Assembly: GCA_031269465.1 (NCBI GenBank)
Contig: JAISZB010000069.1
Coordinates: 1-18,667, forward strand
Source: Clostridiales bacterium
Lineage (GTDB): Bacteria > Bacillota > Clostridia > Lachnospirales > WQUN01
Direction of reading: 5' to 3'
DNA length: 18,667 nt
A program made the translations under genes and the position numbers. This document shows positions 1 to 18,667 of this stretch, piece after piece (position 1 is the first letter of the stretch; the number at the start of each line of letters is the position of its first letter). The notes beneath the pieces were generated by a model. That model was not told where the DNA came from. It worked only from the letters and a program-made list of their open reading frames with translations, and made no database searches.

Positions 1-237
1 TGCTGTCTGTTGAAAAAAGAGCTTGACGGCGCCGGCATACAAGACAGCCTTGATCACATTATTGATGAAATGAAGCTATACAAATATGTGATCACTGTCA
101 TTGGAAACAAAAAAACCGATATTATACCATCTCTTACACAGTCGACTCGGCTCGCTTCAAAAATTGCGGGTATATATTGCCTGAAAGAAAAATACCTAAG
201 CCCATCCAGTTGGGCAATCGCCCTCAATGTCCATTAA
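1..237 (+). CDS. 3' end of an unidentified protein-coding gene (partial; continues upstream of the window)
   Basis: Frame 1 is open from base 1 to the TAA at 235-237 (…KKELDGAGIQDSLDHIIDEMKLYKYVITVIGNKKTDIIPSL…). No start codon lies inside the window. I recognise no domain. An 8-bp inverted repeat (AAAGCCTT-N7-AAGGCTTT, 234-261) follows immediately. Confidence 0.3.
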   Translation, partial: CCLLKKELDGAGIQDSLDHIIDEMKLYKYVITVIGNKKTDIIPSLTQSTRLASKIAGIYCLKEKYLSPSSWAIALNVH

Positions 238-715
238 AGCCTTATTTTTCAAGGCTTTAGGGGGTGATATGTTAAATAACTTGTAAACTCCCGCTATGTA
301 GCAGCTTGAAATTATAGGTCGTTTTTGAGAGGAAAAAGATGACAAAACAGCATTTTTATATCAGGGCCGGAAGCGACGCCGCCAACGGCGAATTTCCGCG
401 GATCCTCGCCTGAAACGTCGGCTGCCGCCTCGAGCCTGGCATATTGGGGATAATCTAGGGCATCAAGCGAAAGCGCGGTCAAAACCGGTGTTTTCGTCGC
501 GCCCCTGCCGCGCTTGCCGCCTTTTTCGGGAGTCCCGAAATAGGCCTCGTCCATATTTGCATGTAGGGATCTGTGAAAGAGTTTGAGGATGATGGACATT
601 TTGCCAGGTGCCATTTGGCCGGTACTTTGGGAAATGAAAGCGTGATGGGGAATGAGAGTGACTGATACTGTGCTTTGTAAAAAAATTGAAAAAATTTTGT
701 GCACCAACAGGTTTT

Positions 716-1368
716 CTGCTCGCTGTAGATGATGTGAGCTTTACCATTGTCCGTGGAGCAACGCTGGGATTGGTGCGATCTTTATGATAAGGCGCACTGC
801 TATATGAAGACCGTTGATATGGCAGATAGGCTTGCAACCGCATATCCCCATGAGCTTGCCGGCGGGCGCAGGCAGCGTATCGGCGTTGAGCACGCTATCG
901 CCCGAGCCAAAATTTGCAATATGCGATGAGCCGGTTTTCGCACTGGATGCATCGATTCAATTGCAAATAATCAATCCGCCGCAGGACTTACAGGAGCAAT
1001 TTCATCTTACATACATATTTGTTGCTCTGAGTTGTCCGTCGCAAAGCATGTTTCCAATGAAATTGCAGTTATGCATCTTGGACAGCTTGTAGAAAAATGC
1101 TCATCGGATGAGTTCTTTATCAGGCACATGCATCCTTATGCGCGGGCGCTTCTTTCGACAATTCCTGTGCCATCACTCAAAGCCAAGGAGACGAAACGTG
1201 AGATTCTCAAGGGTGAAATTACTTCGCCGATCGATCCAGCGCCAGGTTGCCGCTTTGCGAGCCGTCGCAATTAAATGCGTCTCGAGGCCATATGACCTGA
1301 AGGATATGGGAGGCAAGCATTTTGCGTCCTGTGCGAGAGTTGCTTCTGGTGAGCTCGTATGGAACTGA
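716..1368 (+). pseudogene. Oligopeptide/dipeptide ABC transporter ATP-binding subunit (OppF/DppF-like) remnant, with an internal deletion and at least two frameshifts
   Basis: Recognisable pieces lie in three frames:
- ~716-787: VDDVSFTIVRGATLGLV, the strand preceding Walker A. There is no GxxGxGKST; the sequence jumps straight to the next piece.
- 747-929: VDMADRLATAYPHELAGGRRQRIGVEHAIA, an LSGGQ-type signature.
- 814-1092: ICDEPVFALDASIQLQIINPPQDLQEQFHLTYIFVA, the Walker B / D-loop region.
- 1032-1274: SNEIAVMHLGQLVEKCSSDEFF…HPYARALLSTIPVP…GEITSPIDPAPGCRFASR, the oligopeptide-ABC C-terminal domain.
- 1108-1368: …KDMGGKHFASCARVASGELVWN, the C-terminal tail in a shifted frame. Confidence 0.6.
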
Positions 1369-1459
1369 AGCAAGTCTGTTTTCTTAGCGCGGTGTAAAAC
1401 AGGAAAGAAAATTTAGCAGGGCGGTGAGTCGCAGTTTGGCTTACCGTCCTATCTATACT

Positions 1460-1594
1460 GATTTGCATTGATAATTCCGATTTTGGAGCATTAGTGTACA
1501 GAAAATGCGAAATGCCGGTATCGGCATTTCGTACCTAGAAAGTGGATAATCAAGCTCCAAAATAGGTGATTTGACTGCAAATCGGCATAAATGC
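1460..1594. repeat. Composite nested-hairpin repeat, copy A
   Basis: Left segment GATTTGCATTGATAATTCCGATTTTGGAGC aligns with 17726-17757 of copy C. Hairpin module CGAAATGCCG-gtat-CGGCATTTCG (1508-1531) aligns with 14731-14760 of copy B. Right segment GGATAATCAAGCTCCAAAATAGGTGATTTGACTGCAAATCGGCATAAATGC (1544-1594) is ~85 % identical to 17771-17822 of copy C. Confidence 0.6.
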
Positions 1595-2104
1595 TAGATG
1601 GGCGGGCAGATAAGTCAGGGCGTCTGTCAATCTTGGCTTTAGCTTATACGGGTGGGATTGTTGCAGGGAGATTCCGCCGCCCATAGCGACCCGCCATAAA
1701 TTGACCTGCATTGAATATTCTCGGCATGCATTCATCTCGCCAACTTTCCATTTGGCGCTCTAAAGGACGGGCAAAGGGGAGTGGAGCGGTCTTGAGATGA
1801 AACTCAGAAATGCATAATACAAATGAACAGCATAAGCATTCCGCCAATTGCTGGGGAAGTTGGGCGGCAAAGGTCTTTTCATGACCCATAAAGACGAACC
1901 TCTTTGGCCTTTATCATTTCAAGCAAGGCTTTGCGCCTCTTTGAAAAGCTGAACGATAGAAAAGCCGGCCTACACTGGTTCAGGAAACACAAGCTGGAGG
2001 CGAATCTTTTAGTTTATGCCGCCTAGCCAACATAGTCTTGATGAGTTGGCGTTAGCTCAACCAGCTTATCCTTTGCAATTTTAAAGCCAACTCAAAGCTC
2101 TGCT

Positions 2105-2136
2105 AAAAACGCCTGCCATAATCGGAAGGCGTTTTT
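2105..2136. terminator. Bidirectional rho-independent terminator-like hairpin
   Basis: AAAAACGCCTGCC-ataatc-GGAAGGCGTTTTT: a 13-bp stem (12/13 pairing), a 6-nt loop, an A-run on one side and a T-run on the other. It lies ~300 nt downstream of the stop of the minus-strand SPFH gene. Confidence 0.45.
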
Positions 2137-2443
2137 AGGCTGAAGGATGGATTCCTGCAAAATATAAGCGCGGAAGAAATCGAAGAACTCATCGTGGTGC
2201 TGAACATTTACGCAGCTTAAAATCCCTGCATCCATCAAATTCGTTTTCGCTTTGCTCGAGTGAAGGCAGAGGCAGAAATTACGCCGCTTTGACAGCCATG
2301 CATCCAAAGGCTCAGTCGGAGGCAAAGACAATCTGCTCGGAGCAGCCGGTAGAAGAGCTTCCACTGAAGGCTGAAGGCTACAGAGAGTCTTGCGCATGAC
2401 GCAAGGCAATCGCCGGTTCGCCGCAATCTGAAAGATCCAGCGT

Positions 2444-5008
2444 TCAAGCTTGCTTGAAGACTGCGGCAATCTTATCCAAAAGGTCTTCTCCTCCTGAGAT
2501 GTTGACGTTGCCAATCTTCTCGCAAACTGTCTTGAGGAGCTTTTCACGGTACTCCATTTCTTTTAGGCGCATCAATGTCTGGTTTTCTTCCATCATTTTG
2601 GCCGTATTCAGCAAGCTTCTGGTAGAGGCCACTTCCTCGCGCCGCGTAATGACATTGGACTGGGCTTGCTTTTCGGCTATAAGCACCGAGTTCATCATTT
2701 GGCGGATCTCTCCGGGAAGGATTATATCCTTTACCCCTGCGTCATAAAATTGAACAAAAAGCTCTGGCTCCTTTTCCTTCAGTCGGAGGAAGATAAAGTC
2801 GCTTATCTGGTCTTTGTTCTCCAACAATTCGTCCAGGCGAGCGCGGCCTACGCTGTCCCGGAGCGCCAACTGCACAATGCTGTGTATTTGCTCCTCGAAA
2901 TTGAGAATCTCTGTGCCAATCTTTACATAGTCGGTGATCTTGAAACGGCATACGCAGTTTATCCGCAACTGAACTTTATCCAGCGTAAGGATCTCCTGTC
3001 CTTGAATCTGCAACTGGGTAAGGCGCGTATCTACCAGCTCCACTCTCACGGATACGCCGTTGTTCCAGAAATAGTACGTTCCCTCATCGAGCAGTCGGAT
3101 GAATCTGTCGTTGTAATACAGACGGCCTTTTTGGTAATCCTTTACTTCTTCAAGTTTATACAGGTTATCAGACATCAGCTCGAAAATGTAATATGGTATG
3201 TCATCGGATATCAGTGGTTCGCGTATATCTATCATTTTGAAATCATGCTGATCTTTCAGCTTCCAAAATGCGTAGCGTCCGCTGGGCAACGCATCTGCGA
3301 AGCGGTTATTGCGGTAATGGAGAGCCACGGTTTCATCTGGCACTTCAAGCGGCTGCATTTCATCAGCCAACGCTTGGTCGGCCAAGTAAACGTCAAGGTT
3401 GTACTCCTTTGGGGAAAAAACGGAGTCCGTATTTACCTTGCTGCATGTGAAGCCGTTGCCAAGGAAGGCGTGCCTTCCCGGCTCAAGCATGTTTTGAAAT
3501 ACGCCGTTGTTGAAAAGAAAGCCGCGCTCATTGTCGTTAACTGAGAAAACTTTCAGCTCTTTTGACAATACAGGGTCTTTAAGAAATACATCTAGGCTAC
3601 GGCCTCCAGTGTCAAACGCCTTGCCGGCGGGCATCGAAGAGACGCTTCTGCTTCTGCCGAAGAAGATATGCCTGCCGGGCCTGAGCGTCCCGACAAACAA
3701 TCCTTCTTTATATAATGCTCCGAGGCAGTCATCCTCCACCTCAAAAACCTGCACCTCAGACGAGAAAACCTCATCTCTTAGGTATATATCCGTTTCGCTT
3801 GATTCAGGTATAAATTCTTTGTCTATGTCAACGTTCTTGCAAGTCCATGATTTGCCGAGATACGCGTGTTTTCCTGGTTTAAGGTACTTTTCAAACAAGC
3901 GGTTTTTATACAACACTCCGCGTTCGCCTTCAGAGATGACGTATATATGCAGAATTTCAGCCAGCTTAGGATCTTTAAGATAAATATCTGAACTGTACTT
4001 CTTAAGTTCAGTCTCCATTTCATATTGCTCTACACTAAAGGTTCGCCCGAGAAAGGCATGTCTGCCAGGAGGCAGCATTTTGACGAATAGTCCCGATTTA
4101 AACAAAAAGCCTCGCTGAGTTTCGTAGATTTCAAACACTTGAAGTTCTTCAGCAAGCTCGGGATAGCTTAAAAATACATCCAAAGGCGCGGATTTTGGAG
4201 AGAATTCAGCTTCAATCCGGGCAATTTCATAAGTAAAACCCTTGCCCAGATACGCATACTTGCCGGATTTGAATGATCTGATAAATTTGCCGTTTTTAAA
4301 GACTAGGGCGAACTCACCGTCCTTAACCTCGATTGGCAGCAAGAGTTTCGCTATGGCCGGATCGTGAGTGAAAATATCGATATCGTGACCTGCCGGCGCA
4401 AAGCGGTCATCCATGTTGACCCATACAATGCTGAAGCATTTGCCCAAATAAGCATGCTTGCCCGGAGAAAGCATTTTTTCAAATCGACCGTGCTTAAACA
4501 GGAGGCCTCTCTGGCCTTCCGGAATGTCAAATACTTGAAGTTCGGCAGTGAGATCGGGATCCTTGAGGAATACATCTACAGAGCCGTTTTTCGGCGCAAA
4601 GACACTGTCAGCTTCAACAATTTCGATTGTCCGACTTTTGGTCGCAAGCGCAACATCTCCAGGCTTAAGCAGTCTGGTGAATCGGCCGTTTATAAATAAC
4701 AGCCCTCGCTGATTTTCAAATATGCGGGTGAACATCGAACCCCAACCTTTCCTTAAGGATTTCCACAACGGCGCATTCAACGCATTTGTTTTATGCGATT
4801 TACCTAACGGCGTTGCCGGCTGCCCATGCGGCCTGACAGGCTGCGACGCTTCCAACTCATGCTGTTTGTCAATAGTTGAAGGCTGATCGCCGCTTTTCTG
4901 AGTCTGGGCTGCTCTTAAACATTTAAGAAGGCGAAGCAGCAACTTTCGCTGGAGTTCAGATTCGCAATCGGCCACCGGATCCCATCCTTTCAAAAATAAA
5001 TTTTCCAT
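2444..5008 (-). CDS. SPFH/band-7 (stomatin/prohibitin/flotillin/HflK-C) domain protein with a 9-unit N-terminal tandem repeat array; 854 aa as called
   Basis: Single 854-codon ORF.
- C-terminal third (aa ~625-800) is a canonical SPFH core: GRLYYNDRFIRLLDEGTYYFWNNGVSVRVELVDTRLTQLQIQGQEILTLDKVQLRINCVCRFKITD…IVQLALRDSVGRARLDELLENKDQI…DAGVKDIILPGEIRQMMNSVLIAEKQAQSNV. Compare stomatin QEILTKDSVTISVDGVVYYRV…LAQTTLRNVLGTKNL…WGIKVERVEIKDVKLP…AAEAEA. An Ala/Glu-rich coiled-coil-like tail follows.
- aa ~97-660 consist of nine tandem units with exact 65-67-aa periodicity, starting at aa 97, 163, 229, 296, 361, 426, 493, 558 and 624. Each has the form [D(I/V)(F/Y)L(K/R)DP.L..EL.VF.(V/I)]…(Q/E)RG.LFK.G.F…L.PG(K/R)HA(F/Y)LG..F, which is the pattern of the first β-hairpin of an SPFH domain. 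The last unit is the true start of the SPFH core.
- No hydrophobic N-terminal anchor.
- No strong SD at the 5008 ATG. An alternative start at 4732 (MFTRIF…) has AAGGAAAGG 10 nt upstream. Confidence 0.85.
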   Translation of the reverse strand: MENLFLKGWDPVADCESELQRKLLLRLLKCLRAAQTQKSGDQPSTIDKQHELEASQPVRPHGQPATPLGKSHKTNALNAPLWKSLRKGWGSMFTRIFENQRGLLFINGRFTRLLKPGDVALATKSRTIEIVEADSVFAPKNGSVDVFLKDPDLTAELQVFDIPEGQRGLLFKHGRFEKMLSPGKHAYLGKCFSIVWVNMDDRFAPAGHDIDIFTHDPAIAKLLLPIEVKDGEFALVFKNGKFIRSFKSGKYAYLGKGFTYEIARIEAEFSPKSAPLDVFLSYPELAEELQVFEIYETQRGFLFKSGLFVKMLPPGRHAFLGRTFSVEQYEMETELKKYSSDIYLKDPKLAEILHIYVISEGERGVLYKNRLFEKYLKPGKHAYLGKSWTCKNVDIDKEFIPESSETDIYLRDEVFSSEVQVFEVEDDCLGALYKEGLFVGTLRPGRHIFFGRSRSVSSMPAGKAFDTGGRSLDVFLKDPVLSKELKVFSVNDNERGFLFNNGVFQNMLEPGRHAFLGNGFTCSKVNTDSVFSPKEYNLDVYLADQALADEMQPLEVPDETVALHYRNNRFADALPSGRYAFWKLKDQHDFKMIDIREPLISDDIPYYIFELMSDNLYKLEEVKDYQKGRLYYNDRFIRLLDEGTYYFWNNGVSVRVELVDTRLTQLQIQGQEILTLDKVQLRINCVCRFKITDYVKIGTEILNFEEQIHSIVQLALRDSVGRARLDELLENKDQISDFIFLRLKEKEPELFVQFYDAGVKDIILPGEIRQMMNSVLIAEKQAQSNVITRREEVASTRSLLNTAKMMEENQTLMRLKEMEYREKLLKTVCEKIGNVNISGGEDLLDKIAAVFKQA
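3031..4726 (-). repeat. In-frame tandem array of ~198-bp (66-aa) units inside the SPFH gene: 8 full copies plus a 9th merged with the SPFH core
   Basis: Protein-level periodicity listed above. The units are divergent at DNA level, so the array is ancient rather than a recent slippage expansion. Confidence 0.7.
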
Positions 5009-5989
5009 TATTGCCGCGACCCGGCAGCAGAGCGCCGCGTATGCGCGCTTGCGCGGCGGGGCAATTAAGATATCCGAGAAAAACGCGGAAGCAAATCTTC
5101 GGAAAGACTGCTTTGGCGGAAATCACGTGACATCGGTATCCTCCCCCGGCATGGCGGTACACGCGTCGCCGTCTGCCCGTCTGGTTTGGGAATGCGGCAG
5201 GCATCGGCCCTGGCAGGGCGCAAAGCCTGCATTGTCATCCTTGCAAACCAAAACAGACAGGAGGGCGTAGCAGCGCTCAAAACCGGTAGTTCTGCGTATT
5301 CGGCTTTTATGGAAATTCGATCTGGAATTCATCATCTCCTAAACAAATTTGCTTTCGTGTCATCGGTTTCCGGAAACACCCCGCACGAACCCGCCGGGCG
5401 CCGCCAGCCGTTGTAATGGCTGGAATAGAAACGGATGCTAATATTATAGCACGAAAGAATAACAAAAATGTTACGTTATATTTACAATTTTATATCAAGC
5501 TCGTTCATGCATATGAGAGTATAAAGCGCTTGAAATATGTCTTTCTGTTGCTTCAGCAGCTATACTGATGCGCTTTGCCGTCTGCCATGGGCAAATCGCG
5601 GCGATTAATAAGCTTATGGCTTAGCCCGATTCTATATTAGATCTAAGGCGAGCCGAGCTTTATGAAGGCGATGGATGGAGTTCTCCAGAGGCGCGAAATT
5701 CGCCTTGCAAATACAGTTGAACTTTAGGAAATCAAGGGATAATGCTTCGGTTGAAAATCCATCCCGAATTTTATACAGTATGCTGGCAATTCATATGAAA
5801 AAAGGAGGATGTGCAGTGTTCAAGCTCAATGCAGGCTATACTTTCTCCTGCAAGGAGGCGATCGTCGGGCTCGGGTCGGCGCGTGCGCCGACCGAGCCGC
5901 CGCGGAGATAAAGGATGGACGCTCGGATTTCCTCAAGGATCGCAACTCCGCGTCGCCGACGCCCATGAAGTTTTTTGAGGGGGAGGTTG

Positions 5990-6870
5990 GCCGACGCGCT
6001 CGGCGAAGTTGAAGTCGAGCCTGATTTTAAAGGGATCTCATCGGATCTTCGCGAAGAGGCGGCGGAAGCGCCGGATCCGCGCCAGTCCGCCAAAGCGGCC
6101 CGCCGGCTCCCGGACATGCCCGTCGCGGCACTGCTCGCCATTTTGCGAGGCGCGAACCCTTGGGGCGGCCTCGCGAGATTCGCCGGCGCCAACGCTGCTG
6201 GGATCCGCTTCTCCGCGACAGGCGACACGTTTCAAAACACATTTTCAAGAATCGACGACAACATTATTCTCAGGCATCTGGGCGGCTTCTTAAGCCGCCT
6301 GTCTCAGGCGGCCTCGCAAGCAAGGCGGAGGCCCTGCCAGCTGCCTGCGACACCTTCCCCGAAGAAATAATGCGCATTTCGCGCGACCGAAAGGAAAATG
6401 TCGGATCAGGGAAGGGCGGCGCAGCGAAAGCCAACATATCGGGCGCGTACGACTCCAAAACCGGTGCTGTTCCCGTCAGGGGCTAATCAACGCGAAAACC
6501 GATGAAACCGCGGCGATTCCGGCGCTGGTCGACCATGCCGGCGAAGCCGCGCGAGGATCCATGTCCGCATGGGACGCGCCGGATGCGACGGACAAGAACG
6601 CTAAGAAGGCCATTGAAGCCGGGACGAGCTGCGTTTAGGCGCTCAAGGGCGGCGCAGCGCGCATTTTCAAGCGAAACTGCGATATATTATGGCTGTCGGG
6701 ATAGAGGCCGGAACGGGGTGCGTCGAGATATTGAAAGACGGCATCCCGGCCATCCGCTGGGTTGCGAAAAGAGGCTGAGCGGACTATTTTGCGGCAGCCG
6801 GCATTTCGCGCTCCTGCAACTCGGATAAATAGGCCGAGTCGGACTCCATCCGCAGTTGGAGATGCAGTCC
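5990..6870 (+). mobile_element. ISAs1-family (H-repeat-like) transposase remnant, multiply frameshifted, GC-rich; boundaries approximate
   Basis: Matches the ISAs1 N-terminal pattern (…DPR…H.L.DIL…GA..W.DI..FG…FENGIPSHDT..RVFSRIDP…) in the frame of ORF 5975-6370:
LREEAAEAPDPRQSAKAARRLPDMPVAALLAILRGANPWGGLARFAGANAAGIRFSATGDTFQNTFSRIDDNII.
Matches the ISAs1 DDE-region motifs (SNEITAIP.LL and TIDAMGCQ…ALKGNQ) in other frames, interrupted by stops:
…DSKTGAVPVRG/LINAKTDETAAIPALVDHAG… (6489-6540) and …AWDAPDATDKNAKKAIEAGTSCV*ALKGGAA (to ~6660). Confidence 0.5.
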
Positions 6871-7090
6871 ATCAAAGCGGCGGAACTGCATATTCATTCA
6901 GGCAGATTTTGTCCTCTTCATACGTCATGGAGGAAATTTCAATGTCCACAAGGCTCCACAGGGGAGAATACCGATATTTAAAAAATACCTTCCATTTCTT
7001 AAAACCCATAAATAACGGGGCATTGCCAATTGCTTTATCGATATTAAGAATCAGGAGAAAACCATAATAGCCATCATAAGGCGGCGGGAA

Positions 7091-8300
7091 ATGAACGCAG
7101 AGGAATTCACAGGGAAATTCAACCTTGAAATTTCCAAGTTCGGCTATAAATCCAAGACTCAAAATGCGTACTTGAAACGCTGCAAAGAAATAATGTCTTT
7201 TATGCAACTGGAAGACATTCAGCTTTTCACGGAGGAATCCCTGGAAACATGCCTTGACTGTTTGCGGATTCGGTGCTATTCAGGCGAAATAAAGCCTGCC
7301 GCCCGCAAAATCCCGCGGAGGGCCGCCAGGCTCATGCATGAGCTCAAAGAAAACGGATCGCTGGAGCGGCGCGCCATGGCAGATGGGAAAGCTTTCAAGC
7401 CGACAAGCATGAAGGGCGCATATGAGGAGTTCATCGCATCCGCCTCAAAGCGGCCAGCGCCATCCACTATGCAGGACTTCAGGATCTGCGGCCGCAAGTT
7501 CATCGCGTTTTTGGAAGGCGCAAACCGCGCGGATTTCGAGAATTCCTGCGCCAAGGCCTTGAAGGATTGCATTTTCTTCATGGCTTCATCAAGCAAGCTT
7601 AACGGCTGTCAAAGATTCATTTATGTCTTGAGGGCTTTCTGCGGCTTCTTGTCCCCGAAGGGATTGATCAAGCCTGAAATGGCCGGGATAATGCAGAAGC
7701 CCGCGGGAAGCCGGAGAGACATCCTGCCATACCTGAAGCGGGGGCATGTCGAGGGCCTTCTTGGGCCGAGCCGACGGCATGCAAAACTGCAAGGGAAACT
7801 ATGCCATGACAGCCTTGCCGGCCAACACGGGCTTGAGGTTCGGCGTGATCAGCGAGCTGAAGCTGACAGGCATAGATTGGCGCGGCAACGCCATAAACGC
7901 ATTTCAAGGCAAAAATTCCCAAGCCAGTCAAGCCCCTCTTGACGCCGCGGCCGGCTATCGCTTCAATGAGCGTCCGCAAGGCAAAAACGCGGAATGCATG
8001 TTCATAAGCTCCCGGGCTCCGCACACAAAGCTGGCCGGAGGGAAGCTCATGAAAAAGCGCTTGGAGAAGGCGGGCCTTTGCGAGGGCGAAAGCGGATTCC
8101 ACGCCCTGGGGCGCGGAATAGCCGCGGATCTTCTTGAAGCCGGCGCGGATCATGAGATAGTTTCCCAGATTGACGGGCATATGCGGCTTGAGTCCCTGGA
8201 TCCCTACTTTGCTGTTGACATTGAAGGCTTAAGGAAAAGGCGCCGCGCCAGCTTCGAGGATCTCGGCGCCCCTGCGTCCAGCTGGGGCGCCAAACCTTGA
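7091..8300 (+). pseudogene. Tyrosine recombinase 1 (RitA-like, ~400 aa if repaired) with one frameshift near 7765
   Basis: - N-terminal ~220 aa are in frame A (7091-7942).
- The catalytic domain is in frame B (7746-8300): LLG-RADGMQNCKGNYAMTALPANTGLRFGVISELKLTGIDWRGNAINAFQGKNSQ…FISSRAPHTKLAGGKLMKKRLEKAGLCEGESGFHALGRGIAADLLEAGADHEIVSQIDGHMRLESLDPYF. This carries the box I region, HxLR, a second His and the catalytic Tyr.
- The frames join at LLG, where a GGGCC run (7763-7767) has one base too many. Confidence 0.65.
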
Positions 8301-8332
8301 AAAAGGATGCGTTTGGAAGCGAATTCGACTAG

Positions 8333-9061
8333 GACTTCGCGGACATGATTGAATGCAAAGCCGCCCTCGGCTTTAAGGAGAGCTCATGCTACGGAAGCCC
8401 GCTCAATTTTGATCGCTTCCGCCTCAAGAGCTTTCCCGGCGAATGCAGCATATCAAGCGAAATGCTGCTTGAATGGCTTGAGCCAAGGCCGAGGGAGGGC
8501 GTCAACGGCGCTGCCGCCAGATCATATTCCGCGGCGGGCTTGGCGAACTGCATCAACGCCATGGGGGGGACGTCGCATGTCCTGCATGCGGGCTATCTGG
8601 GGAAACGCGCCCGCTGCAATCCCTACATGTATTCCGACATGGAGTTGAAGCTGTTCATCTTTGCCACAGACTTGCACGCGCATGCGAAAAACCCTTTGGA
8701 CACCACTGTCCGCGACATCTTCAGGCTGCAGCGCTCCTGCGGGTTGCGGCCTTTCGAGCCGCGCCTGCTGAAGCGCGGCGATGTTGATTTCGAAGGCGAA
8801 ACCATTTATATAGCCGACTCGAGGATGCACAATGCGGGGTTTCATGAAAAGCCTGGGATTTTATTTATGTGCGTGTTACGAAAAAAATACTAACGTTCTC
8901 ATTTCTTGAGGCGCAGTTTCGTCACAAAATGCGTGCACAAGTATCTTTATGAAGGCCCTGTCGATTTCAAGTCCATCATTGTGCATTTCCAAAGATGCCC
9001 GGGCCATGCGAAGATCAGCGAGACACTGTACTACATGCGCCTGGTGCGGAAAGGATCCTGA
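8333..9061 (+). pseudogene. Tyrosine recombinase 2 (RitB-like, short) with an in-frame TAA at 8891-8893
   Basis: Frame-2 ORF 8345-8893 reads …YSDMELKLFIFATD…NPLDTTVRDIFRLQRSCGLRPFEPRLLKRGDVDFEGETIYIADSRMHNAGF…, the box I-like region. In the same frame after the TAA it continues SHFLRRSFVTKCVHKYLYEGPVDFKSIIVHFQRCPGHAKISETLYYMRLVRKGS* (8897-9061), which carries HxxR…GH…Y. So the break is a nonsense codon, not an indel. Confidence 0.55.
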
Positions 9062-9157
9062 TGAGCAAAGGGTTCGACCTGAATTGCACGAAGAGGCGGG
9101 ATCAGTCAAAAAGCCAAAGAGCGAATGCCTTGAGCCGCTGAGGGGCTGCATTTCCAT

Positions 9158-9720
9158 ATGTCTCCCCCGGCGGCGAAAGAAAAGCTCCGCCGCTGCCGAA
9201 AACTGCAAATGCGCGCGGAATGTTTTTTTGACTGTCTCGGAGATGTGGAGAAAATCAGCGTCACGGACATAAGCTTTGATAAAATGGCATTTGGCGTCAT
9301 GAACGGATTCGCGCAATGGATGCTTGAGGCGGGGAAATGCAAGAACAGCTCCGCGAATCAAAGGCTATCGCGCATATGGGCGTTCTGCAGGCGCGCATCG
9401 TTGCGAAAGCCTGCCTGCGGCATTTGCTGCAATGAGGTGAAGAGCGCCGGCTCCTTGGATGCCGGCAAGGGCAGGCAAGTGAAATTCTTTTCCGAGGACG
9501 CTCTCCAAGCCATTTTGGAGCAGCCGGACGCATCCGCCAAAATCGGCTGGGGGATTTCTCCCTCATGCTTCTGATGCATGACGCAGGCGCCAGGGCCGGC
9601 GAAATTCTGAAGTTGAGGCTGCCGGGCATTGAATCCCATTCAAGGGAGCTGATAGTGGGCGTCGAAGGAAAAGGGGGCAAGCTCAGGCAGATCCCCCTTA
9701 TGGATGCAACGTGCGCGTAA
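9158..9720 (+). pseudogene. Tyrosine recombinase 3 (RitC-like): N-terminal core-binding domain plus box I only; frameshift at ~9550 and 3'-truncated at ~9720
   Basis: - 9158-9574 has the SAM-like core-binding pattern: …MAFGVMNGFAQWMLEAGKCKNSSANQRLSRIWAFCRRAS…FFSEDALQAILEQPDASAKIGW.
- The frame then shifts inside a G5 run (9549-9553). Restoring one G gives GDFSLMLLMHDAGARAGEILKLRLPGIESHSRELIVGVEGKGGKLRQIPLMDATCA*.
- No HxxR/Y region follows. The sequence becomes AT-rich promoter DNA at 9721. Confidence 0.6.
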
Positions 9721-9776
9721 CTCGGGAAATACTAGGCGGTTTTCCATAAGGGCAGCCCGCCGACCCAATATTTGTT

Positions 9777-9833
9777 TTACACTGTCAGGCATGGCTTGGT
9801 ATACTGATTTTCATTGGTAATTTATGGTATAAT
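9777..9833 (+). promoter_or_regulatory. Two candidate sigma-70-type promoters in the AT-rich spacer
   Basis: TTACAC (9777-9782), a 17-nt spacer, then TATACT (9800-9805). A separate extended -10, TGgTATAAT, lies at 9825-9833. No ORF follows for ~190 nt. Confidence 0.3.
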
Positions 9834-9930
9834 TCATACAGGCTGTAAGAGTTATATGCCCCATTGAACCCTAACTAGGGATGAAATCATTAACTTGTAT
9901 TGCTTAAATCCTTTATCTCGCTACCTTTTA

Positions 9931-9983
9931 GTCGATTAAAATGTCGACAAATACTTAACAAAAATGTCGCTGCATTCTATAAT
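9931..9983 (+). promoter_or_regulatory. Candidate promoter/operator of the phd-vapC operon
   Basis: TTAACA (9955-9960), a 17-nt spacer, then TATAAT (9978-9983). The ATG at 10024 is preceded by AAGGCGGAG (10012-10020). Direct repeats AAAATGTCG lie at 9938-9946 and 9961-9969. Inverted GTCGA / GTCGAC lie at 9931-9948 and bracket the -35. Confidence 0.35.
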
Positions 9984-10023
9984 AGCAATAGACATATTAT
10001 AAATAACGGACAAGGCGGAGATA

Positions 10024-10404
10024 ATGATGGAATTTGTACCTTTAAGAAGTCTACAGCGGGGATTACCAGAGGTCTGGCAGACTCTGCGCAAAGAAAATGG
10101 CCGAATTATTTTGACCAATAAAGGTCAACCAGCATATTTGCTTGTTGATTTAGCAGATAAAGACATCATCAATTTAATTAATTTTTTTGACGACTATCAA
10201 GCAAAAGCGGCGAGTGCGACTTGCGATCCAAAAGTTGAGACAAGTCAGAAACTAACGCCTCAAGAAGAAAAAGCCGCCCAAAATTTTTTAGCGGCAATGC
10301 AAACATTTAGAGAGACTAACTTTACACCAGAGGTTCTAAAGGCATTTACTGAACTTGAGAGCGGTAAATACCGACCTAAGTTATTTCGGGAGCTTGACTT
10401 ATGA
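10024..10404 (+). CDS. Type II antitoxin, Phd/YefM family (126 aa)
   Basis: N-terminus MMEFVPLRSLQRGLPEVWQTLRKENGRIILTNKGQPAYLLVDLADKDIINLI fits the Phd/YefM fold pattern (…ARQNL…PIlITrnG.p.avLvsl..Y..L). Its stop overlaps the toxin start (ATGA at 10401-10404). Confidence 0.8.
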   Translation: MMEFVPLRSLQRGLPEVWQTLRKENGRIILTNKGQPAYLLVDLADKDIINLINFFDDYQAKAASATCDPKVETSQKLTPQEEKAAQNFLAAMQTFRETNFTPEVLKAFTELESGKYRPKLFRELDL

Positions 10405-10814
10405 TATATGCACTTGATACCAATATTGTTTCATACATCATCAGGGGTGAAGGAGAAGCTGACAAGCGATTTTCACAAGAGCTTCAGGCCGGCAATTCAT
10501 TTGCCATTCCACCAATGGCGGTCTACGAATTAAAACGTTGGCTAATGGATAATCCATCGAAAGAAATGAGATTTCTGGCTCGAGAATTCGATAGTTTATA
10601 CAAAAGTGTACGCCACAAATCAGAAATGTCCGCTTCTGCATGGGAAGAAGCGGCGAAAATTTATATTCATTTAAAGCAAAAAGGTGAATTGATTGAAGAC
10701 ATGCATATTTTAATTGCCTCTTATTGTTTAGTGAATGATTATGTACTGGCAACTAATAATGCTAGACATTTTGATCGGATAGATGGAATAAAATATGTTA
10801 ATTGGATGAATTAG
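10401..10814 (+). CDS. vapC: Type II toxin VapC (PIN-domain ribonuclease), 137 aa
   Basis: MIYALDTNIVSYIIRGEGEADKRF… carries the PIN acidic residues: D in LDTN, E in YELK, D in IEDMHILIAS, and N/D in ATNNARHFDRI. The 4-bp ATGA overlap with the antitoxin indicates translational coupling. An 11-bp perfect inverted repeat (10818-10828 / 10848-10858) follows the stop. Confidence 0.85.
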   Translation: MIYALDTNIVSYIIRGEGEADKRFSQELQAGNSFAIPPMAVYELKRWLMDNPSKEMRFLAREFDSLYKSVRHKSEMSASAWEEAAKIYIHLKQKGELIEDMHILIASYCLVNDYVLATNNARHFDRIDGIKYVNWMN

Positions 10815-10943
10815 TTAGAGCTATACTCTACTACTCAGTTTGTGACCGAGTATAGCTCCAATATTATAAGGTTAAGAAAATTCGACACTGATTAATGTCT
10901 CTCGTGCGAACATCCATTTCTGCGAAGATCCGACGGATATGCA

Positions 10944-10978
10944 GGCAGGGTTGAAAGCGACCCTGCCTTGTTGCGTTC
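10944..10978 (+). terminator. Terminator-like hairpin
   Basis: GGCAGGGT-tgaaagcg-ACCCTGCC followed by TTGTTGCGTT. Confidence 0.3.
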
Positions 10979-11080
10979 AGCCTATAAAAACGCCAATGCA
11001 AAAAGGAGCGGACAAGCGTTGCTTGCGGCCTCACGCAACAGCCAAAACCAAAATTTAATCAAGTGGGGGAGCCAATCACG

Positions 11081-11260
11081 ATGAAACAGACCGTGACAAC
11101 GGTGGTTGCGACGCTAAAAAGGGCAGCGCCGTTAAACCTGCGGAAGCGGATTGGTTCCACCACCTACAAGGTGTCAATCCGTTTCAGCGAAACAGCGACT
11201 GAAACACTGGAGGACAAAATCCTCCGACTGATTGAGCGGGAGGCGCAAAATGCTTCCTGA
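11081..11260 (+). CDS. Small hypothetical protein (59 aa) immediately upstream of the serine-recombinase fragment
   Basis: ATG at 11081 with GGGGGAG 9 nt upstream. Protein MKQTVTTVVATLKRAAPLNLRKRIGSTTYKVSIRFSETATETLEDKILRLIEREAQNAS. Co-oriented with the recombinase and 53 bp upstream of it. I recognise no family with confidence; small accessory proteins of serine-recombinase transposons are a possibility. Confidence 0.4.
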   Translation: MKQTVTTVVATLKRAAPLNLRKRIGSTTYKVSIRFSETATETLEDKILRLIEREAQNAS

Positions 11261-11312
11261 CGCCGTTTAATGTGCCGCAAGCGTTCAGAACTGCCGGAAT
11301 CAGGAGGCCGAA

Positions 11313-11689
11313 ATGAACAAGAAAACCACGATTCTCTACGAGCGCTTGAGTAGGGAAGATTCGAGGGCCGATGAAAGTCTGTCCATCGAAAACCAGAAGA
11401 AGATTCTGGAGAAGTACGCTGCGGAGATGGCTTCACGCCATTCTCCCATATCAGTGATGACGGCGCGACCGGAGCCAACTTCAATCGACCCGGCTGGCAG
11501 GAGCTGATCGCCAAAGTCGAGAACGATGTGGTCAGCACGATACTCATCAAGACGATGGACATGATGGGGCGCGATTACCTCCGCGCCGGGCTGTTCCGAG
11601 AGCGCGGGGTGCGCCTGATAGCCGTCGGCGACGGTTACGACAGTTCGCTCGGCGATGACGAGCGTTTACCGCGCCAAAAGATTTTTTGA
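11313..11689 (+). pseudogene. Large serine recombinase, N-terminal resolvase catalytic domain only; frameshift at ~11441 and 3'-truncated
   Basis: AGGAGG lies 6 nt upstream of the ATG. MNKKTTILYERLSREDSRADESLSIENQKKILEKYAAEMASRH contains the Y-x-R-x-S catalytic-serine motif typical of large serine recombinases. After a one-T deletion in a TTT run it continues FSHISDDGATGANFNRPGWQELIAKVENDVVSTILIKTMDMMGRDYLRAGLFRERGVRLIAVGDGYDSSLGDDERLPRQKIF*. The ~350-aa recombinase and zinc-ribbon C-terminal domains are absent. The convergent RidA gene begins 21 bp later. Confidence 0.7.
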
Positions 11690-11709
11690 CGCCAGCAAAT
11701 TCAATTTTC

Positions 11710-12045
11710 ATCAAACCCTAATCTCCCATGTCTGATAAATAAATTCACTGGCTAAAGTCATCATTGCAGGGAAACCGCCTTTATCAAAGCATTCATAGAA
11801 AACGGCACTTGCCTTGACAAAATCCAATAAGTCTAGCAAATACAAATTAATCTGAACCATATCGCTAAACGTTGCGCCTACTGGCACTAAGGTATTCTCA
11901 TGCTTATAAAAGCTGCTCGCATTTGATGTTCAATATCTTTCATGTCAAATCCACCTGCATGGTGTGCAAGAAAGATGAATCGCCCTCGACTACACAACCC
12001 GGACAGCAATATTCGACTAGCTCTCTGCGCGTCATCGATATTCAT
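11710..12045 (-). pseudogene. RidA/YjgF/TdcF-family protein, frameshifted (about 110 aa if repaired)
   Basis: - First frame: MNIDDAQRASRILLSGLCSRGRFIFLAHHAGGFDMKDIEHQMRAAFISMRIP*.
- Adjacent frame: (L)VPVGATFSDMVQINLYLLDLLDFVKASAVFYECFDKGGFPAMMTLASEFIYQTWEIRV*.
- This matches the RidA C-terminal pattern …aGa.l.dVvk.tvyL.d..dFaavN.vY..yF….PAR.av.V..LP.ga.vEIe.iA.
- The frames join if CC (minus strand, ~11891) is read as CCC.
- AAGGAAG RBS. The start codon forms an ATGA overlap with the CPBP stop. Confidence 0.55.
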
Positions 12046-12904
12046 CTTCCTTTGATTTTGTATTTCCCATTAATTAACAAAAGAGCTAAAATTATAACCG
12101 CCGCATATCCGATTACTTCGGGGAAAGAGGCTTCAATTCCGAACGCGCCGCCTGTCAAAAGCACCGATTTTGTTTGCAAGGTATAGGTGAAAATATTGGC
12201 ATTGCGGGGATTAACGCCAATAGTCAATATCTGTCCTATAATGATTAAGTTCCAAATGCCGTGAACGACCGCGCCCGGAAATATAGAACCGCTCTGATAG
12301 CAAATCAGCGAAAACGTTATCGATACACTTGTCCCGGCAACGAACAGCAGCAGAATGTCTAGCAAGTTGGGATTTTGCATATTTGTAAGATGCATCAGTA
12401 CGAAGATAATCGATGGCACGAGAACCGCCGCGATTTTACCGAAATGAACCTCAAGAATCCTCATAACAAAGCCCCTAAAAAGCAGTTCTTCGCCAAATCC
12501 GGCGGCAAGGCAAGCGCTGAATATTGCGCAGGCAAAAATATACTCAATCGTTGCGCTGTCCAAATGCCGATTTGCGAAAACTCCGTCCGCGAAAAATATA
12601 AAGTATAGCGAAACGAGCGCGGGCAGAATCACGGCGACAGGAATCCAAACCGCCCAAGCCCTCGGAGAAGCGGGCTTTTTCACTCGGCAATCTGATAAAA
12701 CTATTTTCAGCGCTTTTCGGCAATACAGGCTGAGCAGCACAAACAACAGCGCGGCACGGACGAGTGCATTCAAAACTTGCGAAATCACAGGGGACGGAAT
12801 GTGAAACGCAAGCGTCGCTATCCCTTGGATAAAACAAATCCGACAATGCCGACAAGCGCGTGAAGCATTGCCTTTGGCGCGGTTAGAATAAATTCTATTT
12901 TCAT
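12042..12904 (-). CDS. CPBP-family intramembrane metalloprotease (CAAX protease / Abi domain), with an apparent frameshift at ~12825
   Basis: The 248-aa ORF (12042-12788) has multiple TM helices and the CPBP motif 1, EELLFRG (…AAGFGEELLFRGFVMRIL…), with later conserved His residues (…LMHLTN…, …VVHGIWN…). Upstream, in frame -1, is MKIEFILTAPKAMLHALVGIVGFVLSKG* (start 12904). Reading one extra A in the AA run at ~12825 joins it as …VLSKGIATLAFHIPSPVISQVLNALV…, a plausible first TM helix. Confidence 0.8.
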
Positions 12905-13050
12905 ATGCATTTCCCTTTCCCTGCTGTGCCTTTAGACTTCCAATTTTTCGTCCTACACGTTTGCAGCAACTTCCGATTGGTTGATTCCATTTACTTTCTT
13001 TTTCCTGCCAACCATCATCACATACATAAATAAAACAATGATAAAGACTA

Positions 13051-13435
13051 TTATATGCGCGATTGAAATGCGCCTATTTCTTTTGATAGTTTTCGGCACT
13101 TTCTGCCGATATAAAACGCATATCCATAATGCTGTTTATATTGCGAGTGCAGTTCCACTTCGCATTCATCATTCTCGACATAGGCCTCCGCAGTTTTATT
13201 GCCGGAATGCCTTATCAGAAACGCTTTTCCGCTTCTGCTCTGGGTTCGAAATGATTGTCCGTCCAACACTGTTCTGGCAGCTTAAACACAGCTATGGGAG
13301 CATAGCCCGCCCTTTGCATTACTTAAATACTATGCCCTATCGTATCCAATCCGCTGCAGGCATCAGACCAAAATTTCTCGACTTCATCGGCGTGTTCGTC
13401 CGTGAACCAGAAAGGGCAGCTTACATAGCCGTTCA
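13051..13435 (-). pseudogene. Small gene directly downstream of the TetR gene, broken into three frames (36 aa + ~35 aa + 72 aa); product unknown
   Basis: - MNGYVSCPFWFTDEHADEVEKFWSDACSGLDTIGHSI*, whose start lies 2 nt after the TetR stop.
- MQRAGYAPIAVFKLPEQCWTDNHFEPRAEAEKRF*.
- …AFLIRHSGNKTAEAYVENDECEVELHSQYKQHYGYAFYIGRKCRKLSKEIGAFQSRI*.
Together these read like one ~130-aa protein. No family assigned. Confidence 0.25.
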
Positions 13436-13438
13436 TTT

Positions 13439-14153
13439 TCAGAAATCCGTTCCAATGTGCCTCTCCACCATTTTGATGGCTGCCGCCTTGTCCTCCATGC
13501 TGTCGAAAATGTTCATCATCATGTAGATGGGAGAGAAATACTCCAACGCGAGGATATACGGGTCTTTATCGACATTGTGCGGCAACTCCGCCATTTCACG
13601 CATCAAATCCTGCGTGTGGCTGACGCCGCCGCCCGTCAGGCATTGATTCAGCAACTCCGCCATCTCCTGATTCCTGTACTGCTCAATCGTCAGTATTTTT
13701 CGGGTCTTTAAACTTAACTGGGCAAAAAGCAAGAATGCACATGCAAGAACCTTGTAAAATCAGCGTTTGAGTCATTGGATGCAGGGCAGTGCCCGCTAGA
13801 GTTTAAAGACCCTATTTTTCTAAACGGCGCCGCAAATTCATCCTCCGTCCAATAACGGAACTGAGCGACGCTGATCGCCTTGATTTTTTCAAGCGCGGTA
13901 TTGCGGCGCGTTTCCTCCGCATCGGAAAAACCTACTTTCTGCACTCCGAACTCCTTTGCCCGCTGCGCGTCTCGCTCCCGCATACGGCGTACTATGCTGT
14001 CATAGATGTCTTGCTTGTTTTGTAGTGCCTGTACAATGCGCCTTTCGCTATTCCAAGCCGCCCCGCAATCATGCTGGCGGATGCCGCTTCATAGCCGTCT
14101 TTCGCAAACAGCTTCAGCGCCGCAATCAAAATTCTCTCTTTCGTGTTTTCCAT
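13439..14153 (-). pseudogene. TetR/AcrR-family transcriptional regulator (about 199 aa when repaired), interrupted by a 111-bp MITE plus a -1 frameshift in the HTH region
   Basis: - GGAGG RBS, then MENTKERILIAALKLFAKDGYEAASASMIAGRLGIAKGALYRHYK.
- Here an A4 run (~14017-14020) should be A5.
- It continues NKQDIYDSIVRRMRERDAQRAKEFGVQKVGFSDAEETRRNTALEKIKAISVAQFRYWTEDEFAAPFRK.
- Then the MITE.
- Then ILTIEQYRNQEMAELLNQCLTGGGVSHTQDLMREMAELPHNVDKDPYILALEYFSPIYMMMNIFDSMEDKAAAIKMVERHIGTDF*.
- Removing 13702-13820 restores …APFRKILTIEQ… exactly in frame. Confidence 0.8.
13702..13812. mobile_element. MITE-like insertion, 111 bp; 12-bp perfect terminal inverted repeats and an 8-bp target-site duplication
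   Basis: - TIR-L GGGTCTTTAAAC (13702-13713) and TIR-R GTTTAAAGACCC (13801-13812).
- Flanked by the perfect direct repeat TATTTTTC at 13694-13701 and 13813-13820.
- No ORF inside.
- Contains the internal palindrome GGGCAGTGCCC.
- Precise excision with one TSD copy restores the TetR reading frame. Confidence 0.75.
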
Positions 14154-14680
14154 TTCCGGCCTCCATTGCATAAACAGCCTTTTACGGCTATTATAGTATA
14201 CGCTCGTTTACTCGTCTAGAGATTTTAGAGACGGATAATTAAAAAAGAGAAAAGAGAAAAAATAAAAAATATCCGAAATATCCTTGGCAGCACAGTTCTA
14301 AGGCTTTTGGAGTATCAACTATGAGAATTTTTAACTCTCCAGTTCTAAAATATAAACTTTTTCCACGTTTCCTCCTCAGGTGTTTTTGAGGTGGATTTTC
14401 ATACTATCTATTCAGTCCTTATCCAGCATTCGCCATTTTAATCATCAAATAAACCTGACACGGATTTTGCGCTTAAGCTTTTTTGAGTTTGCTGGATGAG
14501 GCCAGCCAAATTCACTTGCACGGCTATTTTGTCAGCGGCGAAGTTTCTGCGGATGCGCCGGTTAACATCCAGAAAGCCGCCGGTCTTCTGTAGGCCGTAC
14601 ATTTGGCTTGCGGGCTAGCCGTGGAAAAGGCCGCTACTATGGTCGCCAGGCGCCGTGAGGCAACCATCGGGTTAATCCAT

Positions 14681-14815
14681 GATTTCTTTGGATTTACGCC
14701 GAAGGAACTTGATTGATTATCCATTGAGTGGTGCGAAATGCCGATATCGCCATTTCGCACTCGCTGTATAGTCAAGCTCCCAAAAAGGCAATTTTCTATG
14801 AAAATCAGCATGTCT
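14681..14815. repeat. Composite nested-hairpin repeat, copy B
   Basis: - Left arm CTTGATTGATTATCC (14709-14722), cf. GGAGCTTGATTATCC in copy C.
- 30-bp near-perfect palindrome GTGCGAAATGCCGAT|ATCGCCATTTCGCAC (14731-14760), cf. the hairpin of copy A.
- Then …GTCAAGCTCCCAAAAAGGCAATTTTCTATGAAAATCAGCAT…, homologous to the A/C right segment TCAAGCTCCAAAATAGGTGATTTGACTGCAAATCGGCAT. Confidence 0.55.
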
Positions 14816-15801
14816 GCCAGAGGCGGCAAAATGGTAGTCTTGCAATGCGGCGGCATAGAGTGCCTCATGCTATACCGGGCGACAATAGAGGAGGCGGAAG
14901 CCTAGAGTAACGGAATTTTGTCGGGGTGCGACTGTCTCCTGAACATAAGATTAAGGTGGAGATTTGCTCTATCTCAAATGCTTTCAAGATAATATCAGTG
15001 GAGAGTTTGAGAAGATGGCATAAGCTTGCAAAGGAAGGAATATGATAGACCGTGTATGCCTAAAGAACTGATGATGGGACTTAATCGAGAGTCTAAGTTC
15101 GGAGAGCATCCATCTCAAAGGATATTATTCTAAATATAGTCGCAATCTAAAGCCAAGCCCAAAAATAAGGACTTGCATCAGTATAACTGCTCGCAGGGTG
15201 GAAAAGTGCATCAGCAGCTTATAGCTGGTTGCATTAGTTGAGTGATGGCTTCGGAAAATGTGGACATTGGGAAGTGGAGCTTCTCTAAGGGCAATAGCAA
15301 GGGAATGAGGAAAGTGTAGAAGCGCTAAAAGTTCATTTGCAAAAACAATTCCCAAGAGATTATTTTCTATGGTTCCCCAAGAAGCGCTTCTTGGCGGAGG
15401 GTTTCTTCAGGGGCCAAGGCGGATAAGCTTTGGACGGCATAGGTTGAATTAGTGCCTGAGGCCGTCCTCGCTGCAGCAATTGTTTTACTTCTAAGCCGCA
15501 GCAAACGGGATGGATATTATTCACGCAGATTACTCAGCTAAATATAGAAAACAGCAGTATCGGCTGCCGCCAGAACGAAATCAATCATGGCTGATTTATC
15601 AAAATAAGCGAACGATTCTATGCCGCAATTTTTTGCGCTTGCAGAAGAGTTGAAAACATGAATATACGGCTAGACTTTCGCAACTCTGCCCGCTGTACTC
15701 TGCAGTTCGCTGCATGTTGATTCCTTATGGCAGATTTTTCGCTTTTTGCATAGAGGCTTTCATCAGTTTTTTCGCCGTTGCCAGGGGTCATGGAGGTAAA
15801 T

Positions 15802-17568
15802 ATGGAAGAAAATTTCGAAGATTTGCTTGACCGTATGCTTACAGCTCTGCATGCCGCTGAAAAGAGACATCGGGCGGTTCGAGACAGCGCATCCGACAGC
15901 AGTAATTGGAGCGCCTACGACAATGAAGTTAAATTTATTTCTGACATAATCAAATGGCGAAGAGACTTAGAGCCGCTTCGTATGCATATTGTCAGTTCCG
16001 GGGCGGTAATCGTCGAGGATGTTCCTCAAGCTGCTGGTTCATCTGACAAAGAGCCCGTTCCAGTCAGCGTTGAGGATGATCCCGCGGCCCATCGCTTCGA
16101 CGATGAGCGCATAGGGCGTTATGTAAGGCGGAAAATGAAAGATTTGAGCAATGCGGGGTTTGCGTTCCCGGCTGAAGGCATTGCGAATCTGCAAAATGCC
16201 CAGTGGTGCTTTCAGGTTCTAAATATAGCGCACCCTTTCTTTTTGCAAACAACACAGAAAGCGACTCATTATTGGAAAAGTGATATTTTTATATTTAACG
16301 GCAGGTCATTCCGCCTCTGTATGGAATGGTACAATGATCTGTATAGGGGCCGCAGCCAGCGCGAATGCTTCGACAACTGGTATAATAGCCTATCCATTGA
16401 TACAAGTTCCGAGTCTTTTAAAGACGGCGAAGAAATCAGAATCGGCGAATATATTCGCAGCAAACTCCGAGAGTTGAGCAACAGCGGGTTTGCATTTACT
16501 GAAGATCAGATAAAGCAGCTAGGTGATGTAGAATGGAGCAGTGTGACATTTGCCAAGAAATCTTTTTTGCCAATTGCGAGAATTGCAAAGAGAAATCAAG
16601 ATATTAGCCTGCAAATAAGAGACGATAGAGGTAAAGTCAGATATTGGAATGAGTTGTTTTCTTTCGGAAAAACTGACTTGCTGTTTACTAACAGATGGAA
16701 ACTGCGGAATAGGGAGAGCTTCGATAGGTGGTACGAAAAACTCTCGCAAGTTGAAAAAACAATTGCGGCTGATACCCTTATATTTAGAAAGACTGTGAAC
16801 TGGTCTATGCTGAATTACGGATTTTCAGTGCCAGCATCAAATTGGGGGCTTTTATTTGACGCGATAGGGGGAGCTGTTGATAGGGCCGCCGGTCGGAAAG
16901 TATCTGTGGATGTAGCAGGCGTAAGTTGTACAGCGCTTGTTTCTTGTTCAGTGAGCGGAAATAAAAAGACGGTTCAAATACGCTATCCTCAGAACAGCGG
17001 CATACTATCTTATCTTAGAGAGAGCTTTGCTGATATTTACGCCTATTGCATTCAAGAACGCAACCTTCACGGCAAGGACAGGCGCATTGACATCCCCTCC
17101 GATATGGAAGGAAGCATAAGCATTTACGCGGCAAAAGAGCAGAAAGCACTGAGAATTGACTGCGGATCTCATAAGATAGGAAATGGCGTTGAGGCGCAGG
17201 CTGAAACGGTAATTATTCATGCTAAATCACAATTTAATGGGGATGGCATCGTAGAGGTTTCTAATTCTTTTGTTCCGATTTTGAAATTCCCAGACAGAAA
17301 TTTTATTATTTGCGCCAAGCTTAATGCGGATGCTCAATCGGTTTCGTTTAGAGCTGAGGCGGAAGGCAGCCCGCATGCCGAAAAATCTCTCACGGTCGCC
17401 CATCTAAAAGAAGTCGCTCTGCTTGAAAGGAGCAAACGCATTCATCGAGTCGCTGTTCCAGAGAGCGTGAATGTCAGAAAGAAAATGATGTTTATGGCGT
17501 GGATTGACCCTCCGGGGATTAACATTCAGGAAGAAACGCCAATATCCCAACCTTTGGAAGAGCCCTGA
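15802..17568 (+). CDS. Hypothetical protein, 589 aa (596 aa from the upstream ATG at 15778), with two ~100-aa internal repeats; no recognisable domain
   Basis: The long ORF is the only open frame on either strand here. GGAGG lies 5 nt upstream of the ATG at 15802. Repeat 1 (aa ~106-205) is DDERIGRYVRRKMKDLSNAGFAFPAEGIANLQNAQW…FNGRSFRLCMEWYNDLYRGRSQRECFDNWYNSLS. Repeat 2 (aa ~216-323) is GEEIRIGEYIRSKLRELSNSGFAFTEDQIKQLGDVEWS…FTNRWKLRNRESFDRWYEKLS. The shared motifs are IG.Y(V/I)R.K(M/L)(K/R)(D/E)LSN.GFAF and (E/R)(C/S)FD.WY..LS. The C-terminal ~270 aa are non-repetitive. Confidence 0.75.
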   Translation: MEENFEDLLDRMLTALHAAEKRHRAVRDSASDSSNWSAYDNEVKFISDIIKWRRDLEPLRMHIVSSGAVIVEDVPQAAGSSDKEPVPVSVEDDPAAHRFDDERIGRYVRRKMKDLSNAGFAFPAEGIANLQNAQWCFQVLNIAHPFFLQTTQKATHYWKSDIFIFNGRSFRLCMEWYNDLYRGRSQRECFDNWYNSLSIDTSSESFKDGEEIRIGEYIRSKLRELSNSGFAFTEDQIKQLGDVEWSSVTFAKKSFLPIARIAKRNQDISLQIRDDRGKVRYWNELFSFGKTDLLFTNRWKLRNRESFDRWYEKLSQVEKTIAADTLIFRKTVNWSMLNYGFSVPASNWGLLFDAIGGAVDRAAGRKVSVDVAGVSCTALVSCSVSGNKKTVQIRYPQNSGILSYLRESFADIYAYCIQERNLHGKDRRIDIPSDMEGSISIYAAKEQKALRIDCGSHKIGNGVEAQAETVIIHAKSQFNGDGIVEVSNSFVPILKFPDRNFIICAKLNADAQSVSFRAEAEGSPHAEKSLTVAHLKEVALLERSKRIHRVAVPESVNVRKKMMFMAWIDPPGINIQEETPISQPLEEP

Positions 17569-17725
17569 AATTCCCCATGTTTGGCGAAGAATATGCAGGC
17601 GCAAGTTGAATGAGATGCATGTCAGGGTTTGGAAGCCAATGGCATTGCATAGTCGGCATACTATGGCGGCTATGGATAAGGATGGCGAAGCAAGTGTTGC
17701 TCCGCGCATTAATTTTAGCTATGTA

Positions 17726-17822
17726 GATTTGCATATGAAAGTTGCGGATTATGGAGCTTGATTATCCAACGGATAATCAAGCTCCATAATCGGTGCATTT
17801 GACCGTAAATCGGCATATATGC
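17726..17822. repeat. Composite nested-hairpin repeat, copy C (base form without the inserted hairpin)
   Basis: GATTTGCATATGAAAGTTGCGGATTATGGAGC followed by the perfect 15-bp palindrome GGAGCTTGATTATCC-aac-GGATAATCAAGCTCC (17753-17785), then ATAATCGGTGCATTTGACCGTAAATCGGCATATATGC. Same orientation as copy A, ~16.2 kb away. Confidence 0.6.
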
Positions 17823-18124
17823 AGTCCGAAATACAGTTCAACGCAAACGCTTGCCAAATGGCTTTTGGATAGAAAGCGCACTCTATTTATTGCGTCGTTG
17901 CCGGCAGTTGCCAGAAAAACGGAGGTATTAGCCTGAAGAGCTGCAAGTTGAAACTTTGGAGGTTCAGCGATGATAGACGCGACAAGAAGATTGGGTGAGC
18001 CTGCCCTTCATATGGCAAGGCTATCCGAACCTTCACTTCAAAGCTCAGAGGGATTCTCGCATTGCATCCGAAAAAAACAGCTGGAGGATTGCCTCGCTGG
18101 GCAGTTGCTCCTGGTTGCCTGCTG

Positions 18125-18478
18125 CTATACTGCGGCAATCTTCACTTGCGAGGAAGGCAATTCGCTGCATGACGCGCTTACAATCATTTCAGGGCTTTCT
18201 GATGCTTGCGCTACTGCCATAATTCTACCCCGCCAAGTTTTTCCTTTTGGCTGCGCGTAATTCTGGCAACCTGCGGGATCTCCTGATCCCATGGCTAAAA
18301 ATACTCCGCCTTCCACAGTAAAAGACAGCTCCAGATCTTCGTTCGGACAAATGCATTCAGATTCATCACAGTTGTTATGCGGCGGATACCAGGACAATTT
18401 AACGCCCATTACATAATGCGTTAACTGGTGTTTTGTGGCGTACACAATGCAGCTTTGCTTAATTGGAATAAGTTGCAA
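18125..18478 (-). CDS. Hypothetical protein; start uncertain (TTG at 18478 or ATG at 18409)
   Basis: The minus-strand ORF …MGVKLSWYPPHNNCDESECICPNEDLELSFTVEGGVFLAMGSGDPAGCQNYAQPKGKTWRGRIMAVAQASESPEMIV… looks more protein-like than the overlapping plus-strand ORF 17970-18260. No clear SD. An AT-rich putative regulatory region with the palindrome AAATTGAtTCAATTT (18576-18590) lies upstream. Confidence 0.25.
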   Translation of the reverse strand: MQLIPIKQSCIVYATKHQLTHYVMGVKLSWYPPHNNCDESECICPNEDLELSFTVEGGVFLAMGSGDPAGCQNYAQPKGKTWRGRIMAVAQASESPEMIVSASCSELPSSQVKIAAV

Positions 18479-18667
18479 ATGTCGAATTGAGCTGAATAAT
18501 TGAATAAATTACAATCACTCTCCAAGTCAAAATTAAATGATATTTTTTGCTGAATCAAATCGAATTAGACAAAATATCAACTTAAAATTGATTCAATTTA
18601 ATGAAATTTAATTTAAATTGCCTGTTATTGTTGATATTTGCGCGTCTGCAAAGCTTCTTATCCGGTG

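Follow-up and report, generated by a model that had tools for sequence, protein, structure and literature searches.

Closest described systems

Recombinase-in-trio (RIT) elements, with the genes ritA-ritB-ritC, were reportedly described in work by Van Houdt in 2009 and 2012 and by Ricker in 2013. The terminal inverted repeats of RITs are about 34 bp long and are built of TTATGCCG-type motifs, and recombination by the RIT proteins has never been demonstrated experimentally (PMC10214605). RITs measure about 3.3 kb, their end motifs have a spacing of 17 nt, and a palindrome lies outside one of the terminal repeats.

Several families of small repeats also have to be considered. MITEs, whose parents are DDE insertion sequences, are small non-coding elements (less than about 300–500 bp); they are multi-copy, bear terminal inverted repeats and fall into long and short subfamilies. 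ERIC/IRU and Correia-type repeats are imperfect palindromes of about 100–150 bp whose variants are distinguished by an internal block that always sits at the same central point; these families are proteobacterial and have no link to recombinase sites. REP/BIME systems with RAYT (REPtrons) consist of extragenic palindromes, nested or clustered, the REPs being 20–40 nt long, with a conserved GT[AG]G head and a HUH gene, and present in tens to hundreds of copies genome-wide. Elements derived from IS200/IS605 carry subterminal hairpins at each end, lack terminal inverted repeats, insert on the 3' side of a set sequence of four or five nucleotides and have a TnpA (Y1) relative. Finally, CIMEs and other att-flanked non-autonomous integrative elements are gene-poor and dependent on a tyrosine recombinase in trans; CIMEs are kilobases long and bounded by direct att repeats, their target being a fixed tRNA or gene.

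Architecture of the repeat family

The window, that is, the whole stretch of 18,667 nucleotides that was analysed, holds three copies (A, B and C) of one repeat family, and each of them is imperfectly palindromic from end to end. They lie where the sequence-only reading had placed them, and they are dense in the contig. The copies are about 100–147 nt long and non-coding (there is no ORF in A, B or C), and they have terminal inverted repeats. Their features are as follows.

1451–1597, plus strand: copy A, long form, with an outer imperfect stem, the sub-stem TTTTGGAGC/GCTCCAAAA and a central palindrome
1506–1533, no strand assigned: central palindrome of A, TGCG AAATGCCGG TA TCGGCATTT CGTA, two inverted RIT-type motifs with a spacer of 2 nt
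1581–1591, minus strand: right terminus of A, RIT end motif TTTATGCCGAT, matrix score 12.2
14681–14815, minus strand (orientation ambiguous): copy B, long form with one end degenerate, from alignment and fold
14730–14760, no strand assigned: central palindrome of B with its clamp, GGTGCG AAATGCCGA TA TCGCCATTT CGCAC
17720–17824, plus strand: copy C, short form, within the 3' part of the gene at 15778–17964
17747–17791, no strand assigned: perfect hairpin of C, with arms of 21 bp (17747–17767 and 17771–17791, 100% complementary) rather than the 15 bp first described, and the loop aac
17809–17819, minus strand: right terminus of C, RIT end motif TATATGCCGAT, matrix score 10.8

The long form (A and B) has a central palindrome of 24–30 bp. 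It had been suggested that the left arm of A was replaced by an insert, but in the three-way alignment this arm is diverged instead, and the 41 nt at the centre are absent from C, the short form. As had been proposed, A and C run in the same direction (alignment score 84 versus 59); they are identical at 29/37 positions of the left segment and 46/51 of the right one, or 80% overall when the 41-nt indel is excluded, for which the earlier figure of about 85% was roughly right. B aligns slightly better with A when it is inverted (108 versus 92), and its orientation is ambiguous because of the palindromy. A and inverted B have derived arm changes in common and unrelated flanks, which implies that the long form spread as a unit.

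Within the window, the arm core GGATAATCAAGCTCC occurs four times at three mismatches or fewer (0.57 expected) and the inner palindrome occurs twice (0.00 expected); chance does not explain the three copies. Folding of each copy had been suggested as a check and was carried out on single-stranded DNA: A (50-nt arms, 70% complementary; nhmmer 143 bits) and C fold well, with −28.7 kcal/mol and z = −5.5 for A and z = −8.0 for C, but B is weak (z = −1.7 to −2.6). A scan of the whole window with Rfam 15 gave no match at or above the gathering score.

Insertion of copy C into a gene

The surroundings of C include the following features.

15778–17964, plus strand: gene interrupted by C, with a 596-aa ORF that ends at 17568 and a homologous tail at 17600–17725 and 17825–17964
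17720–17726, plus strand: left junction heptamer of C, TATGTAG, read from the sequence
17818–17824, plus strand: right junction heptamer of C, TATGCAG, read from the sequence

The tail of this gene carries a frameshift and an in-frame stop. When 95–98 nt of C are deleted in silico, one continuous alignment of 90–93 residues is obtained with four homologues; this evidence of an empty site is a proxy at the level of the protein. Since the frame is rejoined on removing C, C is an insertion into a protein-coding gene, and hence the repeat is or was mobile. The two junction heptamers, 6/7 identical and 98 nt apart, represent a duplication of the target or else the core of a crossover; they do not match perfectly, and the junctions are explained just as well by an insertion of 95 nt that duplicated nothing. 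Around A and B there is no clear flanking repeat.

Two parts of an earlier proposal stand: the repeat is a modular family of nested palindromes, dense in the contig, and it is mobile, now or once. In that proposal the copies were REP-like, and a HUH enzyme that targets hairpins (RAYT or IS200/IS605) had moved them by inserting one hairpin into another; it is this route that finds no echo in the window. Nested hairpins do exist here, and such an enzyme would be compatible with an insertion of 95 nt that left no target duplication, but no Y1_Tnp, HUH or IS200 match was obtained when 28 ORFs were compared with Pfam or when the window was probed by tblastn, and the same searches gave no TnpA remnant. 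The fragment IHLHGYFVSGEVSADAP, thought to end inside B and to bear a faint likeness to the C-terminus of an IS200-type TnpA, is a 38-codon stop-to-stop frame (14477–14590) that ends about 90 nt before B and has no family match. The copies resemble REPs in being nested palindromes, but they measure 100–145 nt, possess terminal inverted repeats and lack a conserved head of the GTAG type, GTAG being present only at the left junction of C and absent from A and B; moreover, C is intragenic, and the inner hairpin is specifically a RIT end palindrome. The repeat also differs from the elements derived from IS200/IS605 in having terminal inverted repeats and in forming one palindrome over its full length. 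This explanation is considered very improbable.

Correspondence with RIT ends

The RIT end motif [AT]TATGCCGAT (cross-phylum, TTATGCCGA) is found at the right termini of A and C, where the exact motif is accompanied by a second, degenerate copy 18–20 nt inward; in the form [AT]TATGCCGA(T) the end motif is the same in RITs and in the repeat. The central palindrome of A and B corresponds to the RIT end palindrome, being built in the same way, from two copies of the motif in inverted orientation with 2 nt between them and a short clamp. Compared with the end palindrome of a soil-metagenome RIT, that of A is identical at 22/24 positions and that of B at 23/24; the palindrome of B also matches the ritC-side end palindrome of a Mycobacterium plasmid RIT (24/31, 0/1000 shuffles) and a Streptomyces RIT (1/1000 shuffles). 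The terminus of C, CATATATGCCGATTTACGG, matches the terminal repeat of a Mesorhizobium RIT at 16/19 positions (5–6/1000 shuffles), and a Rhodococcus RIT with a different motif, taken as negative control, gave no signal.

A weight matrix for the end motif was built from RIT ends alone. Five of its ten best matches in the window fall inside A, B and C (together 2.1% of the window), and a sixth is the half palindrome at 6797; the two motifs of the central palindrome of A score 11.0 and 13.8. Exact AT[GT]CCGAT sites are distributed in a similar way (5/6 inside A, B and C). The left termini (TATACTGAT, TATGTAGAT) and the GGATAATC arms are poor matches to the matrix, and this was counted against a relationship with RITs.

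Five RITs picked on protein similarity alone (from Mesorhizobium, Streptomyces, Mycobacterium, Citricoccus and Cupriavidus) all have ends of the form TTATGCCG(A)-N9-TTATGCCG(A), and two of them show a palindrome of this kind past the repeat on the ritC side. End palindromes of two inverted motifs are seen in soil, Streptomyces, Mycobacterium and Rhodococcus RITs. When metagenomes were scanned with the inner palindrome, 16 contigs were retrieved, in about five independent groups and all with CGAAATGCCGATATCGGCATTTCG, and in 7 of these 16 the palindrome directly adjoins the terminal repeat of a trio of tyrosine recombinases. The target genes interrupted by the soil RITs rejoin across the element, with core repeats of 6 bp and 9 bp, and the palindrome lies within the inserted DNA; the reconstructed targets lie inside genes and are not palindromes.

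These matches bear on the idea of a generic MITE- or ERIC-like repeat, moved by an unidentified transposase, whose likeness to RIT sites would be coincidental. The size, the terminal inverted repeats, the whole-length hairpin and the long and short variants, which differ by an internal block at a central position, are typical of MITEs, ERIC and Correia-type repeats, a 7-bp duplication may exist around C, and IS debris is close by (IS1595 and DDE_Tnp_1_assoc fragments). Coincidence is nevertheless unlikely: the palindrome matches independent RIT ends at 0–1/1000 shuffles, with the same spacer and clamp, its metagenome matches lie in RIT-end contexts (bar the solo ones in soil contigs L010 and L011), a RIT is present in the same contig, and no IS in the window has ends that match the repeat. 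No sequence relationship with the ERIC/IRU or Correia-type families was found. The likeness to MITEs extends to a presumed mobilisation in trans and to the insertion of C in a gene, but the parent would be a tyrosine-recombinase element, the target duplication at C is only a candidate (6/7), and as regards the ends of that parent, agreement with RIT ends is seen at the right terminus and in the central palindrome but not at the left terminus.

It could also be argued that the copies are immobile: each would be the end of a once complete RIT, left behind by decay or internal deletion, much like a solo LTR. Decayed mobile DNA does fill the contig, and solo RIT ends occur in soil contigs (the L009/L014 group). 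However, independent deletions would not give the internal stems and the architecture common to the three copies, the order of the motifs is unlike that of a RIT end and C is a clean insertion, all of which makes relics quite improbable.

Probable gene-less relatives of RITs

On balance, and with slightly better than even confidence, the repeats are taken to be miniature elements that have no genes, consist of recombinase sites of the RIT type and are moved in trans; the matches to RIT ends described above, the spread of the long form as a unit and the mobility of C, with the frame of its host gene restored on deletion, were counted in favour of this reading. Tyrosine recombinases of the RitA/B/C type would bind and move the elements in trans, by site-specific recombination at or beside the motif copies, and the elements would be to RITs what MITEs are to insertion sequences. 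Copies and half copies at breakpoints (the truncated ritC at 9792/9800 and the half palindrome at 6797) may be products of such recombination. The differences from RITs are the lack of recombinase genes, the small size (100–145 bp), the motif spacing, the left terminus, which is a poor copy of the motif, and the position of the palindrome, central in A and B and missing from C; the central position in A and B was counted against the RIT reading. Like CIMEs, the elements would be dependent on a tyrosine recombinase in trans, and they are poor in genes, but CIMEs are not 100-bp palindromes.

The palindrome lends itself to a different interpretation, in which the short palindrome is an ordinary host repeat or MITE, moved otherwise, that is a preferred target of RITs, and the centre of A and B is the footprint of a RIT that entered the hairpin loop and was later lost. 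C is indeed an element without the central palindrome, RITs cluster at each other's ends (L008, L031 and L039), the palindrome stands alone, without trio or end motifs, in soil contigs L010 and L011, and repeat fragments flank the resident RIT. This interpretation is unlikely, however: the same diverged arm is found in A and inverted B, so there were no two independent gains of the palindrome, there would be no explanation for the RIT end motif in which A and C terminate on the right, and the soil RITs point to targets within genes.

No further copies were found in 185,579 species-representative genomes (exact 19-mer; seven chance matches only) or in the viral contigs, plasmids and phages searched. 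The known full copies are three, all on one MAG contig, which was also counted against the relationship with RITs, as were the imperfect junction repeat of C and the experimental standing of RIT recombination given at the outset.

Tentatively, and as a possibility that is rather doubtful, the preferred reading of gene-less RIT relatives can be extended. These "mini-RITs" might be the first gene-less, self-contained RIT substrates, which would move as units of 100–145 bp and insert at sites that resemble their own motif (TATGCAG versus TATGCCG), and their nested palindromes might result from a minimal site, two inverted motifs, integrating into the centre of another copy. If true, mini-RITs define the minimal cis-requirements and a target for RIT-class mobile elements, a class whose movement has never been reproduced so far.

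Resident RIT and surroundings of the copies

The RIT remnant and the partial copies of the repeat are located as follows.

7091–9792, plus strand: decayed RIT (recombinase-in-trio) element, from Pfam Phage_integrase and protein alignment
9800–9822, plus strand: left-end partial copy of 23 nt, with 91% identity to the left end of A (0/500 shuffles)
6797–6838, no strand assigned: tentative fragment, half palindrome CCGGCATTTCGC and terminal-like CTGCAACTCGGATAAAT (6798–6830 matched at 0–2/500 shuffles)
5560–5577, plus strand: doubtful left-end-like match CTATACTGATGCGCTTTG, weak (11/500 shuffles), at a step in GC content

The decayed element retains RitA residues 237–395 (7791–8237), RitB residues 2–174 (8306–8824) and RitC residues 152–231 (9547–9792), RitC being truncated there. 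The presence of a trio remnant in the same 18.7-kb contig was counted for the RIT reading. The resident trio shares 29–40% identity with those RITs whose ends are known; it is closest to a Rhodococcus RIT, which uses another motif, and a search for the trio's own ends gave nothing significant beyond a half palindrome of 10–12 nt. Both points were counted against the RIT reading.

A and C had also been seen as possible att-like direct repeats bounding a 16-kb island that was assembled or delivered as one unit. They are co-oriented and 80–90% identical, but one and the same gene lies on both sides of C, B and two repeat fragments lie inside the interval, the interval is heterogeneous in composition (GC swings from 39% to 58%) and contains several decayed mobile elements, and the flanks beyond A and C are equally decayed, consisting of pseudogenes too (an IS1595 fragment, a frameshifted oppF-like gene and a GH2 fragment). 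Such an island is hardly credible, and the contig is a patchwork rather than one delivered unit.

The left-end partial copy begins 8 nt past the end of the ritC remnant alignment, and GC drops to 39% rightward. The half palindrome at 6797 is identical to A at 12/12 positions, with a matrix score of 11.0, and the fragment to which it belongs sits about 260–290 nt upstream of ritA.

Structure and distribution of the repeat family

The three copies of a palindromic repeat that the sequence-only reading had located in the window were confirmed, at its coordinates, by reading the sequence. The family comprises the following elements, with shuffle results for the fragments in brackets.

1451-1597: copy A, long form with a central palindrome
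14681-14815: copy B, long form with a central palindrome
17720-17824: copy C, short form
9800-9822: fragment, left end of the repeat (0/500 shuffles)
6798-6830: fragment, half palindrome plus a terminal-like stretch (0-2/500 shuffles)
5560-5577: doubtful fragment (11/500 shuffles)
Terminal motif of the repeat: TTATGCCGAT

The arm core GGATAATCAAGCTCC occurs four times in the window at ≤3 mismatches, against 0.57 expected, and the inner palindrome twice, against 0.00 expected; chance does not explain the three copies. A, C and the reverse complement of B align cleanly three ways, C corresponding to the long form without its central 41 nt; between A and C, 29/37 positions are identical in the left part and 46/51 in the right. 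All copies are imperfectly palindromic from end to end. Folded as single-stranded DNA, A reaches -28.7 kcal/mol (z = -5.5) and C -29.0 kcal/mol (z = -8.0), and B is degraded (z = -1.7 to -2.6). The perfect hairpin described earlier in C is present, with arms of 21 bp rather than 15 bp. A and C are co-oriented; for B the inverted orientation scores slightly higher (108 vs 92), a call that is soft owing to the palindromy. A and inverted B have common derived arm changes and unrelated flanks, and therefore the long form spread as a unit. A profile search of the window found no fourth full copy.

To the right of copy A, at a distance of ~100 nt, the segment 1697-1735 (TAAATTGACCTGCATTGAATATT, followed by CTCGGCATGCAT) is 74% identical to the left end of A and may be a further decayed fragment, or chance. 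An inverted repeat at 13702-13812 (23-nt arms, 83% complementary, 65 nt apart) is probably the 'MITE' noted earlier beside the TetR-like gene, and is unrelated to the A/B/C family.

The window is the whole of an 18,667-bp contig from an NCBI MAG that bears the label 'Clostridiales bacterium' (locus tag LBU32_06020). When GGATAATCAAGCTCCANAAT was run as an exact 19-mer against 185,579 species-representative genomes, it gave seven single matches in unrelated taxa, which were dismissed as chance because only 16-24 nt matched. The window proteins were found on no other contig of the protein collection, and the whole window had no match in plasmids (megablast) or in Rfam at gathering scores. In plasmids and phages, A and C gave either no BLASTN match or a single 30-nt chance match, and four patterns scanned against viral contigs gave 0 matches or 1 chance match.

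Copy C interrupts a gene

The gene at 15778-17964, whose ORF encodes 596 aa, has a 707-aa homologue whose alignment extends past the ORF stop codon: residues 614-669 fall on 17600-17773 and residues 660-706 on 17833-17964, in another frame. When 95-98 nt of C are removed in silico, a continuous single-frame alignment of 90-93 residues is obtained with four homologues (59-68 bits), as against two separate pieces (~40 and 34 bits) without removal, and the rejoined sequence reads ..RINFSYV(A)VRNTVQRKRLPNGFWIES.. vs ..TYFSYIQSDIAVNGKRLSNGLWVETN.. in the homologue. The junctions, TATGTAG and TATGCAG, lie 98 nt apart, and an insertion of 95 nt that left no duplication is an equally good fit; the gene tail is also frameshifted and carries an in-frame stop. 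As reconstructed in this way, the alignment shows insertion of the short form as one unit.

Both sides of C are one gene, and therefore C is not an island border. The earlier proposal that A and C bracket an island does not hold: C lies within a single gene, copy B and fragments lie within the interval, the GC content of the interval ranges from 39% to 58%, and the DNA outside A and C, including a GH2 fragment, is equally decayed. The annotation of the contig changes accordingly: the '596-aa gene' has been disrupted close to its 3' end, and the interval A-C does not represent an island.

In relatives, contigs L025-L030, which lack copies of the repeat, encode homologues of the 596-aa protein (49-53% identity) as gene 1 of a conserved cluster. 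The genes after it specify a 275-392-aa unknown protein, an HSP70/MreB-like protein, a UvrD-type helicase, a large Helicase_C protein and a ~590-aa protein, and the cluster is often preceded by an SLFN_AlbA_2/HATPase_c_4 gene. This cluster may be a defence-type system; the window keeps gene 1 only, with a decayed tail. The left flank of A holds an IS1595-family transposase fragment (312-707, minus strand) and a frameshifted OppF/DppF-type (oppF-like) ABC ATPase split over three frames (~747-1370). An 854-aa SPFH/Band 7 protein (2444-5008, minus strand) carries about nine tandem ~60-residue modules (consensus ..QRGLLFKxGxFxxxLxPGxHAxLG..) N-terminal to its SPFH domain, and exact look-up found it absent from records elsewhere.

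REP-like elements and HUH transposases

The repeats had been interpreted as REP-like hairpins mobilised by HUH (Y1) transposases, an interpretation that the window does not support. In length the copies far exceed REPs; they also end in terminal inverted repeats and show no conserved GTAG head. No HUH/Y1 domain was found in the 28 ORFs scanned, and a tblastn search of the window with an IS200 probe was negative. The peptide IHLHGYFVSGEVSADAP, described earlier as ending inside copy B and faintly resembling a TnpA C-terminus, belongs to a 38-codon stop-to-stop frame (14477-14590) with no family match that ends ~90 nt before B, and Pfam matched neither this peptide nor the ORFs overlapping the copies. 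A 2025 REP survey with apparent mentions of RITs was set aside, since its 'RIT' stands for Rho-independent terminators.

The ends of RIT elements

Recombinase-in-trio (RIT) elements, with the tyrosine recombinase genes ritA-ritB-ritC, occur widely in different phyla, on plasmids as well as on chromosomes; their mechanism is unknown, and their movement or recombination has never been reproduced experimentally (PMC10214605, PMC3414803). In the accessible literature a RIT consists of three recombinase genes and either 34-bp terminal inverted repeats or palindromic ends of 47-51 bp.

Scanning metagenomes with CGAAATGCCGNTATCGNCATTTCG yielded 16 soil contigs in ~5 independent groups, and the perfect palindrome CGAAATGCCGATATCGGCATTTCG is present in 16/16. 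On seven it lies beyond the first or last gene of a RIT, ~180 bp away. The terminal inverted repeats of these soil RITs are [AT]TATGCCG-N9-[AT]TATGCCG, a third copy lies more internally in inverted orientation, and one terminal repeat is directly adjoined by the palindrome, at either the ritA or the ritC end (L019, L020, L012). On L020 the RIT sits in a serine-recombinase-like gene that rejoins as ..IAEYE/RAQIAER.. (slash, junction), with CGAGCG at both junctions; on L019 the target rejoins as ..YFYCVDEDFGP/AFIKVCAYFPYPGKIWVNGHEWAKRQ.. (..CVDEDFGP/AFIKV..), with TTTCGGCCC at both. Host genes rejoin across the RIT, and the palindrome therefore belongs to the inserted DNA; metagenome contigs can reveal the exact integration junctions of RITs. 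Among these soil lineages RitA is only 42-62% identical, yet the palindrome is unchanged; it is under strong constraint. Soil contig L014 (7800-10700) also has three ~250-nt leader-like segments (translated ..LLVPRCITTDPPYLLWHGW..) upstream of methyltransferase-like genes, one of them adjoining a solo RIT end with the palindrome.

As an independent test, RITs from annotated plasmids were selected on protein similarity alone. The RIT ends of Mesorhizobium, Streptomyces, Mycobacterium, Citricoccus and Cupriavidus consist of TTATGCCG(A)-N9-TTATGCCG(A) plus an inner inverted copy. Beyond the ritC-side repeat lies GAGGCC TTATGCCGA CA TCGGCATAA GGCCTC in Streptomyces and GGTGCG TTATGCCGA GG TCGGCATAA CGCACC in Mycobacterium, TTATGCCGA being the motif in most of these plasmid RITs. 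One Rhodococcus RIT has an identical layout with a different motif, TTATTCCGA, and Sphingobium RITs have a repeat of another kind. The end architecture (L031, L034-L038) can be written as M1-N9-M2 with an inverted M3 ~55-70 nt further in, sometimes with an end palindrome of two inverted motif copies, and it is conserved across Actinomycetota, Alpha- and Betaproteobacteria, whatever the origin of the repeat in the window. RITs on annotated plasmids often adjoin one another. The soil and Mycobacterium RIT end regions matched nothing in plasmids, or only themselves.

Likeness of the repeat to RIT sites

The centre of copy B, GGTGCG AAATGCCGA TA TCGCCATTT CGCAC, is identical to the Mycobacterium palindrome at 24/31 positions, an agreement that extends to the clamp and the 2-nt spacer (0/1000 shuffles), and its comparison with the Streptomyces palindrome gave 1/1000 shuffles. 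The terminus of copy C, CATATATGCCGATTTACGG, agrees with the Mesorhizobium terminal repeat at 16/19 positions (5-6/1000 shuffles), and the Rhodococcus RIT end, a negative control, gave no signal against the repeat copies. With a weight matrix derived from 47 end motifs of RITs, window sequence excluded, five of the ten best window matches fall inside A, B and C (together 2.1% of the window) and a sixth is the half palindrome at 6797; 5/6 exact AT[GT]CCGAT sites of the window are also inside the copies. The left termini and the GGATAATC arms are poor motif copies by the matrix. One main rival holds that the repeat is a MITE with coincidental RIT resemblance; the shuffle results speak against it.

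An 'onion' origin, in which all arm segments are decayed motif copies, is speculation only, as the matrix gave no support at the left termini or the GGATAATC arms. A strong matrix match (GTCGGCATACT, score 13.2) lies within coding sequence at 17652-17662, 67 nt upstream of the C insertion point, and further strong isolated matches occur at 12561, 16996 and 2013.

Two RIT site modules are present in the repeat, the end palindrome at the centre of the long form and the end motif at the right terminus of A and C. The layout differs from that of RITs, in which the palindrome lies outside one terminal repeat, whereas in A and B it is central. A second main rival is that the repeat is a RIT target, with the palindrome as a footprint; it leaves the end motif at the right termini unexplained.

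Proposed mobilisation in trans

The reading preferred here, with a confidence a little better than even, is that the repeats are RIT-site elements moved in trans by RitA/B/C-type recombinases. These would bind the motifs and mobilise the elements through site-specific recombination, in a manner comparable to the mobilisation of MITEs by insertion sequences, and the half copies found at breakpoints would have arisen as by-products. The repeat would then be MITE-like, with a tyrosine-recombinase element as its parent, a reading based on three copies only. If true, it would provide a tyrosine-recombinase counterpart to MITEs; no miniature RIT derivatives are described in the accessible literature. 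Such a derivative, 100 bp long, its ends and central site defined and its insertion junction open to reconstruction, would be a minimal substrate on which binding, excision and integration by RitA/B/C could be tested.

The resident RIT and its surroundings

The window itself contains a decayed trio (7091-9792), with the following recognisable parts.

7791-8237: RitA residues 237-395
8306-8824: RitB residues 2-174
9547-9792: RitC residues 152-231

Such decay fits the third main rival, that the copies are immobile RIT relics; the clean insertion of C and the architecture common to the three copies count against it. The trio is only 29-40% identical to RITs with readable ends; protein searches gave no homologues for the ORF at 7091-7942 and only the window's own protein for the RitA fragment. 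About 290 nt upstream of ritA, CCGGCATTTCGC agrees at 12/12 positions with one half of the palindrome of A. When 6786-6925 was aligned with the left ends of RITs, nothing was significant except this half palindrome, and therefore the site is tentative and a complete left end is not claimed. On the other side, a gap of 8 nt separates the end of the RitC alignment from the 23-nt left-end fragment at 9800, beyond which GC falls to 39%.

A promoter-like TTTACA-18-TATACT with an upstream TG (9776-9805) overlaps the partial repeat at 9800, and a stronger promoter-like site, TTAACA-17-TATAAT (11/12), lies at 9955-9983. Both face a vapBC-like pair at 10024-10814, in which VapC is confirmed by NCBIfam.

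Follow-up and report, generated by a model that had tools for sequence, protein, structure and literature searches.

The window, meaning the whole stretch of DNA analysed here (18,667 nucleotides), encodes a stomatin-type SPFH protein in which nine SPFH1-like β-modules precede an SPFH2 core and a coiled coil. The protein carries no membrane anchor, and it has the same domain plan as the vault protein MVP without a detectable sequence link to it. Sequence comparisons nest it in a family that is widespread and has received little study. Its basic form is A-B-C-SPFH2-coiled coil. It is a family in which the number of modules has grown independently in several lineages and whose genes are frequently found in RtcB RNA-repair operons. 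We lean slightly towards explaining the protein as the subunit of a vault-like, membrane-free SPFH barrel, the suggested role of such a barrel in RNA damage being the more speculative part of this explanation.

Architecture of the nine-module protein

The C-terminal region matches the Pfam Band_7 model (PF01145) over aa 633-792 (E 1.1e-26, 94 bits), solved stomatins align with it over aa 621 to 824, and a profile of the family matches solved stomatins with an E-value of 6e-34. These matches place the protein in the stomatin branch of the SPFH / Band 7 superfamily and bear out the SPFH core that had been perceived in an earlier, sequence-only reading of this DNA; the coiled-coil tail noted there is seen in the structure models (Table 1). 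The same reading had remarked on the lack of a transmembrane anchor and of an adjacent nfeD gene, and both observations held. No transmembrane helix was detected, as 19-residue Kyte-Doolittle means peak at 1.13 in the window protein and do not exceed 1.43 in six homologues, and no NfeD partner was found among the scanned ORFs of the window or in the loci of the homologues. Likewise, the N-terminus showed no segment of hydrophobic or amphipathic character, the homologues opening directly with a β-strand, and no acylation signal was evident in the sequence. A Foldseek search of the PDB with the full-length model returned only meaningless multidomain matches and weak matches to stomatins.

Upstream of the core, PG(K/R)H-type anchors recur at aa 116, 182, 248, 314, 378, 444, 510, 576 and 642, with spacings of 66, 66, 66, 64, 66, 66, 66 and 66 aa. 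They define nine modules in exact phase, in agreement with the eight tandem repeats plus the SPFH domain's own that had been recognized previously. In structural papers the SPFH domain's own N-terminal β-part goes by the name SPFH1. Three kinds of module can be told apart, and the protein is typed as A7-B-C (eight extra modules and that of the SPFH domain itself; Table 1). Units 1-7 are mutually 27-48% identical, and for units 8 and 9 the identity to the other units is 14-27%. An HMM built from window units 1-7 only recognized all units of the homologues, with scores of 48-74 bits. It gave 20.7 bits for unit 8 and 23.2 bits for unit 9, the N-terminus of the SPFH domain itself; among 2000 composition-preserving shuffles used as controls, the best scores were 6.8 and 5.9 bits, respectively. 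By this sequence evidence the repeats share their ancestry with the N-terminal β-part of the protein's own SPFH domain. Tandem Repeats Finder detected no tandem repeat at the DNA level, which indicates that the amplification is old.

In the AlphaFold models each unit consists of five strands and two short helices, which is the pattern of SPFH1, and a model of the segment comprising modules 7, 8 and 9 (pLDDT 92, pTM 0.73) shows the identical five-strand pattern in all three. Hence, of the earlier proposal that the first hairpin of the SPFH domain had been amplified nine times, the homology to SPFH1 stands (unit 9, 23.2 bits), and the hairpin gives way to a larger unit, a five-strand module with two helices. 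The recurrent D-V-F-L-K-D-P...E-L-x-V-F stretch corresponds to both helices of the following module together with its first strand. Modules 1-8 have pLDDT values of 75-88 in the full-length model, the pTM of which is 0.38, and their relative orientation is poorly defined. The models do not show the β-solenoid that had been envisaged; they consist of discrete five-strand modules in a row. The core motifs are kept in every module, the length is held at 64-67 aa, and the conserved residues G11, L13, L23, G26, G32, F46, D59, L62 and L66 are interface-like. The modules are neutral to acidic and thus give no hint that they bind RNA directly.

Table 1. Features of the SPFH locus, in coordinates of the window
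Feature	Coordinates	Strand	Remarks
ORF as first read	2444..5008	-	854 codons and stop
Probable true CDS, M92 to stop	2444..4735	-	763 aa, 87.8 kDa, pI 5.6
Open codons without homologue	4736..5008	-	91 codons; start codon ambiguous
Modules 1-7, A-type SPFH1-like (aa 92-551)	3356..4735	-	64-66 aa each, five β-strands and two short helices
Module 8, B-type SPFH1-like (aa 552-617)	3158..3355	-	orthologous to second module of three-module relatives
Module 9, C-type (aa 618-663)	3020..3157	-	N-terminal β-part (SPFH1) of the SPFH domain itself
SPFH2 α/β core (aa 664-765)	2714..3019	-	
Coiled-coil helices (aa 766-808, 810-832) and short C-terminal helix (aa 843-853)	2447..2713	-	model residues 281-323, 325-347, 358-368
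Conserved structured RNA, directly 5' of the gene	5026..5168	-	invariant core AGGAUACCG; about 125 nt; covariation seen

The ORF, for which no strand had been given previously, is real and lies on the minus strand; the gene is intact, and six metagenomic relatives are about 45% identical to its product along the full length. NCBI annotates a product of 843 aa with a GTG start at codon 12. We consider M92 (nt 4735) to be probably the real start, because all homologues begin at unit 1, AAGGAAAGG lies 11 nt before the ATG, aa 34-91 have low pLDDT, and the upstream part partly aligns with the untranslated leader DNA of relatives. Codons 1-91 have a counterpart in none of the homologues, and in the AlphaFold model the pLDDT is below 50 at aa 1-9 and aa 34-91, with a helix at aa 18-38 reaching about 61-63. 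The segment would be leader RNA, or else an N-terminal extension peculiar to this lineage that the model shows as mostly disordered; a 91-codon open frame has a chance of about 1.3% by a uniform-codon estimate, which leaves room for translation.

Family, leader RNA and genomic context

A profile search with the unit (E <= 0.001), of the kind that had been suggested for finding the family elsewhere, retrieved 709 cluster representatives. The architecture, which had gone unrecognized in the sequence-only reading, is therefore the long end of a widespread family. Pfam, NCBIfam and PADLOC contain no model of the repeat, so that it falls in no repeat family catalogued there, and the NCBIfam search returned only matches to HflK and HflC, all sub-threshold. 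The commonest form, of about 370 aa and with three modules (A-B-C), occurs in at least 592 species genomes; the NCBI label for the family is 'slipin family protein'. The best 80 loci all encode such three-module proteins, to which modules 7-9 and the core of the window protein are up to 57% identical. One group of them (L006-L024) shows 43-57% identity over 365 aa and includes several in WYL-WYL-SPFH-RtcB operons, and three-module relatives are also found on four viral contigs.

Besides this form, proteins with 4, 5, 6, 7, 9 and 11 modules occur. Five relatives, with 44-47% identity to the window protein, keep nine modules, and a sixth keeps seven. Modules 2-7 of the window protein and of one relative (P0003, GCA_032073745.1) are without one-to-one orthology. 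Elsewhere a seven-module protein (P0008) reads A-(B-C')2-B-C and an 11-module protein (P0036) reads (A-B)5-C. As judged from these module strings, it is module A that was amplified in the window protein and other modules that were amplified in other lineages, to seven and 11.

Directly 5' of the gene lies a conserved RNA element. Covariance model R1 of this element, defined in the present analysis, matches the window at 71.7 bits (E 2e-20). A further 31 loci, RtcB operons included, have the element 5' of the gene as well, so that in the family it is often found just upstream. The nine-module clade retains it, and at the nine-module loci it is the only neighbouring feature that is conserved. 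It has no match in Rfam, and Rfam searches over the window, the leaders and the loci of 11 relatives detected ordinary tRNAs only. Identification of the leader as a tRNA was rejected with ARAGORN and Rfam, and its resemblance to the ZTP and cobalamin riboswitches is confined to superficial boxes, without Rfam support. We propose the element, which accompanies the gene, as a new and uncatalogued candidate for a structured RNA.

The neighbours of the three-module forms are recurrent. RtcB adjoins the gene in 37 of the best 80 loci, WYL regulators occur in 40 of these 80, and RlaP also recurs; on this evidence RtcB RNA-repair operons are a frequent home of genes of the family. The locus of the seven-module protein P0008 has the order RNA element, SPFH, RtcB, RlaP, and a Citrobacter locus the order rtcR, slipin, nucleotidyltransferase. 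An RtcB gene adjoining a Band-7 protein and a tRNA-like RNA has been reported before (10.1101/312249), and, according to the account in that source, a Band-7 module with a band-7-associated tRNA was predicted by Burroughs & Aravind 2016. PaFlo8 of Pseudomonas lies within an rtc locus (PMC13086221); knockout of the rtc-embedded SPFH gene in Pseudomonas gave no phenotype in the assays used. Among our loci, Bacteroidota relatives have tRNA-like matches upstream, and neither the window nor the nine-module loci contain a tRNA by ARAGORN or Rfam.

RtcB, RlaP and WYL regulators are absent from the nine-module loci, the window included, and neither these nor RtcR occur at the loci L001, L004, L005 and L086-L088 of relatives; no protein partner is conserved among nine-module loci. 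Comparison of the loci thus indicates that the nine-module clade lost these neighbours, and with them and the tRNA-like gene absent, the connection of this clade to RNA repair is one inherited from its relatives. The gene-fragment-rich neighbourhood in the window does contain the integrase fragments, PIN toxin and transposase-associated fragment that had been described as a recombinase and toxin island; the informative context, however, is the RtcB RNA repair that has been lost here.

Proposed assembly and competing readings

By analogy with solved SPFH proteins, many copies would line up through their SPFH2 domains and coiled coils and form a ring closed by a helical cap. A published regression (subunits = 0.1782 x CC1 length + 10.22) would give about 18 or 22 copies for a first helix of 43 or 65 aa. 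Beneath each SPFH2 domain, the row of SPFH1-like modules would lengthen the wall, as the nine SPFH1-like repeats do in MVP, and the outcome would be a soluble barrel or half-vault, not a membrane-capped dome. Both ring formation and the geometry of the wall are inferred by analogy. At a more speculative level, such a chamber or scaffold might serve the handling of RNA damage and retain or enrich RtcB, RlaP, RNA substrates or the leader RNA, with the number of modules setting the length of its wall. The gene of the nine-module clade may have become independent of RtcB and retained its RNA leader.

The predicted wall depends on how the modules pack, and here a different arrangement can be conceived, in which SPFH2 and the coiled coil form the usual ring and the array serves as a flexible, multivalent arm for a protein or RNA partner without enclosing a space. 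The poorly defined geometry between modules in the full-length model (pTM 0.38) would suit such arms, as would the amplification of different module types in different lineages, which is expected if valency outweighs exact packing. Nevertheless, the three-module segment is predicted in a fixed arrangement (pTM 0.73), module length is fixed at 64-67 aa with conserved interface-like residues, and the comparable array of the vault forms a wall, and we regard flexible arms as unlikely. Still less probable is a peripheral membrane scaffold that docks, like flotillins, on the cytoplasmic face of the membrane via the SPFH1-like module at its end, with the additional modules simply adding height to the dome. 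Most SPFH assemblies do lie against a membrane, and flotillins manage this with no transmembrane domain (PMC12624060), and SPFH1 is the membrane-proximal part in SPFH complexes; the window protein, however, has no hydrophobic or amphipathic N-terminus and no evident acylation signal, its homologues start at a β-strand, and the recurrent partners of the family are cytosolic RNA enzymes.

With respect to function, WYL regulators are frequent in defence systems, and their recurrence in the family loci could point to a stress or anti-phage module unrelated to RNA repair, the nine-module gene having been recruited into defence islands. The type I restriction genes (L005), GmrSD (L086) and KAP NTPase, Imm33 and SMI1_KNR4 (L001) near relatives, the PIN and integrase debris in the window and the four viral contigs with three-module relatives are all consistent with this. 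Against it, the PADLOC defence search gave no match and only the upstream RNA, and no neighbour, is conserved across the nine-module loci, which makes a defence role very improbable in our estimation. The abundance of gene fragments in the window and the ambiguous start codon might even prompt the view that the array is a neutral or decaying repeat expansion of no specific function in a pseudogene-rich region. That notion is hardly credible given 763 intact codons, nine modules kept in five relatives at 44-47% identity and seven in a sixth, conserved core motifs in every module and a retained RNA element.

The membrane-free barrel accordingly remains our preferred reading of the window protein. 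A broader generalization, that bacteria arrived more than once, and independently, at vault-like SPFH barrels free of membrane by amplifying SPFH1 to 7, 9 or 11 copies, and that these act together with a structured RNA of their own in the response to RNA damage, is one that we put forward tentatively and consider rather doubtful. If true, the eukaryotic vault would have a counterpart in prokaryotes that is amenable to genetics, and there would be a plausible path by which it could have evolved. SPFH proteins are currently seen as membrane-bound cages, and the family displays the construction principle of the vault inside a bacterial stomatin lineage, with intermediates visible (3, 4, 5, 6, 7, 9 and 11 modules) and the trace of amplification still readable in the sequence. 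It thereby offers a natural series for how SPFH1 copy number sets cage geometry, and its cultured members in Paenibacillus, Flavobacterium, Citrobacter and E. coli a tractable system for the role of anchor-free SPFH proteins in RtcB RNA repair.

Comparison with known SPFH systems

Among solved structures the canonical prokaryotic stomatins, PH1511 and QmcA/YbbK, are the best sequence matches of the window protein, and they have the SPFH1-SPFH2-coiled-coil core in common with it. Whereas they are anchored in the membrane at the N-terminus, contain only one SPFH1 and are encoded next to NfeD, the window protein shows none of these three features. Its direct sequence relatives are the RtcB-associated Band-7 'slipin' proteins, which likewise lack a membrane anchor and likewise have SPFH1-like A and B modules at the N-terminus. 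The relatives differ in having three modules and usually adjoining RtcB, WYL regulators or RlaP, in contrast to nine modules and none of those neighbours in the window; those of Clostridia share the upstream RNA element with the window gene.

Among the known SPFH complexes it is the vault that lacks a membrane, and it has been described as a closed, membrane-free exception with many SPFH1 modules and of unknown function (PMC12624060). Repeats R1-R9 of MVP are 'homologous to SPFH1 domains', its shoulder corresponds to SPFH2 and its cap helix to the coiled coil (PMC12915596), a domain plan also described in PMC11348225. At the level of sequence the two proteins do not meet: the window protein has no match to the Pfam Vault repeat or MVP_shoulder models, MVP is absent from the PDB profile matches up to E 10, hhalign against MVP gives a probability of 1.2%, and the unit profile has no match to MVP and, used alone against PDB sequences, none to SPFH proteins either. 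Direct descent from or to MVP was rejected, as neither hhalign nor the unit profile gave a signal. The likeness is one of construction. Both proteins combine nine SPFH1-like β-modules, SPFH2 and a long coiled-coil helix and lack a membrane anchor, a likeness in fold between the MVP R-domains and the window modules being presumed from the literature, and they are of similar size (763-854 aa in the window, 861 aa in MVP). Both also have an RNA association, which for MVP is with vault RNA and for the family of the window protein is with RNA-repair operons and a leader RNA.

Repeat unit, fold and translation start

The gene, carried on an 18.7-kb contig from a metagenome-assembled Clostridiales genome (NCBI protein LBU32_05925), is a minus-strand ORF of 854 codons inside 2444-5008, the coordinates assigned to it by the sequence-only reading. 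Residues 633-792 of its product match Pfam Band_7 (E 1.1e-26), and solved stomatins align to aa 621-824. Beginning N-terminal to this core, anchors of the PG(K/R)H type occupy aa 116, 182, 248, 314, 378, 444, 510, 576 and 642, with spacings of 66, 66, 66, 64, 66, 66, 66 and 66 residues. Pairwise identities are 27-48% among units 1-7, and 14-27% between units 8 and 9 and the remaining units. An HMM built from units 1-7 of the window protein alone finds all units of the homologues (48-74 bits); within the same protein its scores are 20.7 bits for unit 8 and 23.2 bits for unit 9, which is the N-terminus of the SPFH domain itself, against best values of 6.8 and 5.9 bits, respectively, in 2000 shuffles. 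These results uphold the earlier proposals that nine in-phase units precede an SPFH core and that the repeats are homologous to the SPFH N-terminus; the proposed absence of a transmembrane anchor was likewise borne out, with no segment coming near transmembrane-level hydrophobicity. No tandem repeat was detected at the DNA level, so the array duplication is old.

In an AlphaFold model computed from a seven-sequence alignment, every unit consists of five β-strands followed by two short helices (pLDDT 75-88), and the SPFH core failed because this alignment was too shallow. A second model, of aa 486-854 from a 50-sequence alignment (pLDDT 92.4, pTM 0.73), displays an identical five-strand pattern across modules 7, 8 and 9, with module 9 running straight into the α/β core, followed by helices at 766-808 and 810-832. 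Given this shared pattern, the repeat, as modeled, is the entire β subdomain of the SPFH domain, termed SPFH1 in structural papers, and the protein has the predicted plan of nine SPFH1-like modules, SPFH2 and a coiled coil. The idea of an amplified SPFH N-terminal hairpin was thus correct as to origin, but understated the extent of the unit.

All six homologues start exactly at unit 1 (MRVIIxENERGLLF), a position corresponding to M92 of the window protein, which is preceded by AAGGAAAGG; the NCBI gene start is a GTG at codon 12. In the AlphaFold model residues 1-9 and 34-91 have pLDDT below 50 and a helix at aa 18-38 has ~61-63, and the DNA of the 91 N-terminal codons aligns in part with untranslated leaders of the relatives. 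M92 is likely to be the true start, yielding a protein of 763 aa and 87.8 kDa. An N-terminal extension is nevertheless possible, because a 91-codon open frame is expected by chance in only ~1.3% of cases; the stretch may belong to the leader or form a basic extension (pI 9.6) that is mostly disordered.

The family and the growth of its arrays

When 5.8 billion proteins were searched by word index, only six full-length relatives emerged: one has seven modules, and the other five have nine or are partial. Searching 1.84 billion cluster representatives with a profile of the 66-aa unit yielded 709 proteins at E <= 0.001 (143 at E <= 1e-10), and a genome scan detected relatives in at least 592 species. 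Hence the architecture, previously regarded as undescribed, is not isolated but sits among the longest forms of a large family. Among 76 complete representatives, 43 possess three modules, 9 four, 13 five, 4 six, 2 seven, 4 nine and 1 eleven. The best 80 loci of the genome scan, which belong to Clostridia, Paenibacillus, Negativicutes, Bacteroidota and other groups, without exception encode proteins of ~370 aa with three modules. These proteins are up to 57% identical to window modules 7-9 plus the core, and are named 'slipin family protein' by NCBI; Pfam, NCBIfam and PADLOC contain no model for the N-terminal modules. E. coli records too encode a three-module slipin. Four viral or proviral IMG/VR contigs (L091-L094) encode three-module relatives of 32-36% identity, indicating that the family is occasionally phage-borne.

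The three-module relatives are organized as A-B-C-SPFH2-coiled coil, with C being the SPFH domain's own β part. When each window module was scored against A, B and C of one typical relative, modules 1-7 were A-type, module 8 was B and module 9 was C. The seven-module relative P0008 reads A-(B-C')2-B-C, and P0036, with 11 modules in 894 aa, reads (A-B)5-C. As these three proteins multiplied different modules, sequence comparison indicates that the SPFH1 column was lengthened independently several times, each by amplifying different modules. No one-to-one orthology was found between modules 2-7 of the window protein and those of the homologue P0003, which could reflect separate amplifications or exchange between repeats.

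Genomic context and an upstream structured RNA

A connection missed by the sequence-only reading is that with the RNA ligase RtcB, which is encoded next to the gene, in the same orientation, in 37 of the 80 three-module loci. HTH-WYL-WCX regulators occur in 40 of these loci and RlaP in some; the identities of the RtcB, WYL and RlaP neighbors are backed by Pfam. The closest relatives show the order WYL, WYL, SPFH, RtcB, and the P0008 operon comprises the RNA element, SPFH, RtcB and RlaP; no RtcB was found near the P0036 gene. The Citrobacter freundii operon (NZ_CP151862.1) contains rtcR, a 450-nt gap, the slipin and a nucleotidyltransferase gene; it lacks rtcB, and the gap matches neither Rfam nor R1, our covariance model of the upstream RNA. 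The RtcB-linked three- and seven-module loci agree with the Band-7 module and tRNA-like RNA predicted in RtcB RNA-repair systems, according to the summary in 10.1101/312249, and the context of the RtcB-linked relatives agrees with the location of PaFlo8 within the Pseudomonas rtc locus (PMC13086221). In Bacteroidota loci, tRNA or tRNA-like genes lie closely upstream of the SPFH gene. Some are of unusual length (80-96 nt) or have low tRNA-model scores (35-46 bits), and those tabulated may correspond to the predicted 'band-7-associated tRNA'.

The RtcB, WYL and RlaP partners are absent from the window and the nine-module-clade loci L001, L004 and L005, and, by recorded gene annotations, from L086-L088; no conserved protein neighbor is shared by the first four. 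The window gene is surrounded by integrase fragments, a PIN toxin, a transposase-associated fragment, a CAAX protease and a GH2 fragment. GC content in 5500-9500 is 0.52-0.585, versus ~0.45-0.48 on either side, and this stretch, which contains the transposase-associated fragment and three phage-integrase fragments, has the appearance of a degraded mobile element that inserted beside the SPFH gene. The 126-aa ORF could be the antitoxin of the PIN-domain ORF.

Coordinates of genes, RNA elements and neighboring features
Feature	Locus	Position	Strand	Remark
91 open codons	window	4736-5008	minus	no counterpart in relatives; upstream of homology-supported start
RNA element	window	5026-5168	minus	R1 71.7 bits
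~160-nt extra leader	window	5169-5237	minus	weaker
Transposase-associated fragment	window	5975-6370		within high-GC stretch
ORF, 283 aa	window	7091-7942	+	no Pfam match
Three phage-integrase fragments	window	7746-8300, 8345-8893, 9158-9574
ORF, 126 aa	window	10024-10404		before PIN-domain ORF
PIN-domain ORF	window	10401-10814
ORF, 596 aa	window	15778-17568	+	no Pfam match
RNA element	L001, L004, L005, L086, L087	9777-9901, 8439-8564, 9779-9902, 5777-5901, 1934-2070
RNA element	L006, L007, L014, L015			just 5' of gene
RNA element	L090	465-591		before seven-module SPFH-RtcB-RlaP operon; R1 67 bits
~160-nt extra leader	L001, L004, L005, L086	9617-9776, 8281-8438, 9613-9778, 5618-5776
tRNA/tRNA-like genes	L009, L036, L061, L065, L071	5659-5738, 5573-5668, 5037-5101, 5120-5202, 5077-5160	gene's strand	closely 5' of three-module SPFH genes
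P0008 gene	L090	620-2533
P0036 gene	L089	2609-5293
rtcR-slipin operon	L095 (C. freundii)	3969-7922

In the surroundings of the nine-module genes, conservation is confined to ~330 nt of DNA upstream, whose 3' half (~125 nt, invariant core AGGAUACCG) precedes three-module genes as well. R1 detects 32 copies in 87 loci, each of them immediately 5' of the SPFH gene and in its orientation. Paired cells amount to 86.8%, versus 60% when shuffled and 34-48% with slid partners, and double-change cells to 213 versus 73; these figures are biased in favor of the structure to which the alignment had been fitted. On this fitted alignment, covariation is strong in three helices. The element has no match in Rfam 15 and is a previously uncatalogued motif, obtained as a by-product of the SPFH analysis; it may regulate in cis as a riboswitch-like leader or serve as a stable partner RNA. 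In the nine-module clade another ~160 nt of leader with high conservation (GTCCGCGGCAACTGGCGTATACGC...GGAGGTGGACGC...) lies 5' of the element, preceded in turn by a promoter-like TATGATATGAT box.

Possible assembly and comparison with the vault

Turning from the observed architecture, family, genomic contexts and RNA element to mechanism, many copies would assemble into a ring through their SPFH2 domains and coiled coils, by analogy with every SPFH complex solved so far. A published regression (subunits = 0.1782 x CC1 length + 10.22), applied to the modeled helices, predicts ~18 copies for a 43-aa helix or ~22 for a 65-aa helix. Stacked on one another, the SPFH1-like modules would build up a soluble barrel with a wall length set by module number, and might, speculatively, serve RNA-repair enzymes or RNA as a chamber or scaffold. 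Direct binding of RNA by the modules is disfavored, since they are neutral to acidic. Alternatively, the modules might act as flexible binding arms or in peripheral membrane docking, the protein might have a role in defence, or the array might be a product of neutral decay.

The barrel-wall reading has a counterpart in the major vault protein (MVP), with its nine repeats 'homologous to SPFH1 domains', SPFH2 shoulder and coiled-coil cap helix (PMC12915596); the vault is described as an exception, being both closed and free of membrane (PMC12624060). As read from its sequence and models, the window protein shares this domain grammar down to the nine modules, a parallel that the earlier reading overlooked. 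Membership of the MVP family itself was rejected: the window protein has no Pfam Vault or MVP_shoulder matches, MVP is absent among the family-profile matches to PDB, the unit profile does not match MVP, and hhalign against the verified rat MVP sequence gave a probability of 1.2%, confined to the homologous SPFH2 strands. The underlying SPFH family is known, if essentially uncharacterized, and the nine-module, vault-like architecture is new.

What the first reader, a model, noticed from the sequence alone, without database searches (positions are those of the whole stretch)
7091..9720. Three tandem tyrosine recombinases: a decaying recombinase-in-trio (RIT)-type element with an abrupt 3' deletion junction
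Seen in sequence: three same-strand integrase-family genes separated by 45-100 bp.
- Gene 1 carries a complete catalytic signature (HALGRG…GH…LDPYF).
- Gene 2 carries R…HxxR…GH…Y (…LRRSFVTKC…GHAKISETLYYMRL) but has an in-frame TAA.
- Gene 3 retains only the core-binding domain and box I, then stops being coding at 9720, where AT-rich promoter DNA of the toxin-antitoxin operon begins.
- The block is ~60 % GC versus ~40-45 % around it.

Established knowledge: RIT elements, and Tn554-like units, carry tandem tyrosine recombinases.

Inference: a RIT-like element was acquired together with or next to the ISAs1 copy and later lost its 3' end by deletion. The frameshifts in genes 1 and 3 are homopolymer ±1 events and may not be real.
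Basis: partly seen in the sequence, partly recalled or inferred. Interest (0 to 1): 0.5.

Follow-up and report, generated by a model that had tools for sequence, protein, structure and literature searches.

The report
Dead recombinase-in-trio (RIT) transposon relic
This stretch is the broken remains of a known kind of small mobile element that carries three tyrosine-recombinase genes in a row (a RIT element); all three genes are inactivated and the right-hand third of the element is missing, so it is an ordinary genomic fossil.

Summary
The three tandem tyrosine-recombinase genes are real, and they are a RitA-RitB-RitC set in the canonical order. Each gene matches only the same-position gene of reference trios from Cupriavidus pHG1, Agrobacterium pTiS4, Rhodococcus pR1CP1, Ruminococcus albus and Clostridia MAGs. 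Gene 1 has the two tandem core-binding domains typical of RitA. Its stop overlaps the gene 2 start by 4 bp (TTGA).

The element is dead.
- ritA has one frameshift, and its catalytic box-II Arg is Gly.
- ritB has in-frame TAG and TAA codons, an internal deletion of about 47 aa, and a lost C-terminal tail.
- ritC has in-frame TGA, TAA and TAG codons and one frameshift. Its homology ends at 9798, not 9720, at about residue 233 of 346.

The last third of ritC and the right terminal inverted repeat are absent from the contig. No convincing left terminal repeat was found.

The trio is 54.6% GC, against 45-47% in the flanks. Upstream lies a degraded ISAs1-family transposase remnant. The window is a whole contig of a Clostridiales MAG. 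RITs of this subclade are common in Clostridia. Verdict: a new, decayed member of a known kind, of low interest.

The parts
7091..8300 (+). ritA pseudogene. Reconstructs to 402 aa, with two tandem core-binding domains and a catalytic domain.
   Evidence: PF00589 E 1e-11. Full-length alignment to RitA of Rhodococcus pR1CP1 (30% identity, E 1.5e-42), pHG1 and others. RitA HMM 163 bits. CB1 against CB2 by hhalign: 97% probability.
7741..7770 (+). Frameshift in ritA. The reading frame changes within GGGGG...GGGCC.
   Evidence: Three-frame translation and tblastn HSPs in frame 2 then frame 3. The exact base cannot be fixed, and no read-level check was possible.
8109..8111 (+). GGG (Gly) codon at the position of the catalytic box-II Arg of RitA.
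   Evidence: Arg in 113 of 113 aligned homologues and Gly here. Coordinates.
8297..9061 (+). ritB pseudogene. The TTG start overlaps the ritA stop by 4 bp. It has in-frame TAG 8330-8332 and TAA 8891-8893, an internal deletion of about 47 aa at about 8873-8896, and a lost C-terminal tail.
   Evidence: 42% identity to the second gene of trio L012, E 1e-44. RitB HMM 64.5 bits. Global alignment shows the gaps. Stops verified.
9125..9798 (+). ritC pseudogene, truncated at the 3' end. ATG 9125, in-frame TGA 9131-9133, frameshift near 9547, TAA 9718-9720, TAG 9733-9735. Homology stops at about RitC residue 233 of 346.
   Evidence: tblastn to RitC of L012 (34%, E 7e-43) and pR1CP1 (residues 7-231 on 9134-9792). 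RitC HMM 91.7 bits. Comparison with intact C-termini.
9796..9800 (.). Truncation junction. RitC homology and the GC-rich block end here. AT-rich DNA (32% GC) follows.
   Evidence: No RitC C-terminus elsewhere in the window.
6861..7090 (.). AT-rich (41% GC) spacer upstream of ritA. It may be the degenerate left end of the RIT, but this is unproven.
   Evidence: Its length matches the 150-235 bp left ends of intact relatives. The only similarity is a 21/27-nt match (7045-7071 against L012 117-144), p about 0.04. The relatives' ATCCCGAT motif is not enriched.
5975..6370 (+). Neighbouring degraded ISAs1-family transposase remnant, with the N-terminal domain at 6044-6298. The 61% GC block runs from about 5800 to 6860. 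This is context, not part of the RIT.
   Evidence: tblastn with a Xenorhabdus ISAs1 transposase, E 2e-8. phmmer E 8e-9. PF13808 E 6e-4. The rest of the transposase is not statistically detectable.

Best explanation
Window 7091-9798 is the relic of a recombinase-in-trio (RIT) element, a compact transposon-like unit of about 3.5 kb. It encodes three different tyrosine recombinases (RitA, RitB, RitC) from overlapping genes between long terminal inverted repeats.

In an intact element the three recombinases are presumed to bind short repeats arrayed in the terminal inverted repeats and to move the unit by site-specific recombination. That mechanism is inferred in the literature and has never been reproduced experimentally.

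This copie cannot do any of that:
- ritA is frameshifted and lacks a catalytic Arg.
- ritB carries two nonsense codons and an internal deletion.
- ritC carries three nonsense codons and a frameshift, and it lacks its last ~113 codons (box II, His II, Tyr and the C-terminal helix).
- The right terminal repeat is gone.

The relic sits in a patch of other mobile-element debris on a contig of a Clostridiales MAG: an ISAs1 remnant upstream, then a VapBC-like toxin-antitoxin pair and a serine-recombinase remnant downstream.

Shown: the identity and order of the three genes, the lesions, and the position of the truncation. Inferred: that the loss of the 3' end was a deletion, and that the GC-rich block was acquired horizontally.
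For: - Family and position. BLASTP: the best 8 hits of gene 1 are all A-position, the best 8 of gene 2 all B, and the best 6 of gene 3 all C. The same holds against the Agrobacterium vitis S4 pTiS4 trio. Van Houdt et al. list pHG1 and A. vitis genes as RITA/RITC.
- HMM scores: 163, 64.5 and 91.7 bits for the right class, against at most 34.5 bits for the wrong one.
- In the NJ tree each gene is sister to the same-position gene of the same Rhodococcus trio.
- The nearest relatives found by exhaustive HMMER (P0005, P0007) and by word search (P0001, P0002) are all first genes of trios with 4-bp overlaps.
- 23 of 23 genome loci with all three genes keep the order.
- The RitA hallmark of two core-binding domains is present: hhalign 97%, E 8e-11, with controls below 1%.
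- The ritA/ritB 4-bp overlap is present.
- Lesions.
- Truncation.
- Intact relatives carry 36-119-nt terminal inverted repeats directly flanking the trio. The window has none.
Against: - No terminal inverted repeat, a defining part of a RIT, could be shown in the window. The right end is missing and the left end is at best degenerate.
- Identity to any intact RIT protein is only 29-42%, so the subfamily assignment rests on profiles rather than on close relatives.
- The A/B/C labels of my reference set come from gene position in trios, not from a one-to-one mapping to the published Famint clusters.
- The contig is from a MAG, so the junction at 9798 could in principle be an assembly join.
Confidence: 0.9

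Rival explanations
1. The RIT is intact and active in the organism. On this view the apparent damage comes from sequencing or assembly errors in a MAG contig.
For: The ritA frameshift lies in a G/C run (GGGGG...GGGCC). The contig comes from a MAG. Active RITs of this subclade tend to break assemblies into contigs of 3-4 kb.
Against: There are five in-frame stops of all three kinds, at 8330, 8891, 9131, 9718 and 9733. There is also an internal gap of about 47 aa in ritB, a 5-aa gap and an invariant Arg changed to Gly in ritA, and a missing last third of ritC. None of these is an indel-type error. Long host ORFs on the same contig, of 854 aa and 596 aa, are intact.
Confidence: 0.02
2. The 3' truncation junction at about 9798 is a chimeric assembly join, not a biological deletion. 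The relic itself is still a decayed RIT.
For: GC changes abruptly at 9760-9800. The contig is a MAG contig. Mobile-element sequence is a common site of misjoins.
Against: GC-poor sequence flanks the GC-rich block on both sides of one contig, which would need two misjoins. A single-copy, mutated relic is not a repeat that confuses assemblers. This cannot be tested with the tools available.
Confidence: 0.05
3. The trio belongs to another multi-recombinase element: Tn554-like (TnpA, TnpB, TnpC) or GInt/SE-like (three integrase-related genes plus a fourth small gene and cargo).
For: These elements also have several adjacent tyrosine recombinases. The 3' end, where a fourth gene would lie, is missing.
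Against: Tn554-type units pair one typical recombinase with one abnormally long one (611-828 aa in the related actinobacterial elements) plus a non-recombinase TnpC. Here the sizes are about 402, 310 and 346 aa, and all three are PF00589 proteins. Every close relative is a compact trio. One (L013) is complete in 3.66 kb, with 119-nt inverted repeats directly flanking the three genes and no fourth gene or cargo.
Confidence: 0.02
4. The three genes are unrelated integrases that happen to be adjacent, for example a phage integrase plus XerC/XerD paralogues.
For: The NCBIfam best names are XerD, XerC and XerA.
Against: Those hits reach 39-46 bits against cut-offs of 220-335 bits. The position-specific matches to RIT trios are far stronger. 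Order and spacing are conserved in 23 of 23 loci.
Confidence: 0.01

Closest known systems
RIT (recombinase in trio) elements. Archetype: Cupriavidus metallidurans CH34 Rmet_1271-1273. Abundant on C. necator pHG1.
   Same: Three adjacent same-strand tyrosine-recombinase genes in the order A-B-C. Reconstructed sizes are about 400, 310 and 340 aa. There is a 4-bp overlap at A/B. Each gene is most similar to the same-position pHG1 gene. RitA has two core-binding domains.
   Different: All three genes are pseudogenes. The last third of ritC and the right terminal inverted repeat are missing, and no left inverted repeat is demonstrable. Identity to the pHG1 proteins is only about 25-30%.
RIT on Rhodococcus opacus 1CP plasmid pR1CP1 (L006, 835965-839169). 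This is the nearest annotated trio.
   Same: It is sister to the window genes at all three positions in the tree. Identity is 30-32% for A, B and C, with E 1.5e-42, 7e-19 and 3e-32. It shares the 'FHALRR' box-II context.
   Different: The Rhodococcus copy is intact and has 116-nt perfect terminal inverted repeats. It comes from a different phylum.
Uncharacterised RITs of Clostridia MAGs and metagenomes: L012 (SRR16248206), L016 (Clostridiales bacterium AS09scLD_32) and L013/L014.
   Same: These are the closest relatives overall: A 29-30%, B 41-42%, C 33-34%. The host class is the same. The trio is compact.
   Different: They are intact. L013 has 119-nt perfect inverted repeats carrying arrays of an ATCCCGAT motif, which are not detectable in the window. 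L012 is 39.5% GC, against 54.6% for the window trio.
Tn554-family transposons and GInt/SE elements.
   Same: They are mobile elements that use more than one tyrosine recombinase encoded side by side.
   Different: They differ in gene number, sizes and partners (TnpC; GinD/Srap, Tfp), and GInt/SE elements carry cargo. The window genes match the RitA/B/C profiles instead.

Membership tests
RIT element | Three adjacent, same-strand tyrosine-recombinase genes. | tested here: met
   PF00589 hits on all three reconstructed products. All lie on the + strand, 7091-9798.
RIT element | The three products fall into the distinct RitA, RitB and RitC families, in that order. | tested here: met
   BLASTP ranking, HMM scores, NJ tree, and the same order in 23 of 23 loci. 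Caveat: the reference labels were assigned by position in trios from pHG1, pTiS4 and others, not from the curated cluster lists.
RIT element | Short overlaps (4-8 bp) between consecutive genes (PMC3414803). | tested here: inconclusive
   A/B: TTG 8297 overlaps TGA 8298-8300 by 4 bp, so this junction meets the feature. B/C: the ritB tail is unrecognisable, and 63 bp separate the ritB stop (9061) from the ritC ATG (9125). This junction is scrambled.
RIT element | RitA has two sequential core-binding domains (PMC8138268). | tested here: met
   hhalign of residues 5-100 against 108-222 across 114 homologues: probability 97%, E 7.7e-11. Both segments against the catalytic domain score below 1%.
RIT element | RitC has an extra conserved C-terminal helix (PMC8138268). 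| not testable with these tools
   This part of ritC, after about residue 233, is absent from the contig.
RIT element | Terminal inverted repeats flank the trio. The literature gives 34 bp to about 100 bp. The relatives examined here have 16-119 nt. | tested here: not met
   No inverted-repeat pair flanks the trio. No inverted copy of 6861-7090 exists anywhere in the window. The relatives' motif is not enriched. This is expected for the right end, which is deleted. The left end is at best degenerate. It counts against 'complete RIT', not against 'RIT remnant'.
RIT element | All three recombinases carry the catalytic residues, including Tyr (PMC10214605, PMC3414803). | tested here: not met
   RitA: Arg I, Lys, His, His II and Tyr are present, but Arg II is Gly. 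RitB: box II and Tyr are present, and the hairpin Lys is Arg. RitC: box II, His II and Tyr are deleted. This pattern fits a dead copy.
Tn554-family transposon | Two tyrosine recombinases of unequal size, one of them abnormally long, plus a small non-recombinase TnpC. | tested here: not met
   The third gene is a tyrosine recombinase. The sizes are about 402, 310 and 346 aa. Literature description. No direct comparison with Tn554 proteins was made.
GInt / SE elements | Four conserved genes, including a non-canonical Tfp/GinC and a small GinD/Srap, at the end of a cargo-carrying island. | tested here: inconclusive
   The 3' end is missing, so a fourth gene cannot be excluded directly. The intact relative L013 is a 3.66-kb unit with inverted repeats directly flanking three genes, and it has no fourth gene.
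XerC/XerD chromosome-dimer resolvases | Score above the NCBIfam equivalog cut-offs. | tested here: not met
   The scores are 39-46 bits, against cut-offs of 220-335 bits.

The most novel reading that the evidence does not exclude
The GC-rich block (ISAs1 remnant at 61% GC and RIT remnant at 55% GC) inside a 45-47% GC Clostridiales contig may be a fairly recent import from a GC-richer donor. In that case it belongs to a RIT lineage that is otherwise unsampled: no protein above about 30% (RitA) to 42% (RitB) identity was found among 1.84 billion representatives. The RIT may also have landed in, or right next to, the ISAs1 copy, which would hint at an insertion preference of RITs for other mobile elements. 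A RIT nested inside another RIT in Rhodococcus pR1CP1 points the same way.
Probability: 0.12. Interest if true: 0.25.

Novelty: new member of a known kind. Interest (0 to 1): 0.1.

Why it matters
It matters little beyond annotation. The public record of this MAG contig lists the fragments as separate short genes: one 'tyrosine-type recombinase/integrase' and several hypothetical proteins. They should be annotated as three pseudogenes of one dead RIT element. The locus adds one more example of RIT decay inside a cluster of mobile-element debris in Clostridia. It says nothing new about how RITs move, which remains untested experimentally. The intact relatives found along the way would be better material for that question, because they have 119-nt perfect inverted repeats with arrays of short motifs.

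Tried and rejected
- Rfam and tRNA scans of the window found nothing, so there is no tRNA attachment site and no structured RNA.
- Exact look-ups of host proteins and of P0004 in the contig index found nothing. No sister strain or empty site was therefore available to separate deletion from insertion.
- The first genome-contig scan, with the gene 1 protein, found no close relative. A 4-sequence alignment worked.
- GGAAATTTCAA occurs in inverted copies at 6932 and 7125 and was considered as a binding site. It is not significant: 17 of 200 shuffles do as well.
- The TTATCCCGAT motif of relatives' ends is not enriched in the window: 19 matches against 18 expected.
- The alignment of the window's upstream region to the L012 left end is marginal, with p about 0.04.
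- A second ISAs1 copy at about 11100, which would have made a composite structure, was rejected. That region is a serine-recombinase remnant.
- Extension of the ISAs1 transposase remnant beyond its N-terminal domain is not statistically detectable. My by-eye matches further downstream were dropped.
- Stop-codon reassignment was rejected, because TAA, TAG and TGA all occur in frame and long host ORFs are normal.
- No structure prediction was run. The profile-profile test answered the question about the two core-binding domains.
- The Ricker 2013 paper is not held in the library. The description of the inverted repeats was taken from PMC10214605 and from relatives analysed here.
Full report
**What is there.** The window is an entire 18,667-bp contig of a metagenome-assembled 'Clostridiales bacterium' genome. 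NCBI and JGI list fragments of the region as separate short proteins (MDR1537530-32). Between 7091 and about 9800 on the + strand, ORF listing and three-frame translation show three consecutive reading frames related to tyrosine recombinases, each broken by stops or frame changes. After stitching, all three match Pfam PF00589, with E 1e-11, 1e-4 and 8e-9. NCBIfam gives only weak Xer-like hits of 39-46 bits against cut-offs of 220-335 bits. They are therefore tyrosine recombinases, but not Xer proteins.

**Are they a RitA/B/C set?** A word-indexed search of 5.8 billion proteins with gene 1 returned three weak hits. The two whose contigs I looked up are first genes of trios (416/310/348 aa and 403/307/... 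aa) with 4-bp overlaps. tblastn against plasmids found 410 records. The best was a trio on Rhodococcus opacus pR1CP1. Others were trios on C. necator pHG1, on Agrobacterium vitis S4 pTiS4 and on Ruminococcus albus pRUMAL02. Van Houdt et al. single out pHG1 as RIT-rich, and their supplement lists RITA/RITC genes for both pHG1 and A. vitis S4.

I used these position-labelled trios as references.
- The best eight BLASTP hits of gene 1 are all A-position proteins. The best eight of gene 2 are all B, and the best six of gene 3 are all C.
- Class HMMs give 163, 64.5 and 91.7 bits for the matching class, against at most 34.5 bits otherwise.
- In an NJ tree on 150 shared columns each gene falls in its class. 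The B and C clades have 90-92% bootstrap support. Each gene is sister to the same-position gene of the same Rhodococcus trio.
- An exhaustive HMMER search of 1.84 billion representatives found 3,039 relatives of gene 1. Apart from the contig's own fragment, none exceeds about 29-32% identity among the top-scoring, near-full-length hits.
- Two of the three best of these sit first in complete trios. The third (P0006) lies on a 1.5-kb contig that is cut just after the next gene starts.
- The closest trio (L012) matches genes 1, 2 and 3 at 29%, 42% and 34% identity, with E 1e-53, 1e-44 and 7e-43.
- A genome scan found 66 related loci, mostly in Clostridia. In all 23 loci that hit all three window genes, the order is the same.
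- RitA's published hallmark is two sequential core-binding domains. It is present: profiles of residues 5-100 and 108-222 align with 97% probability, while controls against the catalytic domain score below 1%.

**State of the genes.**
- ritA (7091-8300) changes frame within 7741-7770.
- ritA also has a 5-aa gap, and it carries Gly (GGG, 8109-8111) where 113 of 113 homologues have the catalytic box-II Arg.
- ritB starts at TTG 8297, overlapping the ritA stop by 4 bp. It has in-frame TAG (8330) and TAA (8891) codons.
- ritB also lacks about 47 residues between the beta-hairpin and box II, and it has Arg for the hairpin Lys. It ends at 9061 without the usual tail of about 22 residues.
- ritC begins near ATG 9125. 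It has an in-frame TGA at 9131, a frameshift near 9547, and in-frame TAA (9718) and TAG (9733) codons.
- ritC stays clearly homologous to RitC up to 9798. There the conserved continuation (MSDDNV..RF, box II, His II, Tyr, C-terminal helix) is missing.
- No RitC C-terminus exists anywhere else in the contig.
- Stops of all three kinds, the deletions and the Arg-to-Gly change cannot be homopolymer errors. The decay is real even if the two frameshifts were artefacts, which I could not check.

**Ends of the element.** Intact relatives have terminal inverted repeats directly flanking the trio.
- Rhodococcus pR1CP1: 116 nt, perfect.
- R. albus: 36 nt.
- pHG1: 16-19 nt.
- The metagenomic RIT L013: 119 nt, perfect, with arrays of an ATCCCGAT motif. 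The same motif is seen at the left end of L012.

The window has no flanking inverted-repeat pair and no inverted copy of the 230 bp upstream of ritA. It shows no enrichment of that motif. The only similarity to the L012 left end is a marginal 21/27-nt match (p about 0.04). The right end is therefore gone, and the left end is unproven.

**Surroundings.** The trio is 54.6% GC. A 61% GC block (about 5800-6860) upstream holds a degraded ISAs1-family transposase, of which only the N-terminal domain is statistically detectable. A 41% GC spacer (6861-7090) separates that block from ritA. To the right of 9798 lies 32% GC DNA with a strong promoter-like site (9955-9983). After it come a 126-aa/137-aa pair whose second member is a PIN-domain protein, and then a frameshifted serine-recombinase N-terminus. 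The locus is thus one of several mobile-element relics lying side by side.

[quoted passage not shown] This copy is immobile and non-coding. RITs have been reported in Firmicutes, and relatives are common in Clostridia MAGs. The finding is therefore a new, decayed member of a known kind. Whether the 3' loss was a deletion, another rearrangement or an assembly join cannot be decided without reads or sister genomes.

Noticed in passing
window 5800-6860 (ISAs1 N-terminal domain at 6044-6298, + strand): This is a heavily degraded ISAs1-family transposase remnant at 61% GC, immediately upstream of the RIT relic. Only about the first 95 residues are statistically recognisable.
   Followed up: partly
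window 11313-11690 (+): This is the N-terminal remnant of a serine recombinase (Pfam Resolvase PF00239, E 1.3e-13). It is frameshifted near 11430, cut off after about 125 residues, and sits in a 54% GC patch.
   Followed up: partly
window 9955-10814 (+): A VapBC-like pair lies here. A 126-aa protein with no Pfam match overlaps a 137-aa PIN-domain protein by 4 bp. A near-consensus sigma-70-like site (TTAACA-17-TATAAT, 9955-9983) precedes the pair. GC is 38%, the lowest in the contig.
   Followed up: partly
window 312-704 (-) and 18125-18478 (-): Two further gene fragments were seen: a weak IS1595-type transposase match (E 0.014) and a C-terminal domain of a family 2 glycoside hydrolase (PF18565, E 1.6e-11). 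Much of the contig outside two long ORFs looks non-coding or pseudogenised.
   Followed up: no
window 8869-8892 and 9711-9734: A 24-nt direct similarity (71%) lies at paralogous positions of ritB and ritC (the '...L..KY' helix after the beta-hairpin), and in both genes it ends in an in-frame stop. It is probably chance or shared ancestry of the paralogues.
   Followed up: no
L013 1-119 and 3540-3658; L012 1-180: An intact metagenomic RIT of the same subclade is complete in 3.66 kb. It has 119-nt perfect terminal inverted repeats that carry at least five copies of an ATCCCGAT core in both orientations. The left end of L012 has the same motif array. These look like recombinase-binding arrays and would be good material for studying the RIT mechanism.
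   Followed up: partly
L006 (Rhodococcus opacus pR1CP1, record 834663-841343): One RIT, with 116-nt perfect inverted repeats, appears to be inserted in opposite orientation into a second RIT at its ritB/ritC boundary. This is a RIT nested inside a RIT.
   Followed up: no
L011 (A. vitis S4 pTiS4, locus 2501-2803 and 6666-6968): This RIT trio is flanked by two inverted copies of the same DUF736 gene (identical protein accession). The inverted duplication around the trio is therefore much longer than the usual terminal repeats.
   Followed up: no
L016-L081 (genome-contig hits): Many RITs related to this one lie on contigs of only 3.2-4.3 kb in Clostridia MAGs. That is the pattern expected if they are multi-copy repeats that break short-read assemblies.
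   Followed up: no

What the first reader, a model, noticed from the sequence alone, without database searches (positions are those of the whole stretch)
13694..13820. 111-bp MITE with 12-bp perfect TIRs and 8-bp TSD precisely interrupting a TetR regulator
Seen in sequence: GGGTCTTTAAAC…(87 bp, no ORF)…GTTTAAAGACCC, flanked by TATTTTTC direct repeats. Deleting the element plus one TSD copy restores the TetR reading frame (…AAPFRK|ILTIEQYRN…) with no scar. This is the signature of a recent transposition rather than decay.

Inference:
- The insertion should inactivate the repressor and derepress its target. The target is probably the co-transcribed small gene just downstream, and possibly the adjacent CPBP-RidA operon.
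- An 8-bp TSD points to an autonomous partner from an 8-bp-duplicating IS family (for example IS256, ISL3, IS1595 or IS66-like).
- The partner must be present, or have been present, elsewhere in the genome.
Basis: seen in the sequence. Interest (0 to 1): 0.6.

Follow-up and report, generated by a model that had tools for sequence, protein, structure and literature searches.

The report
Small transposon in a dead TetR gene
A 111-bp non-coding mobile element really did jump into a TetR repressor gene, but that gene and its operon carry at least four other lesions, so this is an ordinary insertion in decaying DNA and not a regulatory event.

Summary
An element at 13702-13812 (111 bp) has perfect 12-bp terminal inverted repeats, GGGTCTTTAAAC/GTTTAAAGACCC, extendable to 23 nt at 83%. 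It is flanked by an 8-bp duplication, TATTTTTC. Removing it with one duplicate rejoins the TetR frame (FRK|ILTIEQYRN) with no gap against 14 homologues. Homologous loci at about 80% DNA identity carry the 8-mer once, which is a true empty site.

- The TetR gene also has a 1-nt deletion near 14017-14022.
- A roughly 400-bp deletion removed its 3' end and the first 126 codons of the next gene.
- The "small co-transcribed gene" is a fragment of that truncated methyltransferase. The remnant also has an in-frame stop and a frameshift.
- The nearby RidA-like gene is frameshifted too.

Derepression therefore has no intact target.

I found no second copy and no parental IS in GTDB species genomes, JGI metagenomes, IMG/VR, PLSDB or phage records. 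The source genome (Clostridiales MAG, locus tags LBU32_) could not be retrieved. The only IS remnant in the contig is IS1595-like, and a fuller copy in a related metagenome contig has unrelated ends.

Verdict: a genuine but ordinary MITE-like insertion in a pseudogene. Its family is unassigned and its multi-copy status is untested.

The parts
13694..13701 (.). Target-site duplication, copy 1 (TATTTTTC). In gene sense it reads GAAAAATA and covers codons R112-K113-I114 of the TetR gene.
   Evidence: single copy in homologous loci L002/L003
13702..13724 (+). Left terminal inverted repeat. It has a perfect 12-bp terminal box GGGTCTTTAAAC (13702-13713), a 6-nt variable stretch, then an inner box GGGCA.
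   Evidence: (I8)
13702..13812 (.). The 111-bp non-autonomous element. It has no transposase and 45% GC, and folds as a hairpin through its TIRs.
   Evidence: no Rfam match; longest ORF touching it is 30 aa
13790..13812 (-). Right terminal inverted repeat. It has an inner box TGCCC, a 6-nt variable stretch, then a perfect 12-bp GTTTAAAGACCC (13801-13812).
   Evidence: (I8)
13813..13820 (.). Target-site duplication, copy 2 (TATTTTTC).
13439..14153 (-). TetR/AcrR pseudogene, the host of the insertion. The likely start is ATG 14153, after GGAGG. The gene is interrupted at codon 113/114 by the element and frameshifted after codon 45. Homology to the family ends near 13451-13455.
14017..14022 (-). 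1-nt deletion in or next to an A4 run (sense CACTACAAAA-CAAG), relative to L002 and L003. It shifts the frame after Y44-K45 and gives a stop 14 codons later.
14190..14218 (-). Sigma-70-like promoter match (TAGACG-17-TATAAT) upstream of the TetR start. It is a consensus match only.
13099..13466 (-). Remnant of the downstream UbiE-type methyltransferase gene, residues 127-251 only. It has an in-frame TAA at 13323-13325 and a frameshift near 13220-13250. The deletion junction with the TetR 3' end lies at about 13455-13466.

Best explanation
The element is a non-autonomous, MITE-like DNA transposon. It consists of two IS-type ends and 65-87 bp of non-coding filler.

Inferred mechanism: a DDE-type transposase supplied in trans bound the bipartite 23-bp ends. 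It cut the AT-rich target TATTTTTC with an 8-bp stagger and joined the element. Gap repair then duplicated the 8-mer.

Shown: the insertion sits in codons 112-114 of a TetR/AcrR gene and adds 119 bp. Translation would run into the element and stop after 32 foreign codons, losing the C-terminal ligand-binding/dimerisation half.

The insertion is one of at least five lesions in a decaying TetR-methyltransferase operon:
- a 1-nt deletion in TetR;
- the insertion itself;
- a ~400-bp deletion fusing the TetR 3' end to mid-methyltransferase;
- a nonsense codon in the methyltransferase remnant;
- a frameshift in the methyltransferase remnant.

The contig is full of broken genes. The insertion is therefore most likely neutral, tolerated because the locus was dispensable, with no regulatory output. 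The order of the lesions is unknown. The partner IS is unidentified, and it is not the IS1595-like element whose remnant lies in this contig.
For: - TIR and TSD anatomy.
- No simulated 12-bp IR pair had a flanking repeat longer than 5 bp.
- The protein alignment has no gap across the junction.
- Empty sites in L002 and L003 carry a single copy of the 8-mer.
- No coding capacity and no RNA-family match.
- 1-nt deletion relative to two homologous DNAs.
- In homologues the TetR gene starts an operon and overlaps the start of the next gene: methyltransferase/FMN_bind/Flavodoxin_5.
- Window 13466-13099 matches only residues 127-251 of that methyltransferase, with an in-frame stop and a frame change.
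- Other broken genes in the contig: RidA-like, tyrosine and serine recombinases, and an ABC ATPase.
- The IS1595 remnant and its unrelated ends.
Against: - No second copy of the element and no IS sharing its ends was found anywhere. 'MITE' in the strict multi-copy sense, and mobilisation in trans, are both inferred.
- The source MAG could not be retrieved, so these negatives do not cover the one genome that matters.
- The single-base frameshifts could in principle be assembly errors. The nonsense codon and the ~400-bp deletion cannot.
- The order of lesions is unknown. The insertion could have been the first, inactivating hit.
Confidence: 0.75

Rival explanations
1. In-situ remnant. A full-length IS inserted here, making the 8-bp TSD, and later lost its interior by deletion in place. 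The 111 bp never moved as a miniature element and may be single-copy.
For: - No other copy was found in any collection or elsewhere in the contig.
- The locus demonstrably suffers deletions: the ~400-bp TetR/methyltransferase deletion and an IS1595 copy reduced to 202 bp.
Against: - A deletion that spares both ends precisely and leaves only ~65-87 bp is a special outcome.
- The rest of the source genome was not searchable, so 'single copy' is not established.
Confidence: 0.2
2. A recent insertion is the inactivating event for a working repressor and derepresses the downstream small gene and the CPBP-RidA genes.
For: - Perfect TSDs and perfect 12-bp ends suggest little change since insertion.
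- A promoter-like site upstream of TetR is still recognisable.
- The CPBP ORF (12042-12788) is uninterrupted and has an Rce1-like domain.
Against: - A frameshift lies upstream in the same gene.
- The 'small gene' is an internal fragment of a truncated, nonsense- and frameshift-bearing methyltransferase.
- RidA is split over two frames.
- In the three homologue operons with a readable downstream region (L003, L006, L007), the co-transcribed partners are methyltransferase, FMN_bind and Flavodoxin_5 genes, not CPBP/RidA.
Confidence: 0.08
3. A chance inverted repeat plus a chance direct repeat, or a metagenome assembly artefact.
For: 12-bp inverted repeats alone are common. The contig comes from a MAG.
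Against: - 0 of 1517 simulated IR pairs had a flanking repeat longer than 5 bp.
- The interruption is exact at the codon level against 14 homologues, and two homologous DNAs show the empty site.
- Misassembly does not create target-site duplications.
Confidence: 0.02

Closest known systems
Bacterial MITEs (non-autonomous IS derivatives; for example the IS1595-, ISL3- and IS6-derived MITEs listed in PMC3852290 Table 4 and PMC7986276)
   Same: - Size about 100-300 bp.
- Terminal inverted repeats.
- No transposase.
- Flanking direct target repeats. PMC3852290 Table 4 lists DR 8 for an IS1595-derived MITE and DR 7 for an ISL3-derived one.
- The IS6 family makes 8-bp repeats and has MITEs (PMC7986276).
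   Different: - No second copy and no cognate IS were found, so family membership and mobilisation in trans are unproven.
- The ends match nothing in any searched collection.
IS1595-family element with a remnant in this contig (fuller copy in L008, ~2002-3231)
   Same: - From my own recollection of ISfinder, IS1595-family elements make 8-bp duplications.
- Remnants are present in the same contig (353-554) and, from protein records, possibly on other contigs of the same MAG.
   Different: - Its ends (ATGAGTCTCCAGTTTGATCAG..., 67-nt imperfect TIR) are unrelated to GGGTCTTTAAAC.
- blastn between the two finds only 7-8-mers.
ISL3, IS256, IS6 and IS66 families (8-bp or 8-9-bp duplications; several have ends starting GG)
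   Same: - 8-bp TSD, AT-rich target, ends starting GG(G)TCTT.
- From memory, ISL3-family ends often begin GGCTCTT. This is a lead only.
   Different: No ISfinder-type comparison was possible with these tools, and no transposase of these families is in the contig.
Named small repeats with other insertion signatures (Correia/NEMIS, RUP, ERIC, REP/BIME)
   Same: Small, non-coding, hairpin-forming, and sometimes found inside or next to genes.
   Different: From established descriptions, those elements duplicate TA or nothing, and they have their own conserved sequences. This element has an 8-bp TSD and unrelated sequence.

Membership tests
MITE (miniature inverted-repeat transposable element) | Small size (tens to a few hundred bp) and no transposase gene | tested here: met
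   111 bp. The longest ORF touching it is 30 aa and runs out of the element.
MITE (miniature inverted-repeat transposable element) | Terminal inverted repeats | tested here: met
   12/12 perfect, and 19/23 over the extended arms.
MITE (miniature inverted-repeat transposable element) | Target-site duplication, with an empty site elsewhere showing one copy | tested here: met
   8-bp TATTTTTC on both sides. L002 and L003 carry the 8-mer once at the homologous position. 0 of 1517 simulated IR pairs had a flanking repeat longer than 5 bp.
MITE (miniature inverted-repeat transposable element) | Several dispersed copies in the genome | tested here: inconclusive
   - No other copy in the 18.7-kb contig.
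- None in GTDB species genomes, JGI metagenomes or IMG/VR by end patterns. The only two hits were chance matches inside coding sequence.
- None in PLSDB or phage records.
- The source MAG (LBU32) could not be retrieved.
MITE (miniature inverted-repeat transposable element) | Ends shared with an autonomous IS that supplies transposase | tested here: inconclusive
   No IS with these ends was found. The only candidate available (IS1595-like, L008) does not share them. ISfinder is not available here.
IS1595-family derivative | 8-bp target duplication | tested here: met
   8-bp TSD. The family's 8-bp habit is from my own recollection. PMC3852290 Table 4 lists one IS1595-derived MITE with DR 8.
IS1595-family derivative | TIR similarity to the lineage's IS1595-like element | tested here: not met
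   The L008 IS ends ATGAGTCTCCAGTTTGATCAG... are unrelated, and blastn shows only 7-8-mers.
ISL3 / IS256 / IS6 / IS66 derivative | TIR sequence matching a member of the family | not testable with these tools
   No IS reference library was available. Literature string searches for the TIR found only unrelated primers.
Functional TetR/AcrR repressor gene (host gene) | Uninterrupted ORF with an N-terminal HTH and a C-terminal ligand/dimerisation domain | tested here: not met
The actual gene has a frameshift after codon 45, the 119-bp insertion after codon 113, and a deleted 3' end.

The most novel reading that the evidence does not exclude
The element is the first sighting of an undescribed IS/MITE family. 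The family would be active in an uncultivated Clostridiales lineage that is undergoing large-scale gene decay, as many broken genes, IS remnants and a second palindromic repeat family within 18.7 kb suggest. Its parental transposase would belong to a family or subgroup not yet catalogued, which would explain why its ends match nothing in about 600 Gb of reference genomes and the JGI metagenomes.
Probability: 0.12. Interest if true: 0.4.

Novelty: new member of a known kind. Interest (0 to 1): 0.22.

Why it matters
As it stands, this matters little. It is a clean textbook footprint of a small TIR transposon in a gene that was already being lost, or was lost along with its operon. Its practical value is for annotation. 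The TetR fragments, the 37-aa 'gene' and the RidA-like pieces should be called pseudogenes, and no regulatory phenotype should be inferred. If the element proves to be multi-copy in the LBU32 MAG, it would mark transposon activity in a genome that appears to be decaying. It would also give a handle for finding its transposase.

Tried and rejected
1. End-pattern scans with GGGTCTTTAAACTNNANNGGGCA.
- Genome contigs: 1 hit (L001), inside a Rhodospirillaceae coding region with no second end. This is a chance match.
- Viral contigs: 0 hits. Metagenome contigs: 0 hits.

2. Paired-end scan with GGTCTTTAAACN{72,102}GTTTAAAGACC.
- Metagenome contigs: 1 hit (L004), inside phage-like structural ORFs, with no TSD and an unrelated interior. 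This is a chance match.
- Viral contigs: 0 hits.

3. blastn searches.
- The element against plasmids and phages gave nothing.
- The 43-nt left end at E<=10 gave one unannotated 34-nt hit in a Sulfitobacter plasmid (E 4e-3), which I judged unrelated.

4. Six-frame peptides of the element against 5.8 billion proteins gave no hit. There was no positive control, because the contig's own TetR fragments are not in that database.

5. Exact-protein look-ups of window ORFs and of the same-MAG proteins P0121, P0123 and P0127 were all 'not on record'. The source genome could therefore not be searched.

6. Rfam at gathering threshold on the whole window, and at E<=1 on 13600-13900, gave nothing.

7. A literature search for the TIR strings found only PCR primers.

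8. The IS1595 remnant as partner was rejected on TIR comparison.

9. Flavodoxin_5 and FMN_bind remnants downstream of TetR were not detected. Only the methyltransferase remnant was.

10. tblastn of the IS1595-like fragment against plasmids gave no match.

Full report
**1. The observation**

- TATTTTTC at 13694-13701.
- GGGTCTTTAAAC at 13702-13713.
- An 87-bp interior.
- GTTTAAAGACCC at 13801-13812.
- TATTTTTC at 13813-13820.

The element is 111 bp with 45% GC, against 48% for the window. The inverted repeat is bipartite. It has a perfect 12-bp terminal box, six poorly matched positions, then a perfect GGGCA/TGCCC box. That gives 19 of 23 positions complementary (I8).

A 12-bp perfect inverted repeat within 400 bp is not rare on its own. 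First-order Markov simulations of the window gave 0.76 such pairs per window. None of the 1517 simulated pairs had a flanking direct repeat longer than 5 bp, whereas this one has 8.

**2. Is it a true insertion?**

Removing 13702-13820 joins two minus-strand ORF pieces into ...FAAPFRK|ILTIEQYRN.... A search with the repaired 198-aa protein returned 369 TetR/AcrR proteins. The best are 61-73% identical over 84-98% of the query and about 200 aa long. In an alignment of 14 of them there is no gap at the junction, and the surrounding residues are invariant or nearly so (F111, R112, E118, Q119, Y120, R121, N122).

At the DNA level, two homologous loci were informative: L002 (Gracilibacteraceae MAG) and L003.
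- They align to the window up to 13703 and again from 13814.
- The subject coordinates overlap by 9 bp.
- In gene sense they read TTCCGAAAAATGCTGACG and TTCCGCAAAATGCTGACG.
- The repaired window reads TTTAGAAAAATACTGACG.

The 8-mer is therefore single-copy in uninterrupted relatives and was duplicated here. No near-identical intact allele exists in the protein database, so the empty site comes from homologous loci about 80% identical in DNA, not from a sister strain.

**3.

(a) The TetR N-terminus and the rest of the gene are in different frames. Relative to both L002 and L003, the window lacks one nucleotide in or next to an A4 run (CACTACAAAA-CAAG, + strand 14017-14022). Translation from the likely start (ATG 14153, after GGAGG) would stop 14 codons after K45.

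(b) Homology to the TetR family ends at ...ERHI, near 13451-13455.

(c) In homologues, the TetR gene is the first gene of an operon, and its stop overlaps the next start.
- L003: TetR, Flavodoxin_5, RsgA.
- L006: TetR, UbiE-type methyltransferase, FMN_bind, Flavodoxin_5.
- L007: TetR, FMN_bind, Flavodoxin_5.

tblastn of the L006 methyltransferase against the window gave two matches.
- Residues 127-211 match at 13466-13218 (58% identity), with an in-frame TAA at 13323-13325.
- Residues 201-251 match in another frame at 13251-13099.

So about 400 bp have been deleted, covering the last ~10 TetR codons and the first 126 methyltransferase codons. The methyltransferase remnant also carries a nonsense codon and a frameshift.

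(d) The RidA-like gene next to the CPBP gene is split over two frames. The joined fragments reach the Pfam cut-off (30.9 against 27.3 bits), while the best single fragment scores 24.7.

(e) Elsewhere in the contig several genes are also fragmented: an ABC ATPase, three tyrosine recombinases and a serine recombinase next to TnpW. The TetR orthologue in L002 is independently frameshifted, and the gene after it is reduced to 59 aa.

The single-base frameshifts could be assembly errors. The nonsense codon and the 400-bp deletion cannot.

**4. Consequences**

The insertion adds 119 bp after codon 113. On its own it would replace the C-terminal half of the repressor with 32 foreign residues. With the other lesions present, there is no working repressor to lose and no intact co-transcribed target to derepress. 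Only the CPBP ORF (12042-12788, Rce1-like) looks intact. It is separated from TetR by the dead methyltransferase. In L003 a CPBP gene lies upstream of the TetR gene and is not under it. No promoter-like or terminator-like site was found inside the element. The order of the lesions cannot be determined.

**5. Looking for copies and a parent**

- Nothing in the contig resembles the ends beyond chance.
- A 19-base end pattern matching both ends found one chance hit in GTDB species genomes, inside a coding region with no second end. It found none in IMG/VR or the JGI metagenomes.
- A paired-end pattern found one chance hit inside phage-like structural genes.
- blastn against PLSDB and phage records found nothing meaningful.
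- The element's six-frame peptides matched no protein among 5.8 billion (no positive control).

A lucky by-product identified the source. A 95-aa ORF of the window is NCBI MDR1537521.1, LBU32_05910, from the MAG 'Clostridiales bacterium', on a contig of 18,667 bp. The window is therefore very probably that whole contig. DNA of this MAG could not be retrieved. The negative searches therefore do not cover the genome where copies are most likely.

**6. The IS1595 lead**

That 95-aa ORF is a fragment of an IS1595-family transposase (Pfam PF12762, E 0.0076, below the cut-off). Homologues are annotated IS1595 and carry PF12762. Fragmentary relatives, 67-86% identical, appear in the protein records. 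One of them (LBU32_06535) is from the same MAG on another contig.

A fuller copy in a related metagenome contig (L008, ~2002-3231) has 67-nt imperfect TIRs beginning ATGAGTCTCCAGTTTGATCAG. The window retains only 202 internal bp of this IS (353-554, 90% identity). The 111-bp element shares nothing with it beyond 7-8-mers.

So an 8-bp-duplicating IS family was once present in this contig's lineage, but it is not the partner. ISL3, IS256, IS6 and IS66 remain untested candidates. The resemblance of GGGTCTT to ISL3-type GGCTCTT ends comes from memory only.

**7. Verdict**

This is a real, cleanly delimited, MITE-like transposon insertion. It is a new sequence of a well-known kind. It sits in a multi-lesion pseudogene operon of a Clostridiales MAG contig in which many genes are broken. 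The regulatory inference is not supported, and the partner-IS inference is untested. Interest is low.

Noticed in passing
window 14017-14022 (minus-strand gene): There is a 1-nt deletion in or next to an A4 run of the TetR gene, relative to two homologous DNAs. The gene is therefore frameshifted after codon 45, independently of the element.
   Followed up: yes
window 13099-13466 (-): The C-terminal half (residues 127-251) of a UbiE-type methyltransferase is fused by a ~400-bp deletion to the TetR 3' end. It carries an in-frame TAA (13323-13325) and a frameshift (~13220-13250). The 37-aa ORF 13323-13436 is part of it.
   Followed up: yes
window 11711-12045 (-): A RidA-like (Ribonuc_L-PSP) gene is split over two frames. 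The joined fragments pass the Pfam cut-off, but the single fragments do not.
   Followed up: partly
window 353-554 (-); L008 2002-3231: A 202-bp internal remnant of an IS1595-like element is 90% identical to a fuller copy in a related metagenome contig. That copy has 67-nt imperfect TIRs (ATGAGTCTCCAGTTTGATCAG...). Other fragmentary relatives appear in the protein records: LBU32_06535 from the same MAG, and MDR1541252.1 from a 'Clostridiales bacterium' MAG that may be the same one.
   Followed up: yes
window 1451-1592, 14713-14826, 17747-17822, partial 9800-9822: A second dispersed repeat family of ~100-145 bp has long palindromic arms (...CCGATTATGGAGCTTGATTATCC / GGATAATCAAGCTCCATAATCGG...). 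Two copies carry an inner hairpin GCGAAATGCCGNTATCGGCATTTCGC. All copies are intergenic, and none was found in the other fetched loci.
   Followed up: partly
window 7016-9700 (+) and 10988-11700 (+): Three consecutive tyrosine-recombinase genes are all fragmented across frames. A TnpW gene (PF14202, E 7e-15) is followed by a broken serine recombinase. These look like remains of integrative elements.
   Followed up: partly
whole window: The window length equals that of the contig carrying NCBI protein MDR1537521.1 (LBU32_05910, MAG 'Clostridiales bacterium', 18,667 bp). DNA look-ups for proteins of this MAG returned 'not on record'.
   Followed up: partly
L002 4294-5108: The TetR orthologue in a Gracilibacteraceae MAG is also frameshifted, at a different site. 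The gene after it is reduced to 59 aa. A ~60-nt stretch near the TetR 3' end is almost identical to the window.
   Followed up: partly
window 15778-17568 (+) and 2444-5008 (-): There are two long intact ORFs. One is a 596-aa protein with no Pfam family. The other is an 854-aa protein with a C-terminal SPFH/Band 7 domain and internally repeated segments (DNA repeats at 3573, 3969 and 4557).
   Followed up: no
window 6001-6600: A GC-rich patch (62.5% against 48% overall) has overlapping ORFs in several frames and no family match.
   Followed up: no

Follow-up and report, generated by a model that had tools for sequence, protein, structure and literature searches.

DISARM systems are composed of DrmA, DrmB, and DrmC together with either DrmMI/DrmD or DrmMII/DrmE. 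SeqA, the second point of comparison for the locus described here, is a reader of hemimethylated GATC. The components of ARMADA systems include a YprA helicase in fused form, a helicase resembling BrxHII, and a methyltransferase resembling PglX, but no Hsp70; in their type II, a YprA-family helicase is combined with a GajB-like UvrD helicase (10.1101/2025.09.15.676423). Type III CoCoNuTs and early NxD McrB systems have recruited an Hsp70-like NBD/SBD protein with coiled-coils (PMC11090510). Neither of these two sources mentions a SeqA-like protein or the gene order reported below, and the YprA preprint refers only to "many uncharacterized DISARM-like classes" (10.1101/2025.09.15.676423). In the literature searched, including a modularity-network preprint, we found no description of this operon or of its first protein, designated here as X, and no report of defence activity for this type of operon.

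The DNA analyzed (the window) was an entire contig of 18,667 bp from a metagenome-assembled Clostridiales bacterium. An ORF of 588 codons plus a stop codon was located on its plus strand at positions 15802..17568 and represents the N-R1-R2-C-D part of a family-X gene; its product was 100% identical to the NCBI entry 'MAG: hypothetical protein LBU32_06020 [Clostridiales bacterium]'. We consider it probable (about 0.7) that this ORF is the open 5' 1.77 kb of a decayed gene X, the gene for the DNA-sensing subunit of a DISARM-like system, and that the system in the window is dead. In contrast to DISARM loci, the window contains no DISARM gene.

The operon was reconstructed from contigs of homologues, with two loci from 185,579 species genomes and 13 metagenome loci. 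Intact relatives head operons with DrmA and DrmB in defence islands, so the defence-like neighbourhood proposed by a sequence-only reading of the window holds for the family. The arrangement X-Y-Hsp70(-UvrD-DrmA-DrmB) was found in loci L001-L008, L013, L014-L024, and L027-L029; the order X, Y, Hsp70-like, UvrD/GajB-like, DrmA, DrmB was observed in all loci with enough downstream sequence, except for that of a distant X (P0031). In more than 15 loci of Clostridia and a spirochaete, the genes lie on the same strand, and the stop codon of one gene often overlaps the start codon of the next. The second gene, Y, encodes a coiled-coil protein of ~380 aa without a Pfam family; the third, an Hsp70-like ATPase of ~490 aa consisting of the nucleotide-binding domain only; and the fourth, a UvrD/GajB-like helicase of ~760 aa. 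The fifth gene encodes DrmA of ~1,060 aa (PADLOC E=1e-220; NCBIfam DISARM_DrmAS E=1.8e-271, with 904 bits against a cutoff of 950), and the sixth encodes DrmB (DUF1998/MZB) of ~600 aa (NCBIfam E=9e-140, 467 bits against a cutoff of 240). Upstream of X, there was usually a small HTH gene plus a SLFN_AlbA_2/HATPase_c_4/wHTH gene, or a KilA-N gene. Defence-island neighbours of the operons included a PLD-helicase, AAA_15/21 ATPases, and toxin-antitoxin genes.

On three long contigs (L027, L028, and L029), the operon stopped at DrmB, and neither a methyltransferase nor a DrmC/PLD nuclease was encoded in these operons. The first of them is a 304-kb contig with convergent ilv/aro genes after DrmB, the second belongs to Clostridium sp., and the third belongs to Treponema primitia and encodes a minimal X of 224 aa, made of the helical N domain and E. 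Examples of contigs with an intact operon are JBOITN010000008 (Clostridium sp.) and JAJQRB010000085 (Treponema primitia). In a decayed locus (L030), fragments of an MmeI/Eco57I-like methyltransferase followed DrmB. No PDB sequence matched the first 185 aa of the UvrD-like protein, and a nuclease was accordingly not identified among the products of the operon. The distant X mentioned above was located in a serine-recombinase element and was followed by a protein in which the N-terminus of Y is fused to E, with neither Hsp70 nor DrmAB; X is thus not strictly tied to DISARM-like operons, and the X-Y pairing is its most constant feature.

The operons of the relatives resemble DISARM in having clear DrmA and DrmB as two separate genes. 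They differ from it in that DrmC (PLD nuclease) and a methyltransferase are missing from the three intact operons on long contigs, and in the addition of X, a coiled-coil protein, an Hsp70-like ATPase, and a UvrD/GajB-like helicase. A YprA-family helicase occurs together with a GajB-like UvrD helicase both here and in type II ARMADA; however, ARMADA possesses a BrxHII-like helicase and a PglX-like methyltransferase and lacks Hsp70. The combination of an Hsp70-like protein with coiled-coils in a restriction-type system is shared with type III CoCoNuTs, which, unlike the X operon, are McrBC-based (PMC11090510).

A search of 5.8 billion proteins retrieved eight homologues of the window protein with 42-55% identity, and 505 cluster representatives had modules in common with the ORF. 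The protein had been taken for an orphan that could be placed in no known family. The second half of this statement agrees with our searches, since the whole protein gave nothing significant against Pfam, NCBIfam, PADLOC, PHROGs, and PDB sequences; orphan status is contradicted by the close homologues and by the module-bearing representatives. The suggestion of a large, internally duplicated protein from an uncharacterised family is borne out. Pfam scans of 9, 10, and 59 relatives revealed no shared family. P0002, a relative of 707 aa, was 51% identical to the window protein over aa 4-585. With only ~51% identity between the ORF and its closest relative, synonymous sites are saturated for a dN/dS estimate. 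Family X has a rare and patchy distribution, with members in 2 of 185,579 species genomes, and no member was found in a scan of viral contigs.

Members of family X begin with a constant part (aa 1-70) and finish with domain E, which has ~110 aa and is likewise constant; the cassettes R1, R2, C, and D are optional. X is a beads-on-a-string protein built from modules of DNA-binding type. Cassettes were gained and lost between relatives that are 50-80% identical, which fits selection for changing specificity. Domain E (consensus KITLLGKEY..W..KVCE....FSY....LSNGLWVETN....LEKCGF) was C-terminal in all eight close homologues and terminated every other retrieved member with an N domain and a complete C-terminus; it was absent from the window ORF.

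Domain E and the DNA-binding domain of SeqA are homologues. A profile of 28 E sequences, compared with 177,635 PDB sequences, matched Vibrio cholerae SeqA at E=0.0046, and four of the next five matches were also SeqA entries. In the alignment, RxRVYF and WVITN(T)N of SeqA pair with R..FSY and LWVETN of E, and the comparison of E with SeqA by hhalign gave 92% probability. Both the C-terminal DNA-binding fold of SeqA and its sequence signature were found in E, to which this domain of SeqA (PDB 3fmt, 3sk7, 1lrr, 1j3e) is the closest counterpart, at about 13% identity. A minimal X, composed of a helical N, a linker, and a SeqA-like C-terminus (about 225-235 aa), has the overall layout of SeqA. The N-terminal domain of X, a longer two-helix hairpin, seems to differ from that of SeqA, and extra cassettes predicted to bind DNA are inserted. 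The genomic settings also differ: X was found in Clostridia and spirochaetes inside a helicase operon rather than next to dam or pgm.

The constant N-terminus (module N, 15811..16011, plus strand, aa 4-70) was delimited by module mapping as a two-helix hairpin (AEKRHR...ASD..W...KWRR), and its invariant residues in the window protein are common to all eight close homologues. Full-length P0002 was modelled with AlphaFold2 from an alignment of 150 sequences. The model consisted of well-defined domains separated by disordered linkers, with pLDDT of 86-98 for most domain blocks; in the N domain, helices 4-31 and 35-65 had pLDDT of 94-96. For the window protein, aa 96-588 were modelled (the N domain was left out), and pLDDT exceeded 90 for R1, R2, and D.

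Two consecutive units of ~100 aa, with a shared N-terminal motif and a C-terminal FDxWY motif, had been recognised in the ORF, and both were recovered here: R1 (16105..16401, aa 102-200, the first copy) and R2 (16423..16755, aa 208-318, the second copy), both on the plus strand. R2 belongs to the widespread R type (RYW...F.FG...SQWY...FD.WY). The two units of the window matched each other by BLASTP at E=2e-13 with 31% identity. R1 of the window was 59% identical to R1 of a homologue (P0008), as against 34% to the R2 beside it; the duplication is thus ancient and not a local event. Module R is a previously undescribed module of ~100 aa with 94 instances among the retrieved proteins. Outside family X, it was fused to a C-5 cytosine DNA methylase (P0136) and was present on GIY-YIG nucleases (P0110, P0156) and on a NUMOD1 protein (P0148); this company is as would be expected of a DNA-targeting module. 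The R profile had no match among PDB sequences, and R and E were unrelated by hhalign.

Module C (16783..17169, plus strand, aa 328-456) was modelled as a seven-stranded open barrel with two helices, the topology of the B3/EcoRII-N pseudobarrel, and according to this model cassette C is a DNA-recognition barrel of the B3/EcoRII-N type. The match was assigned to C, not to D, on topology rather than on alignment; the C profile matched no PDB sequence, and the likeness to B3 comes without sequence-level similarity. The proteins compared were the N-domain of EcoRII, the C-domain of BfiI, R.NgoAVII, UbaLAI, the N-domain of LlaJI.R1, and plant B3 factors; in contrast to B3-bearing restriction enzymes, module C has no attached catalytic domain. 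The window copy of C had a moderate pLDDT of 63-77, below the confidence of the same module in P0002. Module D (17203..17535, plus strand, aa 468-578) is a mostly-beta domain (…MMFMAWIDP). Its profile also matched no PDB sequence, and no PDB counterpart was found for D or R; modules R and D presumably bind DNA.

A loose D-x12-E-Q-K pattern is indeed present within module C, at aa ~434-449 of the window protein, and had been offered as a possible PD-(D/E)xK-like nuclease signature in a sensor-effector fusion with the nuclease in its C-terminal half. In the seven-sequence alignment of module C, the D of the pattern is aligned with E/D/N/S/N/N and the E-Q-K with TAK/TPN/TPN/IPG/DNT/DNT. Since these would-be catalytic residues vary in the homologues and the region belongs to a B3-type beta-barrel rather than to a nuclease fold, a PD-(D/E)xK nuclease was rejected. 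None of the searches gave a significant nuclease-like match, and no effector domain was found, which makes a fusion of this kind extremely improbable. The sensor half of the proposal fared better, as a sensor role is the best reading of X.

The ORF in the window is long and clean, with a good ribosome-binding site, as had been described: it is uninterrupted, and a Shine-Dalgarno-like GGAGG, read off the sequence at 15792..15796 (plus strand), lies 5 nt before the ATG at 15802. Its reported size of 589 aa fits the coordinates of the ORF only if the stop codon is counted; the product has 588 aa. No substantial ORF was found across the ~900 bp upstream of 15802, in agreement with the sequence-only reading, and no sigma-70-like promoter was detected in the 500 bp 5' of the ORF, which is weak evidence. 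Taken as a whole, the contig is gene debris. Evidently intact genes cover only ~31% of it; they encode a Band_7 protein, a PIN toxin-antitoxin pair, an Rce1-like protease, and the protein studied here. Three tyrosine-recombinase (integrase) genes at 7091-9574 were all broken. Megablast of the whole window against phage and plasmid collections and a search of Rfam at the gathering threshold gave no match.

Remnants of domain E were found by tblastn around and downstream of the stop codon of the ORF as three pieces on the plus strand in three frames. The first (17535..17594, mod 3 = 0, also read by translation) contains KFPMFGEEY, equivalent to KITLLGKEY of the family. The second (17600..17744, mod 3 = 2) reads NEMHVRVWKPMALHSRHTMAAMDKD...INFSY. 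The third (17836..17973, mod 3 = 1, the ORF's own frame; tblastn and translation) reads KRLPNGFWIES...PEKRRY-stop-PEELQVETLEVQR, for which the family equivalents are KRLSNGLWVETN...LEKCGFSPDELQVETMEV; an in-frame TAG occupies 17929-17931, and the ancestral stop is at 17971-17973. The most conserved motifs of E have been changed non-conservatively, KVCE to RVWK in the second piece and LEKCGF to PEKRRY-stop in the third. Between these two pieces, a palindromic repeat element of ~80 nt (about 17745-17825; repeat families D1/D2/I1) is inserted in the E coding sequence, and further copies are located at about 1481-1600 and 14730-14790. Its part at 17771-17795 ('copy C') had been regarded as a boundary repeat next to the gene; its actual position is inside the decayed 3' portion of gene X itself. 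A frameshift gave rise to the stop at 17566, and the annotated 588-aa protein is therefore a truncation. No continuous in-frame E follows the ORF, and the window gene is a degraded member of the family.

The partners were also missing. Nothing corresponding to Y, Hsp70, UvrD, DrmA, or DrmB was found in the window by tblastn (E<0.1) or by profile searches of both flanks, and there was no remnant of the SLFN_AlbA_2/HATPase_c_4 regulator in the flanks. At 17970, an ORF begins with an ATGA overlap of the kind usually seen between X and Y; the ~20 residues at its N-terminus are loosely Y-like, a resemblance that is not significant (Y profile E>2). The C-terminal fragment of a GH2 glycosidase (18125-18478, minus strand) abuts the locus. 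The sequence-only reading overlooked both the truncation by a frameshift and the loss of the partner genes; the ORF is not a complete gene. The broken E (three or more frameshifts, the TAG nonsense codon, and the repeat insertion), the absence of the partners, and the adjoining glycosidase fragment indicate that the locus is a relic, and the 588-aa protein is most likely a non-functional one. At positions invariant in six homologues, the window protein had 24 unique changes and the others had 1-9, which points to a relaxed constraint on its sequence.

Two observations count against the relic reading. High-confidence folds were still obtained for modules R1, R2, and D of the window copy, and the lesions are unevenly distributed: there are none in the 1767-nt ORF, as against about five in the next ~360 coding nt, and equal neutral decay would predict ~24 for the ORF. 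Selection may therefore have continued to act on the front part once E had been lost; alternatively, the 3' end is a hotspot of local damage associated with the repeat insertion. On the first of these explanations, the truncated N-R1-R2-C-D protein would still be functional, as a stand-alone DNA-binding regulator, as a decoy, or as a partner of an operon elsewhere in the genome; a bolder version is that selection has maintained it as a stand-alone DNA-binding factor after the death of the system. The intact ORF with its good ribosome-binding site, next to a 3' part and a contig that are mostly lesion-ridden, speaks in favour of function, as does the coming and going of cassettes between close relatives, which implies that partial architectures can be viable. 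Nevertheless, all other retrieved members with N and a complete C-terminus end in E, and the unique substitutions at otherwise invariant positions, the lower model confidence of module C, the absence of a promoter-like site upstream, and the absence of any partner gene on the contig all argue against it, so that we regard continued function as unlikely. It is far less likely still that the frameshifts are errors of sequencing or assembly and that the real gene is a full-length N-R1-R2-C-D-E of 700 aa. The lesions do lie close together, within the final 1.1 kb of a MAG contig, and much of this contig looks frameshifted, including the three integrase fragments, which could reflect an indel-prone assembly; however, the damage goes beyond indels to the TAG codon and the two altered E motifs, the inserted repeat has other copies on the contig, and where Y is expected to start there is an opposite-strand glycosidase fragment and no Y-like sequence.

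A further alternative concerns the family rather than the window copy. X might have no role in defence; it could serve the chromosome or its replication as a SeqA-like factor, or belong to a mobile element and hitch-hike beside DrmAB, as the SeqA-like layout of minimal X and the one relative in a serine-recombinase element without DrmAB would allow. The strict same-strand order with Y, Hsp70, UvrD, DrmA, and DrmB in more than 15 loci, together with rare and patchy occurrence, variable cassettes, and location in defence islands, is defence-like and not housekeeping, and leaves this alternative very little probability. The fold search, the collection of homologues, and the gene-neighbourhood analysis recommended by the sequence-only reading were the informative checks.

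In the intact operons, X would act as the DNA-recognition or sensor subunit, reading either a sequence or a methylation feature. The N-terminal hairpin of X and the pair formed by coiled-coil Y and the Hsp70-like protein may recruit or license the DrmAB and UvrD helicases on foreign DNA. Reading by X would take the place of the self-marking that canonical DISARM achieves with a methyltransferase and that these operons lack, and the shuffling of cassettes between close relatives would retune specificity. Taken as a whole, the wider proposal can be put forward only tentatively, and we give it somewhat less than even odds: that these operons form an undescribed DISARM-derived X-Y-Hsp70-like-UvrD-DrmA-DrmB system with neither a methyltransferase gene nor a nuclease gene of its own, where a SeqA-like reader separates self from foreign DNA and a coiled-coil/Hsp70-like pair couples it to two helicases, and that the duplicated R has a novel DNA-binding fold which also occurs in methylases and homing-type nucleases.

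For annotation, the window ORF should be recorded as a probable pseudogene fragment. For the family, the analysis provides a first assignment for three domain families absent from Pfam, namely R, D, and the SeqA-like E, and extends the range of SeqA-type domains beyond Gammaproteobacteria and into a defence setting. A methyltransferase-less variant with a modular, SeqA-like, B3-containing reader would bring a dedicated recognition subunit to the question of how DISARM distinguishes self from foreign DNA.

Evidently intact genes covered only ~31% of the window contig, a very small share by bacterial standards. One of them (2444–5008, reverse strand) encoded an 854-aa protein with an SPFH/Band_7 domain (Band_7, E=1e-26); N-terminal of this domain, ~8–9 tandem repeats of ~66 aa (RGxLFKxGxFxxxLxPGxHAxLG...DVFLxDP) were found, and the repeat unit had no match in Pfam. 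An Rce1-like/CPBP membrane protease, encoded further upstream of the X gene (12042–12788, reverse strand), was also intact. Three tyrosine-recombinase genes in a row (7091–9574, forward strand) were each present in fragments, with Phage_integrase and Phage_int_SAM_5 matches on separate ORFs. These broken genes were located inside a GC-rich block (55–61% G+C at 6000–9500 vs. 44–48% elsewhere), and the region has the appearance of a defunct recombinase-trio element. Where the G+C content of the contig is lowest (38–40%), an antitoxin-like gene was found to overlap the gene of a PIN (VapC-type) toxin (10024–10814, forward strand).

A small palindromic repeat element was found in three copies (1481–1600, 14730–14790, and 17745–17825): the two longer ones form an inverted pair with 55-nt arms, 80% complementary, while the remaining one is a shorter hairpin. 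The element looks MITE- or REP-like; its third copy (17745–17825) interrupts the decayed SeqA-like E domain of X. Directly next to the decayed X gene, the C-terminal part of a GH2 glycosidase (Glyco_hydro2_C5; 18125–18478, reverse strand) was present as an isolated fragment. A 96-aa ORF (17970–18260, forward strand) starts via an ATGA overlap on the ancestral X stop, exactly at the position that the start of the gene of the coiled-coil protein Y occupies in intact operons. Over its first ~20 residues (MIDATRRLGEPALHMARLSE), the ORF product bears a loose resemblance to the N-termini of Y (MDAIVRLNELLGRASKISD); profile searches returned no significant match of this ORF to Y. The ORF may be a final remnant of Y ahead of a deletion breakpoint.

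Intact operons of relatives were neighbored by other defence-type genes (L013, 6502–9009; L027, 1–922), encoding a PLD and DEAD-box helicase protein (835 aa; a putative identity, assigned by eye from the sequence), a MazG-like protein, and an AAA_15/AAA_21 ATPase, which is consistent with defence islands. Several independent metagenome contigs (L001, L005, and L014) end within ~100–150 bp past DrmB, suggesting that the operon is immediately followed by a repeat or by a junction that varies among strains.

A second decayed operon was found in L030 (1072–14922), with X, Y, and Hsp70 genes each broken into two ORFs. Downstream of DrmB, an MmeI/Eco57I-like N6-adenine methyltransferase (DUF7149, DUF7814, MmeI_Mtase, Eco57I) was identified in three fragments, hinting that some versions of the X-DrmAB system once included a methyltransferase.

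A distant X of 494 aa with the architecture N-R-R-E was encoded in two further loci (L010, 10001–12357; L011, 6755–9111), followed by a 285-aa protein combining the N-terminal ~87 aa of Y with a second E domain. The pair is carried by a serine-recombinase/AAA_25 element, the insertion site of which adjoins rpsR-ssb-rpsF; neither Hsp70 nor DrmAB was encoded in this element. The distant X and the Y-E fusion may represent a two-gene version of the module that stands alone.
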